A DNA stretch of 64,000 nucleotides from a virus. Its lineage: Duplodnaviria; Caudoviricetes. How positions within the stretch are numbered: position 1 is the first letter of the stretch; each line of letters opens with the position of its first letter. The notes under the pieces are model-generated. The model was not told the origin of the DNA, ran no database searches, and was given only the letters and a program-made list of their open reading frames with translations. Where the stretch lies: positions 32,001-96,000 of the IMG/VR virus record IMGVR_UViG_3300016725_000002; one strand, written 5' to 3'. Shown one piece after another: positions 1-64,000 of this stretch. Made by a program: the position numbers and the translations under genes.

Positions 1-811
1 TATTCTTTGGTAATGTAATATTATCAGAATAATAAAATTCAGATATTATATCAGTATTAGACAATTTCATTAAAGATTTAACTTTTTTATTTATTATAAC
101 CATATAATTAGCGTTTAAATTACGGATATTATAGTTTTTAACATTTAAACTATTAAGAAATAATACAACCATATCTACATATTTTGGATTAATTGGTTGA
201 TTGCTATTACCTCGAATTTGTGTGATATTTTTATTACGATATTCAACTGTAACTAAAGGTTTAGTATTATGACGTAAACTATAAATCTTACATTTATTAG
301 ATGCAACATCTTCATAATAACCACCTACACAGTGATTCATTAATTTACCTTCACGCTTTAATGAGCGTCTACCTGTAATCTCTACCCAAGTATATTCTCC
401 AATTATCATAATTTCAGTTATGCCATCTTCTTCATCTTTAGCGTTTTTAAATGAGTGTTCCCATTCAGATAATTTCTTTACAAATTGGTCAAAAGACATA
501 CGAGTTAAATCTTTTGTTGATGAAAGCGTATTAAGAAAGTCAGCGTAATGAAGAAGTTCATCCAATTTTATATCAGATAATATTAATACTTCTTTGCCTT
601 GATTGATATTATCATTAACCCATTTAGGGTATACTGATGAAGTCTTTCTAATTGGAGATGCATCATAATAGCCAATAATAAAACGTCTAAATACTGTATC
701 TACCCAATGTTTAGCATTTTGATTTGTGCAAGCATCTTTAAATTGTGCTAATTTCTGTTGAAAAGAATTAGGAATATAAACATTTCGTGAAACTATTTCA
801 ATATACTTCAT
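1..811 (-). CDS. PcfJ-like domain protein (runs off the window edge); paralog of 49217..50782 and 63261..63584
   Basis: Not in the ORF track; hand translation from ATG at 811 gives MKYIEIVSRNVYIPNSF and an in-frame RSLKREGKLMNHCVGGY, matching SLKREGELMGHCVGGY in 49217..50782. Confidence 0.8.
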   Translation of the reverse strand, partial: MKYIEIVSRNVYIPNSFQQKLAQFKDACTNQNAKHWVDTVFRRFIIGYYDASPIRKTSSVYPKWVNDNINQGKEVLILSDIKLDELLHYADFLNTLSSTKDLTRMSFDQFVKKLSEWEHSFKNAKDEEDGITEIMIIGEYTWVEITGRRSLKREGKLMNHCVGGYYEDVASNKCKIYSLRHNTKPLVTVEYRNKNITQIRGNSNQPINPKYVDMVVLFLNSLNVKNYNIRNLNANYMVIINKKVKSLMKLSNTDIISEFYYSDNITLPKN

Positions 812-1166
812 CTGACTCATAACAATAAGCTACGGGATGTTTAGTTCTATCATTTCCTTTTAAACACCTACAAGTTTGTAATATTTTTTCATCAAAATTT
901 TTGATAGTTCCATGACCTTTAGCTATGCTATTTATGTAATGTTGTGCTTCTTCAAAAGAACTACAAATTTTTGCATTACACTTTACAAAAATAGGTGAAT
1001 GAATCCTAGACGAACATTTACAAGTTCTGCCCATATTTCCATCTATATCTAAAATAGTTCCATGTCCACCATGATTATCTTTTAAATACTGAATGCATTG
1101 AGAAAAAGTATTAAAAACTGGAATATCACTAACTGAAGTGTCTGAAGAAATCAGAGTGTATTTCAT
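798..1166 (-). CDS. Hypothetical protein with an internal tandem duplication (GHGTI...TCxC twice)
   Basis: 122 aa ORF with AAGGA RBS; two similar ~45-aa halves. Confidence 0.7.
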   Translation of the reverse strand: MKYTLISSDTSVSDIPVFNTFSQCIQYLKDNHGGHGTILDIDGNMGRTCKCSSRIHSPIFVKCNAKICSSFEEAQHYINSIAKGHGTIKNFDEKILQTCRCLKGNDRTKHPVAYCYESDEVY

Positions 1167-1182
1167 TGTTGGTTTCCTTATT

Positions 1183-1220
1183 AAAAAAGGCTAGTGGAAA
1201 AATATCCACTAGCCTTTTTT
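1183..1220. terminator. Rho-independent terminator (symmetrical) closing the radical SAM operon
   Basis: aaaaaaggctagtgga-aaaata-tccactagcctttttt: perfect stem with A/T tracts on both sides. Confidence 0.85.
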
Positions 1221-1228
1221 AAACTAGA

Positions 1229-2059
1229 CTATTTAAATTGAGTCTGAAAAGTTGTAAATAATGTATTAGCTGCATCAATAGTTGTAGTAGCATCCAAATT
1301 AGTTAAGAAAGTCTTATATAATGAATAATATTTATTATATATTGATAATTTATCTAATGCTTCTAAATACAAAGAAAGAGTATCTAACAAAGCAGCATCA
1401 TTTTTATTAACTATTTCTAAGTATTTATCTTCCCTATTTTCTTCAGTAACAATGAAACCTGCGGCAGCAAGCTTATTGTTATTTATTACGAAATCAAAAA
1501 AGTAATAAGACATAGAATCATCTAGTCTAGTTTTTGTTAACTCAAGAGCTTTATTCTTTAAATATACTTTTAATACCTGCAAATCTGTTAAATTTTCATC
1601 ACTAATAATAAGAATATCATCCTGTGATAATATAGCGGATCCGCTATCTTTTAAGGTAACTTTACTAACTGCCATCTCCATATCTTTAGTAGATAAATAA
1701 TCGAACATTGCTTTAGTTACCATAACAAATAAATTAGGGTTCCAAGTTTCGATACTTGATACAGATCTAACGCCAATAATATATCTAACTGAATTTCTAT
1801 CGCTAATAGGAGCTAAATAAATTGTATATAATGTATTTGCACCATCCACAGTATATGTATAATCTGTCACATTTTCAAGTATCTTTGAAGTATCAGTAAC
1901 TTCAACCTTACCGGAAATTATTAAATCTGTAAGAACACAATAAATAGACTTAGTAACTTCAATGTCATTTTTACCTAAAGTATATGTATCTTCTTTAGTT
2001 GAAAGAGATTCAATTATATTTTTAGAATCAGTTGTCGCGTAAGTAGCAATGTATTTCAT
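1229..2059 (-). CDS. rSAM-cluster-associated protein; C-terminal half similar to 40348..40929
   Basis: 276 aa, GGAG RBS; shared pattern K.KA......R......F(F/Y)D(F/Y)...L.L(Y/F)(L/I)(E/D)A...Y..Y..F. Confidence 0.7.
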   Translation of the reverse strand: MKYIATYATTDSKNIIESLSTKEDTYTLGKNDIEVTKSIYCVLTDLIISGKVEVTDTSKILENVTDYTYTVDGANTLYTIYLAPISDRNSVRYIIGVRSVSSIETWNPNLFVMVTKAMFDYLSTKDMEMAVSKVTLKDSGSAILSQDDILIISDENLTDLQVLKVYLKNKALELTKTRLDDSMSYYFFDFVINNNKLAAAGFIVTEENREDKYLEIVNKNDAALLDTLSLYLEALDKLSIYNKYYSLYKTFLTNLDATTTIDAANTLFTTFQTQFK

Positions 2060-2071
2060 GGTTTGTTCTCC

Positions 2072-3142
2072 TTAGTTCTGGTTTAATTTGTGTTGTAAAA
2101 AATGATTAACTTGTTTAGAATACTTTAGGTAAAAGTTAGAAGCATATTCATAACAAATTTTGTATAATTCACAAATACAATTAATAGGTTTACTCTCTTT
2201 AAAGTTTCCATATTCAAGTTGTGAATAGTTGCAGCCCATATTACATTCAAGTTTTATTGAACATGTTGCACAATGTTTATTATAAACTGGATGAAACATA
2301 CTAGATATTTTCTCAATTAATGAACCGTTGATTTTTTGTTCTTTATAGTTACCTAGTTTAAATACATTATTAGAAGCAAATCTAGCACAAGGAAAAATAT
2401 CTCCATTCTCTTGAATACTTACTCCATGAGTACCAGAAAAACAAGTGAATGGACGTTTACCTTTAGTATTACCCATAATGCAATCTAATAAATATAATGA
2501 ATATATACCGGGAATGGGTACGTTGCCAGTTTTATCTACATACTTTTCAATAATTTCATTTATAATATCTAACTGCTGTTTAAATATTAAAATATCTCCA
2601 AATTGCCAAATATTATCTCTTACTAATGAAAAATCAGGATATAATATTCCTTTTTCTAGGAAGAACTCAAAATTTTTACTAAATGATGAAATGTTGAGTG
2701 GAGAAAGCATACACTTAACTCCACGCATTTTCATTGTTTCTAATAATGAAAGAGGAAATACATCAATTGTTTTATTTACTCTTGTATTAGCATAAGGTCC
2801 ATCATAACTAATACCATATGAAATATTTAACTCGTCCAATTCCTGTATATATTTAGGAAGTAAATAACCATTAGTTTGAACATGATGTGGAAAAGATGGA
2901 GTATATTTTGTTATACTTTTAATTACCTTCATATTCAAAAGTGGTTCTCCTCCAAAGAAAGCAATTTCTGTTTCCTTTGAAAAAGAATTATATTTTCCAA
3001 GTTCAGCGCGTATTTCAGGTAAATAATTTAATGCTTGTTTAAAGCTTTTTAAAGTTAAAGATTTGGTTTTAGTTTGATTTATATAGCAGTAAGTACAATT
3101 TAAGTTACAGGCATTTGTAACTATTGTTTCTAACTGAAACAT
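2072..3142 (-). CDS. Radical SAM/SPASM domain protein (peptide-maturase-like)
   Basis: CNLNCTYC, FFGGEPLL, QTNG; SPASM-type cysteines CFSG...FPCARF...CATCSIKLECNMGC...CIC. Confidence 0.92.
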   Translation of the reverse strand: MFQLETIVTNACNLNCTYCYINQTKTKSLTLKSFKQALNYLPEIRAELGKYNSFSKETEIAFFGGEPLLNMKVIKSITKYTPSFPHHVQTNGYLLPKYIQELDELNISYGISYDGPYANTRVNKTIDVFPLSLLETMKMRGVKCMLSPLNISSFSKNFEFFLEKGILYPDFSLVRDNIWQFGDILIFKQQLDIINEIIEKYVDKTGNVPIPGIYSLYLLDCIMGNTKGKRPFTCFSGTHGVSIQENGDIFPCARFASNNVFKLGNYKEQKINGSLIEKISSMFHPVYNKHCATCSIKLECNMGCNYSQLEYGNFKESKPINCICELYKICYEYASNFYLKYSKQVNHFLQHKLNQN

Positions 3143-3441
3143 TACTTTTTAAGTTTTTCTTGAACATTCTTGATAATTGAATCAACGGATTCAGCAACAT
3201 CTTCGGGGATTTCAACATTGTCATCACCAAATTTTGCAGCCTGGGCTTCATTAAAAGCATTGACATAATCTGCATTTCGGGAAAGCATTAAATTAAGTAC
3301 ACCAGCCATAGCGGCACTACCAAAAGAATCATAGTTGCTTAATTCCTGAATATTTTTACCAAGATTTTCAATCAATTTATTAAATTTCTTAGTAGCTAAA
3401 ATACGTTCTTTTTCTTCTATTGAAACAATCTTCTTTTCCAT
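3142..3441 (-). CDS. Hypothetical protein
   Basis: 99 aa ORF, GGAG RBS, coupled to the downstream rSAM gene. Confidence 0.65.
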   Translation of the reverse strand: MEKKIVSIEEKERILATKKFNKLIENLGKNIQELSNYDSFGSAAMAGVLNLMLSRNADYVNAFNEAQAAKFGDDNVEIPEDVAESVDSIIKNVQEKLKK

Positions 3442-3452
3442 TTGCGTTCTCC

Positions 3453-4277
3453 TTAGAAATGGTCGAATAATTTTAAAGTAACCATATCTTCAACGACATT
3501 CTCACTGCCAGGTATACCGTAATTTTTCTTAGTAAATAGAGATCTATTGCATTTTTTACATATTGCACACGCATGCTCACATATTGAGATACGATAGCAT
3601 TTATATAAATATAAACTGGTTTTAGTTAATTGTTGTTTAACTTTTGACAGTTCTTCTCTTCCAATTTCATCCATTAAACCTTGATAATCATAGTTAACTC
3701 TAATCTTCTTTTTATTATTATGTATTAGATTCTTATCTTTATTAGGATAAAATAGTTCTAACATTGTTACTATTTCTTCTAAAGAAGTTTTAACTGTTTT
3801 GGTTGTAATTGTAAAACTCAAACCGAATGGTATATCTAATGAGTTAAGCAAATTTAAGTTATCTTGAACTATTGTAGAATTTGGAGTACGAACATTTTGA
3901 TATGAACCATCATAACTAACATCTAACGATACATGAACTGAATTACTAGTTAATATTTTCTTTAAATTAGAAAGATTCTTTTTAATTAGTGTTCCATTGG
4001 AAATGATGTTTATTGCAATATTCTTTCCAAGAGTTTGTGCAGTTTTTTCACAAAAATTATAAATATACATTATCTTTTTCATTTCCAATAAAGGTTCACC
4101 ACCCATTAAACATAATGTACTATTATTTGATTTCTCAACTTCTATAAGAGTATTTAAATACTTATCAATTTCTTCATAGTTAATGATACGTTTTTCACGT
4201 TCTTTACCTTGTTGCTCATAACAATAAGGACAATGAAGATTACATTGATTAGTTAAATAAAGTACATTAACATTCAT
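3453..4277 (-). CDS. Radical SAM protein
   Basis: CNLHCPYCYE, MGGEPLL, ISNGT, SYDG; C-terminal CEHACAICKKC. Confidence 0.9.
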   Translation of the reverse strand: MNVNVLYLTNQCNLHCPYCYEQQGKEREKRIINYEEIDKYLNTLIEVEKSNNSTLCLMGGEPLLEMKKIMYIYNFCEKTAQTLGKNIAINIISNGTLIKKNLSNLKKILTSNSVHVSLDVSYDGSYQNVRTPNSTIVQDNLNLLNSLDIPFGLSFTITTKTVKTSLEEIVTMLELFYPNKDKNLIHNNKKKIRVNYDYQGLMDEIGREELSKVKQQLTKTSLYLYKCYRISICEHACAICKKCNRSLFTKKNYGIPGSENVVEDMVTLKLFDHF

Positions 4278-4596
4278 TCTTATGCTCTAATGAATGTAAT
4301 CTTAAACTTAATGCTTGAATAGATAATTGTTGAAATTTTATTAAATCTACAAGTATAGGAATTAATTGCGTTGAGTCAATAAAATATTCAGATGAAGTTA
4401 GCTGTTTTAACATTTTAAATGATGAAAATTCATGTTCAAATTCCTTTAAATCAAATGTAATTGTTTTCTGCCCAAACTGATCTACATGTAATACACTAGA
4501 TAAATTTAACACTTTATTCATTAATTCTGTTATTTGAAGTTTATCATTAATTTCTTTTAATTTTTGTAAATTATTTAAATCTGATAACTTATCCAT
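4267..4596 (-). CDS. Small protein resembling the C-terminal part of a tail-fibre intramolecular chaperone (peptidase S74-like)
   Basis: IDSTQLIPILVDLIKFQQLSIQALSLRLHSLE resembles the S74 chaperone end motif plus coiled coil. Confidence 0.5.
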   Translation of the reverse strand: MDKLSDLNNLQKLKEINDKLQITELMNKVLNLSSVLHVDQFGQKTITFDLKEFEHEFSSFKMLKQLTSSEYFIDSTQLIPILVDLIKFQQLSIQALSLRLHSLEHKNEC

Positions 4597-5404
4597 CTTT
4601 ACCTCCTAAAATACGAATGATTTCATCATTTGAATCTAAGTATCTATTAGTTAGTTTATTAACTACTAGATCACTAAATCTATAATATGAACCATCTTTT
4701 ACCTTAGCATTATTAATATAATTAATACGCTTCTTATAGAAGTAACATTCATGAAATAACCGTGGATGTGGATCAAAGTATGCGGAATGATAATATACAT
4801 ATTCATCAAATTGTTCAAATAGATTATTTACATGTTGTTCCTGTTTAACAAAATAGGGTTTATTAAAACTAGCTGCATAATTATTTGCATTTAAGTTATC
4901 AATATCACCGGGACAATTTAAGTATAAAGCTTCTTTAACATTAGATAATGGTTTAAAAAATTCAAATGCAAACTTCATTATATACTTTTCATCACAGTAT
5001 GCAAATGGCATTTCAGTAAAATATGTTACATTGTATTTACTTTTATCTAACATAACATGTGTAGAATCAGTTAACTCTGTAACTATTGTTATATGTTTCG
5101 CTCTTAATAAACCATGGATGTGTGTAATAGTTCCCCAATCTAATATTACAACTTCATCAAACTCTTGTTTTATTAGTTCAATCTTTGGTACTATTTTTAT
5201 TTTATCACTTAGATCATATGGATAGTTATAACGGTTATTAATCAAATATAATAAATGTTGCTTATAATCTTGTATACTATAATGAGGAATATCTAGTAAG
5301 ACTAAGTAAACAGGAGAAGTTAAATTAGCTACCATGAAATATTCTAAAGCATCAATAACACTACCTGTTACTTTATTATGGGTCATTTGAAAGATTACGT
5401 TCAT
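4589..5404 (-). CDS. Putative glycosyltransferase-like (GT-B) protein
   Basis: FDEYVYY...FDPHPRLFHECYFYKKRINY parallels IDPFPNALLEALQCGKQII of 39477..40364. Confidence 0.45.
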   Translation of the reverse strand: MNVIFQMTHNKVTGSVIDALEYFMVANLTSPVYLVLLDIPHYSIQDYKQHLLYLINNRYNYPYDLSDKIKIVPKIELIKQEFDEVVILDWGTITHIHGLLRAKHITIVTELTDSTHVMLDKSKYNVTYFTEMPFAYCDEKYIMKFAFEFFKPLSNVKEALYLNCPGDIDNLNANNYAASFNKPYFVKQEQHVNNLFEQFDEYVYYHSAYFDPHPRLFHECYFYKKRINYINNAKVKDGSYYRFSDLVVNKLTNRYLDSNDEIIRILGGKDG

Positions 5405-5604
5405 TTCTTTTTATCTAAATATTCCTGATATTCTTGTTTAAATGTAGATAATAAACATCGCCTCGCTATTTCTGCATGAGTTATATTTTTATCAGATTGC
5501 TCACTTTCATCAAGTGCTTTACGTCTTAAAAATGTAATAAAGGTTTTCGGTAGTTTTAAATTATATGTAGCTGTATCTTGTAAGTAACTATCATATTTAC
5601 CCAT
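5401..5604 (-). CDS. Ribbon-helix-helix-like DNA-binding protein
   Basis: 67 aa; TYNLKLP strand, helix, then ITHAEIARRCL helix. Confidence 0.5.
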   Translation of the reverse strand: MGKYDSYLQDTATYNLKLPKTFITFLRRKALDESEQSDKNITHAEIARRCLLSTFKQEYQEYLDKKK

Positions 5605-5615
5605 GTTTCTTCTCC

Positions 5616-6530
5616 TCAGATATTGAGTATTTTACAATAGAATGAATAGTTTTGACCTGAGTATAAATCCATAAATACATTAGAACTAATACAATTCAAA
5701 CACATTTCAGTATCAGTATTAGGAAAGATATTTGTATTTTGAAGAATATTTTTAAGATTAACTTCTGTTAATTCAATTTTACTACTTTGCATTGAAACAC
5801 AACATCTATGAATTGAATTAGTGGGAATATTAATCATTGTCTTTGTCATAATCTGTTGGCACTTTAATTGTAAGTTATTTACAAACTGTTTTTTATTTAA
5901 AAGTTTAATTATAAATTTAAGCCTTAACTTGATAAAATCAAACACATTGTTCCTATCTTTAATTATATTATATATTGTTATAAAATCTTGTTCATTCATA
6001 AAGTTAAGATCAGTCCTTCTAGGTTGAAGGAAATGAGGCAAGAACATACAATTGGGATTGTTATCCAACAATGTGGCAAATTGTTGGATATTTTGTTTAT
6101 GTACAACAACGGTATATTGAATAGGAATACTAGTATCATTGTAATATTCAAAAGATTTATTCTCAATTTCAGGCATAACATGATAAAGTATATATCGTAT
6201 TTTATCTTCATATTGTTTATGAAATCCATTCTTCATGAACAAACCATTAGTAGTAATACTATATTTATCAGATACATTTGAGTTAAAGATTAAGTCTAAT
6301 ATATTTGAATCAATTAATCCTATTTCACCACCTTCCAATAAAATTTCAGTATTTTTACGATATTCTTGTAAGTTATTTAACATTGTTATTACAGAAAGTA
6401 ATTGCTCTTCAGTACAAGTAACAGGATTAACAATTGAAGGATGATCGCAGTAAGTACAACGCCATTGGCATTTTTGGGTTAAAGATATCCAAAGGTAATT
6501 ACTAAATGAAAAACAATTGGAATAATCCAT
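5616..6530 (-). CDS. Radical SAM protein, short family with C-terminal Cys (twitch-like) domain; close paralog of 17453..18412
   Basis: WISLTQKCQWRCTYCDHP, EGGEIGL, TTNG; C...HRCC...CLNC. Confidence 0.9.
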   Translation of the reverse strand: MDYSNCFSFSNYLWISLTQKCQWRCTYCDHPSIVNPVTCTEEQLLSVITMLNNLQEYRKNTEILLEGGEIGLIDSNILDLIFNSNVSDKYSITTNGLFMKNGFHKQYEDKIRYILYHVMPEIENKSFEYYNDTSIPIQYTVVVHKQNIQQFATLLDNNPNCMFLPHFLQPRRTDLNFMNEQDFITIYNIIKDRNNVFDFIKLRLKFIIKLLNKKQFVNNLQLKCQQIMTKTMINIPTNSIHRCCVSMQSSKIELTEVNLKNILQNTNIFPNTDTEMCLNCISSNVFMDLYSGQNYSFYCKILNI

Positions 6531-7322
6531 TTAACCTCCAAATAACTGCTTTAATTTTAATCGTTGCTGCAAATATTGAGAATGCAATGCGTATAATCCA
6601 AAACAATTTCTAAAACAATAAGAACAATTTTCAGTATTCTTAGCAAATATACTAGTTGTTAATACTGCTACTAGATTTTCATAAGTTAATGGAATTTGAA
6701 TGTAAGAATTATAACAACTACACATTGCAATTGTATGTCTAGTTAAATTAATTGTTATATATGGTGTATAATTTCTACATACCATTCTATCTTTTTCAAT
6801 TATAGAAATATCTGGTTTAACCAGATTGGGATAAGGCAAGTCAAGCATTGAATAATCAAACTGTTTTGTTAATGGATCGCCTTCAAGATATATTGCATCA
6901 TATACTTCTGAAGTATATCTATTTGAATCTTGAATACTAGAAAATATTGTCCATATCTTAGCCTTTCCTGCATATTGTTTAGCTAAATATTCATCTTCTG
7001 GTATTGCAATATGTAATGAAGTTGGTAAATCAATAGAATATTTTAATATATCACCAGTTGTGGATAACATAGATATAGGTAATTTATCAAGAATATATTG
7101 TAATTTGTTTTCAGTACATAATCCAGGTTCACCAATACCGCCGAGTATAAATTCATGAGGAATATTTAATTTATCGTGTATTGTTAATAACAGTTGAATT
7201 GATTCATCTAATTTATTATCTAATTCGATTTGTCGTCTATCATCATAATTAGGTAAATTACAGTAGTCACAAAAACAGAATTTATTACACTTCTCACATA
7301 TAGTTATTTCAAATGTAATCAT
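6531..7322 (-). CDS. Divergent radical SAM protein, short family, atypical Cys motif
   Basis: CEKCNKFCFCDYC, GGIGEPGL; C-terminal C...CSC...CSYCFRNC. Confidence 0.75.
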   Translation of the reverse strand: MITFEITICEKCNKFCFCDYCNLPNYDDRRQIELDNKLDESIQLLLTIHDKLNIPHEFILGGIGEPGLCTENKLQYILDKLPISMLSTTGDILKYSIDLPTSLHIAIPEDEYLAKQYAGKAKIWTIFSSIQDSNRYTSEVYDAIYLEGDPLTKQFDYSMLDLPYPNLVKPDISIIEKDRMVCRNYTPYITINLTRHTIAMCSCYNSYIQIPLTYENLVAVLTTSIFAKNTENCSYCFRNCFGLYALHSQYLQQRLKLKQLFGG

Positions 7323-8191
7323 GCATCATCTCCATAATTGAGTTGATAATAATAATGACATCCTTCACAATACTTTGGTAATTCATCTAAATTGAATAAT
7401 TTATTTGTATATAAAGATATTAAGTTGTGCTGATTAATTTCTTGTGTAATACTTTTATTAAAGAGATTACCACATTGATATATAACTTTACGCTCTACAT
7501 CAATAGCACAAGTATAATAAGAATTAGCACATTGTAATCTTTGTTCATTATATTTTTGAGGATTTAAAATACAATCTAGCACTTCATTACACTTTAATTG
7601 ATACATATGATTTGGATACATATTAATAAAGGAACGTATATCCTGTACTAAATCAGTTACTTTTATTGAATCTACTTTATTATTAACTATTTTGAACTCT
7701 GAAAATGTACTTAGATAATTAGTTTCATCAGGATGATGTAATAAATATGCTAATATATTCTTGGTTAATATAACCAAATTACGCTGGTTCTTCACATAAT
7801 CCATATTATAAAACTTCAACAATTCTGTTTCAGTTGCATCATAAATTAGATGTTCGTTATACCAAAGTTTTGGTCTATCACATATAGTTATTCTTTTTCT
7901 AACTAATCCATTAGATAAGATTTGAAATCTAGTTACATTAGGATAGCTATAAACTAGATTCATTGCATCAACTAAATTGGTTGCTAACCCAGGCTCACCA
8001 CCTGAAAATTCAACAAACATAGGTATATGTAATTTAGCGTATGTTGTTAACACTTGTTCTATTAACTTAATATCAATTGTATAACTCTTATTATTTATAT
8101 GAACATTGTTTTCATATACTGGATAGTTACAATATGAACAATGCTGATTACAATTATGCGAAAGAATAAACTCAAGAAAGATTGGTTTCAT
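7319..8191 (-). CDS. Radical SAM protein, short family (start reassigned to MKPIFLEF)
   Basis: CNQHCSYC, SGGEPGL, LSNG; ATG at 8191 has an AAGGA RBS and avoids a long overlap. Confidence 0.88.
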   Translation of the reverse strand: MKPIFLEFILSHNCNQHCSYCNYPVYENNVHINNKSYTIDIKLIEQVLTTYAKLHIPMFVEFSGGEPGLATNLVDAMNLVYSYPNVTRFQILSNGLVRKRITICDRPKLWYNEHLIYDATETELLKFYNMDYVKNQRNLVILTKNILAYLLHHPDETNYLSTFSEFKIVNNKVDSIKVTDLVQDIRSFINMYPNHMYQLKCNEVLDCILNPQKYNEQRLQCANSYYTCAIDVERKVIYQCGNLFNKSITQEINQHNLISLYTNKLFNLDELPKYCEGCHYYYQLNYGDDA

Positions 8192-9767
8192 AATAGATTT
8201 CCTTAAATTTACTCCATACAGTTTGTTTATCTCCATATTTTTCATATAATGCAAATACAATATTAATTCTATTATCAAAACAAATAAGTTTATCAAAGTT
8301 CTTTATAAAACTAGTTCCATAGTTTTTCAATCTATTAAAGATGTTAACCATTCCAGATTTTTCTAAATATTGAAATAAATTATACTTTGTATCTAAAGTT
8401 ATCTGAAATTTTTCAGGGTTTCTATGAAATTCACAATCATAATATAGAATAAATAAATTATATATAATTGTATTAATAACATCTTCATTGAAGTTTTCTT
8501 GAATCCAAGTTAATGAATCTTCAAATTCTGTAACAGAAGCATAAGGCATATTGCCAATAAAATTAGTACAAATGAACATATTATGTTCATGTAGAATCAT
8601 AATTTTTTCTTGAATCTCTTTTAGTGTAATATATTTTTGAATATACTTAAGATGTTCATCATTAGCAGATTCAATACCAACATTAACTGCTTTTACACCT
8701 ATCTCCTGCATTAATGCTACTTTTTCTTCAGTAATATCTTTTAATCTAGCACCTACAAACAAGTTTAGTTTTAAATTATTTCTACTAATGAAATTTGCTA
8801 AAGGATCAAGTATTCTAAAATTAGACACACTTGGGTCTAATAACATACATGAATTGAAACCAACATCTGTAAATGATTTAAAACCCACTAATGATTTTTC
8901 AATATCTCCAACAGAGTGTTCAGTTGTTCCCTTAGCACTATTTGTACAAAAAGCACAAACTCCATTACAATAATGAGATTTACTTAAATTATAAATAAAG
9001 GTTTTTATATTTGTGTCAAAACCTACAATATGTTTTAAATTACAATCATATAAAGAGTCATTCATTTTTTCATTAAACGTATAATCTTGAAGTTCTGAAA
9101 CAAAGTTAACATCTAATTTTTGAAAATTAACATTAGTATCAAATTGATTTAGGTTCTTTCCTAATACTATTTTAAACTTTGAGAATTTATCTAATTCTTC
9201 TTTACATATATCTTCAAAAAACTCACCACCAATAAAGATATTAGTTGTTTTAGTATAAATAGTTTCAAGGATACTTTTATTATATGTAAGTATATTCATC
9301 CCAGCTTCTGATTGTTTAGAAATACTATAGTACACTTCACTATGCTCTTCAATTGTAGAGTCTATAATTGTATAAATATATTGCATCATTTCATCTACTT
9401 GTTCTTGACTGGAAAATGAATAACAATTCGTTTTATTAAGAATTAATGTATCTAAATCAAGTATAATATCAGGCTTAAAAAAGTTAGCTAAAATATAAAT
9501 GTTATAAGGAAATACTTTATCAATATAATTAGGTTTAAATATTTCAGTATTACGATTTACTAAATTAATTGCATCATCTCTATTTAAATCACTAAATATA
9601 AGACGGCGTTTAGTATAGAAATGAGCAGGTTCAATATTAATATTTATATCATTTTGTTCACCCTTAACTATTATTCGTTTATTTTGAGTATAAATAATCT
9701 TGTTATCAATTGTTAATGGGTATTTTCTAGCAAAGGCTGTTGTTAACCCATTAATTAAAATCTTCAT
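8172..9767 (-). CDS. Long radical SAM protein with B12-binding-like N-terminal region (class B-like)
   Basis: IFIGGE, CNGVCAFC, VGIESANDEHLKYIQK, NFIGNMP. Confidence 0.8.
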   Translation of the reverse strand: MKILINGLTTAFARKYPLTIDNKIIYTQNKRIIVKGEQNDININIEPAHFYTKRRLIFSDLNRDDAINLVNRNTEIFKPNYIDKVFPYNIYILANFFKPDIILDLDTLILNKTNCYSFSSQEQVDEMMQYIYTIIDSTIEEHSEVYYSISKQSEAGMNILTYNKSILETIYTKTTNIFIGGEFFEDICKEELDKFSKFKIVLGKNLNQFDTNVNFQKLDVNFVSELQDYTFNEKMNDSLYDCNLKHIVGFDTNIKTFIYNLSKSHYCNGVCAFCTNSAKGTTEHSVGDIEKSLVGFKSFTDVGFNSCMLLDPSVSNFRILDPLANFISRNNLKLNLFVGARLKDITEEKVALMQEIGVKAVNVGIESANDEHLKYIQKYITLKEIQEKIMILHEHNMFICTNFIGNMPYASVTEFEDSLTWIQENFNEDVINTIIYNLFILYYDCEFHRNPEKFQITLDTKYNLFQYLEKSGMVNIFNRLKNYGTSFIKNFDKLICFDNRINIVFALYEKYGDKQTVWSKFKEIYYETNLS

Positions 9768-10595
9768 TTAAACCTCATAGTAATAACAATTATTACATAT
9801 ATCAGAAATAGTAAATAGTTCTCTTTTGTATAATGAAATTAGATTAGGTCGTGTAATTGGTACTGACTCTGTATTTACAATGTTAGCACTACATTTAAGA
9901 ATAAGTTTTCTATCAATATCTAATGCAGCAGCCTCATGAGTTGTATTACAACGTAATTGAGCATCCTTAGCTACAGAAGAATCTTGTTTAAAATGTAAAG
10001 CTTTAAATGCTTCAACTGCATCCAATCCCTCAATATTATTATCAAGAGTATAGAAAGTTTGAAGATCATCAAAGTATTGTTCTACTGAATCATTATCTGA
10101 TTTAGGATTAAATATTTTAAAATATGTATTGCTCTCTTTTAATTGTAAATATAATGCTCTATTATTTAGCAAAGCTTTAGTTGTTTTATTAGTCATTACA
10201 ACTATATTTAGATGATTACTATTTTCTTTTGATAATAAAGGCATATCATAAAATTTATTAAGTGTAGTTGATACATCTGAAATCAAGTGTTCATTATATT
10301 TCTTATCAACTAAAAATTCAATTCCATATTTCTTTCGCACTAAACCATTAGAAATAATTTGAATACTTTGTGTATTACGGTAAGAATTAATTAAATTACA
10401 ACATTCAACTAAATTGGTTGCTAACCCAGGTTCACCACCAATTAAGATGATATTTAATTTTGTAAATATAAATGAATCTAAAATATACTTAATATAATCT
10501 AAATCAATTTCATACTCAATATTTTGTGAATTTCTATAGTAACAATAATAGCAAGATTGATTACATTTATGTGAAAGTATTAATTCGAGATGCAT
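9768..10595 (-). CDS. Radical SAM protein, short family
   Basis: CNQSCYYC, IGGEPGL, ISNG; C-terminal C...C...CNNCYYY. Confidence 0.9.
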   Translation of the reverse strand: MHLELILSHKCNQSCYYCYYRNSQNIEYEIDLDYIKYILDSFIFTKLNIILIGGEPGLATNLVECCNLINSYRNTQSIQIISNGLVRKKYGIEFLVDKKYNEHLISDVSTTLNKFYDMPLLSKENSNHLNIVVMTNKTTKALLNNRALYLQLKESNTYFKIFNPKSDNDSVEQYFDDLQTFYTLDNNIEGLDAVEAFKALHFKQDSSVAKDAQLRCNTTHEAAALDIDRKLILKCSANIVNTESVPITRPNLISLYKRELFTISDICNNCYYYEV

Positions 10596-12268
10596 ATATC
10601 TCTCACTATCTTATTTTCTTGGATATGCTTTTCATATATCTTTTTATATCTTTTCCACACTTCTTCTTTTGTTTTAAACATATCATACAAGGCGTAAACA
10701 ACTTGATAATGATAATCTACGTTATGGACTTTATCAATTACATTTGCAAAATCAGCCATATCTCTACACTTCTTTTCTAAGACTGCTCCAAAAGAATTTA
10801 ATCTATTATCTTCTGAGTAAAATATTTTATTTTTGATTTGCATAGTTTTAATTTCATGTTCATGTGGATGTGATGCAAGTGGAGCGTTAGGATATAAATG
10901 TAATGCATTAATAATAATACTATTTATTACTCCATCACCTAAATTAGAACAATAATCATAAACATATTGCGATTCATTTTCTATAGCGTAAGGCATACTG
11001 ATAATAAAATTAGTATTTATAAATATATCATTCTTATGTAATAAATTTAACTTATCTGGTAGGGTATCAATATTAATCTTCTTATTGATAACTCGTAAAA
11101 CTTCTTTATTAATACTTTCTACACCTAAATTAGCAATAACTATATTACATTCTCTCATACCTTGTGCAATGTCTGCATCTACATCGCGTACACGAACACC
11201 TGCATATGAATATAACTTAATATTATGCTGTTGGATATAATTACAATACATATCAAATAGATATTTGCTAGTAATAGCACAATCTGTAAAACATACAGCA
11301 TTATATCCATTATCAGTGAATGACTTTAATCCATCCAAGGCTTTAGTTATTTTCGTTTTATCTGGTTTAGAATTTTTAGAAGTAAAATCACAAAATGCAC
11401 ATTTCTCTCTACATTCTCTACTTAATTCTAATGAATATATGAAACATTTAATAAACTTATCATTAAATTTAGGTGAAGCATCTTCAGGTATACCGGAGTT
11501 AGTAAATAAATCATTAACATAGTTGTAATGACTAGGCTGTTCAATTTTTTCATCAAACATGTATGTTTCTGAATTTGGAGTATACACCCAATGATTAATA
11601 TATTGAGATTGACCATTGAACTTGAAATTTTCTAAATTCATTCCCCTAACAATAGGCCAACGTGAACTAATATCATGATAAGCAGATGTATATTGTCCTG
11701 AATTTCCACCAATATAAATATCTGTAGTGATAGTTGAAATATAATCTAAAAGCAAATAGTTATAATAAGTACAATGTTCCATAACTTGTGGACGTTGCAT
11801 TAAACTAAAAAATACAATATCATTCTTGTTTACTTCTTCTTTAATCTTCTGTTTTGCTAATGTCATTAATTCATCAAGGTTTTCTTGACTAGTGGCTGAC
11901 ATATTTTTATTATAATTGATTAGGTATGAATCTAAATCAATAATTTTCATATCATAATCTTTCTTAAAATAATTGTAAATTACAAATGGGCCATAGGATA
12001 CATATGAATTAACATGATACGGATTAAATTCATGACAAGATATTTCAAAAGCTTGTTGAGCATTTTCTATATCGTTGGTATAACCATCAAAAATAATATC
12101 CTTAAAAATATGAGATTGCATATTAGTATATTTAATATCTAAAGGTTTTTCAGTATTAATACATGTAAAATTAACCTTATGATATGGTATGTACCATTTA
12201 TCAAATCTGCCAGTTAAACGCTTATGAAAGGTATTAATTAATCCATTGATAACTACGATTCTTTTCAT
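10580..12268 (-). CDS. Long radical SAM protein, class B-like
   Basis: IYIGGN, CREKCAFC, LGVESINKEVLRVINK, NFIISMP. Confidence 0.8.
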   Translation of the reverse strand: MKRIVVINGLINTFHKRLTGRFDKWYIPYHKVNFTCINTEKPLDIKYTNMQSHIFKDIIFDGYTNDIENAQQAFEISCHEFNPYHVNSYVSYGPFVIYNYFKKDYDMKIIDLDSYLINYNKNMSATSQENLDELMTLAKQKIKEEVNKNDIVFFSLMQRPQVMEHCTYYNYLLLDYISTITTDIYIGGNSGQYTSAYHDISSRWPIVRGMNLENFKFNGQSQYINHWVYTPNSETYMFDEKIEQPSHYNYVNDLFTNSGIPEDASPKFNDKFIKCFIYSLELSRECREKCAFCDFTSKNSKPDKTKITKALDGLKSFTDNGYNAVCFTDCAITSKYLFDMYCNYIQQHNIKLYSYAGVRVRDVDADIAQGMRECNIVIANLGVESINKEVLRVINKKINIDTLPDKLNLLHKNDIFINTNFIISMPYAIENESQYVYDYCSNLGDGVINSIIINALHLYPNAPLASHPHEHEIKTMQIKNKIFYSEDNRLNSFGAVLEKKCRDMADFANVIDKVHNVDYHYQVVYALYDMFKTKEEVWKRYKKIYEKHIQENKIVRDICISN

Positions 12269-12277
12269 AATTCTCCT

Positions 12278-13975
12278 TTAAAGTTGATTAAAGTTCATAT
12301 CAGGATATGATGAACGTAATTTTTCCATTATCAATTTAATATTTCCATTGTAGTATTTATGTAAAACATATATCAAATTATACTGAATAAAAAATGTAGG
12401 GCGTAATACATTATATAAATATGAAACATTGTCAGAAGAACTAAATGAATCTTCACATACTAAATTCATTGTTTCATCAAAAGTTTTGCCTGGAATTTTA
12501 AATATATAAGTATTAGGAATAGACATAATTTTATGTTTTTTCTTTACATTATAGGATAGTTCAGAAGGATATAATACATATGGGTAATAATAAATAATAT
12601 TAAATATATCTCTTCCGCCACTATCTTTAATGAACTGCCTCATATATTTAAGTTCATCTTTTTCAAAGTTAGGAATACCTAAAATAATGTTGATTATATT
12701 AAAGATACCTTTACTTGAAAGATAAGCTAAATGCTCTGCTGCTTTTTCAAGTGTAAAACCTTTACCAATATATTCAAGTCGTTCATTTGAAGTAGCTGTT
12801 TCCACACCAATACTAGCAAGTATACAACCTGCTTCTGAAATCATATCTGTAACATGAGTTGAAATATTACGAAGGTTCAAGCCACATAACCATTTTAAAT
12901 CTAAATTATTCTTTACAATATAGTTGCATAAATATTCTAAATATTGCAAGTTGCTATTAATACTTGGATCTAAGCATAACATAAAATTATAACCTGCATC
13001 ATAATATTGTTGAATCTGTTGACAACTCAAATCAAAATCTCGCTTATCTGTAATCAAACCGTTCTTACAAGTATTTAATAATTTCATATGAGAAGAATTT
13101 AAACAAAAAATACATTTATTAGAACAGTACATTGAAGTTACATATTCAAAACTTTTACAAGTCTTTTGTTCAAACTCAGGTGTACAATCAAGTGTAACAT
13201 CACATTTATTTAGTATGTCTTTAAATGTATAAGAGTCTTGCTGGTTAATTAAATTTTGAGAATATTTCAATGGTGAAAATATATTGTTTTCTGGTAAGTC
13301 AATCACTTCAGAAGTATCATTTAAATCAAGATAATCTAAGTTTCTACCTAAAACTAATGAAGTATTATTTATTGCATGTGGTTTATCTACTTTGCATGCC
13401 AATCCATGACCACCAATAAGAAACCTATCATGTTTAATGCTATTAGCAAGTTGAAAAGCATGGGAGGTTATTCTATAACCAATTAATTCCATTTTTAAAT
13501 CTGAAATCTTATTAGTTGAGAAAAATATGTAATTATATTGTTTATCCATGTAAGGTTTAAATAAAGAATCAATATATGCATATACTTTCTCATAATCTAA
13601 CACATCAAGGACATTAGCGTAATATTCATTCAATAGTTTTTCATCAATATCTAATACTTCATACTGAATATTGTTTAGTATACAATAGTTAATTAAATAT
13701 GTTTTCTTTAATGAATTATAATTAAACTTTGCACTATGTCTAACTTGAATATCATTTATTTCTTTATCAATATCCGTTGTATCATTGACATAAGGATAAA
13801 CCATTGTATCTAAATCTTTTACGAATAAACGTGACTTTTTATAATGTAATGTAGGATTACGCAATAAATCAAAGTTCATGCTAAGATAACTGTGAATATA
13901 ATCATGAAATACATAATCTCTATGACAAAACTTACTAGAAATATAGGTATTAAAAATTAACAAAGCAGTCTTCAT
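12278..13975 (-). CDS. Long radical SAM protein, class B-like
   Basis: FLIGGHG, CSNKCIFC, IGVET...LEYIGKG, NIILGIP. Confidence 0.8.
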   Translation of the reverse strand: MKTALLIFNTYISSKFCHRDYVFHDYIHSYLSMNFDLLRNPTLHYKKSRLFVKDLDTMVYPYVNDTTDIDKEINDIQVRHSAKFNYNSLKKTYLINYCILNNIQYEVLDIDEKLLNEYYANVLDVLDYEKVYAYIDSLFKPYMDKQYNYIFFSTNKISDLKMELIGYRITSHAFQLANSIKHDRFLIGGHGLACKVDKPHAINNTSLVLGRNLDYLDLNDTSEVIDLPENNIFSPLKYSQNLINQQDSYTFKDILNKCDVTLDCTPEFEQKTCKSFEYVTSMYCSNKCIFCLNSSHMKLLNTCKNGLITDKRDFDLSCQQIQQYYDAGYNFMLCLDPSINSNLQYLEYLCNYIVKNNLDLKWLCGLNLRNISTHVTDMISEAGCILASIGVETATSNERLEYIGKGFTLEKAAEHLAYLSSKGIFNIINIILGIPNFEKDELKYMRQFIKDSGGRDIFNIIYYYPYVLYPSELSYNVKKKHKIMSIPNTYIFKIPGKTFDETMNLVCEDSFSSSDNVSYLYNVLRPTFFIQYNLIYVLHKYYNGNIKLIMEKLRSSYPDMNFNQL

Positions 13976-15558
13976 AATTCGCTCCCTGAAAAACCCACTA
14001 GTTCTTTAGTTTTAAGAAACTCCGAATAATATCTCCACACAATTCTTTTTTCAGTATACTTTGCATATAATGCAAAGATATAGTTAATATAACTATCCAA
14101 CTTGTTAAATCTATCAACATATTTTTTGTAAGTTTGCATAGTAATACTCAGTCTATTTAAATTATTATACTGCTTACTTATTTCTTCTAAATATAAATTG
14201 TAATTTTTATGAGATGCAACTTTTATATGAAATTTAGTAGGATCATCATAAAAATGAATTCCTTTATATAAACTAAATATACTATGTTGTACTCCATTTA
14301 TAAGGCCATCTTCATAGGAATCAAGTAGATTAATTAAGTCTTGAACTTCAGTTTTTCTTGCATAAGGCATATTAAATATAAAATTAGTTTGAATAAATAT
14401 ATTATTTTGGTGAAGAGCAGTTAATTTTTCTTCAATCTGAGTTAGAGTTAAATTCTTACGAATATACTTTAAATGTTCATTGTTGCTTGCTTCAATTCCA
14501 ACATTAACTGCTTTTACTCCTAATTCTCGTAAAGCAACAGCTTTATCTTTAGATATATCTTTTAAACATGTTCCACAAAATATGGACATTTTAATATTAT
14601 TCTTCATAATATAATTATATACATTATCAAATGTATATGGATCAAGTAAGTTAGGATCAATTAGTATTACACCATTAAAACCATTCTCATAATAAGATTT
14701 TAAATTATCACATGATTTAGAATAATCTTGTTTTTTAAACTTTTTAACTACACAAGAATTACTACAAAAAGCACATCTACCAGTACATGTAGTATACCCA
14801 GAAATATGGTAGACTAAAGTACGCATTTTAATATCACCAAAAGTTTCTATATATTTATTATCTAATAAATTGGTATAGTTGTCATGAAATTGCAAATATT
14901 CTTCAAAGTTTCCATCATCTAAATTAAGTAGTTTAGATTTTCTAAATTTAGTTAAATTTGAACCTTTAACTAAATTAAAAGATTTAAGTTTAACCATAGG
15001 TAAAGAATTATTTACACCCATATCATTAACACCAGTACCACCAACATATAAATTTTTAGTTTTAGATCGTATTTTATCTAATAATTTTAAATTCCAATAA
15101 CAATTCATTTGTACACAGAAAGAATGCCTAGTATAACTATATAAAACTTCATCCGTTGATTTTATATCATCAAGGGCTAAATTAACTGCTTCCATTTTAT
15201 CATTAAAAGAACCTGTAGTAGTTAAAAATATTTCATCTAAATCAATAAATTTATCAGGCTTGAAATAGCTATTTAATAAATAACTAGTATAATAAAGGAT
15301 ATTACTTGTATAATCCAAATTTGTAATAAATGGAAAATTATCAAAAACTTCTTGAATTTCGTCTTGAGATAAATTTGAATATACATAACAAAATTCCTCA
15401 ATTACTTGTTTGTAATATAAAGTAAAATTAAACTTTTCAACACTTGATTTTTTATCAAATATCCAACCATCATGTGTAAAATAAATTAAAATATCCTTAT
15501 ATTTAGCAGGATATGATATACGAGTTGAATAAGTTAAACCTTGAATAAATATTAACAT
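13972..15558 (-). CDS. Long radical SAM protein, class B-like; closest to 8172..9767
   Basis: LYVGGTG, CTGRCAFC, GVKAVNVGIEASNNEHLKYIRK, NFIFNMPYA. Confidence 0.8.
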   Translation of the reverse strand: MLIFIQGLTYSTRISYPAKYKDILIYFTHDGWIFDKKSSVEKFNFTLYYKQVIEEFCYVYSNLSQDEIQEVFDNFPFITNLDYTSNILYYTSYLLNSYFKPDKFIDLDEIFLTTTGSFNDKMEAVNLALDDIKSTDEVLYSYTRHSFCVQMNCYWNLKLLDKIRSKTKNLYVGGTGVNDMGVNNSLPMVKLKSFNLVKGSNLTKFRKSKLLNLDDGNFEEYLQFHDNYTNLLDNKYIETFGDIKMRTLVYHISGYTTCTGRCAFCSNSCVVKKFKKQDYSKSCDNLKSYYENGFNGVILIDPNLLDPYTFDNVYNYIMKNNIKMSIFCGTCLKDISKDKAVALRELGVKAVNVGIEASNNEHLKYIRKNLTLTQIEEKLTALHQNNIFIQTNFIFNMPYARKTEVQDLINLLDSYEDGLINGVQHSIFSLYKGIHFYDDPTKFHIKVASHKNYNLYLEEISKQYNNLNRLSITMQTYKKYVDRFNKLDSYINYIFALYAKYTEKRIVWRYYSEFLKTKELVGFSGSEL

Positions 15559-16386
15559 TTATTCTTCAACATCATAATAATAACATTTTTCACATAGGGA
15601 ACTAAAATTAAATAACTTTTTATTCAGTAATGCAATTAGATTATCTGAATTAATCTCATAGGATTTACTTAAAATAGGATTACCACCACATTGTAAAATT
15701 GAGTTTGAATCTAAATCCAAGGTTGCACTAGTATGAGATAGACAACAACTTCTTTTATTTTCGATATGTAAATTTGAATCTCTATAGGAAGCTAACTGTT
15801 TTAATTCCCTAATTAAACCATATTTTATATAAAAGGAATATAGAGAATCATAATAAGTATTAAGATCAATAAAATTATTATTCTTTTTATTTAAAATTTT
15901 AAATTCAGAAAATTCTAGTAATTCAGTTGCTAATTCAGTATTATTTAATAATGATTCTGTGGTATGTTTTGTCATTATTACTATATTTTTATTTGTTTTT
16001 GATGAAACAAAAGGCATATCATAAAATTTAATAATTTTATTTTTATAAATTTCAAGTATTAAATGTTCTTCATACCGTATATCTGAAGTAAAATCAAAAT
16101 TCTGCCGAACCAATCCATTTGAAACAATATTTAAATCATTTTTATTTTTCAAGTTTGGTAGAGATAAAAAGTAATCAACTAATTGAGGTAAATTATTACA
16201 TAACCCAGGTTCACCACCACTTAAACACACTGAAATATCTTTAAATATGATAAAAAATTTCATTATATATTTGATATAATCTAAATCTACTTCATAAGAA
16301 TTTTTATTGTGATGATGTAAGTAACAATAATAACAATTTTTATTACAGTTATTAGATAGCATAAATTCTAAGTGAAATTTATGCAT
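15559..16386 (-). CDS. Radical SAM protein, short family
   Basis: CNKNCYYC, SGGEPGL, VSNG; C-terminal CC...C...CEKCYYY. Confidence 0.9.
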   Translation of the reverse strand: MHKFHLEFMLSNNCNKNCYYCYLHHHNKNSYEVDLDYIKYIMKFFIIFKDISVCLSGGEPGLCNNLPQLVDYFLSLPNLKNKNDLNIVSNGLVRQNFDFTSDIRYEEHLILEIYKNKIIKFYDMPFVSSKTNKNIVIMTKHTTESLLNNTELATELLEFSEFKILNKKNNNFIDLNTYYDSLYSFYIKYGLIRELKQLASYRDSNLHIENKRSCCLSHTSATLDLDSNSILQCGGNPILSKSYEINSDNLIALLNKKLFNFSSLCEKCYYYDVEE

Positions 16387-17472
16387 TTATTTTTCTCGTA
16401 CAATGTCCAGTGTAAAACAATGAAAACCTCCACCAAATAAACGTCTATGTCTATGTTGAACAGGAATTGGTTCAAATCCTTCATTACTTAACGTATCACA
16501 AAGTTCAGGGAATAAAGAGTTGCACATAATACGTTTTCCATCAATGCTTAATACATTTATATCAATGAACGGGCCAGCTAAACGTAAATCATCAAAACCA
16601 TATGCAGGAAAATGATTATCATTTGATACAGGAGCATACACTAATTTCCAATCTTTTAAGAAATCAGGAAGAATATCACGAATAAATGTATTTCGTACTA
16701 ATAAAGTACCTTCACATAAAGGAACAATATAACTGTCTAAATGATTATCCGTTATGGAACGTACAATATGAAAATGGTATTCAGGAAATTGACGAATCAA
16801 CCACTCTGCACCTAGTCTATGATTATGTGTACTAACATTAACAATAATATCTTTTCCAAATCTAACTAGCTGTGCAGCATCAATCATCATTTCATGACCT
16901 AAACCAAAATTCAATTCTATTGGATCTAATTTTTGTGTATTTTCAATTGGAAATGTTTCAGCAATACTTTCAGTATCGAATGATGAATCTAACATCATAG
17001 GTTTAGGCATTTCAAACCACTGACAATCACCACGAGAAAAGAAATCATAGAAAACAGGTTTAAGTAAATCATTTTCAAAATATCTATATCTAACTTGTGG
17101 TGCTAATTCAACAATACGATTACCTAGAATAACTACTTGGTCACGAATATTAAGTGCAGGAATCATTGTGCTTTTATAATAAGGTGTTTTATATGGAACA
17201 GGAGCAGATAAAGTTTTAGGACGATGCACTATAATACCAAGTGATTCTAATACATTTTTCATATTTTCAACATCTTCAGTTAATTCTTGTAAATATTGTT
17301 TCTTTACTTGAAATTTATTTTCATTATCTCGTCTACTATATACTTCAGAATAATGTTCAGCATAAAATAATTTAAATGATAGTTCTAAAGCAGGTAATTG
17401 AAAGTTTAATGGTGAACCTAAAACTACTTCTTTTAAAGGCGACCATTCATTGTTAGAATAAACCGTATTCAT
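16387..17472 (-). CDS. Amidinotransferase (glycine / inosamine-phosphate amidinotransferase family)
   Basis: NEWSPLKEVVLG, RDQVVILG, RYFE, DAA, HLD, GGGFHCFTLD (catalytic Asp/His/Cys of the pentein fold). Confidence 0.9.
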   Translation of the reverse strand: MNTVYSNNEWSPLKEVVLGSPLNFQLPALELSFKLFYAEHYSEVYSRRDNENKFQVKKQYLQELTEDVENMKNVLESLGIIVHRPKTLSAPVPYKTPYYKSTMIPALNIRDQVVILGNRIVELAPQVRYRYFENDLLKPVFYDFFSRGDCQWFEMPKPMMLDSSFDTESIAETFPIENTQKLDPIELNFGLGHEMMIDAAQLVRFGKDIIVNVSTHNHRLGAEWLIRQFPEYHFHIVRSITDNHLDSYIVPLCEGTLLVRNTFIRDILPDFLKDWKLVYAPVSNDNHFPAYGFDDLRLAGPFIDINVLSIDGKRIMCNSLFPELCDTLSNEGFEPIPVQHRHRRLFGGGFHCFTLDIVREK

Positions 17473-18412
17473 TAATCCCTCTCCTTCTCATATCAAACAA
17501 CACACGGCGATAATTCAATTCATTATTAGGGTTCATGTAATGAGAGTTATATAACCAAACAAAGTTTGCTATACAGTTGTTGCAAGTTTCATCATGAAAA
17601 GGATAAATAGGTTCATTATATAATACTTTTTTAAGATTCTCATAGGTTAACTCAACAGAGTTAGTATTCATACTAATGCAACATCTATGAATCTTTCGTA
17701 GAGGTAAATTAATAATAATTTTATTGTAAATATTACAACATGCAAATCTAAAGGTTCGCAGCGTATCAGGTTTATCTGTATATTCAATTATTTCTTTAAC
17801 TCGGTTTTTCATATGATCTTCAATATTTGGTTTGTCACACATAATATCATAAATTTGTTGAAAATCTTCTTTACTCATAAAGTCTAAGCCGGGAACTCTA
17901 GGTTGTAAGAAATGAGGTAAAAATGTTTTATCTAAATTAGCTGAAAGAAAAGAATCAAGATATTTTATATTATGTTTATGAACTACCATTGTATAAAGTA
18001 CATGAATAGATGGGTCAAAAGTATAATCTGGGAAAGTTGTTTCTTCATTTAATTCGGTAACTGTATGATAAAGTATATGATGGATCTTATCCTTATATCT
18101 ATCATGATAATTACGCTGCATAAACAGTCCATTAGTTGTAATTGTATATGTTTCACTTAAATTAGCATTAAATACTTCATCCAAATAATCTTGAGAAAGT
18201 AATCCAATCTCTCCACCCTCAAGAGATACTTCAATATTAGCGTTACCTTTAATTTCATTAAACATTTCTACAAATTCACGATAATAACTTAAATCAACGG
18301 TAGTAGGATTAACAATTGAAGGATGGTCACAATACCAACAACGCCATTGACATTTTTGAGTTAAAGATATCCATACCCATCTATCAAAATCAACATAATC
18401 TCGCTTTTTCAT
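17453..18412 (-). CDS. Radical SAM protein, short family; close paralog of 5616..6530
   Basis: WISLTQKCQWRCWYCDHP, EGGEIGL, TTNG, HRCC, CNNC. Confidence 0.9.
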   Translation of the reverse strand: MKKRDYVDFDRWVWISLTQKCQWRCWYCDHPSIVNPTTVDLSYYREFVEMFNEIKGNANIEVSLEGGEIGLLSQDYLDEVFNANLSETYTITTNGLFMQRNYHDRYKDKIHHILYHTVTELNEETTFPDYTFDPSIHVLYTMVVHKHNIKYLDSFLSANLDKTFLPHFLQPRVPGLDFMSKEDFQQIYDIMCDKPNIEDHMKNRVKEIIEYTDKPDTLRTFRFACCNIYNKIIINLPLRKIHRCCISMNTNSVELTYENLKKVLYNEPIYPFHDETCNNCIANFVWLYNSHYMNPNNELNYRRVLFDMRRRGINEYGLF

Positions 18413-18421
18413 ATTGCTCCT

Positions 18422-19381
18422 TTATAATACCTTTCTACTCAATAGAAAGTCTTCTTCTGGTGGAAAACAGAAAGGAAGTTTACATATTTGATTTTTAAAA
18501 TCATAATATGGATTAGTTAATACATTGCCTAATGGTTTTTGATTGTAAAAATCTTCATCGTAACGACAACAAGGATAAATATTAAAGTTATCTAATACTG
18601 AAATATATTTATTTCCTGCTTCACAAATTAACATCTTATATCGTGTATAGTCATTAATATTAGAATCATTAAATTGCAAATCATATTTATCATGTATTTC
18701 ACTTGTTCCATTATTAAATGTATACTTAAATAACAAATCTTTTCCACTTATTTTTCTAGCTTTGTTAAATAACTCAGACATGTACCATGAGTATTCGGTT
18801 TCACCGGGTAAAATGCTATATATTGTTCTAGGTAATATTCTAAACTCAGGTATATTAACTGAATTGAAATATTCAAAGGCTTTAAATGATAATTCATCAT
18901 CTTCGCCAGTAAACATACATTTAACTTCTACAGTAGCACCAGCATTTAAGAGTATCGTAATCTTTTGGTCTAATTGTTTGATATTAGTAATATGTGGATG
19001 AAAACTAGTTAATACACGCAATTTGCTATTACAACTAGCTATTAACTCTTGAAGATAAGATATATCTCGATATAAATTAGTATAGAGTTTAACATTGTAT
19101 TTATAATTATTTATTGCATGTAAAAAATGAGGATGAGTTAATGGTTCACCACCATAAATAGCTATCCAAGATTTATCCGTTGAGATATTATTGAAATAAG
19201 TTGTTGCAACTGTTAACTGATCTTTAGTTGAAAATTCATTTGTATTCTTACAACTATAAATACAATATCTACAGTTAAATGTACAATTTTTAGTTATTCC
19301 CCAACCAATATATCGGTCACAGGGTTCAATCATATAGTTATCTTGGTATTCAATTCTACTTATATCTCGCAATCTTTTCAT
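18422..19381 (-). CDS. Radical SAM protein with twitch-like domain
   Basis: CTFNCRYC, YGGEPLTHP, YTN, SFHP; CEAG...YPCC...CKLPFC. Confidence 0.9.
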   Translation of the reverse strand: MKRLRDISRIEYQDNYMIEPCDRYIGWGITKNCTFNCRYCIYSCKNTNEFSTKDQLTVATTYFNNISTDKSWIAIYGGEPLTHPHFLHAINNYKYNVKLYTNLYRDISYLQELIASCNSKLRVLTSFHPHITNIKQLDQKITILLNAGATVEVKCMFTGEDDELSFKAFEYFNSVNIPEFRILPRTIYSILPGETEYSWYMSELFNKARKISGKDLLFKYTFNNGTSEIHDKYDLQFNDSNINDYTRYKMLICEAGNKYISVLDNFNIYPCCRYDEDFYNQKPLGNVLTNPYYDFKNQICKLPFCFPPEEDFLLSRKVL

Positions 19382-20250
19382 AAAGTTTTTGCGTTCCTTA
19401 TTTTAGTATTTAAAATATTAGTTAAGTTCTTTTCAGCACACCATGCAAAACAGGATTTACAGTATTCATTGTCACCAAACATATTAGAATGGGGTGTTAA
19501 TATTTTAATTAAATTATCTTCAGTTAAATCAATTGAATTATTTGATCTGCCAGAACATTGAGCTATTTTATTTTCAGGTAACACAATACTAACTGTTTGA
19601 TTTAAGGTGGCGCATGCTTTTCTACTCATATCTAAAGATGGTATAGCTGCTATTTTTCGTTCTATATCTTCAATACATGCAGCAGTAATATTCTGGTATT
19701 GTTTAGCACATTCTAACAAATAAGTATAACAAGTTTTAAGCTGCATTTCTGTTATGTCTAAAGATAATGGAAAGTCAAATCCTAAATAATCAATAGGCAT
19801 ATGTTTATTTTTCTGTAGAAATTCTTCAATATAGTATGCGCAATTAAACACCTTTCCATAACTTACATTAGCAACACATTCATTTACTCCATCATGCATA
19901 TGACAGAAGATGTGACTACTTTCATATCGTTTATGATAATTACGTTTTAGATATTCACCATTTGTTGAAATTATAGGTTTGATATTCCAGTTACTCAAAT
20001 AATAAAAAACCATATGAAGAAGTCTTTCGTCTAATAAACCAATCTCTCCACCAACCAAACATACAGAGCATTTTTCAATTAGTTGAACAGTATTACAAAT
20101 ATACGGCAAATGCTGATGGAGTTGTTGTTCTGTAACATGGTTATATGAAGGGAATGTTCCGAATGTACAATGAGTACATTTCCAATTACATTGCGTTGTT
20201 AACACTAATTCAATCTGCTGGTCAATGTTTGTGTATATCACCAAAACCAC
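19378..20250 (-). CDS. Radical SAM protein, short family
   Basis: CNWKCTHC, VGGEIGL, STNG; C...C...CKSCFAWC. Confidence 0.88.
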   Translation of the reverse strand: MVLVIYTNIDQQIELVLTTQCNWKCTHCTFGTFPSYNHVTEQQLHQHLPYICNTVQLIEKCSVCLVGGEIGLLDERLLHMVFYYLSNWNIKPIISTNGEYLKRNYHKRYESSHIFCHMHDGVNECVANVSYGKVFNCAYYIEEFLQKNKHMPIDYLGFDFPLSLDITEMQLKTCYTYLLECAKQYQNITAACIEDIERKIAAIPSLDMSRKACATLNQTVSIVLPENKIAQCSGRSNNSIDLTEDNLIKILTPHSNMFGDNEYCKSCFAWCAEKNLTNILNTKIRNAKTL

Positions 20251-21089
20251 CCATAGTCCCTGTTTATGAAACTTTTGTTTAGGCGTGCATTGACAACTTT
20301 GTCTGTTTTGTGTGCGTCCATATCATAATAATAACAAGCATCGCACATCTTATTATATTTAAATAATGTTCCTCTTAATAAGCTACGCAGGTTTTCTGCG
20401 GTAACGGCATAACTCTCTGATTCTTTAAAAAAGGAACATTGATTAATTTGTTTATTATACAGTGTAATAGATGGCATATGTGAATATGTTGAACATAATA
20501 TTCTATTGGTATCACATGCATGTTGTAATACAGATACTGCATATTTATCTTGTCTATCAGAATAAAATTTAATATATTTATTTAACTCTTTAACTTGAAC
20601 AGTATAATTTAGTAACATCTTATACACAGTATTTTGTGGTAGATACTTCATTAATTCAGGGGAAAGACTATTTAACACATTATCAGTCAATACTAAAATA
20701 TTAGCACATTTTTCTGTTACAAAAGGAAGTTGTGTATTATACTGAATAGCACCATCTACTATATCTTGAATAAGATGTTCACAATATAGTCTAAATTTAA
20801 CACAAGATACTAAATCATAATAGTGATCTCTAAATAAACCATTAGACATAACTTGAAAATAATTCACATATTTATTATCTATTACTTTACGCAATAATTG
20901 GGGCATATTTGAAATTAAACCTGTTTCTCCACCAGAAATTTCAAGATATAGCGGAACAGCTAAAGAGTTAAGTATATATTCAACATAATCAACATCTATT
21001 TCAATTAAATCTGTACTATTTTTTATAAAGTCACAGTAATAACAATTGCTGTTACACTTATTATGGGTTATTAAGCTTAGGAAAAACAT
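20238..21089 (-). CDS. Radical SAM protein, short family
   Basis: CNSNCYYC, SGGETGL, MSNG; C...C...CDACYYY. Confidence 0.88.
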   Translation of the reverse strand: MFFLSLITHNKCNSNCYYCDFIKNSTDLIEIDVDYVEYILNSLAVPLYLEISGGETGLISNMPQLLRKVIDNKYVNYFQVMSNGLFRDHYYDLVSCVKFRLYCEHLIQDIVDGAIQYNTQLPFVTEKCANILVLTDNVLNSLSPELMKYLPQNTVYKMLLNYTVQVKELNKYIKFYSDRQDKYAVSVLQHACDTNRILCSTYSHMPSITLYNKQINQCSFFKESESYAVTAENLRSLLRGTLFKYNKMCDACYYYDMDAHKTDKVVNARLNKSFINRDYGWFW

Positions 21090-22048
21090 AAGGAATGTTG
21101 GATAAACTTTATTGTATTTTCATCTAATTCATTATAATTCGGCAAGTATAAAATATCAGGAGTATATTTTGCATGATATACTATACAACTTTTAAAGAAA
21201 AAGTCTCCTTCAAAATCAAAAGAGGTAATAGTTTTATAATTATCATCGGAGGTTAAGTCTACTTTTCGCTTAACAAATTTGTTAAATTTAGCAATAGTAG
21301 CAGAAGCATTACATGCAATACATAATCTACTTGGTGAGGTTTGATCTTCCGCATGAATAACATTAAAAGGTAAGGATTCATATACACGTTGACGTTCTGC
21401 AATAATAGATGAATAATCATAAGTAATAAGTCGTTCTAACGCTAGTGTATTCATTTGTAAATTTAAACCTAACGCAAATGATTTATTACCTCTATGGAAA
21501 TTACCTTGAAACTGACATTCCATGAATCTTTCTAATAATGCAGGGTTGTTTATTATGCCACAACCACCTTCACCTAAATCAATAGTTTTCTTTTCAGAAA
21601 AACTTAAACATGAAATATCACCAATACCAAATGTATTAAAATCAGGCATAGTTGAACCAAGTGAATTACATGAATCTTCAATTAATACAATATTTCGCGC
21701 ATCACATAGTTCTCGGATTCGTAATATATCTCTATCAAGAATACCTAAATGGTAAACATAAATGATAGCACTAACTGCATAATTATCTACTAATTCTTTC
21801 ACACTGTCATAAGACATACATAAAGTATTAGGATTCACATCGGCAACCGCAATATTCAGTTTCATAAACCTAGCTACATTAAACCAAGCATGATAGCCAT
21901 AATTCGGGCCAATAACTAAACTACCTAATGGGGCATCACAACTATATAATGCACACATTAATGCAGATGTACCACTATTAGTAAAGACAACCGGAGATGT
22001 TGTCTTTGTTGCAGTATTGATTATAGATGCAGCTTGTTGTTCTAGCAC
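21077..22048 (-). CDS. DegT/DnrJ/EryC1/StrS family PLP-dependent aminotransferase
   Basis: FTNSGTSAL, LIEDSCNSLGS, SFSEKKTIDLGEGG (PLP lysine motif); GTG start with GGAGG RBS. Confidence 0.9.
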   Translation of the reverse strand: MLEQQAASIINTATKTTSPVVFTNSGTSALMCALYSCDAPLGSLVIGPNYGYHAWFNVARFMKLNIAVADVNPNTLCMSYDSVKELVDNYAVSAIIYVYHLGILDRDILRIRELCDARNIVLIEDSCNSLGSTMPDFNTFGIGDISCLSFSEKKTIDLGEGGCGIINNPALLERFMECQFQGNFHRGNKSFALGLNLQMNTLALERLITYDYSSIIAERQRVYESLPFNVIHAEDQTSPSRLCIACNASATIAKFNKFVKRKVDLTSDDNYKTITSFDFEGDFFFKSCIVYHAKYTPDILYLPNYNELDENTIKFIQHSLCFS

Positions 22049-22923
22049 AATAACCTCCTAAGTTGTTGTTTAACTAACAGTAACTTTGTAATCTCATGTT
22101 TATCAAAGCTAAAACAATTTCTTACACATTTTGAACAATTATTATTTACTGTATCGTATACTGAAAAATTAGTCAAAAGTTTTACCAAGTTCTCTTTCGT
22201 TAAGGGTAAAGTAATATGTCTATTTTTAACACTACAGAGGCATAAACAATTATGAGTAAAATCAACTGTTATAATACGTCCACTTTTAGCACAACCCTCT
22301 TGGTACTTTAATAATTCTTGATATGGTAGAATATTATTTGGGCAGTTATCATATAGTGTAGGGTGTTGTTGTTTAATATACTGTCTACTAGCAATAATAG
22401 TGTTATACTTTTCTTCCGTTAACTCTTCATCTAAAGGTAGTTCAAAGTCTAAGTATTTTAGTTGATATTGTTGTGTAATTGTATCTATTGCTTCTGTAGA
22501 ATAATGTGTAATTACTGCACCTGGTATTACATCAACGGTTGATTGAGTTGTTGAGTCGATATTTAAATCTGGTGTAATATGATAATGAACCTGTCCAATA
22601 TACGAAGAGAATTTAGTATGATAATTATGTTTAATGAACTCTCCATTAGTTGATATAGTAATATTCTGCTGATTTAAAGTAGTGAAGAATTGATTAAGCT
22701 TATCATATGATAACAAACCTATTTCTCCACCTTGAGCCAACATATGAATACGAAAATGTTGAGAGATAGTATTTATAAGATTGGATACCATTTTAATATT
22801 CTGTATAGTTAACTCATTAAATTCAATCTCGTCATTTAGTCGATAACGAGAAGCATAATTACAATAGCTACAATCCCAATTACATCTATCTATTAGTTGA
22901 AACTCCATATATAGATCAGTCAT
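22042..22923 (-). CDS. Radical SAM protein, short family; first gene of the operon
   Basis: CNWDCSYC, QGGEIGL, STNG; C...CLC...CSKCVRNC. Confidence 0.88.
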   Translation of the reverse strand: MTDLYMEFQLIDRCNWDCSYCNYASRYRLNDEIEFNELTIQNIKMVSNLINTISQHFRIHMLAQGGEIGLLSYDKLNQFFTTLNQQNITISTNGEFIKHNYHTKFSSYIGQVHYHITPDLNIDSTTQSTVDVIPGAVITHYSTEAIDTITQQYQLKYLDFELPLDEELTEEKYNTIIASRQYIKQQHPTLYDNCPNNILPYQELLKYQEGCAKSGRIITVDFTHNCLCLCSVKNRHITLPLTKENLVKLLTNFSVYDTVNNNCSKCVRNCFSFDKHEITKLLLVKQQLRRLLC

Positions 22924-22955
22924 ATTTCTCCCTGTAAACCAGTTTGTTGGTTTAG

Positions 22956-22964
22956 TATAAACTG
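22956..22964 (-). promoter_or_regulatory. Candidate phage late-promoter motif CAGTTTA(T/A) upstream of the rSAM operon
   Basis: + strand tataaactg; the same core recurs in intergenic gaps at 23100-23107, 29031-29038, 38570-38577, 54485-54493 and 60224-60231. Confidence 0.4.
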
Positions 22965-22980
22965 TTTATAGCATAAATGC

Positions 22981-23015
22981 AAAAAAAAACCCTACAGTCG
23001 TTAAACTGTAGGGTT
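22981..23015 (-). terminator. Rho-independent terminator
   Basis: Minus strand AACCCTACAGT-TTAACG-ACTGTAGGGTT followed by a T-run. Confidence 0.85.
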
Positions 23016-23095
23016 AAGTTGAAGGGGAGTTTCCTCCCCTTCTATATCCCACGTTGAAGGAGCCAAACAACGTGGGGAAATTGTTTATATCGTTC
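22981..23095 (-). ncRNA. Candidate small RNA with three consecutive hairpins
   Basis: Hairpin 23048-23076 (9-bp stem), hairpin 23021-23042 (9-bp stem, GAAA loop), then the terminator; CAGTTTAT motif upstream at 23100-23107. Confidence 0.4.
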
Positions 23096-23122
23096 AAATA
23101 TAAACTGTATTATCGCATTGGT

Positions 23123-23488
23123 TTATGACTCACTTTTTACAAAACTTGGTACAGTCGGCCAAGGTGTATTTGAACCACCTCCATCCCAAGGAGAACCAGA
23201 TATATTAGGTAGTTGGCGTAATTGTTCTATATATTTAAGTAACTCTATATACTGGTCATCTGTTATTGTAGTAGAAACATTAATTAACTTCTGCTGTTCA
23301 TGGCGTTGTGTCATCCAAATAACTTTATCCAACTCAGTATCGCGTAAATTACGCAGTTGTTGAAGTAAATCTAGTGTATTTAATATAGGTTCGACATATT
23401 CTACACTATAATATTCATCTACTGTGCATTCAGATGCATCTTTTACAGCTCTACACCCTCTATTATCAAGTCGGACTGCATAACTCAT
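23123..23488 (-). CDS. Phage tail (fibre) assembly chaperone-like protein
   Basis: LRNLRDTEL...W...RH...YIEQLRQLP...WPTVP pattern; directly follows a fibre gene. Confidence 0.7.
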   Translation of the reverse strand: MSYAVRLDNRGCRAVKDASECTVDEYYSVEYVEPILNTLDLLQQLRNLRDTELDKVIWMTQRHEQQKLINVSTTITDDQYIELLKYIEQLRQLPNISGSPWDGGGSNTPWPTVPSFVKSES

Positions 23489-24294
23489 TAGTTATCCTCC
23501 CAACCAATAACTCTAACTCGTGCATTAGCACCTTCAGTTGCAGCATAAATGTAACGGTTTTCTAGTAATATAGAAACAGGTATAGTAGAATAATTATTAT
23601 AGTTAGTTACACATTCTATCATTGTGGTATTTGAATTAGACTTCCAGCCATTATAAGTTGCATTATTATTAGGTGCAAGAATACAAGAATGTGAGGAACG
23701 ATATGTTACGGCTAGTAGTATCTTATTAGCTGTTGGTGGTATAAAAGCATCAACAGCTACAGCAGACAAAGTTAATGCATTACCATTATTAGTTGTACCA
23801 ACTATACCTGAAATAATAATTGGATATTCAGTAAGATTAGAACTAGCTACAACACCATATTGTGCTATATTATCCCAAATATTAATAGGTAATGGATATC
23901 TATTACCAGTTGTATCTGTTTTAAACCAACCTAATCGTGCAAAATATGCAAATCCCGTAGGAAGTGTAGGAGTAGTGCTAGATGCAGATATTAATAATTC
24001 AGCAACCGCAGTTGTTGCATTATATACAACATATACTGCATACCAAGTAGAACCTAAAATAGTACCAGTATCTAATCCTTTAATGCCAGAAACATTAGTA
24101 TTAGCTGTTAGAGATAAATTAGGTAAGGAAACATAGCTAGTACGCGATGTATTTCCTAATACTACTTCATCTGCAGTAACTGTTATTGCTGTACTTAAAC
24201 CTGTTGTACGCATGCGTACATTTCTACTTAATCCACTAACTGTAGGAATATCCGGAGCAACTAGTATTTCATTAACCCGTGTCAACTTTCCCAT
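23488..24294 (-). CDS. Tail fibre-type structural protein
   Basis: GLDTGT...WYAVYVV...PTLPTGFAYFARLGW motif common in tail fibre domains; T/S-rich. Confidence 0.65.
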   Translation of the reverse strand: MGKLTRVNEILVAPDIPTVSGLSRNVRMRTTGLSTAITVTADEVVLGNTSRTSYVSLPNLSLTANTNVSGIKGLDTGTILGSTWYAVYVVYNATTAVAELLISASSTTPTLPTGFAYFARLGWFKTDTTGNRYPLPINIWDNIAQYGVVASSNLTEYPIIISGIVGTTNNGNALTLSAVAVDAFIPPTANKILLAVTYRSSHSCILAPNNNATYNGWKSNSNTTMIECVTNYNNYSTIPVSILLENRYIYAATEGANARVRVIGWEDN

Positions 24295-24300
24295 GCATTT

Positions 24301-26046
24301 TTACCCCTTTAATTCCTTTATTAATCGTTGAAGCTCATGTGATTGAGTTAATAATTCAGAAACAGCTTTACTAGCATGGCCCATAGAAGTTGAAGTTTCC
24401 TCAGATATATTTGCTACTTGTTCAATTGCATGACTAATCTCTTCACTTGCAGCAGATTGTTCTTCACTTGCAGTTGCAATAGATTGAATCTGTGTATTAA
24501 CGTCATGCGTATATTGAAGTATGCTAGTTAATGCTTTACCAGATTCATTAGAGTAATTAGCTGTTTTATCAATTGCAGATGCAATTTCATCTACATTAAC
24601 TATATTTTTACGGGTGCTCTGTTGAATTGCATTAATTGAAGAGTTAACTTCTTTAGTAGCTGTCATAGTCTTTTCAGCTAGTTTACGAACTTCATCTGCA
24701 ACCACTGCGAAACCACGGCCAGCATCTCCAGCACGCGCAGCTTCAATAGCAGCATTAAGAGCAAGCAAGTTTGTTTGGTCAGCAATATCTGAAATGACAT
24801 CTATAATTTGGTTAATTTCATCAGCTTGTTTACCTAATATATCCATATCTTGTTTAATAACACTAGATTGTTGTTTAATATTATCAATAGCAGAAACAGT
24901 AGTATTAACTACAACATTTCCTTGTTCAGCTAAATCCTTAGTTTGTGTTGAAGCGGTTGCCGCCTGTTGCGCATTACGAGCAACTTCTAGCACGGTAGCA
25001 TTCATTTCTTCCATTGCAGTAGCAGTTTCACGAACACGGCTAGATTGTTCTTCTGCACCACGACTAGATTGTTCAATCTGAGCTGATAAAGATTCAGAAG
25101 CAACATTTAATACAGAAACAATAGATTCAAGACGATTAGCTGCTTCTATCATGCCTTCACTTTTTGCTAATTCAGCATGTTTAGTTGCTTCTTCAGCAAG
25201 TTGTGTAGCTTTCTTAGCAGATGAAGCTTCAGCTTTAGCTTGGTTGCTTTTATCTTCAGCTTCTCGTATTTTCTCTTTTAAATTAGATACCATTTTAATT
25301 AACACACTATAAACACCACCCGCAGTATCAACAGATTTAAAAGTTAAATCAAGATTACCATCTGCAATTTCAGTAGCAATATAATACAAATAATTAGGAT
25401 CTTCACCTAATTGACGTTTAACACTTCTAATAATAAAGAAAGATATAATAGCAGCAACAATCATACTACACGTCAACAGCACAATTACAAATGTCTTACC
25501 CTTTATAGCAGCTTGTTCTGCTAAATTAGAAGAAATAATACTTCCAGTATCATTAATAGTAATTAACTTTGCTAACGTATTAGATGCTTCATTATATATC
25601 TTTAATGAATTAACAGTTACCTGTGGATGAGCTTCATCTACTTTGTTAGCAACAAGCAATTCTTCCACTTTTGTTTGGGCAGTTACGTAATCTGTCCAAA
25701 CTTGTAGGAAATGATTAAAGGCTTCCTTCTCTTCCGGTTCAGAGATTAAACCTTTGTATTTGTCAATTGCTGCATTTATATCCTTAGTATTTTGTTGTAT
25801 CAATGAAGTATAATATTGCTTCTCTTGTTCACCATTAACTACCATTCTAGCTAATTCATAACGGCGATAACTATTAATGCGTGTATTTATTTCTCCAATA
25901 ATTTTGATTGAAGGAAGCCAGTTCTTTATTATTTCTTGAGTATTCTGGTTAATTGAGTTCATTTCTATTAATGATAATGCTCCTGTTATTACTGCAAATG
26001 AGGACAGAATAACAGAAAGTAATATTAATTTTATGGACAGTTTCAT
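24301..26046 (-). CDS. mcp: Methyl-accepting chemotaxis protein (two TM helices, periplasmic four-helix-bundle sensor)
   Basis: [40 protein letters not shown] signalling hairpin; N-terminal TM, WLPS sensor motif, second TM. Confidence 0.95.
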
Positions 26047-26063
26047 GTGTTCTCCTCGCCATC

Positions 26064-27209
26064 CTAGAATGACCTGTTATGTGCGTCACGATTCAGCAAT
26101 AAATGGGTATAAAACATATCATTTACAATTGTTCTACTTATTTTAGTAACAAAATATTTACCACTATAGTTAGCATCTAATTCATTACCATTAACACCTG
26201 GGCATTGTAAATTAACTAAATCCCATATCTTAATGGGGAAGAATGTACTAATAACGCTAACTTGGCACGTTTCCATGCCAAGCAAGGCACAACCATAATC
26301 ATAGTTGGCCTTACCCATATATGATTTAGGGTCATTAGACATTGAGCATTTAACAGGTTGAAGAGTTTTACGCTCAATATTTTTAGCCTTAGCTGCATCA
26401 TTATTAGTAAAATAAAACTTTACATCTGGTCTATGTAAAGTACGAATCCCACTGTCTTGTGAAACAATAGGTGTATCCATTCCATAACCAGCAATACTAT
26501 TCATCATACCTGTATTTGATACAAAATGTGGAATAGTCATTATTTGTAATTCTTTACTATTTTGAGGTTTATTCATTGAAAGTGTATATATTGCTTCTTG
26601 TTGTGATTGCTTACATGGATCAACTATGCGGTATTTACCGCTACTAGTTATACCCACGTTTACATAACTTTGAGGTAGAAAACAGTGACTAACTACATAA
26701 TCAAGAAACTTTTTATCAGTAGTATTACTTTGTATCCAAGGTTGTACTTCTTTACTAGTAGTCATTAAATTTGTATCCACTGTAAAGTATTTAGATGCTA
26801 CTTTTTGTAGCACTTCAGTGCCAGCACAAGGAGCAACACTCGTTAAAAATGGTGTTTGAGTAAATGCAGGAGCATAATATACACCAGTTGCGGAATAAAG
26901 TTTTAAACTATTTCCTAAATCTGTTACAGTTGGGTGTATTATTTGAAGTTTACTTTCTATCTTTTCAGGACTATTACGAGAGGTACTTAACACTATTGGT
27001 ATATGTTTATTCTCATTCCATTCATTTTGTAAGTCTTTACCTGCAATAAAGCTAATACGCCATGTAGGTAATAAGTTACCTGTTTCTTCAATTAAGATAA
27101 ACTCGTTAAACTTTGTAATGGTACTACAGTTCTTATTTTCAGTTAATGTCAGTTGTAATACATATTGATGGTCTACACCAAAGTATTGCTGTTGGCTTCT
27201 TTCGCCCAT
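26064..27209 (-). CDS. Putative baseplate hub / tail protein
   Basis: Position in tail module; C-terminal [13 protein letters not shown] typical of hub-like proteins. Confidence 0.45.
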
Positions 27210-27213
27210 AATA

Positions 27214-27990
27214 TTACCTTAATGTAAACCACTTTTGGTATTCATCATATGAGAGTAATTTGTTACTTTGAAGTTGTATAGATCCCTGTGCAAAGAGTGG
27301 TACACCTAATGGATCGCATTCTTTAGATACCTCAAATGAACTATTTTGAAGTAATAAGTTAGTAGCAGTACACCATTTACCTATACGCAATATACAAGTT
27401 CCTTTTAATGCACCTTGAGAGATACCAAAAGGATTAGTAACATGTTCTTCAACTTGCTGAAGTGGTTCATACCCCATAGGTGAATTAAGAATACCTAAAG
27501 CATCTGAAGCCCCATTAGTTAATCCACTTAATACAGAACCGAAAGCTCCTTTTTCACCATCAGAAGCCTTCATAGGTAAACATCTAGCATTTAATGCAAT
27601 TACAGGTGTTAATGGGTTACAATTAGGATCTCCAGTTCTTGTATTTACGAATAATAAGTTTAAGTTGAAAGTAGGCTTTTCAGAACCTGTCCAATAACTT
27701 AAAGTTGTAATTGCAGGTCTGCGAGATATACCTTTAGCATTCATTATCATATCTGCAAGTTTACCAACTTTAGCACCTTTATCTCCAAGTAAACTTCCAC
27801 CCAATTCACCTAAGTTAACTGGCCCATCATACAAATCAGACCAAGAAGCAGCCGTTCCTAATCCTACATTTTCATCAATTAAAAAAGCTTTAATAATATT
27901 AGGGCCGTAGTTACCATCGCCCGCAAACATTAATACTACTTGAGTATTAGGGGCATTAATAATTCTATCAATTTCATAATTAGCATCCAT
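27214..27990 (-). CDS. Putative baseplate / tail tube initiator-like protein
   Basis: Adjacent to tube gene; WTGSEKPTFNL...LRIGKW...GVPLFA pattern. Confidence 0.4.
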   Translation of the reverse strand: MDANYEIDRIINAPNTQVVLMFAGDGNYGPNIIKAFLIDENVGLGTAASWSDLYDGPVNLGELGGSLLGDKGAKVGKLADMIMNAKGISRRPAITTLSYWTGSEKPTFNLNLLFVNTRTGDPNCNPLTPVIALNARCLPMKASDGEKGAFGSVLSGLTNGASDALGILNSPMGYEPLQQVEEHVTNPFGISQGALKGTCILRIGKWCTATNLLLQNSSFEVSKECDPLGVPLFAQGSIQLQSNKLLSYDEYQKWFTLR

Positions 27991-28009
27991 AATCTTGTCC
28001 TCCTATACT

Positions 28010-28044
28010 AAAAATAGGCTCGTAACCGAAATTACGAGCCTATT
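28010..28044 (-). terminator. Rho-independent terminator after the tail tube gene
   Basis: ataggctcgtaa-ccgaaa-ttacgagcctat stem with T-run on the minus strand. Confidence 0.85.
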
Positions 28045-28047
28045 ACG

Positions 28048-28584
28048 TTACACTTTTTCTTTGTTGAAATAGTCGTATGCAATGGAAAGAGCGGGTTTTA
28101 ACGGGTCAGCCGTAGCTGCATCTGCATCACCCTTTGTTGCTCCACCCAACTGACAGCCATATAACGTAAACTTATAATAAGGTTTATCTTGGTTATCAAG
28201 TAAATATAATATCATTGTACATTCAATATTTTTCTTATAATCAGTAGTACCCGGTGAACCATTCTTAGATGCCCAACCTGCTTCCTGCCAATCACCGAGG
28301 AATTGCAAGCAATAACCATCTGTTGTTTCATTAAGTGTTAATGTAATAGGAGAGTTATATGTACCAATACCTTGCTGGCGTACTTTATTACCACGAATTT
28401 GAATTTCCGTAGTTTCAATTTCCAATTCAGGTATTGACATTGATTCAGCACGAAAGTTGATATTATCAGTATCATAACTTCCAGTTAATGCAGAAGGAAA
28501 GGAAGAAAAAGCAACTGCCCATCTGAATGTTTGGGAAAAGTTGCCTAAAGAACGTAAATTTTCAACTGTTGGTCTATACGCCAT
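28048..28584 (-). CDS. Tail tube protein (T4 gp19-like); start at MAYRPT
   Basis: FRW...SMSIP...IRGNKVRQQG...ITLTLNET...FTLYGC...AYDYF; AAGGAG RBS before ATG at 28584. Confidence 0.8.
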   Translation of the reverse strand: MAYRPTVENLRSLGNFSQTFRWAVAFSSFPSALTGSYDTDNINFRAESMSIPELEIETTEIQIRGNKVRQQGIGTYNSPITLTLNETTDGYCLQFLGDWQEAGWASKNGSPGTTDYKKNIECTMILYLLDNQDKPYYKFTLYGCQLGGATKGDADAATADPLKPALSIAYDYFNKEKV

Positions 28585-28594
28585 ATTTTTCTCC

Positions 28595-28942
28595 TTAAAC
28601 AACCATGGGTATTTTTGTTAATTTAACTTTATACTTAGAGGCTAACTTACGAATGACAGGATAGATTTCTTCAGGAAAAGAAGTATTTCTATCAACTGTA
28701 ATTTTAATATCCTTAACGTGTTCACCATTATCATATTCTGAAACGGTATACACAGTATTAAGTTTATCTTCATTATAATGAACTTTAGTAATAGCTAACT
28801 TGCAACTTGATAACTGGGGAGAAAATTCCCCTAAAATAACAGAACCTCTAGTAGCTAAATATATGCATTCAGCAGGAAGAGATACTTTTATGTATGCTCC
28901 TGCTGTCACTTCTTGTTTTGTAGTGACTTCAACTAGCTTCAT
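28595..28942 (-). CDS. Hypothetical protein
   Basis: 115 aa, AAGGAG RBS, MKLVEVTT leader. Confidence 0.65.
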   Translation of the reverse strand: MKLVEVTTKQEVTAGAYIKVSLPAECIYLATRGSVILGEFSPQLSSCKLAITKVHYNEDKLNTVYTVSEYDNGEHVKDIKITVDRNTSFPEEIYPVIRKLASKYKVKLTKIPMVV

Positions 28943-28966
28943 AAGCTTCTCCTTAATAAAAGTAAA

Positions 28967-29024
28967 TGGGTTAGGGTAGATAGTTAGGGCTATCTACCCA
29001 AAGGGAGCTACCCTCTGTCCCCAA
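28967..29024 (-). repeat. Structured 58-nt motif, copy A
   Basis: TTGGGGACAGAGGGTAGCTCCCTTTGGG-N20-CCCTAACCCA; identical to 30804-30861 except for a 20-nt hairpin. Confidence 0.85.
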
Positions 29025-29066
29025 ATTTGGTTAAACTGTAATGCTGAAGGATGCGCCTGTTTTTGT

Positions 29067-30770
29067 TTAAACTACACATTGTTTTATTACCTCACAATTA
29101 TTTATTTCTTTAATTAGCTTCTTTTCAACTTTAGCAGTAATATGCTTCGGTTTACCTACAGAAGCATTATAATTTTGAGTTACTTTTTCTAAGTTATATC
29201 TGCAATTATTCCAAGTAATACTATCTTTATGATTAACAACATGTCTATCTTTCATTGTCATATTTAAGATATATCTATGAAATCGAATTGCATCTTTATT
29301 GGAAATAACGTAGTTTCCGTCACGCAATTGCCATTTAAATGCAAAGGCTTGTTTTAAATCCTTATAATCAAATATAAAGAATCCTTTAGTGCAATACATT
29401 TTCACTACTTTGTTACCTCTAAATGAGATAACATCATAGGATTGCTTTTTGCTATATTTCATATTTTGTATGGCATCAATTAACGATTCTGATAACTTCC
29501 AAGAATCTTTATGTTTTATAAACTCTTGTTTAGTAATTTTATACTTTTTACACACTTCTTTCATATTATTTAATGGATAAAATAATGGAAATTTATCCAT
29601 TATTGCGGTTACGGCTTTATTATATAAATAAGCTGATTTAACTCTAAGTAATGGATCATCTCTTCCAGAGCAAATCTTAATATACTTCAAATTAGACCAT
29701 TTAACATTAAATCCACAAGTAATATATTGTTTAGTACCACGTTTATTGCTTATAAATAACCCATAAATTCCTAACTTTGTTTCCTGTAAGAAGAAACAGT
29801 TTGCTGAAATATCAGCGTAGCTAGTAATTTTGATGGGTTTACACTTTAGTTGTTTTGCATAATATTCTACATCTAACTTTTCATTAATATCATCTCCATA
29901 TTTATCAATAAGGTAGTTTTTAATACATATTGCGGCCATTAAAGTTTTTGGACGTAATTCAATTAGCTGCCCATTAGAAGTTTGAAATCTTAATCTGTAT
30001 CCTCTGGTTTTACCAATACTAAGATCAGTAATGCCAGCAATACCTGTGTTAGATCGTGATTTAATATTCTTTGAATTGTGACTTATAGTTACACTTCGTA
30101 AATTATTACGAGTATTATCTAGTTTATTTTGATTACGGTGGTCAACAACATAACCTGATTTTACAGGTAAAACTAACTGATGAAGGAACCCAAGTTTTGG
30201 GTTATATGCATATCCTCTAGTAGCTAAACTCCAACGATACCCTTTTACAATATTTAAATCCTCAATAGAAACATAAGTGCATCCAACTTGCTCGCTTTGG
30301 CGGTTAAGAAGCTGCACTTTAACTTTATCTCCTAATATTTTTAGCCTACTAGGCTTCAATTTATTTGGAGTACAGTCATCCAAATCTAAGGAATCTAAGT
30401 TAGATAAAAATTTAGGTTGTTTTATATGGTGTGGTTTGAAATTTTGAGGATTAACACCAATAGGTAGCAACATTAAATTTTTACGTCTAAAATCAAGTTT
30501 ATTATTATTACGAAATGCTACATAATATCCATTAACATATTTTACAAGTGTTTGTTGTAATAATGTTCTATCTGTATATTTATTAGAGTTAGATATAAAT
30601 ACCCTTAAATCTGTTTTATTTAATCTCCAACGATATTTCTTTATTTTATCATAATCTTGTTTATCAAGTAATATCTCATTAAATTTATTGTTATATTTAT
30701 CTACTATATGTAAATGTACACCCATTCCATCTATGTGATATGGGTTTGGCTGAAAGCAATGTGTTTTCAT
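29067..30770 (-). CDS. Free-standing HNH homing endonuclease with repeated HNH-like modules
   Basis: VVDHRNQNKLDNTRNNLR, FRNNNKLDFRRKNL, VVNHKDSITWNNCRYNLE. Confidence 0.85.
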   Translation of the reverse strand: MKTHCFQPNPYHIDGMGVHLHIVDKYNNKFNEILLDKQDYDKIKKYRWRLNKTDLRVFISNSNKYTDRTLLQQTLVKYVNGYYVAFRNNNKLDFRRKNLMLLPIGVNPQNFKPHHIKQPKFLSNLDSLDLDDCTPNKLKPSRLKILGDKVKVQLLNRQSEQVGCTYVSIEDLNIVKGYRWSLATRGYAYNPKLGFLHQLVLPVKSGYVVDHRNQNKLDNTRNNLRSVTISHNSKNIKSRSNTGIAGITDLSIGKTRGYRLRFQTSNGQLIELRPKTLMAAICIKNYLIDKYGDDINEKLDVEYYAKQLKCKPIKITSYADISANCFFLQETKLGIYGLFISNKRGTKQYITCGFNVKWSNLKYIKICSGRDDPLLRVKSAYLYNKAVTAIMDKFPLFYPLNNMKEVCKKYKITKQEFIKHKDSWKLSESLIDAIQNMKYSKKQSYDVISFRGNKVVKMYCTKGFFIFDYKDLKQAFAFKWQLRDGNYVISNKDAIRFHRYILNMTMKDRHVVNHKDSITWNNCRYNLEKVTQNYNASVGKPKHITAKVEKKLIKEINNCEVIKQCVV

Positions 30771-30803
30771 GTTACTTCCAATTAGAGTTGGAGTTTTTGG
30801 TTT

Positions 30804-30861
30804 TGGGTTAGGGAAAGCATCTCTAACTACTTTCCCAAAGGGAGCTACCCTCTGTCCCCAA
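30804..30861 (-). repeat. Structured 58-nt motif, copy B (upstream of the HNH gene)
   Basis: Same flanks as copy A; central hairpin GGGAAAGTA-GTTAGAGA-TGCTTTCCC. Confidence 0.85.
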
Positions 30862-30867
30862 GTTTTA

Positions 30868-33732
30868 TTAAACAGTAATACTGAATGAGGATCCGGTTTT
30901 TGTTATCACGATTTTGCCAAAAATATATTCCACGGACTTTGTAGGCTGTATAAATACCCAAACATTCATAATATAGTTATCAATGTCTTCAGCAGAGTTG
31001 TTGGTATCATCACACACAATCTTGTATGTGTAAACACCACGGCGACTCTGAATATTCTTCATATAACTATCAAGACCAACTGTAACCAAGTCACGGGTTA
31101 TCTGGTCATTAAGTTCAAATAAGAAATCATCCAAAAATTCTTTAATTGCAGGTTCAATAACTATTAATAGCATACGAACATTCACTCTATCAAGAGCGGT
31201 TGCCTTACGATATAATGTCTTATTACCCCAAATTCTTATGCCCTTGGTAAGACTGAAAGAGATAGGGTTAATTGAGTTATTATATAATTCATCCTCTTCA
31301 CCTTCTTCCCAAACTTTGGAAAGACCAAGGACGTTTAATACACCGCGGGTGTTACCAGCAACAGGATACCAAGCTTCCTGATATTCTGCGGTATGGCTCA
31401 TATTTGCAGCCACATGACCCACAGGGGCAACATAGATCTCACGATTATTGAATTTATCATAAATTTTAAGGTGAGGAGAATACATTGCTGCATAGCTTGT
31501 ATTCGCCATTAACACCTCATTTCTATAATCAATTACGTCCTGCATAGCATTGCTTGAAAGTTCATCAGAAAGACGTGAAGAGAGCAGCCCAATACTGAAC
31601 TGACGAGATTCACACAAACTGATAATAGCCTGCTGGTATGCAGCAACAGTATAACCACCATCTATAATGACGTTACAAGTATAACGGCGCACGTTAGCTA
31701 GTTTCTGAATAGCTAAAATCATTGCACCTGTAGTAACAGCAGAGCCATTGCTACCATTAGCTAACTTCAAAAGAGTAGTTTGATTAGCTGGATAAATATT
31801 CTCATTAACATTTGTATTATTGATTACTCCAATGTAATTACTACGTTTAACTACATCGTCACAATAGATGCTAACTTGTGAATCGTCAACTGCATCCTGA
31901 TGACGTGACATTAACCAATTTTCAACATTATCAAATGTTCCATCTTCAAGCTTTTTAAATACAGAAACTTTAAAGCTATTAGCAACACCTAAAGTACGAG
32001 CTAACACTTTTTCATCTGCTGTCCAAGTGTCGCTAGTACCATAAGGATAATGCTGTGAAGTAATATAAATATTTTCACCTGTACGAGTTTTATTATAAAA
32101 CAACATACAACCCTGATTAAAGCCAGTATATTGTGTATTATGTGTATCCTGCAATAAGTGTGACTGACCTAATTCAAGGTCAAGAATACCGGCATCAAGA
32201 ATATCAACTGGTATTCCAAGTTCAGCATTAACTGCTGTGGAAGCCAGCATGATTTTATTAGCAGTTTTCGTCTTTATCATATAATAAGTAGCACTTGAAG
32301 TTAACCCGGTAGGTAATGTTCCTGTGCTTGAAACAGTACAACTATATCCTGTTTCAATGTTTTCATAAAGAGTATCAGTGATAGTTAATGTATCCTTGGA
32401 TAAGTCAACTTTACCATTTGAAGTATCAACTTTATCTAGCAATGTAACAGTTAATGTATCAGAAACAGCTAATGTACCAGTAAAGTTGATGGCTACACCA
32501 TCTTTACTTGTAGATAACTGAATTAAGTTATTAACACCTTTAATGACATAATAAATATTATCTTCAGACAGGGGAGCAGCACCTGCAACTGTAGGATATG
32601 TACCACTGGCTGAAATACTTAATTTACATCTGTCATTCTTTGCACACAACTGATAAAAACTAGTTGAAGTAGTAAGAGTATCATTAACAAAGTCTAATTC
32701 TGTAGCAGTAATAGCAGTAATATTTGTTAAAGAGTTTAATTTTAATGTGAAGGTAGCACCTGCAACAGAAGAGAAGGGAATGAAGGAACCCTTAGCTGCA
32801 TCAGAAGCAGAAGAAGCAAGTTGTAATTTATACTTATCCTTATTAACACCCGTCTGGGGAATTACAATGGCATATACAATGGTATCAGGATATAAAGTAG
32901 GTGTAGAAACAGGCATATCAGCAGCATTACCTGCTATTACCAATTCCGTACCTGTTACGCAACAAGTCCAAAACTGTTTAGACACAGTAACTTGAGAGTT
33001 TCCTGTATCAACAGTAAATGTAGAGTTAAGACCAGCCATTTTACCATCACTGGTATCTAACTGGTAAGTATCAGGATCAGTAAAACCAGTAGCTATTTCA
33101 GCATTGGGTTTATCGTTACCAAAGTTTAACAGTATAGCAGAACCACCAGTTCCACTAAACTCAATGTAAACACCAGCAGAAGCATTGGCATAGCTGGTAG
33201 CAAGTCGATATGAAAATGTTTCTTCCTGATACGGAATTAAATAATATTTAACACCAAGAGTTAATCCATTAGGAAGAGTATCTGAATTTTCAGCGGAGAA
33301 AGTAAATACATCACCAGTGGAAATACTTTTCCACATGATTTCAGCAGCAACTAATTCTTCTGTAGTAACATTACGAAGATTGACAGTAAATAACCCATCG
33401 TTAAAGGTAACTCCAACTGTATTATAAGGTTTATCCTGATTAAGAATGCAACCACCATAAAGTGATCCATCCTCTGCACGGGAAACCCACAGTTTATTAC
33501 ACTTTTCAAGAACAGCAAGGTTACAATAATGAGCCAAGTCATCACCAGGACTCACTTTTTCATACACAGTATAACGTCTTAAATAATCAGTATCACTTGT
33601 AATAAGAACGGGTTTAAACTCACCTTTATTGGTCTTTAATGCTGTACCAACATACAGACCCGGAAAAGAAGGAACACGTTCGCTTAAATCAACCTCTATT
33701 ATTGTAGTTCTAGCACGACCACTGGGTATCAT
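30868..33732 (-). CDS. Contractile tail sheath protein with a large repeat insertion
   Basis: IIEVDLS N-terminus; WYPVAGNTRG, LYNNSINPI, IWGNKTL, DRVNVRML, FELND, IQPTKSVEYI. Confidence 0.92.
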   Translation of the reverse strand: MIPSGRARTTIIEVDLSERVPSFPGLYVGTALKTNKGEFKPVLITSDTDYLRRYTVYEKVSPGDDLAHYCNLAVLEKCNKLWVSRAEDGSLYGGCILNQDKPYNTVGVTFNDGLFTVNLRNVTTEELVAAEIMWKSISTGDVFTFSAENSDTLPNGLTLGVKYYLIPYQEETFSYRLATSYANASAGVYIEFSGTGGSAILLNFGNDKPNAEIATGFTDPDTYQLDTSDGKMAGLNSTFTVDTGNSQVTVSKQFWTCCVTGTELVIAGNAADMPVSTPTLYPDTIVYAIVIPQTGVNKDKYKLQLASSASDAAKGSFIPFSSVAGATFTLKLNSLTNITAITATELDFVNDTLTTSTSFYQLCAKNDRCKLSISASGTYPTVAGAAPLSEDNIYYVIKGVNNLIQLSTSKDGVAINFTGTLAVSDTLTVTLLDKVDTSNGKVDLSKDTLTITDTLYENIETGYSCTVSSTGTLPTGLTSSATYYMIKTKTANKIMLASTAVNAELGIPVDILDAGILDLELGQSHLLQDTHNTQYTGFNQGCMLFYNKTRTGENIYITSQHYPYGTSDTWTADEKVLARTLGVANSFKVSVFKKLEDGTFDNVENWLMSRHQDAVDDSQVSIYCDDVVKRSNYIGVINNTNVNENIYPANQTTLLKLANGSNGSAVTTGAMILAIQKLANVRRYTCNVIIDGGYTVAAYQQAIISLCESRQFSIGLLSSRLSDELSSNAMQDVIDYRNEVLMANTSYAAMYSPHLKIYDKFNNREIYVAPVGHVAANMSHTAEYQEAWYPVAGNTRGVLNVLGLSKVWEEGEEDELYNNSINPISFSLTKGIRIWGNKTLYRKATALDRVNVRMLLIVIEPAIKEFLDDFLFELNDQITRDLVTVGLDSYMKNIQSRRGVYTYKIVCDDTNNSAEDIDNYIMNVWVFIQPTKSVEYIFGKIVITKTGSSFSITV

Positions 33733-33741
33733 AAGTTCTCC

Positions 33742-33996
33742 TTAACGAATAACAGTAACTAAGCCTTTAGCTATAGCATTAGATAATGACATATCCTGAA
33801 CAGAAACAACATCAGATTCAAGATAATTTTTAGCGGTACTTGTATTAGGATATAGAAAAATATCATCTTCTTTAAATACAATTTGAATACCAAAATTGCT
33901 TCTATTCCTAAAAGCAACCTTAGGACTTGAATACTGCTTAGGTTTGGAAGTAGTTACAATGTTAACTACTTTTGGTTTATCATCGGTATTAGCCAT
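33742..33996 (-). CDS. Hypothetical structural protein
   Basis: 84 aa, GGAG RBS, directly upstream of the sheath gene. Confidence 0.6.
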   Translation of the reverse strand: MANTDDKPKVVNIVTTSKPKQYSSPKVAFRNRSNFGIQIVFKEDDIFLYPNTSTAKNYLESDVVSVQDMSLSNAIAKGLVTVIR

Positions 33997-34005
33997 AAGT
34001 TCTCC

Positions 34006-34647
34006 CTATGTATTAATTTGAGTGTAGTTAAATTTAGCTAAGGTATTAACATCAAATTCATTATTCCTAATACTTCTAATTAATTTATCTTCTTTACTAA
34101 ATATCAAGTAAGAACCAAGAGAAAAACCTGCTTCATACATGTAAATCAGACCCGTTTCTTCATAAGATTGGCTTTTTGTACCGGAAGGAGGAAGTGTCGG
34201 GTCTTCAAAAGCAGTCAACGAGCAGTCAAGTTCAATATCAATACTGTCGTTTATATAAAACTGCACTGGAATTTTACAATTATTTTGAAGCGCATAATAT
34301 CTAGTAAGTAAATCAAAGCTAGAAAGTTCATCCTGACAATACAAAGTACATGAAAATGTCATAATAATAGGACGCACATTTAATACAAGCGATTTGGTTC
34401 CACCAGCATTATCAGTCATTTGAAATCTAGTTGGTTTAGATGGCCCATTTCGTTGGCTGATTTGAGTTAATGTAAATATTAACCCAGGAAAGGTAATCCT
34501 ATCATCTTTAAGTTTATTAAAATACGCATCTGAATCACCATAAACAACCACGCCAGGATCGTTATTTTGATTTAAAATAGGGTCAGTACCTTCAAAAAAG
34601 AATGACTTTAGATATGCCGCAGTATGGGCAATACTTGTTCTAATCAT
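34006..34647 (-). CDS. Putative tail completion / neck protein
   Basis: Between capsid and sheath genes; ITFPGL...RPI.MTF pattern; assignment mostly positional. Confidence 0.4.
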   Translation of the reverse strand: MIRTSIAHTAAYLKSFFFEGTDPILNQNNDPGVVVYGDSDAYFNKLKDDRITFPGLIFTLTQISQRNGPSKPTRFQMTDNAGGTKSLVLNVRPIIMTFSCTLYCQDELSSFDLLTRYYALQNNCKIPVQFYINDSIDIELDCSLTAFEDPTLPPSGTKSQSYEETGLIYMYEAGFSLGSYLIFSKEDKLIRSIRNNEFDVNTLAKFNYTQINT

Positions 34648-34997
34648 TTTATTATACTAGCAAATACTTCAACTTTTAATGTATTAGTTATCTTTATTCC
34701 CTTTAAACCTTCACATTCATATAGCAGCATATTACATTTTTCTAGTGTAACTATTTCATCTGTGGTTGTTATTAAGTTAATTGTGAATGGCTTTTCATCT
34801 CCGAAATAGTTACTAAGAAAAATGAATGTACTGCTATTAGACACATCAAAATACTTAAATTCTTCAGGGGCAAATTCAATCTTTGGCATATAATTAATGA
34901 AATTAGATAAGTTACAACCACGACTATATGAACCTAGTTTATTGCGGGTTTTATCAACACTTAAACCTAAAGATAGATCAATGTGAAGGGTTGACAT
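34644..34997 (-). CDS. Hypothetical protein
   Basis: 117 aa, GGAG RBS. Confidence 0.6.
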   Translation of the reverse strand: MSTLHIDLSLGLSVDKTRNKLGSYSRGCNLSNFINYMPKIEFAPEEFKYFDVSNSSTFIFLSNYFGDEKPFTINLITTTDEIVTLEKCNMLLYECEGLKGIKITNTLKVEVFASIIK

Positions 34998-35013
34998 TTA
35001 TACACTCCGTAGT

Positions 35014-35057
35014 AAAAAAGCCCTTCGATAACTTGTAACGGTTATCGAAGGGCTTTT
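35014..35057. terminator. Rho-independent terminator ending the capsid operon
   Basis: aaaagcccttcgataac-ttgtaacg-gttatcgaagggctttt stem with T-runs. Confidence 0.88.
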
Positions 35058-35088
35058 GAGGTCTTAGTTCCCTAAAACCGTTGAGGTT

Positions 35089-35493
35089 TTACCACTTGGT
35101 GTTGGCGAGGCGGGCCACAGAAGCAGGAACCATGACCTTGCTGGTCATTGTGCCGCCGTCATCGTCCGGGTCGGTGTTGGTGTCGTCAGGATCAGTGTCG
35201 TCATCGTCCGGGTCGGTGTCGGTGTCGGTGTCCATGTCGTCATCAGCGTCATCATCGGCGCTGTCGAGTTCATCCTGGTCAGTGTCGAGCATGTCTGTGT
35301 CCATGTCGTCATCAGCATCGTCTTCAGAAAAGCCGAGAGATTCGGCAACGCCGTGCATAACGGGGTCAAGTTCCTGACCCTCGCAAGCAAGGCACATCAA
35401 ACGACCGGCTTCTTCAGCCTGACCAGACTTGCCAGCAATATAAGCCTGAGCTAACAGGCGGCCCTTTGTCACAATTTTAGCGTTGATCTTCAT
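35089..35493 (-). CDS. Small Asp-rich head-associated protein
   Basis: DDADDDMDTD twice and DPDDD repeats; GC-rich codons like the capsid gene; AGGAG RBS. Confidence 0.7.
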   Translation of the reverse strand: MKINAKIVTKGRLLAQAYIAGKSGQAEEAGRLMCLACEGQELDPVMHGVAESLGFSEDDADDDMDTDMLDTDQDELDSADDDADDDMDTDTDTDPDDDDTDPDDTNTDPDDDGGTMTSKVMVPASVARLANTKW

Positions 35494-35521
35494 GTTTGTT
35501 CTCCTGAAAACTAGTCAGCGA

Positions 35522-36577
35522 CTAGCTGTTAGCGAGGCGTTTGCCCTTAACGATAGAGCGGGTGTTGGCGACCATCATGGAAGTGATCTGGTCGAAGAAC
35601 CAACCACGCTTGGACTGGCCCTGATTGTAGGTATTGATGGGCTCCGTAATCAGATTACGGGCATGCATCACACCGTGGTATTCAGGGGAAGCAATGGCGT
35701 ACAGGTCGCCAGCTTCGAGAACACGCATGTTGGGGCCGCGCACGGCGTCAGACACGATATTCACGCCATACATCTGGCCGATTTCGCCAGTCTGAAGCAC
35801 TTCGTACTGGGTAACGGGGTCAAACACCTGCTGGAACTCTGAACCAGAAATGATATCCTGGTACAGGTTTGAGGAAATGAGCAGGGTTGAGGGCGGCAGG
35901 CCTTCGTTCGTGATAATGTTAATCATGCGGGCGAAGATCTGCGGGGTGAAGGACATGAAGCTCTGCACGTTGTAGCGTGAAGTCGCCGCCACGTCAGCCA
36001 GCTTCTTCCAGAAGCGGTCTTCCGTGACCATGAGGGCTTCAAGGCATTCATCGTATTTTTCTTCCAGCAGGTCGTTGGGGCTGCGCTGGATTTCCATGTT
36101 GGTGATAAGGATTTCGCTCGTGATGCTGAACTCGTTCAGGATCTGGCGGCGTTCACGCGCTTCCACGGGGATGACGCGGCTTTCACTGGACATGGCGTAG
36201 GCAATGGCCTGTTTGTCACGCATGGTGACATAAGGCAGGTCGCCGGATTCCAGAGGTTTGAACTGGAGGAAACGGCGGGCAAAGCCGTCACGGTTGGTCT
36301 GGTCGAGAACTTCGCTTGTAACGGCTTCCGCAAGAATAGCCATTTTGTGGCCGCTCTTGTCAGTGGAGGCTTCAACGAGAGCCTTGGTACGTTCGCGGCG
36401 GGCGTTGACGTTGGCTTCGATGGTAGCCTTATCTTCAAACTTGCCGGAAGCAAGCAGTTCAATAGCTTCTTTCACCTTGGTGATTGCGTCAGCCTTGCAA
36501 GAGGCGTTGATTTCACCGCCATTGTTGAACAGGACGGAACCCCTGCTCTTTGATAAGCCAGGAACTAGAGTTTTCAT
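35522..36577 (-). CDS. Major capsid protein
   Basis: 351 aa; HK97-like pattern (RDGFARRFL...EEKYDE.LEALMVTEDR..GEIGQMYGVNIVSD); GC-rich codon bias; position after scaffold/decoration genes. Confidence 0.8.
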   Translation of the reverse strand: MKTLVPGLSKSRGSVLFNNGGEINASCKADAITKVKEAIELLASGKFEDKATIEANVNARRERTKALVEASTDKSGHKMAILAEAVTSEVLDQTNRDGFARRFLQFKPLESGDLPYVTMRDKQAIAYAMSSESRVIPVEARERRQILNEFSITSEILITNMEIQRSPNDLLEEKYDECLEALMVTEDRFWKKLADVAATSRYNVQSFMSFTPQIFARMINIITNEGLPPSTLLISSNLYQDIISGSEFQQVFDPVTQYEVLQTGEIGQMYGVNIVSDAVRGPNMRVLEAGDLYAIASPEYHGVMHARNLITEPINTYNQGQSKRGWFFDQITSMMVANTRSIVKGKRLANS

Positions 36578-36602
36578 GTGATTCTCCCTTTAAATCTTTA
36601 CG

Positions 36603-37265
36603 TTATATACGAATGCCCAGGAAGGGAGTGTCAACGCCGGGCACTGACACAACAGAACCGGGAATGGCAGCCAGAGTGCCGTTGCTCGCCTGCATGCCAA
36701 CCAGACCTGTAGCGGTCACGCACAGTGACATAGAGGTGTCAGCGAAGTTGGCTTTGGCGTCAAACTGGTCAGTATACACGATACCTTCCATGATGACGCC
36801 GATGCTGCCCAGCATGTCGGTTGAGGACATTGTGGGGATAAGCACGCGGTCTTCCATAAGCACTTCAGTTGTGCTGGGTGCGTAGCGATACTGCACACGC
36901 ACGGCCATGCCCTTGTTGGCGTCGGGCACTGTCACTTCTTTGCCGGAGACTGTGCATTCAATGGCGGCGCCAGATGTGGCTAGGTACACGGAAAACTGGC
37001 CGGTCAGGGGCTCGTTCTTGAGGATCAATTTGCCAGTTTCGGAGTTGGCGGTCAGCACTTCAACGGCTGATTTGGTGAGAGGAGTGAGGGATTCAGTGTA
37101 GCTGAAGCCCACGAAAGGAGCAACGGTGGTGTTGCCCTGACGAACACATTCCTGCCCGTTCACGATTTCACGAACGAGGGGAAGACCTTCTGCATTCACA
37201 GTCTGGCCGGGGACGATGGCGATTTCCTGTGAATTGAGAATCATTAATCTACCGGTGTGTAACAT
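36603..37265 (-). CDS. Putative capsid decoration / head structural protein
   Basis: Directly upstream of the MCP, same codon bias, beta-rich, ends PFLGIRI. Confidence 0.6.
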   Translation of the reverse strand: MLHTGRLMILNSQEIAIVPGQTVNAEGLPLVREIVNGQECVRQGNTTVAPFVGFSYTESLTPLTKSAVEVLTANSETGKLILKNEPLTGQFSVYLATSGAAIECTVSGKEVTVPDANKGMAVRVQYRYAPSTTEVLMEDRVLIPTMSSTDMLGSIGVIMEGIVYTDQFDAKANFADTSMSLCVTATGLVGMQASNGTLAAIPGSVVSVPGVDTPFLGIRI

Positions 37266-37286
37266 GGGATTTCCTCCAAAAAAGAA

Positions 37287-38537
37287 TTAACGCCGGCGAA
37301 GATTCAGCCGACTCTTTAATTCTGTAACAGAATCATCCTTCACAGAAGAAGTAATTTCCGTCACAGAAGGGTCGAGTAAACGCATGCTACTAGCATTCAA
37401 CGCGGCCCGCACTTTATGATGTTCGGCATCTTCAGCAGTAAAACTGCCGGTGTTTGCCGCACAAATCATAGCCTTAGTTTCTTCAAACACAGGCTGAGGT
37501 TTCTTTAAAAGAGCCACAGCCTTTGCAAGAATGGAAGCGTATAGGGTTGTAGCATTGTTTCCCAATACGGAGCTAACGCAAGCTTCAACCCTCTCACGAG
37601 GAATGCCGCTACCAATTAGCTCATTCATCATGTTATCTCGTAATTCTTTATTAATATCTGGGTAAATGCCTTTAATGCCACCTTCAGTAGCTAACGCCAT
37701 GCACTCGATTAAACGAGGAAGGACGCTATCATTGATTCGGGCTTGAGCAAGGCTTTCAATGTACGCAGGAGTTAAAACTTTATTGCTAAATATTGAACCG
37801 CCAAACTTAGATACGGCGGAACCGACACCTTCAGTTTTGGCTATATGCTTAAATCCAGAAATCATGGAAGTGGTTCCAAAGATACTCTGAATATCAGCAG
37901 AACATTTATTACGTTTAAAGACGTACATTGGATTGCCAGTCTTTGCACTGAAAGCAACCAATGTTCCGTCCGGGCCATTCTCGGCATCGTTTACTGACTT
38001 CCACTGAAGGTCATCAGTATCATCCAAAGATGATTTAACATCATCCTCGGTGTCAGTGGCCCTATTATCAATAACGTCATCATCAACTACGGAATCATCA
38101 TCGTTAGCGTCGTCATCTGACTGGTCATCTGCGTTGACTTCATCGCAGCTACCGTCAGTGCATGCGGCATCAGAAAAGGGGTCAGTTCCATCTTCTGAAT
38201 CATCCGCAGAATTGCATTCAGAAGCTTCACATAATGAAGCTCCGCCGCAAATAGGACAATATAAAGAAGCACTTAATTCAGAACAAGTACGATTGGCATT
38301 TGCAATGCCAAGTTTTGCGCCGCAATCCGTACAAGTAATTTCAGCTTTGTCGGTTTGGTTTACACCAGCAAGCACGTTTGCTTTAACTTGTGTACCTTCA
38401 CCTTCAAACTTCTCGCCACAATGAGGGCAAATGGTAATTTCATTCTTGCTGCCAAGAATTGAGTTACCACAAGCTGTGCAGGAGAACTTTGCAAGAGCTG
38501 ACTTTGACGAATTGGCTGTTATAACCAATGTATTCAC
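37287..38537 (-). CDS. Putative prohead scaffold/core protein with Zn-ribbon N-terminus
   Basis: Four CxxC pairs, acidic linker, helical C-terminus; upstream of head genes; many [VIL]xA sites. Confidence 0.5.
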   Translation of the reverse strand: MNTLVITANSSKSALAKFSCTACGNSILGSKNEITICPHCGEKFEGEGTQVKANVLAGVNQTDKAEITCTDCGAKLGIANANRTCSELSASLYCPICGGASLCEASECNSADDSEDGTDPFSDAACTDGSCDEVNADDQSDDDANDDDSVVDDDVIDNRATDTEDDVKSSLDDTDDLQWKSVNDAENGPDGTLVAFSAKTGNPMYVFKRNKCSADIQSIFGTTSMISGFKHIAKTEGVGSAVSKFGGSIFSNKVLTPAYIESLAQARINDSVLPRLIECMALATEGGIKGIYPDINKELRDNMMNELIGSGIPRERVEACVSSVLGNNATTLYASILAKAVALLKKPQPVFEETKAMICAANTGSFTAEDAEHHKVRAALNASSMRLLDPSVTEITSSVKDDSVTELKSRLNLRRR

Positions 38538-38593
38538 AGTCCCTCCGATTATATATTACGGTATTTTAATTAAACTGTTGAATGTCATTAAAT

Positions 38594-38929
38594 TTAAAGC
38601 GAATATAGCAATTTATCTAAGTCTAAAATTGAAGGGTATGTAATTACCCTTCCAGAATAGCAATCTAAAGGTGTTAGCATGTCATTATAGAGCATTAAAG
38701 GTACTTTGTATGTTACATATCCATAAATATTATATGATAGTAAATCAGGTCGATATATTTCAGTTATAATCGTATAACTACCAGCAGCAGAAATACTTTT
38801 AATATAATAAGCAAAGGAACTACCTAAAATATCATACATTCCTGCATTATCTGTCATCCAAGGTATAATTTTACCAATATCATACTTTAATGTGGATTGA
38901 AACGCTAAATTTGGCTTTTCTAACGCCAT
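38594..38929 (-). CDS. Baseplate wedge protein (T4 gp53/LysM-like)
   Basis: YRPDLLSYNIYG...LMLYN...G..I.YPS. Confidence 0.7.
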   Translation of the reverse strand: MALEKPNLAFQSTLKYDIGKIIPWMTDNAGMYDILGSSFAYYIKSISAAGSYTIITEIYRPDLLSYNIYGYVTYKVPLMLYNDMLTPLDCYSGRVITYPSILDLDKLLYSL

Positions 38930-38943
38930 AATTTACCTCATAA

Positions 38944-39462
38944 TTATGAATTAAGTATCACCTTAAATATTGCGTCAACAATCTTTTTTGCGGGTTGCTT
39001 TTTCACCGCAGTAAAAGGTATGTTGTTATTTTCGAGGAATTGTGTGATTTTGGTGTCAATTTGCAGACTTTCTTCTTTTGTGTATAAACAGGGTTTATTA
39101 AAACCATTTATACGGGGGAGCATAAAATTCAAGTTTTCATATGAATTAAACAAAGTTAATGCGAGTTCTTCAAAAGGGCGTTGTATTAGACGTTTTTTGT
39201 TGTAAATAAGCGGAAGCAAAATAGGCGAATCAAGTATCACGAAATCAGTCTTCTTTCTTAAACGATCTAATACCAATTCTTGCTTTGCAAAAATATGTAG
39301 TTGATGTTTCAATGTATCTTTTCTATCAATTAAGACATTATATTTTGCATAATCTGTTATTACTTCAACTTTTAAATCAGCGCAAACCATTGCATCAAAT
39401 ATTCTAGCAGCACAAGTAGTTTTACCAATATTCGGGCCACCAAATAAGTTGATTACTCTCAT
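38944..39462 (-). CDS. P-loop NTPase / kinase (NadR/AAA_28-like)
   Basis: VINLFGGPNIGKTT, ILDSPIL, ESLQID. Confidence 0.75.
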   Translation of the reverse strand: MRVINLFGGPNIGKTTCAARIFDAMVCADLKVEVITDYAKYNVLIDRKDTLKHQLHIFAKQELVLDRLRKKTDFVILDSPILLPLIYNKKRLIQRPFEELALTLFNSYENLNFMLPRINGFNKPCLYTKEESLQIDTKITQFLENNNIPFTAVKKQPAKKIVDAIFKVILNS

Positions 39463-39476
39463 CCCCTCTTCCTTGG

Positions 39477-40364
39477 TTAAAGGTGATTAACGCACCAATC
39501 ATACAATGTTGCAGACGGGCGCATATCATAACACCAATCTTGGTCAAGTAAGTGTTGATAAAAGATGCTAAAGTTTTCACTAGTTAGCCCGGTAGTTGTT
39601 GCGTAGCATTTATCACTATATACATCTGATAAAGTCGTATGATAATTAGATACACAACTAAGTATATCATCTATACCATCAACATGGTTTCTTGCAGGTA
39701 AAGTAGGACATATAATTTGCTTACCACATTGTAATGCTTCTAACAAAGCATTAGGAAAAGGGTCAATGAACATTGCGCTTTTAGGAAAGTAATAATGAGT
39801 AATATGATTAAAGAAATCAACTGCATCATGTGTATGATAATGTTGTTTAATCATTGGATGTGTTAGATATGTAGTAGCATTACCCATAGTTACTAATGAA
39901 ATTGGTTTAGTTAACTGATCTAATTCATAACGTAAATACTCAATTGCATCTGGATTTGTATGAACTCTAGCATAAAAACCAACTACGGGTTCGGTTGGTT
40001 TAGAGTCAACTGAAAAGTTAGTAATCATTGGTATAAATGCGTTAAAGAAGTTATTACTATTATACATACTTAATCCATTAGTTATAGGTCGTTGAAGAAA
40101 CTTATTTACACTATTTCTAATATAAAAAATCATATTCAATCGCCTAGCTTTAATTACATTATAATGAAATGCGTATAATTCTGGAGCTTGAAATGTACTA
40201 ATAACTTTAAATTTAGTTGTTAACTCTTCTAAATTTGGTATTTCCGTATCAACTTTAAAATTAAGATTATGTTCTACACAAAATCGTTTTGTTACAGTAT
40301 ATGACCCACGCTTAGCCAAGTCATACTTCTTTCCAATTAAACAATATTTAGAAGAACTTTTCAT
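39477..40364 (-). CDS. Putative glycosyltransferase (GT-B/GT4-like)
   Basis: VVGFYAR and DPFPNALLEALQCGKQII resemble the GT4 donor-binding signature; start placed at MKSSSKY (ORF track extends to 40382). Confidence 0.6.
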   Translation of the reverse strand: MKSSSKYCLIGKKYDLAKRGSYTVTKRFCVEHNLNFKVDTEIPNLEELTTKFKVISTFQAPELYAFHYNVIKARRLNMIFYIRNSVNKFLQRPITNGLSMYNSNNFFNAFIPMITNFSVDSKPTEPVVGFYARVHTNPDAIEYLRYELDQLTKPISLVTMGNATTYLTHPMIKQHYHTHDAVDFFNHITHYYFPKSAMFIDPFPNALLEALQCGKQIICPTLPARNHVDGIDDILSCVSNYHTTLSDVYSDKCYATTTGLTSENFSIFYQHLLDQDWCYDMRPSATLYDWCVNHL

Positions 40365-40929
40365 TATATACCTTAAATGCACGCTTAATTTCTGCTATTG
40401 ATTTTGCTACTGCAATTTCTTGGCAGAAATGTATATAAATATCATACCAATTCTTCTTTTTATCCATTTCATTTTTAGCATCAATAAATAACTCTAATAT
40501 TGTTTCATCTTTATCATTATTTGAATCTAATACTTGTTCAATCAATTGCTCCAATGAAGTATATTTGTAATGAGATAACAAATATGAATACATTGTATAA
40601 TCATAAAAAGCAACATCTAAGTTATCTTGTTGAGAACGAGAGTTTAGTATTATTCTAGCTTTTAACTTGAATGATTTTTTAGCATAATCCAATTTTTCAA
40701 TACTAGAAATAACTTCTTTGTTAACATTTAATTGAGATATATGTTCCAACTTTGTAGTTGAATCAATAGTTATAAATCCTAAGCCTAAATCAAAAGTATT
40801 ATGGATATTACGCAAATAACGATATACTTCATAGCTACATTCTATATAATTCTGACTAGTATTATTTACCTTTATAACCCCGGTAATCAAAATAGTATTA
40901 CCGGGGTTAATTATAGCACCGTATTTCAT
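40348..40929 (-). CDS. rSAM-associated protein, paralog of 1229..2059
   Basis: C-terminal ~120 aa align by eye with 1229..2059; GGAG RBS. Confidence 0.65.
   Translation of the reverse strand: MKYGAIINPGNTILITGVIKVNNTSQNYIECSYEVYRYLRNIHNTFDLGLGFITIDSTTKLEHISQLNVNKEVISSIEKLDYAKKSFKLKARIILNSRSQQDNLDVAFYDYTMYSYLLSHYKYTSLEQLIEQVLDSNNDKDETILELFIDAKNEMDKKKNWYDIYIHFCQEIAVAKSIAEIKRAFKVYNEKFF
40875..40909. promoter_or_regulatory. 13-bp perfect hairpin just downstream of the Cys-rich protein gene
   Basis: taaccccggtaat-N9-attaccggggtta; no T-tail. Confidence 0.5.
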
Positions 40930-40947
40930 AGTGGCTCCTATGAATGG

Positions 40948-41400
40948 TTAATAATAATAATAACGATTAGAATAGTTACAATCGCAAGTACATCCATATG
41001 CACAGTTGCAGCTACAATAATTACAATTACAGGTGCAATAATTGCACTGACATATGCAAACAGCTTGAGAAATATTAATAGCATTTTGAATTTGAGCTAA
41101 TAATCTATTAGTAACTTTTGCCCCAATAGCATAGTTATTCCATGTTATTGCAGCTTTACCATCATTTGCATTACAAGTATTTATACTGTTAATTATAAGA
41201 GATAATGCAGAATTTTTAGCTTTATTACCAACAGCAATTGATTCCCATGCAGGAACTGCTTTACCACGAATGTTTAATTCTGCTGTTAACGCATTAATTG
41301 TTTGGGAAAAGAAAAGAGGTTTTAATTTTGCACCTGCAGTGATAACACTAGTCCACTGAGTTTGTGCTCTAGGTCCTATTACCTGATTCGTACATGCCAT
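40948..41400 (-). CDS. Cys-rich repeat protein; candidate rSAM modification substrate
   Basis: C-terminus CICQCNY-CTCNCNY-CSCNCAY-GCTCDCNY-SNRYYYY; overlaps the end of the rSAM/SPASM gene. Confidence 0.8.
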   Translation of the reverse strand: MACTNQVIGPRAQTQWTSVITAGAKLKPLFFSQTINALTAELNIRGKAVPAWESIAVGNKAKNSALSLIINSINTCNANDGKAAITWNNYAIGAKVTNRLLAQIQNAINISQAVCICQCNYCTCNCNYCSCNCAYGCTCDCNYSNRYYYY

Positions 41401-42472
41401 ATTTTTTCCTTTGTATTTTTATGAGTGCATATGTAAACTTAGATATTTCTTGTTGAATTAAACAAGCATTTTTATCGCAGGCATAATCTGTTAATTTAGA
41501 GGAATATCTAACTTTATTACTTTTATCATAATTATGAATAGGACATTTATAACAAACTAATGTAGAACATTTATCACAAGCCGAAGGTTGTTTATATGTA
41601 CAATTTAAACCCATCATTGACTTTATACTATTATTAAATATATCACCTCGTACATGTTGATTCTTAGTTGGACTAAAAATACAGCCATGACATAGATAAA
41701 CTATTCCATCACAATCAATACATAAACTATTATCACCTGCAGTACAAAATTGTCTATTATGTGCAAACCAATTAAAGTTATGTTTTGTATTGTTAGTTAC
41801 TATATCTGTTAATATTGTAGTTAATTGATTTCTAAAGGTTTGAAGAGTCTCAGTTGAAAATTGTGGAAATGGTGCATCTGTAACAAAATTTAAACGTAAG
41901 TTTACATCTAATGCAGGATTAATAGTTCGCAGTTCTTTACGAAGTTGGCAGTAATTAAAATAAATTTGTTCAATATATGTAATTTGTGAAGGTTTAATTG
42001 TAGCTTTCAATGAGAATAAAATATCATTTTCAGCTAAGGTTTTAATATTTTTAAGTACCTGAGTATTTGAAGATTGACCTTTAATATTCAATCTATTTAA
42101 ACTTTGAATCGGTTCAAAATCATAACTAACTTGGAATTGAAAATTATACTTACGCCATTTTTTAATATAAGGTATTAATTTATCTATCTCATATCCATTA
42201 GAACTAGTAAAAAATGATTTTACATATCCGTGTAATTTACTCATTATATAATCCATACTCTTATATTCAAGAGTTGGTTCCCCACCCCAAAATACAATAG
42301 AGATTGTATGTGCTGCACCTAATAATTGTTTAAATTCTATTATTCTTTCAATACTCTTATCAAGGACTTCTTTACTAGTACGAATTGGTTCATAACTGCA
42401 CCCACTCTCATAGCAATAGGTGCAACGTAAGTTACAGCTATGAGTTAACATTAAATCTATAGTATAGTTCAT
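41369..42472 (-). CDS. Radical SAM/SPASM maturase
   Basis: CNLRCTYCYE, WGGEPTL, SSNG; CTAG...YLCHGC...CDKCSTLVCYKC...C. Confidence 0.92.
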   Translation of the reverse strand: MNYTIDLMLTHSCNLRCTYCYESGCSYEPIRTSKEVLDKSIERIIEFKQLLGAAHTISIVFWGGEPTLEYKSMDYIMSKLHGYVKSFFTSSNGYEIDKLIPYIKKWRKYNFQFQVSYDFEPIQSLNRLNIKGQSSNTQVLKNIKTLAENDILFSLKATIKPSQITYIEQIYFNYCQLRKELRTINPALDVNLRLNFVTDAPFPQFSTETLQTFRNQLTTILTDIVTNNTKHNFNWFAHNRQFCTAGDNSLCIDCDGIVYLCHGCIFSPTKNQHVRGDIFNNSIKSMMGLNCTYKQPSACDKCSTLVCYKCPIHNYDKSNKVRYSSKLTDYACDKNACLIQQEISKFTYALIKIQRKKYGMYESGNRT

Positions 42473-42490
42473 ATTGGCTCCTTTGGTGAA

Positions 42491-42865
42491 CTATAATGCA
42501 ATAAAGCTTGCAGCGTGGAATGAGAAGAATTTAGTACCGTTACAAACAATCATAATACCTTCATTGGGAGATAAGGATTTGGAAGCATCATTATCAATTA
42601 GTTGCGTACTTAAAGAAGATTTAACTGTTATTTCAGTAGATCCATTATTTTTAATAAATAAATGAAATCCATCACTTAACGCTGTAGCATTGGGTAATGT
42701 GACAGTAAATGTACCACTTCCAGAAAGGAATTTACGGTAGTCATCAGAAGTTACAGAATAGTTAGCAGTTATTTCAGAAACAGTAATAGGACTACTAAAC
42801 TTTTGCATATTTTTAACTGCATTCATTATGTCTTGTTTTTCTTTCAGGGTGAAGGTATATGCCAT
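42491..42865 (-). CDS. Small tail-fibre/baseplate beta-sandwich protein
   Basis: TVTLPNA...FIKNNG...IVCNGTKF; same domain type as 42875..43276 and the C-terminus of 52472..53338. Confidence 0.55.
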   Translation of the reverse strand: MAYTFTLKEKQDIMNAVKNMQKFSSPITVSEITANYSVTSDDYRKFLSGSGTFTVTLPNATALSDGFHLFIKNNGSTEITVKSSLSTQLIDNDASKSLSPNEGIMIVCNGTKFFSFHAASFIAL

Positions 42866-42874
42866 GTTAAACTC

Positions 42875-43276
42875 CTAGATTATCCACCATTTATTACCGT
42901 CATACATAAGACGAACACCGTTTAATGGATCAAGTATAAGACCTATATCTCCATCTAATGCAGTATTAAATGTAATCTGTTTAGTAGCATGAATATTTTT
43001 CACATAAATAATATAACCCGCAGTAGTAGATGATAAAGTAACATTAATACCTGCATACGATGAACTTTCTATTAAGTATGTAGAACCCGGAGTAGGTGTA
43101 ATAGAAAACTTTTGATTATCTTGAGTAGCAGTAAGTAATACTATTTCAGTAGAACCACCATTTGCTAATTTATAAGTACCATCATCCGCAAGAAATTTTT
43201 TACCATCACTATCAATTATAATACGACCTATCTTTTCATTGAGAGTATCTAAGTTTCTTAGAACTTTTGGTTTCAT
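42875..43276 (-). CDS. Small tail-fibre-associated protein
   Basis: DGKKFLADDGTYK; VTL...IYVKN...LMYDGNKWWII. Confidence 0.55.
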   Translation of the reverse strand: MKPKVLRNLDTLNEKIGRIIIDSDGKKFLADDGTYKLANGGSTEIVLLTATQDNQKFSITPTPGSTYLIESSSYAGINVTLSSTTAGYIIYVKNIHATKQITFNTALDGDIGLILDPLNGVRLMYDGNKWWII

Positions 43277-43284
43277 ATTATCTC

Positions 43285-44022
43285 CTACGCCATAACAACT
43301 ATTTCAGTACCAGCATCATAAGAATCATAAAATTTAATACTATTACTAACAATACCAGATGTACCAATTTCATTATAAGCATAATAGTTACTATCTGAAC
43401 CACCAACACATAAAACACCATCTACAAAAACAAGTAAAGCATTAGTTCCCACTTTATAGCTAGGAACACTTATATCTGTATCAGCAATTAATTTACTTGA
43501 TAAAATAGTGACCATTTTGGTAAGGCTTGAGCCACCAGAACCACCACTTCCACCGTATGCATCAACAATCTTTTTAACTAAAGCAGGTGTAGCTGCTTTA
43601 TCCTCACTAGATACATCAAAACCAGAAGCATATAAAGTTAAACCTGCATTAACTGTAGTAGCCATGCCAATGTCAGAAGCAGCAGGGCCTAAATCATTGA
43701 TAAAACCATGAACACGGGCGGAAACGCCAATAGTATCACTATAAACATAAATAGTTTCCTGCGTGCTAACAACAACACGGGATTTAGTAAAAGTAGATCC
43801 ACCATCAATAGGCTGGTTAAATACAATATAATCTTCAGTATTAACTGAATCAGTAGATGCAGGAATAATTGCTATTCTAACTTTTGCTCGGGTGCCACCA
43901 CGATTGCACATGACTATATCTACGGTAGCAGCATTGGTACTGCTGTTATACCATATTTTAGTCAGCACACCTTGCTGACAATCTAGTTTACCAAATACAC
44001 CGCTTGTAACGGACATAGACAT
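43285..44022 (-). CDS. Tail-fibre-associated structural protein
   Basis: ATTVNAGL...AATP fibre repeat, Gly linker, LLVFVDGV domain. Confidence 0.55.
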   Translation of the reverse strand: MSMSVTSGVFGKLDCQQGVLTKIWYNSSTNAATVDIVMCNRGGTRAKVRIAIIPASTDSVNTEDYIVFNQPIDGGSTFTKSRVVVSTQETIYVYSDTIGVSARVHGFINDLGPAASDIGMATTVNAGLTLYASGFDVSSEDKAATPALVKKIVDAYGGSGGSGGSSLTKMVTILSSKLIADTDISVPSYKVGTNALLVFVDGVLCVGGSDSNYYAYNEIGTSGIVSNSIKFYDSYDAGTEIVVMA

Positions 44023-44106
44023 CTCCTCTTCATAATGATACTAGGGGAATACCAGTATAAACTAGTATCCCCCTAGTGTTTAGTAGCTGATTAAATCAGC
44101 GTTCAA

Positions 44107-45420
44107 TTAAGCTTTAACGTGGGGGTACACAACCACAGAATAAGCGATATCCTGTGTCAGTGTTTCGGCCAGGGTGATGGTGGTGCTGTTGGTCAGCACG
44201 AAAGCATCACTGGACTGGCGAATGCCGCTCAGGTACACTTCAAAGTAGTACACGCTGGAGATGGCAGTGCCCAGAGTGATGGTGCTGCTGCCGGAAGCAA
44301 CAGTACCTTCATAGGTGGTCACAGCGGTGACGGCAGGAGTGGAGCTGATTTCCACGAAGGTCTTGCCGGAGGCAGAAGTAAGCACATACACCTTTTTGGC
44401 GTATGTGTCAGACGCACCGCCTGTAACCACGAACAGGAAGCCTTCCTGCGCGGCGGTGGGAACCAGAGTGGCAAAGTCAGTAGCAGAACCCTGCCAAGCC
44501 ACGGCAGTGCGGCTCAGGCGTGAGTCATTGCCTTCGCAAGCTGTGCCCGCGGTCGTGCCGTAAACGGCAGTCAATGTAACGTCAGCAGACAGGGCGCCGC
44601 CGCCGGAAAGACCAGTGCCAGCGATAACCTGACGGGTAATCGGCACAACGCTGGTGATCTTGGTGTCCGTCCATGCGCTGGTGTCACTGTCCCACACCCA
44701 CACGGAGTCAGTGGCTTCAACGATAGCGTAGGAACCAGCTTCAGGAGCAGGATTTGCGGCCACAAGGGCGGCTTCCGTTGTGTAGTAACCCTTGAGCAGT
44801 GAGGCCTGCTTGATTTCCTTGGTGACGTAGGTTTTCAGGTCAAGCGCGGTGGTCTTCTTGTTGTCCGTACCCAGCTGCATCGGCAGTAAGGTGACGTCCG
44901 TAATGTCAGTTGAAGCCAGCGCGGCGAAACCAGAGAAGTCCTTGTTCAGCTTGAGGGCCAAACCATCGGTCAACTGCTTAACCTGCACAGCGCGGTCAGT
45001 AGCTGTTCCGGTGGTAATGTCACCAGCAGAAGCAATCTGCACAACACCGGGAGTGTCAGTGGTAGCCAGGGCGCCGCCAACGGTCACGTCATTGCCGTTA
45101 GCAGTAACGGTCACGCCCGTGCCAGCTTTGATGTTGGAAGCGATAAGCTTGGTGTCAAGAGCGGTCTGAAGGCCAGTCACCTTGTCAATGGTGATGCCGC
45201 CCACGAGGCCAGAACCGGCGATAGGCGTCCATGTCAGGGCTGACGCGCCGATGGTCTTGAGCATGAACAGAGCTTGTGTGTCGTCTTCGAGGAAGAGGAA
45301 GTTCACGTCACTTGCGGTGACATTGGCGGGAAGCATGCCAGTGCGGTCAGCACTTGTGCCTGTCCAACGAACTGGCTGGGGGTTTTTGAGTAAGGAAGTA
45401 GGGATACGTGTGATACTCAT
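44107..45420 (-). CDS. Abundant fibre/whisker-like structural protein
   Basis: A/T/G-rich; ATTDTPGVVQIAS, AGTGLSGGG, GTTAGTACEGNDSRLS; GC-rich codon bias like the MCP. Confidence 0.7.
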   Translation of the reverse strand: MSITRIPTSLLKNPQPVRWTGTSADRTGMLPANVTASDVNFLFLEDDTQALFMLKTIGASALTWTPIAGSGLVGGITIDKVTGLQTALDTKLIASNIKAGTGVTVTANGNDVTVGGALATTDTPGVVQIASAGDITTGTATDRAVQVKQLTDGLALKLNKDFSGFAALASTDITDVTLLPMQLGTDNKKTTALDLKTYVTKEIKQASLLKGYYTTEAALVAANPAPEAGSYAIVEATDSVWVWDSDTSAWTDTKITSVVPITRQVIAGTGLSGGGALSADVTLTAVYGTTAGTACEGNDSRLSRTAVAWQGSATDFATLVPTAAQEGFLFVVTGGASDTYAKKVYVLTSASGKTFVEISSTPAVTAVTTYEGTVASGSSTITLGTAISSVYYFEVYLSGIRQSSDAFVLTNSTTITLAETLTQDIAYSVVVYPHVKA

Positions 45421-45800
45421 GGTTTTTCTCCACTGTTTTTGGTTAGAAGTCTAATGACTTCATCTGAAACATTAATGTTTTTAATTTTAGCATTAGGCCT
45501 TAATTGTCGCCACAATTGGTACAAAATAGGGTCATTTTTACATGTGTATTCTTTACATGTTTTAGGTCGTATCTCATATATTGTACATCTGTTATCAGAG
45601 CCGAGAAACGGACAAACCAATCCCGGCCCCTTTTTCAATAATAATAATGTTTTACCATCCTTTACAAAAACATTAGCTATATCACTAATGTTTTTATTAA
45701 ACTGCGTAGCAACACGCTTGGCTTCTTCATATGTTAACTTAATCTCGCCAGCTACAACGCAGCATAGACCAGGACATGAATTGCAACGCTTTACTTGCAT
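45417..45800 (-). CDS. YkgJ-family (CxxCxxCC) Zn/Fe-chelating protein
   Basis: CNSCPGLCC, CPFL...CTIYEIRPKTCKEYTC. Confidence 0.85.
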   Translation of the reverse strand: MQVKRCNSCPGLCCVVAGEIKLTYEEAKRVATQFNKNISDIANVFVKDGKTLLLLKKGPGLVCPFLGSDNRCTIYEIRPKTCKEYTCKNDPILYQLWRQLRPNAKIKNINVSDEVIRLLTKNSGEKP

Positions 45801-46000
45801 TATAACTCCGATAATTCTCGCATTGCTTTAAGCATATTTTCCCAATTAGAATAGATAAGTTTGCTATTTTTCTTCATTCCAACGAATTTTTTAGCTCTTT
45901 TACTGATTATTTGGTATAACTTAAAGAACTCATTCTTTTGTTCTTCAGTAATACCTGAATCCTCAGATTTAGCTTCAATTTCAATATAATTGATTTTCAT
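45800..46000 (-). CDS. Hypothetical protein
   Basis: 66 aa, GGAGG RBS. Confidence 0.6.
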   Translation of the reverse strand: MKINYIEIEAKSEDSGITEEQKNEFFKLYQIISKRAKKFVGMKKNSKLIYSNWENMLKAMRELSEL

Positions 46001-46008
46001 GATTCCTC

Positions 46009-46548
46009 CTATTTCCTAAAAGCATTAAAATCAACTCTTTTATTAAATACACCAGTACCAAAGTAATATCCAATTACAGTATCAAACTTTGCACTAGCAT
46101 ACCCAATAACTGTACCAACTAAACCTATTTGATTTACATCTAAGTTCTTAAATTGAGAAGAAAATACAAAGATAACACAAACAATAAAAATTATAGCTGT
46201 CGTAATTGCTAAAATAGCAGGGGTAATTTTATCTTCTTTTAATGATTTAATATATGCTAAATTAGCATTATCCTTGTCAGTATTTTGACTAACAAGTACA
46301 TCCATATTAATATTTAATTCGGTTAACTTATCAGTAACAATAGATTCAACATTCTTTAAGTTTTGAAGGTGTTCCGAAGAACAGTTATTAATGTTGGTTT
46401 GTAATGTTTCTTCAGAGGTATCTGTTGGAAGTTCAAGTGCTTTACAGACTTCGGCACGAACAAAACTATAAAGTATTGGACTTGTTAATGCTAACGCTGC
46501 CTTAGGTGCTACTGTAGAAATTGAATCTATCCAATTTTGTTGCCCCAT
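46009..46548 (-). CDS. Putative holin-like membrane protein
   Basis: TVAP.AALAL..P N-terminus, two hydrophobic helices, VIGYYFG. Confidence 0.55.
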   Translation of the reverse strand: MGQQNWIDSISTVAPKAALALTSPILYSFVRAEVCKALELPTDTSEETLQTNINNCSSEHLQNLKNVESIVTDKLTELNINMDVLVSQNTDKDNANLAYIKSLKEDKITPAILAITTAIIFIVCVIFVFSSQFKNLDVNQIGLVGTVIGYASAKFDTVIGYYFGTGVFNKRVDFNAFRK

Positions 46549-46550
46549 AA

Positions 46551-46802
46551 TTATCCTTCATCTAATTCTTCCTCTTCAAAGTCAAAATCAGTATAACCTT
46601 CTGATAACATTGAAGTACAATGCACACAATGGGTTGATGTTGGAATTGCTTTTAATCTAGCTAAAGGAATAGGACGTTTACATCTCTTACAAACTACTTC
46701 ACCATTATCAATCATTTGAACATCTGATTTTTTAGCAGATCTAGCATATAATGCTGATTCATATATGCTAGATTGCTGCTGTGCAATATCGGCTGCATCC
46801 AT
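46551..46802 (-). CDS. TraR/DksA C4-type zinc finger protein
   Basis: MDAADIAQ (DxxDxA), CKRC..PIP.ARL.AIP....CVHC. Confidence 0.88.
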   Translation of the reverse strand: MDAADIAQQQSSIYESALYARSAKKSDVQMIDNGEVVCKRCKRPIPLARLKAIPTSTHCVHCTSMLSEGYTDFDFEEEELDEG

Positions 46803-46804
46803 TA

Positions 46805-47281
46805 TTAACCCCTACAAGAACTAGTTATATCCCAATCAAGGTCAATTGTGGGTAAATTTAACTGTGATGTAACAAATATCCAACATGAACTATCAACAGC
46901 AAGTTGAATGTCTTGTATAACTAAACTACAACGTGAAAAACAAGTAGGCATGGTATTAGCTCGTAACCAATTACCTTGAGGTGTAATGGCTAAGGGTGTT
47001 CTACTACGCTTTTTAATAGTTGATCCATCACGATATTCTAATGTTGCAAAAAAGCCATGAGAAGTTTGACTAAATTCGCGTATTGCATAATCTTCAAGAA
47101 TAATTAATTCATCACCAGGTGCACCATAAGGTGAATGGAATTTCCAATACTGAATATCAAGGGAGTTTAAATCCTGATATTCACTTGTACTGATATGAAT
47201 TTCTCCACCACCATTTTGTAATATTTCTTGAATAACTGCATCTGTTAGTTCCATTGTAAATATCTGTTTCTTAACACCCAT
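46805..47281 (-). CDS. Phage protein, ASCH/PUA-like
   Basis: SPYGAPGDEL...W.....MP...SR..L.I.DI pattern. Confidence 0.45.
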   Translation of the reverse strand: MGVKKQIFTMELTDAVIQEILQNGGGEIHISTSEYQDLNSLDIQYWKFHSPYGAPGDELIILEDYAIREFSQTSHGFFATLEYRDGSTIKKRSRTPLAITPQGNWLRANTMPTCFSRCSLVIQDIQLAVDSSCWIFVTSQLNLPTIDLDWDITSSCRG

Positions 47282-47289
47282 GTGTCACC

Positions 47290-47535
47290 TCATTTTGAGA
47301 ATTTATTTCTCAACTTAGTTTTTACTAATTCAAATTTCTGTTTATCTTCTTCACTTAAATTAGAACCTGCCCTATTAACATAAAATGAAACGCGGCTTAT
47401 TGCCTGTTTTAAACTGGTAGATTTTTTAAATAAAAAATCAGCAATTTTAGTTGCTGATTCAGTAAAGAGTTTATCAGGTACATCAAGTTTAGATTTATAA
47501 CTACTTAAATTAGTGGAGACTGTAATGTATTTCAT
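47290..47535 (-). CDS. DUF3175-like small basic protein
   Basis: LFT..A..IA..L...AISRVSFYVNRAGSNL. Confidence 0.55.
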   Translation of the reverse strand: MKYITVSTNLSSYKSKLDVPDKLFTESATKIADFLFKKSTSLKQAISRVSFYVNRAGSNLSEEDKQKFELVKTKLRNKFSK

Positions 47536-47536
47536 A

Positions 47537-47803
47537 CTACCTCCGGTATGGTTTACTTTTATTAAAGACTTTACCTTTAAATGAACGCTGCATGTGTTTA
47601 TGATGATCTGTATGACAACTAAAACATAAACTAATTAAATTGGATGGATCATTAGTCCCACCTTTACTGAGTTCTCGTTTATGATGTACATTTAAATATG
47701 TTGAATTAGGGGGAAACTCCCGAAAACATTCCTGACAAGTATAGTTATCTCGCTCTTTTACTTGTTGAGCAATTTCATTCCAATTATCAGGATAGCGAGT
47801 CAT
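47537..47803 (-). CDS. Small HNH endonuclease
   Basis: RDNYTCQEC...LNVHH...GGTNDPSNLISLCFSCH. Confidence 0.9.
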   Translation of the reverse strand: MTRYPDNWNEIAQQVKERDNYTCQECFREFPPNSTYLNVHHKRELSKGGTNDPSNLISLCFSCHTDHHKHMQRSFKGKVFNKSKPYRR

Positions 47804-48345
47804 TATTTACCACTATGATAAAATTTACCGCTTGATTTTTTATCAGAACTCGATTCTTCTGTATCATCTTCTGAATCTGTATCTTCTTTATCTGCATCAG
47901 ATAAATGAATATCACCTTGAAATAATGCAGAGGCAGTAGCCAAAACTAAAATTGTAGCTTTGTTGTCTATTGCTTCTTCACCATTTTTCTCTACTTCTTT
48001 TTTACCTTCATCAGTCTTTTTAAATTTATCAGTAACTCGTTTACTTAAACCTTTAGCAGCTTCTATTTGTTTCTTTGAAAAACCTTTTAATGCATCTGTT
48101 CCACCTTTTACTTTATCCTTAAACTTTGATAATAAACTAGTTGATTTATCTACTACTTTATCTTGTTCTTTAGGTGTTAACTTAGTTAAATGTTCTGCGA
48201 CACGTTTATCAATTTTTTTATCAAAATGGGATAAAATCTTTTCTTCCATCTTACTAACATATGTTTTATTTCCGTTATTATTAACGTAGTATTTACCACC
48301 CCTAGGGCCAGTGTTCAACTTTAAGGCAACTACTACATATTTCAT
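47803..48345 (-). CDS. Lys-rich hypothetical protein
   Basis: MKYVVVA leader, GPRGGKYY motif. Confidence 0.65.
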   Translation of the reverse strand: MKYVVVALKLNTGPRGGKYYVNNNGNKTYVSKMEEKILSHFDKKIDKRVAEHLTKLTPKEQDKVVDKSTSLLSKFKDKVKGGTDALKGFSKKQIEAAKGLSKRVTDKFKKTDEGKKEVEKNGEEAIDNKATILVLATASALFQGDIHLSDADKEDTDSEDDTEESSSDKKSSGKFYHSGK

Positions 48346-48833
48346 TTAACTCTCCTAAATACTTTCTTTATAAACTGCTGTACTGTCAACTTCTTTGTTG
48401 CACTAGCAGTTAAATAACAAGATGTAGTATCATTTAGCTGGTAGCGTTTTAAATCCCATCTTTTATCAGTATTAGCGTTCTCAAATACAGAAAAATCTAA
48501 TAACATTACGCCATCAACATCTCGTATAGGAATAGCGTCATAAAAAGGAGTAAAATTATTATGAGTATCAACAGATGTAGGAGAATAAACATCTAAATCA
48601 TATAATACTTTATCAATTGTGAATCTAATACCACTTATTCTTGCAGGAAAGTAGAATGCAGTTATTGGGTTATTAATACTTGGACTGAATGCTACTATAT
48701 CGCCTATTGAGTATCGGGAAGGATAGTTTTTGTGAGGTAAATCAGTTTCTAATTCTTCTAATACATTAGAAAGTTTTTCAGAATCCTTAATATTATTTGA
48801 ATCTATAATTTCAGCAACAACTACATATTTCAT
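48342..48833 (-). CDS. Hypothetical protein, paralog of 48830..49204
   Basis: Shared P.R...G.IV.FSP...FPA.I...FT..KVLYD...NNF.PFYD.IP. Confidence 0.7.
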   Translation of the reverse strand: MKYVVVAEIIDSNNIKDSEKLSNVLEELETDLPHKNYPSRYSIGDIVAFSPSINNPITAFYFPARISGIRFTIDKVLYDLDVYSPTSVDTHNNFTPFYDAIPIRDVDGVMLLDFSVFENANTDKRWDLKRYQLNDTTSCYLTASATKKLTVQQFIKKVFRRVK

Positions 48834-49204
48834 AATAAATCTTGTAACATCTTAGTGAAAGATGTAACTGAAAAAGTTATTTGCTTAGGATAAGATACTT
48901 TGGAAATAATAATACCTTTCTCTGAAAGAATATCATCAATTTCATTTACCATAATACTATCTACATTCTCTAACGGAATATTATCATAAAATGGATTAAA
49001 ATTATTATCAGAAGTAGCTAACTCTTTACATAAGAGGGAAATATCGTATAAAACTTTAGAAGGAGTGAATTTAACATTAACTATTTTGGCAGGAAAATGA
49101 GTACGTTTATCTTCAAAATTATTTAAATCCGGGGAAAATAATACAATTTGACCGGGTTTAAATCTCGCAGGAAAATCAGTATCTGCAACAGTTACATATT
49201 TCAT
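48830..49204 (-). CDS. Hypothetical protein, paralog of 48342..48833
   Basis: Same shared motifs; MKYVTVA leader. Confidence 0.7.
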   Translation of the reverse strand: MKYVTVADTDFPARFKPGQIVLFSPDLNNFEDKRTHFPAKIVNVKFTPSKVLYDISLLCKELATSDNNFNPFYDNIPLENVDSIMVNEIDDILSEKGIIISKVSYPKQITFSVTSFTKMLQDLL

Positions 49205-49216
49205 AGATTTCTCCTC

Positions 49217-50782
49217 TTATTTTTTCTTTGCTGGAAAATCTTTATATAATTTATTTAAATATTTTACATCATTTCCTGTAGAGAATCTTTCAACTATAAC
49301 TGAATTTAAATTTCCTTTCTTTTCTAAACAAGTAATAATTCTGTATACTGTAGTATTATACATAGATATGAATCTAAATAATTCTCTTACTTCTTTATTT
49401 TTAGCTTCACCTTCTAATTTGGATAATTTAGAAATTTTATATAAAGTAGGAGTTACTGCATATAAATAACCTGAAAATTTAGCATCCTTTATTACATTCT
49501 TAAAGAAACGACTGATTTCTAATTTATCTGTTAACTTTAATACTTTTTTAAATAAAGGAGTTTTAATAAGTTTAGGATTAAATTCATTTTCATATTCCTG
49601 ACGTTTCGCTTCTCGTCTTTTTATATTCCTAACATATGTAGAAATAATAAATTTATCACATTCAACATTTTCAGGTTGAGCTTCAATTCGCGTAAGTGAA
49701 GCATCCACAATAGGAGCAATACAGGATTCACAATTCTTTAAATTATCAACACTATTCAACAGAAGAGTAGCTGAAGTTTTAAACTTTTTGGGTAATATAA
49801 CATCTTTATCTAATGATAATCGTTTACATTCATATTTAAGTTTAGGGAGTTTAGTACCCATAACATGTAAATCTTTACATGAAACATACTGAGGGTAATA
49901 TTTACTATCTATAATAACTATATCACCATTTAATAACTTTTTAGGTGTTAGTTTATTTTTAACCAAATCAAGAACAGACTTATTTAAGTCTATTGAATCT
50001 AACTTAGAAATATCATCTATAGTATAAAATTTATCAAAACTATAAATATTTAAATTATCTTGGTTAGAAGGCATCTTTGGTTTTAATGTATTTAAAAAAT
50101 CTCTAATTTCAGATACATATTTTTCAGGTACTGTATTTGCTTTACCTCGTATTTGTGAAATAGAATTGTTTTTTATTTCATACTGAACTGTAACATGTGG
50201 AATATTATTTTCATCTCGTAAACTGTATATTTTACACCTTCCATTTTTAACATATGGATAATAACCACCAACGCAGTGACCCATCAGTTCACCTTCACGT
50301 TTAAGTGATTTTTCACCTGTAATATCAACCCAAGTATAAGTACCAAGAGTTAAATAAGTTTTTATTCCATCTTCTTGAATGCTTTTAGCTTTTTTACTAT
50401 TTTTAGCCATAGCTTCATCCCAAGCTTTAACTTTATCAAGAGCTTGAGGAATACTAATTTTAGATATATCTGATTGTTCAGTATTTAAATAATCTATTAC
50501 ATGACTCCAATAATTTTTAAGATCAGTATTTAATATTAATAAATCTAATACTTCACCACGTTTAACTGCTTCTACCATCCATTCAGGACTATCTTTTGAA
50601 GTACGTTTAACTGGTTTAGATTCACCATTATTAATTAAATACTTTCTTAAATTTGAATTTATCCAAGTTTTAACATTAGCATTTAATGCTTGATTAGATA
50701 AATCATCTAAGAATGTTTTTAATTCATCAAGATTAACAATATTTTTTGCAATCATTTCCACTTTTGCTAATACATATCTCAT
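49217..50782 (-). CDS. PcfJ-like domain protein
   Basis: LKREGELMGHCVGGY...IYSLR...PHVTV...QIRGKAN. Confidence 0.75.
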   Translation of the reverse strand: MRYVLAKVEMIAKNIVNLDELKTFLDDLSNQALNANVKTWINSNLRKYLINNGESKPVKRTSKDSPEWMVEAVKRGEVLDLLILNTDLKNYWSHVIDYLNTEQSDISKISIPQALDKVKAWDEAMAKNSKKAKSIQEDGIKTYLTLGTYTWVDITGEKSLKREGELMGHCVGGYYPYVKNGRCKIYSLRDENNIPHVTVQYEIKNNSISQIRGKANTVPEKYVSEIRDFLNTLKPKMPSNQDNLNIYSFDKFYTIDDISKLDSIDLNKSVLDLVKNKLTPKKLLNGDIVIIDSKYYPQYVSCKDLHVMGTKLPKLKYECKRLSLDKDVILPKKFKTSATLLLNSVDNLKNCESCIAPIVDASLTRIEAQPENVECDKFIISTYVRNIKRREAKRQEYENEFNPKLIKTPLFKKVLKLTDKLEISRFFKNVIKDAKFSGYLYAVTPTLYKISKLSKLEGEAKNKEVRELFRFISMYNTTVYRIITCLEKKGNLNSVIVERFSTGNDVKYLNKLYKDFPAKKK

Positions 50783-52470
50783 TATTCCTCTCCTTGATTC
50801 ATTAAGTCAAATACCCGCTTAACTGGTTTAGGTGGTTCTGCACCAGTTTTATCAAAATAATCTTTCATTAAGTCAGAATCAATATAACTCTTAATTGAGT
50901 TAGAGGGATTATGACCTAATTTTTTAGCTACCTCTTCTACAGCAGTATTAAATGTCTTTATTGGGTCTTTTTTACCACGATTGCTTGTTATATCTGTAAA
51001 AATACGGTTTGCATGGAATTTACGGAATCCATGTGCAGTATCAGGAAATCCTAATGAAGTTAAATATTTATTTATATAGGTTGTGCTGACAGGTGTATCA
51101 CCTTTTACGGAGAAAAGGTATTGATTTGCTTTTCGCATATTCTTTAATATTGAAAGAGCTTTAACTATTTTTTCGTTTGTTATCACATGACGTTGATGGA
51201 CATTCTTTTTACCATTATATGAAATAATAGCTTTTCCATCTTTAATTACTACGAATTTAGACAATAAATTATGTATTCCATATACACCATTTGTTTCACT
51301 TTCACCAGTATTACCAATACGTCCAGCAGTGTCGTCAAGAACAGCAGTAACTAAAGCCGCAATTGATTTAGTAGTTAATTCTTTAGAAAGGATTGGTTCA
51401 AAATCTTTAGTATATTGTTTTCTAAGTTTATTTATATCTAATGAATTAGCAAGTTTTGCAGCTTTTTCATATTTAGTTTTTAAACTACGTTTACGATAAT
51501 CCTTTGTATAAAAATGATATTTATTATTATTGATATTAACTTGAGGAAATCCAGTACAATAATAGGTATTATCTTCCTTGGTATAATCAGGATTCATCTT
51601 AATATCAGAACCGGGAATATTTTCTAGTTCTTTACCATATGAAGTATAGTAGTTGAATAAAATTGTTGGTGAAGTGGATAATGCAACTTTGCCTTTAAAT
51701 CCTGAATCAATAGGATTAGGTATTCCTAATTTTTTTAATATGGTTCCTGCTACTTTTACATCTACTAAATCATAACCCTGATTATCAAATTCATTTTCAA
51801 CAACTTGTTTTGCTAATTTCTTATTATCATTTAATGCTTTACGATATTCTTTATAACGTACAGGACTCTTTTTTAATCTTTCAATTTGTTCATCTGATGG
51901 AGTAGTAGTTTTAAATATACGCATTAATACCTTATTATATAATGTTAAATTATTCTTATAATTTTGTGAGGTTTCATCAGAGGTTAAACCTGTAATACTT
52001 TTTAATAAATTACGAATACGAATATCTGGTAAGTATCGTGAGAGAAGTGAAATATTTTTAATCATATTTTCGGATAATTCATCCGCGTTATAAATAGCTA
52101 ACATTTTATTTATTTCTGTAACTGAATCCCTATTAAGTTTTTTAAATTTTTGTTTGTTAGATTGTAAAACTTCATTTAACTCTTGATATATGTCATCATT
52201 TGTTAATAATGCTGGGCCGTATTTAAATAAAGTTTTTAATTTTTTAGTGCGGGTGCATTTGATTTCATCTAGTTGTTCTATAAAATCTGTTAAATAATTA
52301 TTGTAAGTGGTTTTATCTATCTTCTTAAATAATGAATGATTAAATTCCATCTCATGATATAGTTCTAGCATAGGTGGAAGAACTATACTTAAAAATGATA
52401 ATATTTTTAAACCATCTGTATCAAATTTTACCATATCTTGTAATGAAGCATCTAATTCAATTAATTTCAT
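50782..52470 (-). CDS. DNA topoisomerase IB with long N-terminal extension
   Basis: RIGN, YNGKK, HGFRKFHAN, LGHNP...KSYID (R-K-R-H-Y catalytic set). Confidence 0.85.
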   Translation of the reverse strand: MKLIELDASLQDMVKFDTDGLKILSFLSIVLPPMLELYHEMEFNHSLFKKIDKTTYNNYLTDFIEQLDEIKCTRTKKLKTLFKYGPALLTNDDIYQELNEVLQSNKQKFKKLNRDSVTEINKMLAIYNADELSENMIKNISLLSRYLPDIRIRNLLKSITGLTSDETSQNYKNNLTLYNKVLMRIFKTTTPSDEQIERLKKSPVRYKEYRKALNDNKKLAKQVVENEFDNQGYDLVDVKVAGTILKKLGIPNPIDSGFKGKVALSTSPTILFNYYTSYGKELENIPGSDIKMNPDYTKEDNTYYCTGFPQVNINNNKYHFYTKDYRKRSLKTKYEKAAKLANSLDINKLRKQYTKDFEPILSKELTTKSIAALVTAVLDDTAGRIGNTGESETNGVYGIHNLLSKFVVIKDGKAIISYNGKKNVHQRHVITNEKIVKALSILKNMRKANQYLFSVKGDTPVSTTYINKYLTSLGFPDTAHGFRKFHANRIFTDITSNRGKKDPIKTFNTAVEEVAKKLGHNPSNSIKSYIDSDLMKDYFDKTGAEPPKPVKRVFDLMNQGEE

Positions 52471-52471
52471 A

Positions 52472-53338
52472 TTAACCTAGGTAAAAGTTAGTACCATCAC
52501 AAACTAATGTAAGCACCTGCTTATTTGTAGTAATAGCTATAGAAGTTTCGCCTTCTATTTTATATAAATCTGTATCTTCAGTAGTTAATATTAAATCATC
52601 ACCTTCATACATACGTTTAACGTAAAAAATGCCATTATCAACAATAGGAAGTTTTAACGTCATAGCACTTGTTACAATTAAGAAATCTCCAGAATCAATA
52701 TCTGTTAAATCATAAACAGTATTAATTGTTTTTACCGTTGTATAAATCGTACTACCTGTAGGAGATGTTTGCGCCGAATCATTCTCCCCACCCATAAAGT
52801 AAATGTAGGACGCACCAGAATTAGACCCAGTCTGATTAGACATATTAGAACTATTAGCAGGTAAATCGGCACGAGTGGCATAGGTAAATTCATCACTAGA
52901 TTCAAGTGAAAGACCTCTTGAATAACCCCAAACAATTTTTAATTGAATAAGAACTGGAGTAGCACCCGTAGAGGTACTACCGGGTTTATACAAATCACCA
53001 AGTTTACCAATAAAAATTAATCTATTGGTTGCATCAAATAAACCGAACTCTTTTAAATAAGTAGCTGCACATTCATCTGCTGGAATATATGCAGTAAGTA
53101 ATACACTACCTTCATCTGTACCTTCTAAATTCTGTAAACTAACAATTTTTCCACGCCAAACTTCATTAATTAATCGTGTTTGTGTATCATCTAAAGTTAC
53201 AGTTGCAGCACCATTAGCATCCCCAACTGCAAAATATTTTATATCAATGGGTGCATTGCCATCAAGAACCGCATTCTGTTTTAATGCTGCTCCTATAGTA
53301 GTAATAGCAATATTTATACTAGAATCAACTGTTGCCAT
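52472..53338 (-). CDS. Phage tail-collar fibre protein (DUF3751-like)
   Basis: ITTIG...AVGDANG...QTRLINEVWRG...IPA...EFGLFD...YKP. Confidence 0.75.
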   Translation of the reverse strand: MATVDSSINIAITTIGAALKQNAVLDGNAPIDIKYFAVGDANGAATVTLDDTQTRLINEVWRGKIVSLQNLEGTDEGSVLLTAYIPADECAATYLKEFGLFDATNRLIFIGKLGDLYKPGSTSTGATPVLIQLKIVWGYSRGLSLESSDEFTYATRADLPANSSNMSNQTGSNSGASYIYFMGGENDSAQTSPTGSTIYTTVKTINTVYDLTDIDSGDFLIVTSAMTLKLPIVDNGIFYVKRMYEGDDLILTTEDTDLYKIEGETSIAITTNKQVLTLVCDGTNFYLG

Positions 53339-53347
53339 GATATCTCC

Positions 53348-53791
53348 TTAACAAATTTGAGGTTCATTTAATAAATTAGTCTTTAAATAAGCTTCTTGAC
53401 TTTCAACAGTAGCTTCAAATAAGCTAGATATATTTTTATTATCTTGTGTAATAGTTGGAGCTATATTTGAATATGTAATCATATTTTGAATATCCTGAAT
53501 AACTGTGCTTTTTCTCCAAATATATTGTTTAATTTCAGTTAATGCATATATTACGAAGGCATTTAAATCTTTAGTTCCATTTTCATATTCAAAATAATCA
53601 CAAATTGAACCTTGGTCATCACTCAAACGTAAGGTAAATACATATTTATTTTCTATTGGAGTTAAATTTATAATCAAACACCCATTAGACCTAGGGGAGT
53701 ACAAAGGAAGTCTTAAAAAAGATTTTCCTTTGTACTCCACTTGATAAAATGAAGTGTTTTCGTTACGCGCAGTAACGAAAACGTAGTTCAT
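53348..53791 (-). CDS. Hypothetical protein
   Basis: 147 aa, MNYVFVTA leader. Confidence 0.6.
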   Translation of the reverse strand: MNYVFVTARNENTSFYQVEYKGKSFLRLPLYSPRSNGCLIINLTPIENKYVFTLRLSDDQGSICDYFEYENGTKDLNAFVIYALTEIKQYIWRKSTVIQDIQNMITYSNIAPTITQDNKNISSLFEATVESQEAYLKTNLLNEPQIC

Positions 53792-54417
53792 TACGCAATC
53801 TTAGCAAGGTTACGAAGAATACTAGCAACAATAATTGAAGAATCTGAACCAACCGGAATATTTAATTTAGAAAGATAAATCATGTCTACACCATTAGTTG
53901 TAAGTGTAGGAATAACACCACCGGGCCAACGAATATTTGAAGGCCAATTTATTGTAAAATTACCACCATTAACTAACACTAAAACAGCCATTTTATTAGA
54001 TACACCGGCATTAATATTAATAGTCATATTTTCCACGCAAGTGTGATAGAAAATATCACCAGCATTATCATTTAATGTAAAAGCTAAGGTACTATTACTA
54101 TAAGTAGATGCACCAAATTTAGGGGCATCTTTAACTGTTTCACTAACACGGCGCAGAACAATACCTATAATAACATTATAAGGTGTATCTTCAGTTACAG
54201 CTTCAGAAAAAGTAATTGTATTATTAGTAATAGAATATTCATTCTGTGAAATACCACTAAGGCTTACAATTAAGCTTTCACCATCAATAACGCTTTCATC
54301 TGCTAAAACAATAGAATTACTACCTTTAGTCATTATTCCGGAGTAATTTCTAACACTGGATTCAGTAACGAAAGGTTGAGGTGAAACAAGAGTTATGTTC
54401 GCTTTTGTAATAGGCAT
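53791..54417 (-). CDS. Tail-fibre-associated protein
   Basis: TITFSEA domain shared with 44107..45420; INWPSNIRWPGGVIPTLT..GVD. Confidence 0.6.
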   Translation of the reverse strand: MPITKANITLVSPQPFVTESSVRNYSGIMTKGSNSIVLADESVIDGESLIVSLSGISQNEYSITNNTITFSEAVTEDTPYNVIIGIVLRRVSETVKDAPKFGASTYSNSTLAFTLNDNAGDIFYHTCVENMTININAGVSNKMAVLVLVNGGNFTINWPSNIRWPGGVIPTLTTNGVDMIYLSKLNIPVGSDSSIIVASILRNLAKIA

Positions 54418-54526
54418 GTCTGTTCTCCGAAAGAGGGTTAAAGGTTAATGAAAGTAGAAGGAATTAATACCATTCATGCTTTAATATAAACTGTTAATTA
54501 GCTTAATCTAAAGAAATATTGGTGTG

Positions 54527-55135
54527 CTATTTTAATTTTTTCCACATTACTGCTCCTGCTTCATCTATATTTTGAGGTGAGCAATCAACGTCAAAAACAT
54601 AAGATATTAATCTACTATATAATTGTTTAAATTTATCTTCATGTCCATAACTTAACGCTTTAACATCTTTGAAGATTTGTTTATTTTGTTCACTATGTTC
54701 AGCAGTTAATGATAGAAATTTATTATGCTTAATAGCTAAAGTTGTTATGCATAAATGGGTATATTCATGAAGTAACGCAGATAATGTGGATTTATTAGGT
54801 AAAGATAGCATTAAGCCATCTTTAGATGTTTGATAACCTAACATTACTAATAATAAATTATTTATATAAATAGCTTGCGCTCCATCAATATTGCGTTCTT
54901 GTTGAATTTCATTAAACACATCATTAAACCATGCATAACTTTTGGGTATACGCAATAATTTAAAGTTTTTTAGTTCTTTAGCATATTGTTTATTTAAATA
55001 TCGGGTGAAATTGTTAGTTACTATAAATTGGTTAGCAGTACATGGAATAACTCGTTTACTCAATGAAACACAAACATCAACTATTTCTTTATACTTATTT
55101 CTATTAACTGCCAAAGTTATGTATTTCATGCCCAT
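54527..55135 (-). CDS. HEXXH metalloprotease-like (SprT-like) protein
   Basis: LLHEYTHL...GHEDKFKQL. Confidence 0.6.
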   Translation of the reverse strand: MGMKYITLAVNRNKYKEIVDVCVSLSKRVIPCTANQFIVTNNFTRYLNKQYAKELKNFKLLRIPKSYAWFNDVFNEIQQERNIDGAQAIYINNLLLVMLGYQTSKDGLMLSLPNKSTLSALLHEYTHLCITTLAIKHNKFLSLTAEHSEQNKQIFKDVKALSYGHEDKFKQLYSRLISYVFDVDCSPQNIDEAGAVMWKKLK

Positions 55136-56601
55136 CTAACTCCCTTTAATGTACGCTTAATATGTTTCTTTTGATTTAACGTAAGTTTATTCAATTTACG
55201 GTATGTCTTTTTATCAAAGTTAAGCCATCTACTATCTAAATGATATAAACCTGTTAATCTTGCAGCATAAGTAACCGCAATAGCAGCTTGAATTTCATCT
55301 GTAAACCTACCTAGTTCAAATTTGCCTAATTTAGCGATAAAAGTATTTCTGTCCTTATTCAATCCTATATATTTAGAGGTTTTATCCTTTGATATTCTAA
55401 CAAATGGAGGTTTAATATAATTATCATCAATAGGAAGTTTAATGTGTTTATTTTCATAGTCAGGAAAGTTTAAAACTGCATCTTTTCCATGAAAACGTCT
55501 AGCAGCTACATCATAAACTTTAGCTGCAAACTCTTCATTAGAAAATGTTCCAATACTCTTAGTAGAACCATTAATAGTAATGCCAACTCGATAATTATTA
55601 TCTTTAGTAGTACGAACACCAAAATATTTACTAGTAGTGTTACCTTTTTTATTAAAAATAGTTTGTAACATTTGTTTCTTATTTATATCAACTTTACCTT
55701 CAATTATATTAGATAAGCAGCAGTTAAATTTGTTGTTATCATGATGTTCATACTTTCTATAATTTAAATTTAAAATTGCGAATAAGGGTTTTTGTTGGTT
55801 ATTTATGTCAATTCCTAAAATAGAACCATAATAATAGAATTTATATTTACATAATTCAGCATAATAGCGTCTATCACAATAAAAGAATTTACTTTCACAA
55901 TTACCAAAAAGCCGTATTTTTAATACCTTACCTAATTTTTTATTAATTACAAGTTTAATATTATCTTTAAAGTTTTCTAACCTTTTTTCTTTTCGTATTT
56001 GATTTGAATGTATTTTACTCTCAACAGCATCCTCAGCACTTTTTCTTAAATCTTCTTCTGTTGGAAATATTACATATTCGTGTGCAAAATCTACATAACG
56101 TACTTTTAATTTAGTATGCTGCTTAATTTTATTTGGGAAGTTAATTCTAGCAAATTCACCAAAGAAAAACAAAGCGGCTTTATCATAAGTTAAAGCCGCT
56201 GTTATTTCATCATCAAATCTACCTAAACGATAAGTATTATAGTATAAGGTAATTTCAACATTGTATTTAGGTCCACCTTTTGTGTTTTGAACCCAAACAC
56301 CTTTATATGGACTAGAACAATTAGAGCGTTTTTTAGAATTTGCAATATTCTGACTTTGATAAGCTAAACGTAAGTTATCTCGTGTGTTATTTAATATATC
56401 CCTATTTTTATGGTCAACATAGATAGGGGAAAGTTTAGTTAAATTCATTACTTTTCTATGTAAAAATTCATTAGTTGATGCTAAACAAACATAACCTTGG
56501 ATATTTAGTACCAATCGTTCATTTTTATACTTTTTGTATATATCTTCATCAACTAGTGTAACCTTCTTAGACTTGTGTATAGGTAAAGTGTATTGTTTCA
56601 T
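55126..56601 (-). CDS. HNH/AP2-domain homing endonuclease
   Basis: VDHKNRDILNNTRDNLR; AP2 repeats SPYKGV...AALTYDKAA...GEFARINF and SKYFGV...YDVAA...AVLNF. Confidence 0.9.
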   Translation of the reverse strand: MKQYTLPIHKSKKVTLVDEDIYKKYKNERLVLNIQGYVCLASTNEFLHRKVMNLTKLSPIYVDHKNRDILNNTRDNLRLAYQSQNIANSKKRSNCSSPYKGVWVQNTKGGPKYNVEITLYYNTYRLGRFDDEITAALTYDKAALFFFGEFARINFPNKIKQHTKLKVRYVDFAHEYVIFPTEEDLRKSAEDAVESKIHSNQIRKEKRLENFKDNIKLVINKKLGKVLKIRLFGNCESKFFYCDRRYYAELCKYKFYYYGSILGIDINNQQKPLFAILNLNYRKYEHHDNNKFNCCLSNIIEGKVDINKKQMLQTIFNKKGNTTSKYFGVRTTKDNNYRVGITINGSTKSIGTFSNEEFAAKVYDVAARRFHGKDAVLNFPDYENKHIKLPIDDNYIKPPFVRISKDKTSKYIGLNKDRNTFIAKLGKFELGRFTDEIQAAIAVTYAARLTGLYHLDSRWLNFDKKTYRKLNKLTLNQKKHIKRTLKGVRWA

Positions 56602-56680
56602 AATAGACTCCTTTTTGGCTGTAGTGCTATTATGAAACTGGTTTAATGCAGTGAAAAATGCCGTATATTTTTTATGATTT

Positions 56681-57448
56681 TTATTTTAATTTCATATCTA
56701 TGAAATCACCTACGGCACTATAGTCGGCTGGTGCTTCGGAGAGAATTGAAATCTCGCCGAATATAGGATTACAGGCTGAAACATAATGTAATCGTCCATT
56801 AAAAATACCACCATAAGAACGAACATCTTTAAAATCAGAGTGATAGCAAGTACAAGTACGCTGACATTCAGGTCCAAGTACACCACCACAAACGCTACAT
56901 TGAAATACACCATTCAATGCACCCATACTGTATACACCACCAAAACGAAGAACACTATCAACAATAGTACATTTAGTTCTATCAATTAAAGCAAGCAAGA
57001 ATACTTTTACTACTTTATATTTAGGAACAGGAACAACTGACACGTCAACAACAATACCTTGAGCATCACGCAAATTTTTATTATTATGATTCTTACAAAC
57101 TGGTCTACCCATAAAAGTTTTATAACGCTGACAGCCATATTCAGGATCAAATTCAAATAAAGTTTTAGTCATAAAACCCTGCATATTTCTATTCGGTATA
57201 TCACTTGTTAATGCCGGAATACGTACTACAATATAATCCTTTAAATTAGGTGAAATATTATAATGTCCTGCTGCAAATTTAACCCAAGATAAATCAATGG
57301 GAGCATTATAACTTGAATCCATTGCAGAAGCAGTTATTGTAGTACGTTTATGTAATTCTTCAAGAATACTAGTTTTACGATTCTGTTTATATAATTCAAT
57401 GGTGTTAGTGCTGTTATAAGCATCACCTAATATAATTGCTTTTGCCAT
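56681..57448 (-). CDS. Putative prohead protease-like protein
   Basis: PNRN..GF...TF.GRP...NH...GIVVD...YSMG...CSVCG...EISI resembles prohead proteases of some jumbo phages; not certain. Confidence 0.45.
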   Translation of the reverse strand: MAKAIILGDAYNSTNTIELYKQNRKTSILEELHKRTTITASAMDSSYNAPIDLSWVKFAAGHYNISPNLKDYIVVRIPALTSDIPNRNMQGFMTKTLFEFDPEYGCQRYKTFMGRPVCKNHNNKNLRDAQGIVVDVSVVPVPKYKVVKVFLLALIDRTKCTIVDSVLRFGGVYSMGALNGVFQCSVCGGVLGPECQRTCTCYHSDFKDVRSYGGIFNGRLHYVSACNPIFGEISILSEAPADYSAVGDFIDMKLK

Positions 57449-57458
57449 TTTTATTCTC

Positions 57459-58508
57459 CTAAATTAATTGTAAATTCACAGTTCCATTTCCACCATTGCC
57501 ACCAGAAACACTTCCGGTATATACTCCACCTAATCCACCAGTTGTTGTGATTTTACTAGTTGTATTAATGGTTCCTTTATGAAAAAGATGAATTGCACCA
57601 CCACCAGAACCACCGCCGCCTTGTGAGAATGGATATGTACCACCTATAGTTTGGTGACCACAACCACCAGCAGAACCATTCGATTGAATTGAACCGGATG
57701 ATCCAATAATTATATTTCCGCGAACAAAAAGTATCATTAATCCACCAGTTCCATTAGAACCTACTTTTCCGCTTGAATATTTTACAGTACCACCCGGATT
57801 ACCAGCTCCACCACCACCTTGTGCAGCATATCCAGAACCAGTGTCATATGCACCAGCACCACCAGCACCACCAGAATCACTTCCAGCAGTCGCATGTGTA
57901 AATACTGCTGTCGATGCAAAACCTATAGATGGAGAGTCTGATGCTCCACCACCAGCACCAGATCCGCCAGAGAATGATGATCCATGACCACCACGATACA
58001 TATAGTTACCACCACCAGCGGCACATGCTCCATTAATCCCAGTTCCACCATCTGATGTTGAAGTTAATGATGTTTTATTTGTTGTTCCAAGACCACCAGT
58101 TTTATTAATTAAAGTAAAATTTGTGTAATCTTTTCCACTTTCAAGACTATCTAAATAAAAGATTTTTTTATTATATTTATCTATAACTATGTATTTTCCT
58201 TCAGCATTAGCACCCCTCGCTGTCATAGAAAGCGTTCCATTAACAGTTAGATCACCTAAAATATTTAAATATAACCCCTTACAACGTAATGTTGGGGTAA
58301 CGGTATGTCCAGCATTAACGGTAAAATTATTATATGTTCTAACAACAGGATCACCATCTAGTACAGAAGAAAACTGGTCATGTGCTATATCACCTGTTGA
58401 TGAAAAATCACCTAAATTTGAAGTAAAAGAAAAAACAGTGTTATAAATTCCATTATATTCTGGAAAATAAATTCCATCACTAATATTATAATTGAGTAAT
58501 TCTAGCAT
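57459..58508 (-). CDS. Glycine-rich adhesin / tail fibre tip protein (MLELLNYN family)
   Basis: Multiple GGGxGG motifs separated by variable loops, reminiscent of T-even gp38 adhesins. Confidence 0.65.
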   Translation of the reverse strand: MLELLNYNISDGIYFPEYNGIYNTVFSFTSNLGDFSSTGDIAHDQFSSVLDGDPVVRTYNNFTVNAGHTVTPTLRCKGLYLNILGDLTVNGTLSMTARGANAEGKYIVIDKYNKKIFYLDSLESGKDYTNFTLINKTGGLGTTNKTSLTSTSDGGTGINGACAAGGGNYMYRGGHGSSFSGGSGAGGGASDSPSIGFASTAVFTHATAGSDSGGAGGAGAYDTGSGYAAQGGGGAGNPGGTVKYSSGKVGSNGTGGLMILFVRGNIIIGSSGSIQSNGSAGGCGHQTIGGTYPFSQGGGGSGGGAIHLFHKGTINTTSKITTTGGLGGVYTGSVSGGNGGNGTVNLQLI

Positions 58509-58538
58509 ATTTTTCTCCTCCTTAATTCCTTTAATTCA

Positions 58539-59492
58539 TTAAATCTTACTAAGTCTACCATATAAATCATCTCTTGAGTAATTTAAATCTCCTTCTAAAA
58601 GTGCGGAAAAAATACCATTTGATATATTACCAAAATTTAATACTGCTTGTGAACGACCCATAACAGAATATCTATCTGGGTATGTTGTTGAGTTTTTGTC
58701 ATCTGATAATGACTCTGCTATAAAAACATCTCCAAAATCAAAATTATTTATTTTACCACTTTTCATTTTAACTATACCGTTAGTTATTTTTTGTGTTGTT
58801 ACAGTAGCAGAAAATCCAGTGTCTATAAATGTATCTACACCATTATTATTAAATACAAAATATCTCCCACTTTCTGTAGTGTATATCCCATCGCATATTT
58901 GCCATCCAGAGGCAGGGAGGAAAAAATCAATTATATTTTTATAATTCGGATATATACTAGAAATATTCAATGATCGTCCTGTTTTAAATTCTATTAAAAA
59001 TAAAAACCGGATAGCACATAGTTGATAAAATGATATTGACCCAAATCCAGTTAGTCCATTTGTGTTTCGGTTTTTTGCATAAGTTCTAATTTGTTGTCTG
59101 TTTAAATTTCCAGCTAAAACACCCTTCAAACTTGTTAATTTATTATTTTGTAATCCGGCAAGATATTTACCAATCCAAAAACAATCTTGTTCTATACCAT
59201 TTTTCATGAATGCTGGATGACAATGAGAACCTTCAAATTTTTCTTCAGATATATAAATTGATTTATGATCTGTGTTTTTTATATAAAATTTTGGAATACG
59301 AACCATCTGTTGATTATCAATCACATCATCAGACCAATTAAAATTTGGAAGAGATTTAAAATCGAATGATTTTGGTTCATCATTTTCATTTACATTTATC
59401 CAACTTCCACCATTATTTCCAGATAATATTAATTTTACACCAATAATAGGTTTATAGTTTAATTGTATATTGTAATTAAGTAATTCTAGCAT
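58539..59492 (-). CDS. Tail-fibre/receptor-binding-like protein (MLELLNYN family)
   Basis: QMVRIPKFY...HPAF...IGKYLA...FLIEF motif found in phage tail proteins. Confidence 0.55.
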   Translation of the reverse strand: MLELLNYNIQLNYKPIIGVKLILSGNNGGSWINVNENDEPKSFDFKSLPNFNWSDDVIDNQQMVRIPKFYIKNTDHKSIYISEEKFEGSHCHPAFMKNGIEQDCFWIGKYLAGLQNNKLTSLKGVLAGNLNRQQIRTYAKNRNTNGLTGFGSISFYQLCAIRFLFLIEFKTGRSLNISSIYPNYKNIIDFFLPASGWQICDGIYTTESGRYFVFNNNGVDTFIDTGFSATVTTQKITNGIVKMKSGKINNFDFGDVFIAESLSDDKNSTTYPDRYSVMGRSQAVLNFGNISNGIFSALLEGDLNYSRDDLYGRLSKI

Positions 59493-59508
59493 ATTTTTCT
59501 CCTCCTAT

Positions 59509-60195
59509 TTAAAATTTTATTTGTAAATGTTTTATATAAAAATATAAATTATATTGCCAAAAAGAACCAGACCAATTCATTGATATTGGTGGTATACTAA
59601 TATGAATAGTGTTATTTGTCTGTTCAAAGTCCTTTAGATATTGTTTATAATTTAAAAAATTAATATGAAATGTTTTCTCTGTAGTGGTTTTTGTCCAATC
59701 TAAATTAATACGACTGAGAAATAACCATTATCCATCATTACAATTTGAGTTCCCCCAATAGTTATATGTTTTAGTTTGGGAATTTGAAATACTAGTCCAA
59801 AATTTTTGAAATGAAAAAAGAACAATCGAACTTCCTTTGTCGTTTTTCAAATTTATTGAAAATTGACCGATTCGATTTTCTGATAATAAATTTGTGCATG
59901 TTATATCTAATGTTTTTGGAACCCCAATACATTTATAACTACATAAATTATCTAATGTACTAACACCTTCTGGTATAGTATTATAGTCAACAGTTTTATT
60001 TAATACAAATCTGGTTCCATAATTACTATATTCCGAGGATATATAAGAATCATTAGGCCATAGAATATTTTTATTCTCGGTGTTTTTAAAAATAATATTA
60101 TCCTTGATTTCTTGATAAGATAATAAATCATTTGAATTAAATAAAAAGGAGCTTTCAAATGAACTTTTTATATTATAATTAAGCAATTCTAACAT
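59509..60195 (-). pseudogene. MLELLNYN-family gene interrupted by an in-frame TAA at 59728-59730
   Basis: After the TAA the frame stays open for 72 codons (WLFLSRINLDW...KHLQIKF) to TAA at 59509-59511, next to the following RBS. Confidence 0.7.
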
Positions 60196-60238
60196 ATTAT
60201 TCCTCCCTAATAGCTACTTTTTAATAAACTGCTAATAC

Positions 60239-60272
60239 TAAAGCCCATACAATATATATTGTATGGGCTTTA
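60239..60272. terminator. Hairpin / probable terminator
   Basis: taaagcccatacaatat-atattgtatgggcttta palindrome. Confidence 0.65.
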
Positions 60273-61286
60273 TTAATATGCTATATAAATTCCACCAGAT
60301 TCCACCAGCCCTGACAATGATCCAGGGAAAAACTCATTAAGATTATTAGGTGTTGTGTCGATATTTATGATACTATTTAAATTCACTAAAAATCTCTTTC
60401 CTTGAAATAAACCGGCATTTTCTTGTTTATCTATATAATTGTATGTTTTATAAACAGGATGAACATCTAATCCGGAGCTTACATGTTTATAGCTTTGGAA
60501 AATGGAGTTATAAGAGCTAATAACAAATGCATCTATATTAACGCTTGTAGAGAATATATCTACGTTTTGTATTATATTAGAAGAAGAATTTAATAAAATT
60601 GAGAAAATGCAATTTATGTTTGGAGAATTAGATATGAATATATTATGAGTTTGTTTTCCTTGAATCGATGAAGTTGCACCATCTCTTGTTTTGATTACAC
60701 ATATATTTGGATTAGAAATATTTTCTAAAACATATTCACAGTTGTCAAGATAACACACGGTTCCATTTCCGGAAATATCTATAACATTAAACTCGTCTAT
60801 ACTAGAATTGTTTAGAGGGGCGAACGTAACGTTATAGAACCGATAGTCAGATGATTTAACTAAACACCTTCCCAATTTCACATTCTTTTTATTACCAGAT
60901 AAACTTCTTATAAAAATTGATCCTGTAGTTGATGTATATGCAGGAAATATCGTCTCATCATTTAAAGCATATGAGCCATCAGCTAAGTAAATGTTACAAG
61001 CATAATTAGATAAATTATACTTTTCTGATACAAAATTCAAAGCAAATTGGAGGGTTTTGAAAGGGAATGAGATCGATTTCCCTCTTTCAGAATCCTCATC
61101 ATCTATTCCTGTGGTTGAATTTACATAAAATGCTATACTATTTTTCAACCAAATATATGTATTAAGATCTTTACCTACCTGTGTTGTTATATTATCTAAA
61201 CTATCTAGTTCTGTTAAGAAAGAATGTGCCTCTATGAGAAATTTCAAAAGTTGAAATTTAGTTCCAAATGGATAAGTAAAATTCAT
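60273..61286 (-). CDS. Beta-helix (pectin-lyase-like) tail spike/fibre protein; paralog of 61286..62275
   Basis: YVNSTTGIDD...PFKTLQFAL...IYLADGSY...FPGS..G. Confidence 0.6.
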   Translation of the reverse strand: MNFTYPFGTKFQLLKFLIEAHSFLTELDSLDNITTQVGKDLNTYIWLKNSIAFYVNSTTGIDDEDSERGKSISFPFKTLQFALNFVSEKYNLSNYACNIYLADGSYALNDETIFPAYTSTTGSIFIRSLSGNKKNVKLGRCLVKSSDYRFYNVTFAPLNNSSIDEFNVIDISGNGTVCYLDNCEYVLENISNPNICVIKTRDGATSSIQGKQTHNIFISNSPNINCIFSILLNSSSNIIQNVDIFSTSVNIDAFVISSYNSIFQSYKHVSSGLDVHPVYKTYNYIDKQENAGLFQGKRFLVNLNSIINIDTTPNNLNEFFPGSLSGLVESGGIYIAY

Positions 61287-62275
61287 TATGAACTCCTCTT
61301 TGTTATATAAAATCCGTTATTAAGGCTTATAAAGCCGGCTGTATTGCCGGAGAAATAATTTTCTGTTTGATTTTCTTCTGTAAATAATTCTATTATTCCA
61401 TTTGTTGCTATATAATAATATCTACCAGTTAGACTTTCACCTGAGGAAGTAACTTTTGGAATTCTGCCTGAAATAAGTTTATTCTCTATCACTGCACCTG
61501 TCTGTGACGATGCACAACCTCTTGTAAATTTAGAAACCACAGTTAAAATTATATTAACGTCTTGTTCTATTGAGAGCAAGCTATTTCGTGCTGCAGTGAA
61601 TATTGCTACAACGGTCGGGCATTTGATATAAACATTAATAGGATTTTGTCCTTTAAAATAAAATTGACCTTTATTATCTATTGAAGTTGCATACATGTTT
61701 GCAGAGTTTAAATTCTCTAAAATAAAATCACAATTATAGATTTCGGTTTTAGAATAATTATTGCATGATATACATGAATTATTATTTGAAGAATCTTTGT
61801 ATTGTGAATTTAATGTTAAGTCTTTGAGAATATAAAACATTCTGCTATTTGATGCAATTTTTCCGACTTTTACATTTTGTTTATTTCCGGATAAACTACG
61901 GATAGTTATACATCCAGAAGAACTAATATAAATAGGAAGAGAAATCTGTTTATTTAATTCGTATTCTCCATCTGCTAAAAGAATTGTTGCCCCGAAGTTT
62001 AAAAGATTAAATCTAGAAGCAGTAAAATTCAATGCATATTGTAAGGTCTTAAAAGGTTTCGTAACTAATAATCCTCTATCTGCTTGAGTTTCATCGTCTA
62101 TACCAGAAGAAGAATTTACATAAATTTTCAGCTCTTCTGTTATATATGTGTATAAATTCAAGTTTTGAGAAACTCTTTTTGATATATTACTAATACTATT
62201 TAATTCATCTAAAAAATCATAACACTGTTTTATAAATTTAAGTATTTGAAGAGTTGATTTTGGTATTGAAAACAT
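61286..62275 (-). CDS. Beta-helix tail spike/fibre protein; paralog of 60273..61286
   Basis: YVNSSSGIDD...PFKTLQYAL...LLADGEY...IRSLSGNK. Confidence 0.6.
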   Translation of the reverse strand: MFSIPKSTLQILKFIKQCYDFLDELNSISNISKRVSQNLNLYTYITEELKIYVNSSSGIDDETQADRGLLVTKPFKTLQYALNFTASRFNLLNFGATILLADGEYELNKQISLPIYISSSGCITIRSLSGNKQNVKVGKIASNSRMFYILKDLTLNSQYKDSSNNNSCISCNNYSKTEIYNCDFILENLNSANMYATSIDNKGQFYFKGQNPINVYIKCPTVVAIFTAARNSLLSIEQDVNIILTVVSKFTRGCASSQTGAVIENKLISGRIPKVTSSGESLTGRYYYIATNGIIELFTEENQTENYFSGNTAGFISLNNGFYITKRSS

Positions 62276-62385
62276 AAATCCTACTCCTTAATATAAATTT
62301 GAATCCATTCATATAGAATGTTAAATATTTTTTGTTAAAAAATAGTGAATAATAATATATTAAAAAAATTATTATTCACTTTTAA

Positions 62386-62751
62386 TTAAATTTGAATTAA
62401 ATTTACAGTTCCGTTACCGCCATCACCACCAAAAATACTACTAGAAAGTTTTCCACCTATTCCACCCGTTGCTGTCATAGAAAGCATTCCATTTACAGTT
62501 AAATCACCTAATATATTTAAATATAACCCCTTACAACGTAAAGTCGGTGTAACCATATGTCCTGTATTAACGGTAAAATTGTTATATGTTTTAACTACTG
62601 GGTTACCATCAAGAGTTGAGGTAAACTGGTCATGTGCTATATCACCCGTTGATGAAAAATCACCTAAATTTGAAGTAAAACTAAAAATAGACTCATAGGT
62701 TGAAAGATAATCAGGAGAGAAACTTGTATTATAATTAAGTAGTTCTAGCAT
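62386..62751 (-). CDS. Internally shortened copy of the glycine-rich adhesin 57459..58508
   Basis: Near-identical FSFTSNLGDFSSTGDIAHDQF...LSMTA block joined directly to the C-terminal GG.GGNGTVNL. Confidence 0.75.
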   Translation of the reverse strand: MLELLNYNTSFSPDYLSTYESIFSFTSNLGDFSSTGDIAHDQFTSTLDGNPVVKTYNNFTVNTGHMVTPTLRCKGLYLNILGDLTVNGMLSMTATGGIGGKLSSSIFGGDGGNGTVNLIQI

Positions 62752-63248
62752 TTGTCCTCCAGTTCAAGTATAAATTGTTCTATCCAAGTTGTATGCTGTT
62801 TATCAAATTTATAAGTTTTCTTTGCAATTGTATTATAAAATTGTCTAAGTTTTAATACATTATGTGTAGTAATATATTCCATTGCTTTCCAGTCACTAAT
62901 CATATGTGCAATTTGGGCTTTGGTCATTTTATTAACATCTGAAAAGTATTCAGGATGATGGTCATTGTGTTGATAATGATATTTCCAAGCATCATCAGCT
63001 AATTTTTCAATTTCAGTAGAAGGGTAAGGAATATGTAAATTATAGTGAGCATTTATCCAAATATATCCAGAATATTCGGGTTCAATAAATTTAGAAGCAT
63101 CATGTTCTTTTACATCATTTAACAGATTATTTGCAATACTAGGATAGAGTTTTGCAATCATTTTTGCAAAATGCTGAACTAGTTGTATATGACGCTTAGT
63201 TCTTACTATAAAATCTTGTTCGTATGTATCAATTTCAGTATACTTCAT
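62745..63248 (-). CDS. HD-like protein (DUF5662-like)
   Basis: H...HDASKF...AW..HY..NDHHPEY...MISDW. Confidence 0.7.
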   Translation of the reverse strand: MKYTEIDTYEQDFIVRTKRHIQLVQHFAKMIAKLYPSIANNLLNDVKEHDASKFIEPEYSGYIWINAHYNLHIPYPSTEIEKLADDAWKYHYQHNDHHPEYFSDVNKMTKAQIAHMISDWKAMEYITTHNVLKLRQFYNTIAKKTYKFDKQHTTWIEQFILELEDKC

Positions 63249-63260
63249 AATGCTCCTCTT

Positions 63261-63584
63261 TTATAAACTGACTAATGACTGAAACCGTTTAGGAAGAAAT
63301 TTACTAAGTTTAGGTGAAATACTTATCTTATTGCATGTAAAACTATCTGGTGTAACAATAAATATATCTTCAGTTTTATACTTATCTCTAACCCATTTTG
63401 GATCTGAATTATTCACATCAATTATCTTATTTAAGGTCAATGTATTAATAATCCAATTCCTTAAATTAGACTTAACCCATTTTCTAACATTAAGATTAGT
63501 TGCTCGTTCTTCTAATTTATTTAAATATTCTATTGCACTATTTGAAAAATATACATTTCTAGCTAATATTTCAACATACTTCAT
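63261..63584 (-). CDS. Truncated paralog of the PcfJ-like proteins (N-terminal domain only)
   Basis: MKYVEILARNVY...NVRKWVKSNLRNWIIN...DPKWV aligns with the N-termini of 1..811 and 49217..50782. Confidence 0.65.
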   Translation of the reverse strand: MKYVEILARNVYFSNSAIEYLNKLEERATNLNVRKWVKSNLRNWIINTLTLNKIIDVNNSDPKWVRDKYKTEDIFIVTPDSFTCNKISISPKLSKFLPKRFQSLVSL

Positions 63585-63994
63585 AATTGAATACACTCAA
63601 TATTATTTTCAATTAGAAAATCTATCCCAGAAACATCTCTATCATATCGTTCAACATATTTTACACTTGATATTCCTGCTGCAAAGATTATCTTAGCACA
63701 ATGAATACAAGGTGAATGTGAAACATATAATGTACAATTATTAGTTGCTATTCCATGTTTAGCACAAAAACTAATTACATTTTGTTCTGCATGTAATTCA
63801 TATCTTACTGAAAAATTATGATGAAGCTGTGAAAAATTTTCATCAGCATATTCAAAAATATCACAACAATGTGTGTTACCAGAAGTAACTCCATTTTTAC
63901 CAGTTGCTATAATTCTATCGTCTTTAACAAGTAATGCAGCAACCTGAACTCTTTTACATGTAGAAGATTTTTGAATTATATTTAAGTGCTCCAT
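63581..63994 (-). CDS. dCMP deaminase (start may lie at or beyond the window edge)
   Basis: STCKRVQVAA, GKNG, HAEQN, HSPCIHC. Confidence 0.9.
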   Translation of the reverse strand: MEHLNIIQKSSTCKRVQVAALLVKDDRIIATGKNGVTSGNTHCCDIFEYADENFSQLHHNFSVRYELHAEQNVISFCAKHGIATNNCTLYVSHSPCIHCAKIIFAAGISSVKYVERYDRDVSGIDFLIENNIECIQL

Positions 63995-64000
63995 AAATAT

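Follow-up and report, generated by a model that had tools for sequence, protein, structure and literature searches.

A radical SAM-rich operon of a giant phage as a possible oxygen-free route to an edited sugar or cyclitol

What would a phage do with sixteen radical SAM (rSAM) enzymes, which are oxygen-sensitive iron-sulfur catalysts, encoded side by side, together with an aminotransferase and an amidinotransferase? The question is raised by a gene block in a 64,000-nucleotide stretch (the window) of a 161.7-kb IMG/VR virus record. With a probability of roughly 0.5, we read this operon as a phage biosynthetic or tailoring route that would edit a sugar-like or cyclitol scaffold without oxygen.

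Organization and Origin of the Operon

The ORF listing places 23 minus-strand genes in one tightly packed block of 21.7 kb (window 1229-22923), with 22 ORFs of 80 aa or more and one conserved 67-aa ORF (5401-5604) running from 22923 to 1229. Adjacent genes overlap by 1-20 nt or are separated by gaps of at most 12 nt, and the sole apparent gap (5405-5615) is occupied by the 67-aa gene, whose counterpart in the related contig L097 shares 84% identity with it. The dense operon proposed in a preliminary description is borne out, and is bounded by a leader and a clean terminator. The following signals frame it:

22988-23015, minus strand: intrinsic terminator serving the tail-fibre chaperone unit upstream, strong (12-bp stem and T-run)
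22954-22983, minus strand: candidate promoter, sigma-70-like (9/12 match), 3' of the terminator at 23015-22988
1183-1214, minus strand: intrinsic terminator ending the operon, stem GGCTAGTGGA / TCCACTAGCC and T6, read from the sequence

The upstream terminator sits within a conserved 200-nt leader (22924-23130, ~84% identical to L097:1-198). Inside the candidate promoter, 42 nt ahead of the first start codon, lies the phage motif ACAGTTTA (22958-22965), which has 16 copies in the genome; half of these (8/16) are intergenic, compared with 4% of the genome, and all eight are on the coding strand. The promoter previously placed near 22956 is thus matched by a promoter-like motif, but it stays a candidate only, because sigma-70-like matches are not above chance in this AT-rich DNA. 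At the other end, the predicted terminator after the last gene was found by eye as a perfect 10-bp stem with a T-run, which the terminator scan did not report.

Comparison with related phages shows that two modules, found apart elsewhere, make up the operon. Cassette A (5616-22923, 17.3 kb) comprises 14 rSAM genes, one DegT-family gene and one amidinotransferase gene, and lies between the conserved leader and module B (1229-5604, seven genes). In the L097 phage the same leader is directly joined to module B, while cassette A is found without module B in related phages. This composite structure is new here and was absent from the earlier account.

The operon is phage DNA, as first described, and not a bacterial island. 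Capsid, sheath and tail genes lie on its strand in the same record, which is only 59% complete; a tail-fibre assembly chaperone-like gene (23123-23488; PHROG 2e-10, Pfam 26.5 bits against a cut-off of 26.6) is located upstream and a baseplate spike OB-domain gene downstream. That the region is a misassembled bacterial island, or a set of decaying, unexpressed genes, is very improbable. The GC content of the operon (23-30%) is slightly lower than that of the remaining window, as such an origin might produce, but structural genes flank both sides, the protein of the last gene recurs unchanged on a 233-kb contig, and orthologous clusters in other contigs adjoin tail tube, tail terminator and lysozyme genes. 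Moreover, every catalytic motif is intact, no internal stops were seen, and paralog repeats do not exceed 86% identity or 163 nt in length, which marks the copies as old and not as assembly duplicates. The host of this giant phage is probably an anaerobe, a sulfate-reducing gut or sediment bacterium: a neighboring chemotaxis receptor gene shares 55% identity with one of Desulfovibrio desulfuricans, and of the best matches listed for it nearly all come from Desulfovibrionaceae and related sulfate reducers, which supports the anaerobic host suggested before.

Radical SAM Enzymes and Their Partners

A Cys motif scan recovered the canonical CX3CX2C in 15 proteins (genes at 2072, 3453, 5616, 7319, 8172, 9768, 10580, 12278, 13972, 15559, 17453, 18422, 19378, 20238 and 22042) and the variant CxxCxxxCxCxxC in a sixteenth (6531-7322), in agreement with the original count. 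The Pfam Radical_SAM model scores above its cut-off in eight of the sixteen, below it in seven, and is absent from one. Ten are short twitch-type paralogs, four are long enzymes, and the remaining two, of SPASM/twitch type, have been termed "maturase-like". Cassette A reads as follows:

22042-22923, minus strand: short twitch-type rSAM, first gene of cassette A; CX3CX2C at residue 14, C-terminal 4-Cys; ortholog 58% identical in L087
21077-22048, minus strand: DegT/DnrJ/EryC1/StrS-family PLP aminotransferase, short form, 323 aa
20238-21089, minus strand: short twitch-type rSAM of a subgroup elsewhere adjoining or fused to DegT; a 30% homolog in L003 lies immediately upstream of DegT
19378-20250, minus strand: short twitch-type rSAM; CX3CX2C and C-terminal Cys, 45% ortholog in L087
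18422-19381, minus strand: short rSAM, most divergent paralog, also BLAST-related to the SPASM enzyme at 2072; 68% ortholog in L087
17453-18412, minus strand: short twitch-type rSAM, immediately upstream of the amidinotransferase here and in L087, L003 and L004
16387-17472, minus strand: L-arginine-type amidinotransferase
15559-16386, minus strand: short twitch-type rSAM; Pfam 39 bits, Cys motifs
13972-15558, minus strand: long rSAM, 528 aa; ~250-aa N-terminal domain and rSAM core (Pfam 50 bits, residues 255-412), weak NCBIfam BchE and PhpK matches
12278-13975, minus strand: long rSAM, 565 aa; CX3CX2C, Pfam and NCBIfam searches
10580-12268, minus strand: long rSAM, 562 aa; CX3CX2C, 30% ortholog in L096
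9768-10595, minus strand: short twitch-type rSAM; Cys motifs, 97% identical protein on an ENA contig
8172-9767, minus strand: long rSAM, 531 aa; CX3CX2C, 40% orthologs, structure modelled
7319-8188, minus strand: short twitch-type rSAM; Cys motifs, start at an ATG at about 8188
6531-7322, minus strand: short paralog carrying the variant cluster motif; BLAST paralog of 22042 (2e-12), no match in the Pfam search
5616-6530, minus strand: short twitch-type rSAM, last gene of cassette A; Cys motifs, 67% ortholog in L096

Four C-terminal Cys are invariant in all ten short proteins, as the C-terminal Cys domains noted earlier would have it. The variant motif of 6531-7322 is retained in a 42% ortholog in L087. 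For the 7319 gene, the ATG at ~8188 appears a better fit to the paralog alignment than the listed TTG start at 8296, which would create a 125-nt overlap with the preceding gene. The short family extends to 390 clusters at E ≤ 1e-10, and the paralogs each have their own ortholog (42-80% identity) in related contigs; by these alignments they are real, differentiated genes.

The AlphaFold model of 17453-18412 (pLDDT 94.4) adopts a twitch/SPASM-type rSAM fold. Its top structural match is BlsE (Foldseek 1.9e-7, VIA Z 16.5), a nucleoside-sugar enzyme, but SkfB (16.1), anSME (15.8), ChlB (15.6) and viperin are tied with it, and there are further matches to CteB, SuiB and two twitch dehydrogenases, SpeY and BtrN. 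The four long enzymes had been called class B-like, a label that the searches do not support: no B12-binding domain was found in any of them even at E up to 1, and all NCBIfam scores are far under their cut-offs. The model of 8172-9767 is poor (pLDDT 60); its top Foldseek match is AprD4 (1.3e-8), followed by OxsB, TsrM and MgmA, with a TM of 0.34 for AprD4, which VIA-align does not single out.

The amidinotransferase, aminotransferase and glycosyltransferase-like genes of the preliminary description are all present. The amidinotransferase matches PDB entries over its full length (HsvA 2e-42, AGAT 2e-40, SxtG 2e-39, StrB1 1e-36) and PHROG 25854 at 7e-42, retains the GGGFHC catalytic Cys motif, and has orthologs in L087 (80%) and L095 (52%). 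The aminotransferase reaches 105 bits in Pfam against a cut-off of 19.8, and its PLP lysine context SFSEKK aligns with SFHPRK. Nearly all of its 48 PDB matches at E ≤ 0.001 are named sugar/cyclitol aminotransferases or dehydrases, among them BtrR-type Gln:2-deoxy-scyllo-inosose aminotransferase, NtdA and Kdo8N transaminase. Judged from gene order and fusion, the short rSAM enzymes are coupled with both partners. They adjoin DegT in the window, L087, L088 and L003, and the amidinotransferase in the window, L087, L003, L004 and L095. Natural fusions of a short rSAM with DegT, new here, occur in two separate 50%-identity clusters, P0083 and P0086 (DegT domain 1.8e-45 and 3.2e-14), and P0083 shares 34% identity with the window's enzyme in its DegT part.

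Module B consists of the following genes, with three small/unknown proteins in fixed order:

5401-5604, minus strand: conserved 67-aa protein, first gene of module B, no match in the Pfam search; at a guess, a ribbon-helix-helix-like regulator
4589-5404, minus strand: compact GT-B-like (glycosyltransferase-fold) protein by its ESM Atlas model, no match in the Pfam search
4267-4596, minus strand: conserved helical 109-aa protein, 61% identical in L097; no match in Pfam, NCBIfam or PHROG
3453-4277, minus strand: rSAM with C-terminal CX5CX3CX2CX2C; Pfam 54.9 bits, 62% identical in L097
3142-3441, minus strand: acidic 99-aa protein without Cys, 43% identical in L097; no match in family searches
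2072-3142, minus strand: rSAM/SPASM enzyme of PapB/anSME-like architecture; Pfam rSAM 52.6 bits, SPASM 24.6 bits (cut-off 21.5)
1229-2059, minus strand: acidic, Thr-rich 276-aa protein with MKY N-terminus, last before the terminator; PHROG 25260 at 4e-9

The GT-B-like model aligns to GT1/GT4 families with a TM of 0.65-0.72 by query; its nearest relatives are phage-only clusters, and its C-terminus is 30% identical to CP220 gp077. The enzyme at 2072 matches NCBIfam PapB over its full length at 104.7 bits, under the cut-off of 340. For this enzyme and that at 3453, the maturase-like designation stands for the domain architecture only, as searches for a precursor peptide or RRE found neither. Homologs of the 276-aa protein (~50%) always follow the SPASM gene, and the protein may be a substrate or a virion protein.

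Proposed Pathway and Alternatives

We infer the sugar-like substrate, the order of the steps and the acceptor as follows. Cassette A would edit a hexose, nucleoside-sugar or cyclitol scaffold: a twitch-type rSAM would abstract hydrogen to give a keto (or dehydrated keto) intermediate, DegT would convert this into an amine, and the amidinotransferase would turn the amine into a guanidino group with arginine as donor. Twitch rSAM enzymes feed DegT-type aminotransferases in the pairs BtrN then BtrR/S and BlsE then BlsH, and amination precedes amidino transfer in StsC then StrB1. The remaining short paralogs and the four long enzymes would perform further radical edits at other positions, such as epimerisation, deoxygenation, or C-methylation or rearrangement. 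Module B, which contributes a GT-B-like transferase, a pair of SPASM/twitch rSAMs and three small/unknown proteins, probably handles transfer to an acceptor or acceptor maturation, the acceptor possibly being a virion (tail) component, e.g., the 276-aa product of the last gene. Expression may be late and the target may lie on the virion, as the preliminary description proposed.

Sugar genes in the contexts of rSAM family members (the P0083 contig, S-SCSM2R and CP220) support a sugar substrate. The 316-kb contig of P0083 carries an NDP-sugar epimerase/dehydratase, a weak Glycos_transf_1 match and a NodU/TobZ-type carbamoyltransferase. A crude Kyte-Doolittle scan revealed no hydrophobic segments in any product, save one window just above 1.6 in the doubtful N-terminal extension of the 7319 gene, and the searches run returned no lipid-carrier glycan machinery and no such family match in the operon; both fit a cytoplasmic pathway. 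Against a sugar substrate, the structural matches do not discriminate between sugar-acting and peptide-acting twitch/SPASM enzymes, and the sole glycosyltransferase-like gene of the operon is weakly supported. Searches of the 161-kb record for NDP-sugar synthesis genes, Glycos_transf_1 and Glycos_transf_2 came back empty. With one DegT gene for ten short rSAMs, most steps are left without explanation. HsvA, the best PDB match of the amidinotransferase, reportedly acts on polyamines and AGAT acts on glycine; therefore, the amidino acceptor need not be a sugar.

A free small molecule, i.e., a diffusible polycationic guanidino compound directed at the host or competitors and not attached to the virion, is a somewhat unlikely product, whether aminoglycoside-like, peptidyl-nucleoside-like or amidino-polyamine-like. 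The closest solved relatives of the amidinotransferase (HsvA, SxtG, StrB1) are natural-product or polyamine enzymes, AprD4 is an aminoglycoside enzyme, and aminoglycosides and guanidine toxins typically bear guanidino, carbamoyl and sulfate groups. Besides the carbamoyltransferase, relatives carry an ATP-grasp ligase (L003), polar-amino-acid ABC importer parts (L087), ATP sulfurylase with APS kinase for PAPS synthesis (L095), and a protein with an SGGIDS motif, which may be a PP-loop ATP pyrophosphatase and found no match in the family search. The ATP-grasp, SGGIDS, ABC transporter and PAPS genes tell against the sugar reading, as they would suit a small molecule or a peptide equally well. However, the AprD4 match stems from the poor model, the operon encodes no exporter or self-resistance gene, and the module lies among tail/baseplate genes in both CP220 and this phage. 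RiPP-like modification, in which the rSAMs would introduce cross-links, epimerisation or C-methylation into side chains or backbone of the 276-aa protein or a tail fibre and the two transferases would edit residues of the same target, we regard as unlikely. It would account for the PapB/anSME-like architecture, the match of the short-family profile to the YydG/EpeE peptide epimerase (1e-9), the near-equal model matches to SkfB, anSME, ChlB, CteB, SuiB and BlsE, the conserved order of the small proteins, and another rSAM/SPASM gene in the same phage (41369-42472). Yet no RRE or leader-type precursor was recognized, the two small proteins contain zero and one Cys, the DegT family is known from sugar/cyclitol substrates (none of the 48 PDB titles names a peptide substrate), and cassette A occurs without module B.

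Quite unlikely is the attachment to a phage DNA base of a (glycosyl) adduct with an amino or guanidino group, serving to evade restriction. Phage thymidine hypermodification pathways do employ PLP enzymes and an rSAM isomerase, and the T4 DNA glucosyltransferases adopt the GT-B fold. Close to P0083 there is a nucleoside deoxyribosyltransferase-like gene, and an arginine-supplying importer, as in a relative, would suit stoichiometric modification. The DNA of the related Campylobacter phage CP220 is fully modified, with 7-amido-7-deazaguanine, but this is credited to 7-deazaguanine genes and DpdA3 and not to the rSAM module (10.1101/2023.04.13.536721). The operon resides in the tail module and not with replication genes, and neither a thymidylate-synthase-like hydroxymethylase nor TGT/DpdA was found in the 161-kb record, which is weak evidence given its incompleteness.

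Comparison with Known Phage Modules

Among known systems, the uncharacterised rSAM/amidinotransferase module of Campylobacter phages CP220/CPt10 comes closest to this operon. The CP220-like link suggested earlier proves to be real homology: the amidinotransferases are 33% identical, gp023 is a homolog of the SPASM rSAM 2072-3142 (31%), and gp099 of the second rSAM 3453-4277 (26%). In cyanophage S-SCSM2R, a DegT-like gene, an rSAM and an amidinotransferase lie amid five glycosyltransferases, together with 2OG-Fe(II) oxygenases (PMC12801897). The CP220 module includes two nucleotide-diphospho-sugar-transferase-like genes and, like the operon described here, is placed among tail and baseplate genes.

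Organization of the Operon

The minus-strand block running from window position 22923 to 1229 contains 22 open reading frames of at least 80 amino acids and one of 67 amino acids, with neighbours sharing 1-20 nt or lying no more than 12 nt apart. The preliminary description had proposed an operon of 16 radical SAM (rSAM) genes here, and the packing of the reading frames, their Cys motifs and the terminator- and promoter-like boundaries bear that observation out. Genes are named below by their lower window coordinate. The main elements, from 5' to 3', are as follows.

22924-23130, minus strand: leader
23015-22988, minus strand: terminator with a 12-bp stem, on the 5' side of the operon
22983-22954, minus strand: promoter-like site following that terminator
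5616-22923, minus strand: cassette A, 17.3 kb, with 14 rSAM genes, a DegT-type aminotransferase gene and an amidinotransferase gene
1229-5604, minus strand: module B, seven genes
1183-1214, minus strand: perfect 10-bp hairpin with a T-run, at the 3' end of the operon

The promoter-like site contains the octamer ACAGTTTA. Half of the copies of this octamer in the record (8/16) are intergenic, compared with 4% of the genome, and all eight of these lie on the coding strand. Copies within the window occur at 22965, 23009, 23108, 29039, 38578 and 54494. Several stand 36-42 nt upstream of start codons, and at a distance of 36-41 nt the exact ACAGTTTA precedes 38537 while GCAGTTTA precedes 60195. The octamer offers a lead as a candidate phage-specific promoter element.

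A crude hydropathy scan of the operon products revealed no transmembrane-like segment. Just past the operon terminator, a gene at 798-1166 (minus strand) encodes a 122-aa protein with an MKY N-terminus and an internal duplication bearing paired Cys motifs (TCKCSS / TCRCLKG); a 46% identical counterpart occupies the same place in the related contig L097.

Radical SAM Enzymes

The motif CX3CX2C, the ligand site of the SAM-cleaving 4Fe-4S cluster, is present in 15 of the 16 rSAM proteins, and the remaining one (6531-7322) carries CxxCxxxCxCxxC, a variant that is kept in its ortholog. Eight proteins (2072, 3453, 8172, 9768, 10580, 12278, 13972 and 15559) exceed the 29.5-bit cut-off of the Pfam Radical_SAM model (PF04055), seven score below it at 17-28 bits, and 6531 gives no match. 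Across the 59%-complete record, 18 profile matches and the motif variant 6531 bring the Radical_SAM-like genes to 19.

Ten of the enzymes are short (263-325 aa) and, with pairwise identities of 17-47%, are old paralogs. Near-identical DNA patches between the paralogs were ruled out, the best being 86% over 74 nt. The short proteins have in common the cluster motif, a SAM-binding GGE(P/I)GL motif, a TNG motif and four C-terminal Cys residues. In an alignment of 126 sequences, these residues are spaced C-x18-C-x32-C-x2-C, with three of them invariant and the fourth present in at least 90%. The short rSAMs stay far from the cut-off of every NCBIfam model. A word-based homolog search with one of them returned a 97% twin only, so that an exhaustive profile search was needed. 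Against 1.84 billion cluster representatives, the ten-paralog profile matched 14,420 proteins at E<=0.001 and 48 at E<=1e-30, mostly over their full length of 260-320 aa. At E<=1e-10, the matches amount to 390 metagenomic sequence clusters, which by sequence would constitute an unnamed family lying outside every NCBIfam model. When IMG/VR was scanned for patterns, neither a single long rSAM nor the alignment of the long rSAMs nor a short-rSAM pair yielded relatives, and the ten-paralog alignment was too diverse for use in such a scan.

The AlphaFold model of 17453-18412, built from the 126 sequences (pLDDT 94.4, pTM 0.91), adopts the partial TIM-barrel fold of rSAM enzymes. Foldseek ranks BlsE first (1.9e-7, TM 0.55), followed by the twitch dehydrogenase SpeY, the peptide epimerase EpeE, CteB, SkfB, AbmM and anSME. 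VIA-align assigns Z scores of 13-16 to many rSAM enzymes, among them BtrN (Z 14.3), with BlsE at Z 16.5 over 272 residues and SkfB, anSME, ChlB and the viperins at most one Z unit away from it. These matches place the predicted fold of the short family in the twitch/SPASM subgroup. Telling sugar-acting from peptide-acting enzymes by structure failed, as the two kinds tied for this model. The modeled similarity to BlsE, SpeY, BtrN, anSME and SkfB, together with the C-terminal Cys residues, would fit an auxiliary Fe-S cluster domain in the short family.

Two enzymes of module B had been described as maturase-like. The product of 2072-3142 is an rSAM protein with a SPASM domain (PF13186, 24.6 bits; cut-off 21.5) and aligns over its full length with NCBIfam PapB, where it scores 105 bits (cut-off 340). 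The rSAM protein of 3453-4277 ends in a C-terminal Cys cluster motif. As 2072 and the short family both possess a Cys-rich C-terminal domain, they are predicted to bind auxiliary Fe-S clusters.

The four long enzymes (8172, 10580, 12278 and 13972; 528-565 aa) are mutual paralogs with 25-34% identity, and their rSAM core lies in the second half of the protein. Matches of the cores to models for PhpK, BchE, HpnJ, AprD4 and RiPP C-methyltransferases are weak and in every case well under the cut-off; the best NCBIfam scores are 37-53 bits for PhpK (cut-off 600) and 49 bits for BchE (cut-off 481). The B12-binding Rossmann-like domain PF02310 has no match in the genome at E values up to 1. Among 5.8 billion proteins, just three close homologs were found, at ~40% identity, with only PF04055 and no B12 domain on record, and a tblastn search with one long rSAM (13972-15558) against 50,697 phage records gave no match. 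The structural model of a long rSAM is poor (pLDDT ~60), with beta-alpha-beta elements at residues 100-195. Its top Foldseek matches are AprD4, OxsB, TsrM and MgmA at TM <=0.34, and VIA-align does not separate these from HemN, HydG and MiaB. With no B12 domain found, family scores below cut-off and fold searches that do not discriminate, the class B-like architecture assigned earlier to the long enzymes is thus possible at most.

Non-Radical Enzymes and Small Proteins

The product of 16387-17472 matches amidinotransferases of known structure end to end (residues 4-359): HsvA (2e-42), human AGAT (2e-40), SxtG (2e-39) and StrB1 (1e-36). The context of the catalytic Cys is kept, reading GGGFHCFT where HsvA has GGSFHCAT and AGAT has GGGFHCWT. 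By these sequence features, it is a bona fide amidinotransferase of the AGAT/StrB1/HsvA group, a pentein fold family.

The gene at 21077-22048 encodes an aminotransferase of the DegT/DnrJ/EryC1/StrS family (PF01041; 105 bits, cut-off 19.8). Nearly every one of its 48 PDB matches at E<=0.001 bears the name of an aminotransferase or dehydrase of sugars or cyclitols. The residues serving PLP align, both the lysine (SFSEKK against SFHPRK) and the aspartate (IEDS against IEDA). The protein is short, at 323 aa, and just positions 42-225 of the 360 in the profile were matched.

For 4589-5404, whose product may have the two-Rossmann-domain GT-B fold, sequence searches of Pfam, NCBIfam, PHROG and PDB gave no match. 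Its ESM Atlas model (pTM 0.72) aligns with GT1/GT4 clusters at TM 0.65-0.72 normalized by the query, and the nearest clusters are phage-only. Neither Pfam nor NCBIfam scans of the operon products returned any oxygenase family. The product of 4267-4596 had been considered as Peptidase S74 chaperone-like, a reading rejected upon finding no family match even at E up to 1. The ribbon-helix-helix reading of the 67-aa protein is likewise left as a guess, as no family match accompanies it.

Related Contigs and Composite Structure

Orthologs of cassette A genes are arranged in nearly the window order on two related contigs, L087 (GC 27.5%) and L096, which overlap with 92% nucleotide identity over 2.9 kb. 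Module B and the genes next to it have counterparts in the window order on a third contig, L097 (GC 29%).

Table. Identity of window genes to their counterparts on related contigs
Gene; contig; identity
22042; L087/L096; 58%
DegT (21077); L087/L096; 53%
20238; L087/L096; 45%
19378; L087/L096; 45%
18422; L087/L096; 68%
17453; L087/L096; 75%
Amidinotransferase (16387); L087/L096; 80%
10580; L087/L096; 30%
9768; L087/L096; 35%
8172; L087/L096; 40%
6531; L087/L096; 42%
5616; L087/L096; 67%
67-aa gene; L097; 84%
4589; L097; 76%
4267; L097; 61%
3453; L097; 62%
3142; L097; 43%
2072; L097; 60%
1229; L097; 49%
PcfJ-like gene, past the operon; L097; 63%

Since each paralog has its own ortholog, the copies are differentiated and maintained. 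On L087/L096 the cassette is followed by lysozyme, tail tube and tail terminator genes. These contigs also encode a 385-aa protein without a family match, whose SGGIDS motif we read as a putative PP-loop. Inside the L087 version of cassette A (L087:11331-14110) are two ABC permease genes and a gene for a signal-peptide-bearing polar-amino-acid binding protein, with no ATPase gene recognised; these genes possibly provide a phage-driven supply of arginine or glutamine.

The first 198 nt of L097 are ~84% identical to the leader that precedes 22042 in the window. Both leaders have a terminator position, a CAGTTTATACTAAACCA promoter-like box and a perfectly kept stretch of ~40 nt with a hairpin. 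Located directly ahead of module B on L097, the leader would there drive module B directly, and in the window cassette A intervenes between the two. As L097 has module B after the leader without cassette A, and the form of cassette A on L087/L096 has no module B following it, the two are separable units. That one leader occurs both ahead of the 17 kb of enzymes and in their absence amounts to a natural isogenic-like comparison.

Three hairpins are found in the leader (22924-23130, minus strand; L097:1-198). The stretch kept between the two phages contains one of them (CCCCACGTTGTTTGGCTCCTTCAACGTGGG), and its perfect conservation next to proteins that are only 43-84% identical suggests a functional RNA or regulatory element.

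Other contigs link the short family to the same two partner enzymes. On L003 and L004 (GC 22%) the gene order is rSAM, DegT, ATP-grasp, rSAM, amidinotransferase. Contig L095 carries three short rSAM genes along with an amidinotransferase (52% identical), ATP sulfurylase and APS kinase. In two proteins from the profile search, P0083 (641 aa) and P0086, a short-family rSAM is fused to a DegT domain; a third, P0012, is a methyltransferase fused to a short-family rSAM, and three proteins are rSAM-rSAM tandems. The 316-kb contig of P0083 encodes three more rSAMs, a carbamoyltransferase, an NDP-sugar epimerase/dehydratase, a nucleoside deoxyribosyltransferase-like gene and a weak Glycos_transf_1 match. 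The fusions and the repeated adjacency indicate that short rSAMs are functionally tied to DegT and amidinotransferase enzymes.

The Phage and Its Probable Host

The source is a linear IMG/VR virus record of 161,660 bp with a CheckV completeness of 59%, of which the window covers bases 32001-96000, and the GC content is ~27%. Nearly all phage genes lie on the minus strand. Among their products are HNH endonucleases, tail-fibre-like proteins, a tail sheath of 954 aa and a major head protein (PHROG 4e-60). Jumbo myophages, for instance PaBG, phiRSL1 and Vibrio phage GR11A, have capsid proteins with 33-35% identity to that of this phage. When the operon and the structural region were compared by Megablast with 50,697 phage records, there were zero nucleotide-level matches.

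Two large HNH endonuclease genes (29067-30770 and 55126-56601, minus strand) lie inside the structural gene array. Two islands of ~50% GC (34000-38000 and 44000-46000) coincide with the region of the major head protein and with a gene resembling those for tail fibres (44107-45420). The window DNA has no rRNA, tRNA or Rfam matches, and rRNA or tRNA genes were ruled out as the reason for these islands.

Two units upstream of the operon, among tail-fibre-like genes, 24301-26046 (minus strand) encodes a complete methyl-accepting chemotaxis protein with a 4HB_MCP sensor and an MCPsignal domain, 55% identical over its whole length to an MCP of Desulfovibrio desulfuricans. Relatives are encoded by 569 candidate stretches, of which the best 80 loci belong almost all to Desulfovibrionaceae and related sulfate reducers. 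This unusual auxiliary gene is the best, if indirect, host clue, and the host is probably a strict anaerobe of the Desulfovibrionaceae. A strictly anaerobic host would suit an operon of oxygen-labile enzymes. The phage GC (27%) is far from that of such hosts.

Additional rSAM genes are present elsewhere. One, a short rSAM-like gene (232 aa, Pfam 17.6 bits) downstream of the operon at L091:7445-8143 (equal to G000 29444-30142, in the source record ~1.9 kb ahead of the window start), is flanked by the gene of an unknown 448-aa protein and by genes that run towards a baseplate spike (Phage_base_V). A second rSAM locus at 39477-42472 (minus strand) encodes a 367-aa rSAM (PHROG 1802, 3e-32), then small proteins, and includes a weak GT-B-like gene (Glyco_trans_1_4, 3e-5, under cut-off). 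A module common to this locus and the operon was ruled out, the similarity being generic for rSAM enzymes (26-28% identity).

Proposed Pathway and Alternatives

DegT enzymes aminate keto-sugars or inososes, and the twitch enzymes BtrN and BlsE supply BtrR/S and BlsH with such keto intermediates. For amination and then amidination, the classical pair is StsC and, after it, StrB1. We propose, as the simplest reading, that the operon specifies an oxygen-free, sugar-like tailoring pathway, whatever its target, and give this about even odds (roughly 0.5). Twitch rSAM, DegT and amidinotransferase enzymes would together provide an oxygen-free path to an amino- and guanidino-substituted sugar-like unit, which the remaining rSAMs would edit further. 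Module B, through its GT-B-like protein, would then hand this unit to an acceptor. A virion component is a reasonable guess for the acceptor, as the operon is located between a tail-fibre chaperone gene and baseplate genes, a setting also seen in the Campylobacter phage CP220. The interpretation in the preliminary description is partly supported: it holds with respect to the phage operon, the enzyme families and the CP220 link, and class B is possible at most.

The same chemistry could instead yield a free small molecule, which we regard as unlikely; the resemblance to aminoglycoside enzymes would fit such a product, and the location among tail genes speaks against it. Direct modification of a protein or peptide seems quite unlikely. 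The tie with peptide-acting enzymes in the fold searches and the PapB-like 2072 are compatible with it. RiPP clusters have a precursor peptide with a leader and an RRE or another leader-binding domain; here no RRE-type match was found in Pfam or NCBIfam, and the small reading frames 3142, 4267 and 5401 are without family match and contain 0 or 1 Cys. DNA hypermodification, another role that had been considered, is distinctly improbable. Known phage kits for it are based on 5-hmdU or on 7-deazaguanine and DpdA, and in the 161.7 kb of the 59%-complete record neither a ThyA-like dUMP/dCMP hydroxymethylase nor a DpdA/TGT transglycosylase was found. In CP220 the DNA modification, 7-amido-7-deazaguanine, is credited to genes outside the rSAM module. 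That the operon is an artefact we consider extremely improbable; its last gene's protein (1229) recurs letter for letter on a 233-kb contig.

The tailoring reading can be extended in a speculative and rather doubtful direction. In a phage of a strict anaerobe, the ten functionally diverged short rSAMs and the four long ones, from two families not described before, might serially edit one sugar or cyclitol scaffold in a mostly radical, oxygen-free pathway as large as those for natural products, giving a polycationic guanidino glycoside that is either mounted on the tail as a novel type of virion decoration, affecting adsorption, or released as an aminoglycoside-like agent. The 17-kb cassette might move as a unit between phages, inserting behind the conserved leader. 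If the product decorates virions, phage glycobiology would extend to anaerobes and radical chemistry; were it free instead, phages would count among the makers of aminoglycoside-like metabolites.

Comparison with Known Systems

The operon shares several elements with aminoglycoside biosynthesis, for which the streptidine and 2-deoxystreptamine enzymes (StsC/BtrR aminotransferase, StrB1, BtrN and the class-B-type rSAMs GenK and AprD4) serve as comparators. It contains a DegT-family aminotransferase with BtrR-type PDB entries at 4e-12, an amidinotransferase of the StrB1 family, and small twitch rSAMs resembling BtrN and SpeY (Foldseek 3.5e-6). In contrast to those pathways, the operon lacks 2-deoxy-scyllo-inosose or inositol-phosphate synthase, kinase and the GT1/GT2 families searched. 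No NCBIfam equivalog reaches its cut-off in the operon. Identity to characterised enzymes is low, so that chemical logic alone, rather than a pathway, is held in common.

In blasticidin S biosynthesis, BlsE is a twitch rSAM acting on cytosylglucuronic acid and BlsH is the subsequent PLP aminotransferase. The best structural match of the 17453 model is to BlsE, and the fusions imply a similar coupling of an rSAM with a DegT-type enzyme. However, the identity to BlsE is 13-14%, the match is statistically tied with peptide-modifying SPASM enzymes, and the window is without a cytosine-glucuronate synthase.

In cyanophage S-SCSM2R (PQ898602), genes for a DegT-like aminotransferase, one rSAM and an amidinotransferase are clustered with those for five glycosyltransferases and several 2OG-Fe(II) oxygenases, labeled by its authors as "antibiotic synthesis genes" of unclear role (PMC12801897). 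Its amidinotransferase is 27% identical to 16387. Glycosyltransferases and oxygenases dominate that cluster around its single rSAM, whereas the window operon has 16 rSAMs. By analogy, the cyanophage cluster looks like an aerobic counterpart, with oxygenases where the window operon has rSAMs.

Among cultured phages, rSAM enzymes are a rarity. The closest system is that of CP220 and CPt10, T4-like Campylobacter phages of the genus Firehammervirus, in which Timms et al. (2010) described an interchangeable module of five rSAMs and a putative glycine amidinotransferase without assigned function, and termed 11-12 rSAMs per phage "highly unusual" (PMC2853527). We found no later literature assigning it a function. 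The 16 rSAMs of one operon, and the 19 Radical_SAM-like genes of a partial genome, exceed these numbers; the CP220 module has five of the 11 in its genome. In CP220, the amidinotransferase gp086 belongs to a series of five rSAM genes that also takes in two nucleotide-diphospho-sugar-transferase-like genes and one for a PAP2 phosphatase. A few genes ahead of this series, a baseplate lysozyme of the gp5 type and a PAAR protein are encoded.

The CP220-like link suggested at the outset is well founded, with four homologous components at 26-33% identity: 16387 with gp086 (33%), 2072 with gp023 (31%), 3453 with gp099 (26%) and the C-terminus of 4589 with gp077 (30%). For the amidinotransferase and the SPASM enzyme 2072, the CP220 group provides the best cultured-phage matches. 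In both phages, several rSAM genes stand beside baseplate spike genes, together with a single amidinotransferase gene and glycosyltransferase-like genes, and the interchangeability noted for CP220 resembles the cassette behavior seen here. In contrast, the similarity of the ten short paralogs to CP220 proteins is confined to the N-terminal cluster region, the CP220 module annotation has no adjoining DegT gene, and the window phage differs in its backbone, with a PaBG/phiRSL1-like capsid and a probable Desulfovibrionaceae host. The repeated tie of the short family to DegT and amidinotransferase genes, even by fusion, now allows a biochemical proposal, oxygen-free amination and guanidinylation, for a module without assigned function since 2010. 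The operon is a large new version of that module, particular in its all-radical make-up, its rare long rSAM family, its probable sulfate-reducer host and its cassette structure.

Follow-up and report, generated by a model that had tools for sequence, protein, structure and literature searches.

Two copies of a structured RNA leader, predicted to bury ribosome-binding sites, flank an HNH homing endonuclease gene in a phage sheath-tube locus

Between the tail sheath and tail tube genes of this phage, an HNH homing endonuclease gene is bracketed by two copies of the same short element, which raises the question of what the element is, what it does and why it is present twice. Herein we address this for a window of 64,000 nt, the whole stretch of DNA analysed. 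In our assessment the two copies are quite probably members of a widespread, phage-specific, cis-acting mRNA leader that buries the ribosome-binding site (RBS) of the next gene, duplicated at this locus by the insertion of an HNH cassette; that burial represses translation is inferred.

The genes of the sheath, HNH, ORF115 and tube locus lie on the minus strand, and both 58-nt copies described in the earlier note are present and read on that strand (Table 1). The repeat itself (family D1) is not 58 nt long as first described, but 101 nt, with 83% identity between copies. It contains the final 11 sheath codons followed by the 58-nt three-way junction, and thus reaches 37 nt into the sheath coding end; the last 11 codons and stop of the sheath gene (30868-30903) fall inside copy B. 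In alignment, the differences between the coding parts are mostly synonymous. For a 26-nt core, GGGGACAGAGGGTAGCTCCCTTTGGG, two exact matches lie in the window and the rest of the 161,660-b contig adds no other, against 0 expected by chance, and a search with the covariance model of the family (R1) found no third or degenerate leader copy in this genome. Folding predicts the same three-way junction for both copies. Their N20 segments are unlike in sequence, yet each makes a third hairpin, as had been proposed. The P2 loops of the two copies are identical and lie on one message. By their coordinates the copies do bracket the HNH gene, but the gene that follows copy A is ORF115, not the tube gene as previously stated.

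Table 1 Positions of the repeat copies, leader elements and genes in the window
Feature	Position	Strand	Basis and details
Repeat copy B	30804..30904	minus	sheath 3' end then leader B; 101 nt
Leader B three-way junction	30804..30861	minus	fold; model R1 66.9 bits, E about 1e-15
Leader B P1	30860-30857 with 30807-30804	minus	fold
Leader B P2	30854-30848 with 30842-30836	minus	fold; loop UAGCU
Leader B P3	30835-30828 with 30819-30812	minus	fold
Leader B L3	30827-30820	minus	fold; GUUAGAGA
Leader B J12 and J31		minus	fold; J12 GA, J31 CUAA
Repeat copy A	28967..29067	minus	101 nt
Leader A three-way junction	28967..29024	minus	fold; model R1 67.6 bits, E about 1e-15
Leader A P1	29023-29020 with 28970-28967	minus	fold
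Leader A P2	29017-29011 with 29005-28999	minus	fold
Leader A P3	28998-28990 with 28983-28975	minus	fold
Leader A L3	28989-28984	minus	fold; CCCUAA
Tail sheath gene	30868..33732	minus	954 aa; Pfam Phage_sheath_1, Phage_sheath_1C
RBS hairpin P4 of HNH gene	30777..30792	minus	fold; stem UCCAA/UUGGA, loop CUCUAA 30787-30782
HNH homing endonuclease gene	29067..30770	minus	567 aa, two HNH_3 stretches; Pfam HNH_3, E = 1e-15
Displaced original sheath 3' end	29031..29066	minus	alignment; TKTGASFSITV and stop, in frame directly past the HNH stop codon
RBS hairpin of ORF115	28946..28962	minus	read from sequence; stem CUUUU/AGAAG, loop AUUAAGG
ORF115	28595..28942	minus	115 aa, no known family; behind leader A
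Tail tube gene	28048..28602	minus	phrog_45, phrog_4542; 178 aa as called in identical contigs (L126)
Intrinsic-terminator-like hairpin	28013..28044	minus	14 bp and T run; closes the sheath-HNH-ORF115-tube unit

The transcription unit has one terminator, after the tube gene. In homologues of the sheath gene with 58-69% identity, the tube gene comes directly next. A full-length HNH orthologue with 33% identity occupies the same sheath-tube site in locus L006, in the opposite orientation, and no Intron_gpI match was found in the window that would place a group I intron core around the HNH ORF. ORF115 has no Pfam or PHROG match and only one homologue cluster, at 86% identity, with the same gene order in L126-L131; a related-locus search with ORF115 gave no match, and more distant relatives lack it at their sheath-tube locus. 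Its origin as a decayed HNH fragment can be ruled out, there being no similarity between the two. A 20-nt repeat (D6) shared by ORF115 and the HNH gene likewise has no protein-level support. The locus had no blastn match among GenBank phages.

Both copies belong to an RNA family with the layout P1 - GGACAGAGG..CCUUUG (P2) - variable P3 - CUAAC - P1', of which about 70 distinct copies were collected from IMG/VR and metagenome contigs. The exact 26-nt core and the strict pattern had no match in IMG/VR, and a relaxed pattern was needed: GGACAGAGG-N5-12-CCTTTG-N6-30-CTAAC occurs at 27 IMG/VR and 83 metagenome loci, with complementary flanks in almost all of them. Model R1 returned 32 plus 60 copies with E below 1e-6, including variants that lack the pattern. 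Copies A and B were both among the sequences used to build this model; their core matches about 70 independent copies. A pattern match in locus L016 was taken as chance (unpaired flanks, 28 bits), and weak model matches in locus L003 and at window position 60136 (about 18 bits) were discarded. Among 185,579 prokaryote species genomes there was a single match. One copy is found in the cultured Enterocloster phage CB457P1, before an I-TevI-like gene and with a complete group I intron core just upstream of the leader.

Near the junction, the P1-closing G-C pair, the GA of J12, the first three P2 pairs (C-G, A-U and G.U) and the CUAA of J31 are invariant, while the sequences of P1 and P3 vary across the family; both window copies have this junction core (P1 G-C, GA, C-G/A-U/G.U, P3 and CUAA). 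Over 52 distinct sequences, 91.9% of cells were paired, and double-change cells numbered 262, compared with 88 after shuffling and 40-79 for slid controls. P1, P3 and distal P2 covary, the last for example as CAGGGG/CCCUUG and CAGAGU/ACUUUG, and RNAalifold on an unfitted MAFFT alignment gave the same three helices. The invariance of P2 must be interpreted cautiously, as P2 is set by the search pattern and its constancy partly reflects retrieval, which the matches found by the model alone relieve only in part. With an invariant G.U pair, and with orientation and start-codon distance fixed, the signal is at the RNA level. The suggestion of a conserved cis-regulatory junction RNA is upheld by about 70 distinct copies in other phages, among which the junction covaries; the contact between its loop and the RBS hairpin also covaries across the whole family, the kind of comparison that the earlier note had called for. 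A catalogued motif, which the earlier note had thought possible, was not found: neither the two copies nor ten canonical members matched any entry of Rfam 15, including int-alpA (RF02996), ribozymes, riboswitches and xrRNAs, up to E = 10. Full-text searching of the literature also found no description of the leader.

The P3 loop (L3) is complementary to the loop (L4) of a hairpin (P4) that holds the Shine-Dalgarno (SD) sequence, and a kissing loop over the RBS is therefore a defining feature of the family. For copy B this contact had been proposed from the letters alone, and the complementarity is indeed complete: loop UUAGAG (30826-30821) can form 6-7 perfect bp with the P4 loop CUCUAA (30787-30782). 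The SD-like GGAAG of the HNH gene lies in the 3' strand of P4, ahead of the start codon at 30770-30768, so that sequestration of the SD before a homing endonuclease gene is predicted here by folding, without experiment. For copy A, the reported match of CCCUAA to UUAAGG (28956-28951) at 5/6 positions is confirmed, with the mismatch in the centre and the partner lying in the loop of the CUUUU/AGAAG hairpin. The SD of ORF115 is AAGGAG and its start codon 28942-28940; RNAfold favours another register of this P4, CUUUU/AGGAG, in which the SD is buried too.

The same arrangement recurs across the family. The start codon stands 36 nt past CUAAC in copy B and 27 nt past it in copy A, within a family range of 27-41 nt and always on the same strand. 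The longest L3-L4 duplex averages 6.46 bp, compared with 4.91 +/- 0.11 bp for loops set against the downstream sequence of a different member. The P4 stem averages 3.86 bp, compared with 2.59 +/- 0.14 bp for permuted partners, and C-G to U-A exchanges are seen. The 3' partner of L3 ends in GG in about 47/58 cases, with AGG next.

The genes behind the leader are mostly homing endonucleases of unrelated families, namely HNH, GIY-YIG, restriction-endonuclease-like (REase-like) and TnpB. Domain assignments among the 49 distinct downstream genes were NUMOD3 (12), CapR (9), DUF4379 (6), MTES_1575 (5), DUF559 (4), HNH (4), HNH_3 (3), GIY-YIG (3) and TnpB (2). Many ORFs that follow a leader span just 8-31 aa and have a decayed look. 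Some members precede replication-initiator genes, and degenerate members precede tube genes, so that the association with nucleases, though strong, has exceptions. A tie to endonuclease mobility, also envisaged earlier, is thus supported by association, given these downstream genes and a leader that travels with the HNH cassette at this locus.

Structure, covariation, strand specificity, position relative to the SD and start codon, and gene association are all established by computation. Most likely, the leader acts in cis to throttle translation. This is inferred from anatomy, and no experiment shows repression; of the earlier proposal that the RNA controls translation, the junction, its covariation and the RBS contact hold, whereas the control itself remains an inference. 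As we picture it, L3 of P3 would pair base for base with L4 of a 4-5 bp hairpin whose stem and loop together contain the SD of the next gene. Folded over the SD hairpin in this way, L3 and L4 would bury the RBS, which would keep translation of that gene low, or gate it. The gated gene would usually be a selfish nuclease inside a strongly transcribed operon. In the window, leader B would control the HNH gene, and leader A sits before ORF115. The invariant junction exceeds what a plain RBS-masking hairpin needs, so an unidentified ligand, protein or tertiary fold probably takes part.

A refinement of this throttle, which does not contradict it and which we can support only tentatively and from anatomy alone, is that the leader is a true switch. 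Its junction would recognise a small molecule, a protein of host or phage, or another leader by way of the self-complementary P2 loop, and such binding would determine whether L3 docks on the RBS hairpin. The invariance of the junction nucleotides and of the G.U pair amid helices that all vary points this way, as does the layout, in which an aptamer-like core is combined with an SD held by tertiary contact, as in several translational riboswitches. P2 loops are moreover enriched in self-complementary words: a palindrome of at least 6 nt occurs in 10/31 distinct loops, where 1.4 would be expected and none of 1000 shuffles gave more than 5. The P2 loop of locus L012 reads AAGUGCACA. Non-palindromic P2 loops (GUCGCUC, GUUGCU) also occur, however; the near-absence of the leader from bacteria would be unusual for a metabolite sensor, and the downstream genes have no metabolic theme. 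Since their proteins are mutually unrelated, autoregulation by the encoded protein is also unlikely. It remains doubtful, though worth stating, that the family is a new class of RNA switch for selfish nuclease genes of phages, whose junction binds an unknown factor or whose P2 loops pair two leaders. Such pairing could join copies A and B here, but there are no data on dimerisation. If this were true, nuclease translation would answer to a signal, for example the stage of infection or the number of leader-bearing transcripts.

It is unlikely that the leader instead works by timing in the manner of T-even phages, where read-through transcripts are silent and a promoter, here between P1' and L4, gives a shorter transcript with a free SD. 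This device is documented for I-TevI, I-TevII, I-TevIII, segB and mobE (PMC2988022), and the linker across the family is A/T-rich, with AAUAAA(A)CCU recurring just before L4. However, neither window linker contains the T4-type late promoter TATAAATA or a -10-like box, and the minus strand from 28000 to 34000 has no TATAAATA. A sigma-70-type promoter stands just upstream of some family members, and where family promoters are evident (L079, L022, L041) they lie upstream of P1, so that the whole leader is transcribed.

Flavivirus xrRNAs are three-way junctions whose P3 loop pairs with downstream sequence, and the GIR1 lariat-capping ribozyme sets a precedent for a structured RNA placed immediately 5' of such an endonuclease ORF. 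The leader has a similar outline and an invariant core, and might accordingly serve in RNA processing or stability, by self-cleavage as a ribozyme, as an entry site for an RNase or as an xrRNA-like block to 5'-to-3' exonucleases, so as to separate or protect the downstream cistron. We consider this distinctly unlikely: no Rfam ribozyme or xrRNA matches, the hammerhead core (CUGANGA, GAAA) is absent, and L3 invariably covaries with the SD region, whose spacing from the start codon is fixed, a pattern that indicates translation initiation.

That the repeat acts only as DNA, as a homing or recombination target or as PeSL-like portable homology with an incidental fold, is highly improbable. Leaders do exchange parts between strains (in L130 and L131 the A-position leader has a B-type P3), the sheath-tube site varies among relatives, some having the HNH gene there (in one orientation or the other), some relic leaders and some nothing, and in T4-like phages shuffling is mediated by PeSLs, which are regulatory cassettes present in repeated copies (PMC4122927). 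Nonetheless, the invariant G.U and many other G.U pairs would read as C-A mismatches in the opposite strand, the element always keeps one orientation and one spacing with respect to the SD and start codon, and compensatory changes are seen in three helices and between the kissing loops. The repeat probably serves as recombination homology as well, in addition to its RNA function and not in place of it.

The leader is present twice because an HNH cassette that already contained one was inserted near the 3' end of the sheath gene, an insertion whose anatomy is resolved by computation. In our reconstruction this mobile cassette consisted of 37 nt of replacement sheath 3' end followed by leader B and the HNH ORF; it entered 12 codons before the sheath stop and displaced the resident sheath end and resident leader A downstream. 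The 3' 180 nt of the HNH gene are 100% identical in strain L131, where the flanks differ, and L131 differs from the window in the displaced sheath end by four synonymous changes and a K to R change. An HNH-free allele was found on a wastewater contig, where the sheath gene runs straight into the 29031..29066 stretch (joint 30917 to 29061), although this rests on one contig only, from an RNA-seq library and a diverged strain. The empty sheath 3' end lies around GATAACCAGAACAGG. Two joints from run X6 (28966 to 30804 and 30861 to 29032) were considered as an empty site and rejected; they fit the L131-type arrangement of HNH gene, displaced sheath end and leader with B-type P3. Stretches that no contig covers in runs X8 and X10 were given no weight either way. 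The comparison with HNH-free alleles called for in the earlier note thus shows one copy kept, both in HNH-free relatives and on the wastewater contig. A functionless target-site duplication or chance repeat from HNH insertion, which that note would have taken as refutation, is excluded even though two direct copies bracket a mobile gene, for the repeat is 101 nt long, only 83% identical with mostly synonymous coding differences, retained singly in loci without the HNH gene, and represented elsewhere by about 70 distinct covarying copies.

Homing endonucleases must be expressed enough to spread without harming the phage, and the controls known so far are gene-by-gene hairpins in T-even phages. 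One conserved, covarying module in front of HNH, GIY-YIG, REase-like and TnpB genes in unrelated, uncultured phages would constitute a portable expression cassette for selfish genes, and the leader itself a compact natural example of an RBS held by a programmable loop-loop contact. The window offers a snapshot of the module's spread: by supplying both a leader and a new 3' end for the gene it enters, the cassette leaves the essential sheath gene whole, and the empty allele is still in circulation in wastewater. With Enterocloster phage CB457P1 available in culture, the hypothesis is open to laboratory experiments.

Several known systems share parts of this design. HIV-1 DIS and ColE1 RNA I/RNA II form kissing complexes that are intermolecular and serve other functions; the likeness lies in fully complementary loops of 6-7 nt, and P2 loops of the leader are often self-complementary hexamers. 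SAM-II, preQ1-II/III and guanidine-II (kissing hairpins) are translational riboswitches with the SD in a tertiary contact, and the purine riboswitch is a three-way junction with kissing loops. The leader resembles them in its compact conserved core, variable helices and an SD caught by a pseudoknot or kissing contact, but differs in being restricted to phages, without known ligand or Rfam match, and in having its kissing partner outside the junction.

Among phage elements, Fremin et al. (2023; PMC10690425) reported candidate structured RNAs from IMG/VR, of which roughly 10,000 are unnamed. As far as we could compare them, these share the data source and include cis-regulatory candidates upstream of phage genes; the article's text, leaving aside its supplementary tables, describes no endonuclease-associated leader. 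PeSLs are cassettes of T4-like phages that combine a promoter with a simple terminator-like stem-loop (PMC2839356, PMC4122927). Like the leader, they are short regulatory elements repeated between genes and linked to indels and modular shuffling, but they have no junction, SD contact or conserved core. The window copies do not meet the PeSL definition of a sigma-70 early promoter fused to a simple stem-loop, as no promoter was found upstream of copy A or copy B and the structure is a junction.

The T-even genes I-TevI, I-TevII, I-TevIII and segB, and mobE of Aeh1, have RBS-sequestering leader hairpins with a late promoter inside the structure (PMC2988022). In both systems a nuclease gene within a polycistronic phage message has its SD buried in a stable RNA structure, presumably so that a risky enzyme is kept low or late. 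The T-even hairpins, however, are simple, individual in sequence and relieved by the internal late promoter, whereas the leader in the window lacks an internal promoter and belongs to a family in which a single conserved three-way junction, its core invariant and its loop contact covarying, serves unrelated nuclease families in unrelated phages.

The HNH gene between the sheath and tube genes is bracketed by two direct repeats, copies A and B, each of which carries a 58-nt leader predicted to fold as a three-way junction. The earlier note had placed these 58-nt copies correctly; the repeat itself, however, is 101 nt long, 83% identical between copies, and extends over the final 11 sheath codons and their stop. 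The two copies share an identical 26-nt core that has no further occurrence in the window or in the 161,660-b viral contig (0 expected by chance), and a covariance-model search of the window's own genome returned these two copies only.

Every gene of the region lies on the minus strand, and the hairpin that follows the tube gene is the sole convincing terminator in the sheath-to-tube unit. Neither linker of the window contains an internal late promoter of the T-even kind, and TATAAATA is absent from the operon's minus strand; the leaders are therefore both contained within a single message that runs from sheath to tube. ORF115, behind leader A, matches no Pfam or PHROG family and, in a set of 5.8 billion clustered proteins, has just one cluster of homologues, at 86% identity. 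Because more distant relatives pass directly from sheath to tube without it, ORF115 is a lineage-specific extra gene at a sheath–tube hotspot.

Features of the sheath-to-tube unit in transcription order, with the ribosome-binding-site (RBS) hairpins behind each leader
Feature	Position	Strand	Remarks
Tail sheath	30868-33732	-	Pfam sheath domains; first in transcription order
Repeat copy B	30804-30904	-	between sheath and HNH gene
RBS hairpin behind copy B			stem UCCAA/UUGGA, loop CUCUAA; faces L3 UUAGAG
HNH_3 endonuclease, 567 aa	29067-30770	-	between copy B and copy A
Repeat copy A	28967-29067	-	3' of HNH gene
RBS hairpin behind copy A			stem CUUUU/AGAAG, loop AUUAAGG; faces L3 CCCUAA, one central mismatch
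ORF115, 115 aa, unknown	28595-28942	-	between leader A and tube gene
Tail tube gene	28048-28602	-	phrog_45
Terminator-like hairpin	28013-28044	-	strong, 14 bp, G+C-rich, T run; directly 3' of tube gene

The two copies share the same junction fold (z-scores −3.2 and −2.6, minus strand); the plus strand of copy B folds poorly. The family consensus reads P1 – G A – P2 (CAGAGG..CCUUUG) – P3 – CUAA – P1', where GA is the joining strand J12 and CUAA is J31. Across 52 distinct metagenome sequences 91.9% of cells are paired, and both-sided changes occupy 262 cells, against 88 ± 8 when shuffled and 40–79 with slid partners. The IMG/VR set behaves in the same way, and RNAalifold on an unfitted MAFFT alignment recovers the same three helices with nine compensated pairs. 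Covariation is free in the inner five pairs of P1 and in six pairs of P3. The P2 sequence was fixed by the search pattern; in matches found by the covariance model alone its distal pairs exchange (CAGGGG/CCCUUG, CAGAGU/ACUUUG, CAGGCA/UGCUUG), while C-G, A-U and G.U, the three pairs at its start, are invariant. As judged from sequence, the constancy of the wobble pair, together with the fixed orientation, shows that the family signal resides in the coding-strand RNA. Three variants (L019 11926-11998, L029 3147-3219, L019 1580-1648) have CUUA in place of CUAA, one of them with GU instead of GA in J12 as well; this hints that the J12 A touches the second-to-last base of J31.

The apical loops of P2 are often self-complementary (UAGCUA, GUGCAC, CUGCAG, UUGCAA, UGGCCA, UGAUCA, UUCGAA), with a palindrome of at least 6 nt in 10 of 31 distinct loops against 1.4 expected. 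Copies A and B have identical P2 loops (29010-29006, 30847-30843), and that of locus L012, AAGUGCACA, resembles the HIV-1 DIS loop. Such loops may mediate dimerisation of the leader.

In nearly all members L3, the loop of P3 (usually CC and four or five further bases), can pair over its whole length with a stretch 14–24 nt past CUAAC, with the start codon at 27–41 nt. The stretch has GG at its 3' end and AGG directly after it, together the Shine–Dalgarno (SD) sequence GGAGG. The longest L3 duplex averages 6.46 bp, compared with 4.91 ± 0.11 when L3 is set against another member's downstream region. Since the bases flanking the partner stretch pair mutually (typically ACCU/AGGU, exchanged for AUCU/AGAU, AUAU/AUAU and others), the L3 partner is predicted to be the loop of a small hairpin, P4, whose loop and 3' strand together hold the SD. 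The P4 stem averages 3.86 bp, a value reached by 0 of 500 permutations, against 2.59 ± 0.14 with permuted partners. The pairing that the earlier note had proposed between L3 of copy B and its RBS-hairpin loop is thus borne out as a family-wide trait.

Sheath homologues of 58–69% identity were compared with their flanks. L004, L007, L008/L009 and the truncated L010 carry one junction copy just past the sheath stop and no HNH gene; the junction is absent at the sheath locus of L003 and L005. A relaxed pattern matched 27 IMG/VR loci and 83 metagenome loci, and the covariance model of the family, R1, found 32 and 60 copies at E below 1e-6, including pattern-breaking ones and some that are the second or third on their contig. 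The window's phage is found in runs from metagenomes of bioreactors and wastewater. The relaxed pattern matches only once in 185,579 prokaryote species genomes, in a MAG labelled Promethearchaeota, on a 63-kb contig (L040 5252-5323, minus strand), which may be mis-binned phage because the distribution elsewhere is phage-only. One cultured phage, Enterocloster phage CB457P1 (OP172753.1), has a diverged copy (L124 2489-2560, 40 bits) upstream of an I-TevI-like GIY-YIG gene. A complete group I intron core (L124 2123-2454, Rfam 93.6 bits) ends about 35 nt before this leader.

The 49 distinct ORFs behind leaders are mostly homing-type nucleases of unrelated folds: NUMOD3 (12), CapR (9), DUF4379 (6), MTES_1575 (5), DUF559 (4), HNH (4), HNH_3 (3), GIY-YIG (3) and TnpB (2). 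A few downstream genes are DnaD-like replication initiators. The TnpB (OrfB_IS605/Cas12f1-like TNB) genes, at L061 3442-4686 and L107 10373-11616, follow leaders whose L3 partners, UUAGCAG and UUACCAG, lie just 5' of AAGGAGG; the use of the module therefore extends to RNA-guided nucleases. Behind many other leaders stand ORFs just 8–31 aa long with endonuclease-like N-termini, as expected from the gain–decay–loss cycle of homing endonucleases. Some contigs carry three leaders each, 1.2–8 kb apart (L029 at 631, 1986 and 3147; L030 at 458, 4144 and 10074; L019 at 1580, 3743 and 11926), every one with its own nuclease gene or decayed ORF behind it; these are arrays of leader–nuclease cassettes. 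In the sheath relatives the leader precedes tube genes and looks decayed: P3 is nearly gone in L004, the contact is only 4 bp in L008, and in L007 a good contact is followed by a 9-codon ORF, the tube start lying 126 nt off with its own SD. Upstream of the leader stands either a long ORF 7–46 nt away, as in the window, or a sigma-70-like promoter (L079, L022, L041).

The copy downstream of the HNH stop codon reads in frame TKTGASFSITV*, the real sheath end TKTGSSFSITV*, and their nucleotide differences are nearly all synonymous. In strain L131 (ORF115 86% identical) the last 180 nt of the HNH gene are 100% identical to the window and identity ends exactly at the HNH stop, past which the sheath-end stretch differs by four synonymous changes and one K to R. 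It follows that the HNH gene moved recently, whereas the sheath-end stretch diverged as a coding part of the sheath gene native to each strain. In a wastewater RNA-seq library (run X8), a single contig runs from the sheath at 30917 on to 29061 and omits 1855 nt; the 18 diverged letters at its joint read ..IVIT RTGASFSITV*. We interpret it as an HNH-free allele whose sheath ends in the window's displaced copy. From this allele and the L131 identity break we infer a mobile unit of substitute sheath end, leader B and HNH ORF, inserted 12 codons before the sheath stop; its right junction is the HNH stop codon, inside 9 nt (AACAAAAAC) that are identical to the start of copy B. Insertion pushed the resident sheath end and leader A downstream. 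The repeat as a target-site duplication was rejected.

The A-position leaders of L130 and L131 carry a B-type P3, with a compensated G-C/A-U exchange relative to window copy B. The ORF115 RBS offers this P3 no partner, which makes gene conversion between the leader copies likely, on sequence grounds alone. A loose end of the X8 assembly, again one contig, departs at window 28967 from an A-placed leader into CAAA-CCUUUCAU-UUAGGG-AUGAAAG-CAUGC. Its 7-bp hairpin, CUUUCAU-UUAGGG-AUGAAAG, has a loop that perfectly complements CCCUAA of leader A and is followed by AUG, which suggests that leader A formerly had a different gene as its match; the loose end would represent another strain, with a different gene behind this leader. 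L006 has a 576-aa HNH orthologue (8014-9744, minus strand; 33% identity over its full length) in the same sheath–tube gap and in opposite orientation, with no detectable leader. The gap is a recurrent landing place for this HNH endonuclease lineage.

In the absence of repression data, the anatomy suggests that translation initiation is blocked or throttled in cis. Once the junction folds, L3 would clamp the RBS hairpin and leave the entire SD paired, so that the HNH gene would be carried on a strongly transcribed late operon, yet poorly translated. The invariant junction suggests more than masking, namely a defined tertiary fold, a bound factor or leader–leader pairing, which cannot be told apart here.

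The earlier note had allowed for a catalogued motif. Neither the window copies nor ten canonical members have a match in Rfam 15, and that identification was rejected, as were part of a group I intron and a PeSL, in which a promoter is joined to a simple stem-loop. Our literature search found no description of the leader, which may be hidden among the unnamed candidates of PMC10690425. By analogy, a translational throttle would fit the known need to restrain phage homing endonucleases. In T-even phages, gene-specific RBS hairpins on homing endonucleases are relieved by an internal late promoter (PMC2988022). The leader would work alike, but through a different, conserved structure that is common to nuclease families and phages.

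Follow-up and report, generated by a model that had tools for sequence, protein, structure and literature searches.

A cysteine-heptad protein and a SPASM-type radical SAM enzyme recur as a gene pair in phages and probably act in cross-linking a phage particle protein

The window analyzed here comprises 64,000 nucleotides (positions 32,001 to 96,000 of the IMG/VR virus record IMGVR_UViG_3300016725_000002); the source record has a length of 161,660 bp, an estimated completeness of 59% and a GC content of about 27%. On the minus strand of the window, positions 40948-41400 contain an open reading frame encoding a protein of 150 amino acids with the C-terminus ...AVCICQCNYCTCNCNYCSCNCAYGCTCDCNYSNRYYYY. 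Its last 36 residues consist of the heptads CICQCNY, CTCNCNY and CSCNCAY, a single G, a fourth heptad CTCDCNY and the tail SNRYYYY (residues 144-150). The protein contains 14 cysteines, 12 of them in residues 115-143 (40972-41058), a stretch of 29 that holds all four heptads of the form CxCxC(N/A)Y. The N-terminal part (residues 1-114; 41059-41400) harbors three repeats, AGAK...INAL, VGNK...INSI and IGAK...QNAI. An AlphaFold2 model built with an alignment of 22 relatives predicts a three-repeat strand-helix domain for this part, the three repeats corresponding to three confident helices (H28-44, H63-77 and H98-113; block means 74-93); the heptad array was modeled with pLDDT values below 50. 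The start of the array gene overlaps the end of a radical SAM gene (41369-42472) by 32 nt. This overlap is considered real because the MACT start of the array protein is kept in relatives and is preceded by the ribosome-binding site AAAGGA. The initial annotation had described a 150-aa product with three N-terminal repeats, 12 cysteines in 29 residues and an overlap with the radical SAM gene, and all of these features are present in the open reading frame. The array is the only one in the 161-kb record; a scan for promoters and terminators gave signals no better than those of shuffled sequences.

A Pfam search of the 150-aa protein detected neither the Peptidase_S74 domain (PF13884) nor any other recognised virion domain, and a Foldseek search of the PDB returned no match for the model. 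VIA-align proposed the three beta-alpha repeats of BARA/Beclin (Z 6.9) and TssK (Z about 5) as kin of the N-terminal domain; both were rejected as lying below the level of kinship. Among 1.84 billion cluster representatives, 682 belong to the array protein family at E≤1e-3; at E≤1e-30 the number is 124. A tblastn search against GenBank phages gave no match although the motif is present in phage CP220, probably owing to masking of the array by the low-complexity filter.

The overlapping gene 41369-42472 (minus strand) encodes a radical SAM protein of 367 aa, termed enzyme A, which was characterized using Pfam, NCBIfam and an alignment with CteB. It matched Pfam PF04055 at 1e-10, above the cut-off, and in 17 orthologs the residues C13/C17/C20 (CX3CX2C) and the motif FWGGEP are invariant or nearly so. 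The same holds for seven C-terminal cysteines (C243, C261, C299, C302, C307, C310 and C337), which in the alignment correspond to the SPASM region of CteB; the Pfam SPASM model PF13186 did not report enzyme A. The two motifs and the seven cysteines bear out the earlier description as a SPASM radical SAM enzyme. Enzyme A starts 12 residues before CX3CX2C, and an N-terminal RRE was not found. The best NCBIfam match was PapB (NF047865), which reached 94.7 bits over the full length at an equivalog cut-off of 340; the next were nif11-peptide, DynA, anSME and CXXX-repeat maturases. A profile of the enzyme A family matched CteB (5WGG/5WHY) at 9.6e-26, covering CteB residues 101-423 only, and then 8VPO and anSME. 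As judged from its sequence, enzyme A resembles SPASM maturases of cysteine peptides, but it belongs to no curated equivalog, remaining below every NCBIfam equivalog cut-off. Because the scores are far below these cut-offs and an RRE is missing, the chemistry of enzyme A cannot be read from family membership.

Upstream of the pair, four structural genes for proteins of 124, 133, 245 and 437 aa (42491-45420, minus strand) were examined with PHROG and Pfam; they are context and not proven partners. All four had initially been called fibre-type genes. Clear PHROG matches to tail or fibre proteins were obtained for two of them (44107-45420 at 2e-12 and 43285-44022 at 1e-7) and a weak one for 42491-42865; one of the four genes remained without any match. 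In the window, the fibre genes come before the array/enzyme pair and the head genes after it.

Viral records were scanned with a back-translated (CxCxCNY)x2 pattern, resulting in 52 loci in 50 records. A reversed control pattern had no match in the 50 records matched by the forward pattern; the heptad motif occurs far beyond chance. PF04055 genes were found in 45 of the 50 heptad records, usually 7-16 in each, and enzyme A was matched at E≤1e-10 in 41, about 39 of which contain near-full-length orthologs (27-32% identity, E≤1e-24). CxCxCNY repeats beside enzyme A orthologs, for which the initial annotation had proposed a search, are thus present in about 40 of 50 viral records. Wherever both positions were listed, enzyme A and the array are located on the same strand within about 5 kb of each other, with enzyme A upstream in all but the CP220 group. 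At least 12 heptad records resemble the window in that the two genes are immediate neighbors. The Campylobacter phage CP220 encodes a 534-aa protein (CPT_0180/gp140) containing ACLCDCNY(CTCDCNY)x6, and a 28%-identical homolog of enzyme A is located 2.9 kb away. Array homologs devoid of radical SAM neighbors had been named beforehand as a point that would speak against a maturation system. Five of the 50 records are of this kind: these contigs (13-60 kb, 7-33% complete) contain no radical SAM gene, the region upstream of the array included. Consequently, phages of this kind either encode the enzyme far from the array or can do without it. In L020 and L021, the gene preceding that of the array encodes a giant fibre protein with GSAGSAG repeats.

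A scan of 185,579 species genomes (one genome per species) identified the exact heptad pair in five of them; two of these matches lie directly downstream of a radical SAM gene, and one is identical to the contig of a viral record. Outside viruses, the exact heptad pair hardly occurs. Among the 50 heptad records, 17 encode a T4-type Gp23 capsid, including all six with a completeness of at least 90%, and none has the capsid type of the window, whose capsid protein resembles those of PaBG, phiRSL1 and related jumbo phages (32-35% identity). Hence, the cassette occurs in at least two capsid lineages.

When enzyme A was used as a single-sequence query, no related loci were found in viral contigs; an alignment-based scan identified 255 relatives among 2.9 million contigs. 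At 46 of the best 80 of these 255 loci, a same-strand open reading frame contains at least three CxCxC motifs. Most of the other loci among the best 80 encode a protein of 155-275 aa directly downstream which carries a degenerate array, for example CICNSDCSCNSVCTCNNNCECNY, and divergent arrays like CICNSDCSCNSVCTC are located directly downstream of enzyme A, too. A same-strand cysteine-dense protein is encoded within 6 kb at 70 of the 80 loci, or at 72 when two wrongly filtered ones are counted, and a conserved gene for a partner protein of about 200 aa (f203) follows right after the cysteine-dense gene at 60. Based on 255 relatives among 2.9 million contigs, enzyme A and the heptad family are expected to co-occur by chance in about 0.004 records as compared to about 40 observed, with related phages included in these counts, so that the entries are not phylogenetically independent. 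The gene pair recurs in dozens of distinct phage contigs, and chance pairing is ruled out. Comparative genomics strongly supports a putative enzyme-substrate pair; the maturation system claimed at the outset is thus borne out in part.

The pair belongs to a wider cassette. Gene 40348-40929 (minus strand) encodes a diverged f203-family member of 193 aa, which was recognized over its full length by the family HMM (E 1.7e-7) and lacks the f203 motif GYFITDxNREEKYLEIxETGDE. The AlphaFold2 model of the f203 type (pLDDT 80) consists of a small N-terminal beta part and long helices; a Foldseek search of the PDB gave no match for it. Gene 39477-40382 (minus strand) encodes a glycosyltransferase-like protein of 295-301 aa matching Pfam Glyco_trans_1_4 at 3.3e-5, below the cut-off. 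Its homologs are found directly after f203 in loci L033, L070, L133 and L036/L008 (phmmer 1e-29 to 6e-50). Neither protease nor transporter families were seen among the cassette neighbors searched with Pfam and PHROG, in agreement with the earlier remark that no transporter or leader peptidase is adjacent.

Further members of the cassette are located at the start of the window within a 22-kb radical SAM operon, 38 kb from the array. Gene 2072-3142 (minus strand) encodes a SPASM radical SAM protein of 356 aa (enzyme B; Pfam Radical_SAM and SPASM), which is orthologous to the second radical SAM gene product of strict-heptad cassettes (phmmer 1e-50 to 4e-56). Gene 3453-4277 (minus strand) encodes a radical SAM protein of 274 aa identified by Pfam (enzyme C), orthologous to the third one (phmmer 1e-19 to 2e-32). 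The window phage encodes A, B and C. Directly after the gene for enzyme B, gene 1229-2059 (minus strand) encodes a canonical f203 partner of 276 aa (family HMM E 7.5e-29), which has an extra N-terminal partial repeat and keeps GFIVTEENREDKYLEIV. In many cassettes, f203 is followed by a family of about 265 aa (f265); a member of 271 aa is encoded by 4589-5404 (minus strand; family HMM E 2e-54). This protein may be GT-B-like. It had no PDB sequence match, and hhalign gave a probability of 4% for its relation to the product of 39477-40382, the sole common feature being a short FDPxP...E motif. An S74-like nature of gene 4270-4596 (109 aa) was considered and found no support; it had no Pfam match at E≤0.1, a BLASTP E of 1.3 to a standalone S74 protein and no phmmer match in cassette loci.

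Among the 80 loci, enzymes A, B and C occur together in 32, A and B in 15 and A alone in 28. After dereplication, B/C accompany strict CxCxC[ND][YFH] arrays in 29 of 32 loci, but degenerate ones in 4 of 23 (Fisher 3e-8, kinship ignored). The suggestion that the distant radical SAM enzymes of the window may act on the array gains support from this, as 2072-3142 and 3453-4277 are orthologs of cassette enzymes B and C.

The Peptidase_S74 chaperone is a hallmark of phage fibres and spikes. In many relatives of the array protein, the last heptad is followed by SD(E/R/I)RLKxxIxY, which is the start of this intramolecular chaperone; the domain was detected after the array above the Pfam cut-off in L115 (2.8e-8) and L063 (2.3e-7), and in L140-142 a separate S74 gene of 124 aa follows the array gene. 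For the window protein, the Atlas model had its best match (TM 0.70) in a viral cluster with 274 members, S74 being present in 91% of them, and its N-terminal domain resembles N-terminal parts of viral fn3/Ig-rich proteins (TM about 0.6). The S74 domains in relatives and in the Atlas cluster agree with the earlier proposal of a fibre protein, whereas the window protein itself is devoid of S74. As this domain is missing, the virion location of the window protein is one that we infer. The list of CP220 gel bands (PMC2853527) does not name a CPT_0180 homolog, and neither CPT_0180 nor CPt10_1891 came up when the supplementary tables for IBB_35 (PMC3322345) were searched for these terms; absence is not implied by either result. 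Since the pair recurs in hundreds of phage contigs, often with the self-cleaving domain of tail fibres, it appears probable from these sequence comparisons that a protein of the phage's own particle is cross-linked by a phage enzyme.

A heptad logo was derived from 408 heptads of 52 proteins. It reads C, T (70%), C, N/D/Q (49/40/8%), C, N (92%) and Y/F/H (79/9/8%), with all three cysteines conserved to 100%, N, D or Q at position 4 in 97% and Y, F or H at position 7 in 96%; heptads are separated by no spacer or by a single A or S. Each heptad therefore offers one C-x-x-x-T motif and two of the form C-x-x-(N/D/Q), which run from C1 to residue 4 and from C3 to residue 6.

We propose that the substrate of enzyme A is the protein of 150 aa whose gene comes next, that its C-terminal CxCxCNY array is the site of action and that cross-links are formed, the cysteine thiols most likely being converted to intramolecular ranthionine-type thioether bridges to nearby side chains. 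With moderate confidence, thioether cross-linking of the array by enzyme A is our favored reading, because the heptads contain C-x-x-(N/D/Q) motifs and the archaeal protein CrpA provides a precedent with C-X-X-Q/D. PapB requires a carboxylate acceptor; therefore, Asn would be an unusual one. The folded three-repeat N-terminal domain would provide a handle for the RRE-less enzyme A or for the partner protein of about 200 aa, and enzymes B (2072-3142) and C (3453-4277), encoded 38 kb away, would probably complete the modification of strict heptads. The virion fibre would thereby carry a rod or knob that is hardened chemically and withstands proteases and redox changes; the product would not be a secreted peptide. 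As a tentative extension, A, B and C might each take one cysteine per heptad, giving a fibre tip built as a ladder of thioether rings and possibly glycosylated. Such a covalent architecture is unknown in any virus particle or RiPP.

The same enzyme-substrate pair could, rather improbably, perform another chemistry, namely C-C bond formation between the aromatic residue at position 7 and a side chain nearby (cyclophane-type), anSME-type cysteine oxidation or epimerization. Position 7 is indeed aromatic (Y, F or H as in the logo), NCBIfam reported matches of 31-43 bits to the cyclophane synthases AmcB, YhhB and GrrM, and anSME was matched with 55 bits over the full length, enzyme A being similar to anSME in having about 370 aa and no RRE. 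The cyclophane matches are weaker, and thioether synthases scored clearly higher (PapB with 94.7 bits, CteB with 9.6e-26). The absolutely invariant feature of the array is cysteine, even in degenerate arrays without an aromatic position, and the anSME sequon, C/S-x-P/A-x-R, is absent.

The array might also be a metal-binding or disulfide-zipped element, akin in principle to the needle of T4 gp37, which coordinates metal, or to metallothionein, with the neighboring radical SAM enzyme acting elsewhere. CxC runs are typical of metal-thiolate proteins, and the five array contigs without radical SAM genes are consistent with this possibility. In addition, such phages contain many radical SAM genes without assigned role, with 19 PF04055-like matches in the 161-kb record of the window, so that the proximity of array and enzyme could be partly incidental. 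We nevertheless regard this as distinctly unlikely: it is one specific radical SAM family that is adjacent on the same strand across very different arrays and two capsid lineages, this family resembles cysteine-peptide maturases, and the observed co-occurrence exceeds by far the chance expectation given above. A released RiPP-like product, with the N-terminal domain as leader and the modified cysteine-rich C-terminus as a toxin or host-manipulating peptide outside the virion, would suit the leader- and core-like layout of a small protein (150 aa) without virion domain, but is very unlikely, given that the cassette lacks protease and transporter, that S74 cleavage after the array would leave the array attached to the N-terminal domain, that this domain is a confidently folded unit of 110 residues also found at the N-termini of viral fn3/Ig-rich proteins, and that the genes are placed between fibre and head genes.

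That radical SAM enzymes cross-link cysteine-rich sequences has been established for small peptides resembling antibiotics and, since 2026, for one archaeal protein. In a full-text literature search, modification of phage structural proteins by such enzymes did not turn up in any paper; if the thioether reading is true, the array protein would be the first enzymatically cross-linked virion component, as far as this search showed. Timms et al. (2010) described a 21-bp repeat in CPT_0180 and 11-12 radical SAM genes in CP220 and CPt10 without connecting them, and called the abundance of radical SAM genes in phages puzzling (PMC2853527). Enzymatic hardening of a fibre might help to explain why some T4-like and jumbo phages possess up to 19 such genes. 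The window contributes a capsid lineage other than T4, a short form of the array protein without S74, a cassette split between two loci and the finding that strict heptads correlate with B and C. If the proposal holds, a modular unit of seven residues together with RRE-less maturases could be added to the toolbox for hyperstable proteins. Direct tests are feasible, as the cultivable Campylobacter phages CP220, CPt10 and CP21 carry both heptad and enzyme.

Several known systems share features with the window locus. The fibres and spikes of the endosialidase type are related through the array relatives, many of which end in ...CNCNY-SD(E/R)RLK... with an S74 domain or gene next to it, whereas the window protein ends in SNRYYYY without S74; we know of no S74 fibre with a cysteine-heptad array or a radical SAM partner. 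In the CXXX-repeat system (TIGR04115, PF27846), cysteine-repeat targets are likewise combined with a SPASM maturase. Enzyme A matched TIGR04115 over its full length with 54.3 bits at a cut-off of 350, and an Atlas cluster with PF27846 in 23% of its members matched the window protein (feature score 0.86). The targets of this system repeat Cxxx, in contrast to CxCxCxx with an invariant pair of N and an aromatic residue in the window.

PapB/PapA (freyrasin) and CteB/CteA (SCIFF) resemble the window pair in that a cysteine-rich substrate is encoded beside the enzyme. In these systems the substrate is a leader-core peptide, whereas that of the window would be a folded protein of 150 aa, and genes for export and leader cleavage were not seen in the window cassette. 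A RiPP cluster in the sense of a short leader-core precursor with leader protease or exporter is thus not what the window locus contains. The first approximately 100 residues of CteB, described as an RRE (PMC13692751), have no counterpart in enzyme A. QhpD installs thioethers from Cys to Asp/Glu in QhpC, the gamma subunit of quinohemoprotein amine dehydrogenase (PMC13692751); as proposed for the array protein, the substrate of this radical SAM enzyme is a protein retained in a larger assembly. The systems differ in that enzyme A matched TIGR03906 with 32.6 bits only and in its N-terminal part, and in that QhpC has three cross-links, no repeat array and no viral origin.

The nearest experimental precedent is CrpC/CrpA of Methanococcus voltae, reported in 2026: the SPASM enzyme CrpC forms ranthionine thioethers in CrpA, as demonstrated by mass spectrometry (PMC13692751). 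CrpA is an archaeal protein of 28.8 kDa with 17-residue repeats and C-X-X-Q/D motifs in which the cysteines consistently precede the acceptors (PMC13692751); phages are not mentioned in that paper. As in the window, a SPASM enzyme is encoded beside a cysteine-repeat protein instead of a short peptide, and the cysteines are located in C-terminal repeats. An RRE is present in CrpC, a member of TIGR04463, and missing from enzyme A. Likewise, CrpA is archaeal, built on a 17-residue repeat and has no known structural role, whereas the system described here is viral, uses the seven-residue repeat CxCxCNY and is tied to fibre-type domains.

The Cys-array protein, built on CxCxC(N/A)Y heptads, was found in tandem paralogs at three related viral loci, with four copies in L116 (9765-12362), three in L129 (9489-11555) and two in L070 (7132-8280). 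In these paralogs the four heptads are nearly identical and the N-terminal parts are divergent, resembling a collection of interchangeable tips that have one modified module in common. Furthermore, the Peptidase_S74 chaperone domain of phage fibres (S74) was frequently separate from the array protein (L097, 7065-8047; L140, 5001-5891; many rows of the alignment of array-protein relatives). Many array proteins in this alignment end approximately 12 residues past an SD(E/R)RLK motif. The rest of the S74 domain is encoded by the next ORF in L097, and the array gene is followed by a standalone S74 gene (124 aa) in L140-142. This split could stem from a frameshift or from readthrough, or the two parts could truly be separate genes. 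In two further contigs, L020 (2-5373) and L021 (7236-13797), the array protein comes after a giant protein of 1535-2007 aa with GSAGSAG (collagen-like) repeats; radical SAM genes are absent from these contigs, and the array units read CPCDCNF/CTCDCNY.

Analysis with Pfam revealed at least 14 Radical_SAM matches in a 22-kb minus-strand operon (window 1229-22923); PF04055-like places number 19 in the whole record. The radical SAM domain lies within the C-terminal half of four operon proteins of 528-565 aa, and a DegT/StrS-type aminotransferase is encoded at 21080-21958. Within this operon, only rSAM-B (2072-3142) and rSAM-C (3453-4277), orthologs of the second and third cassette radical SAM genes, the ~200-aa partner family f203 (1229-2059) and the ~265-aa family f265 (4589-5404) are tied to the Cys-array cassette. 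In a 122-aa protein encoded at the end of locus 1 (801-1166), a segment is duplicated internally (..GHGTI..CKCS.. / ..GHGTI..CRCL..); the protein had no Pfam match, and relatives were not found among the retrieved loci.

A striking local shift in base composition was observed, with a GC content of 42-50% at 34000-38000 (capsid gene region) and 44000-46000 (437-aa fibre gene) in a genome of ~27% GC. Adjoining the head genes, a 416-aa protein (37287-38537) contains several zinc-ribbon-like CxxC pairs and, after them, an extended acidic segment; its zinc-ribbon matches in Pfam were weak only. Immediately upstream of the fibre genes, which in turn precede the cassette, lies a gene (45417-45800) whose 127-aa product belongs to the putatively zinc- or iron-chelating, YkgJ-like CxxCxxCC family (PF03692, 3.5e-10).
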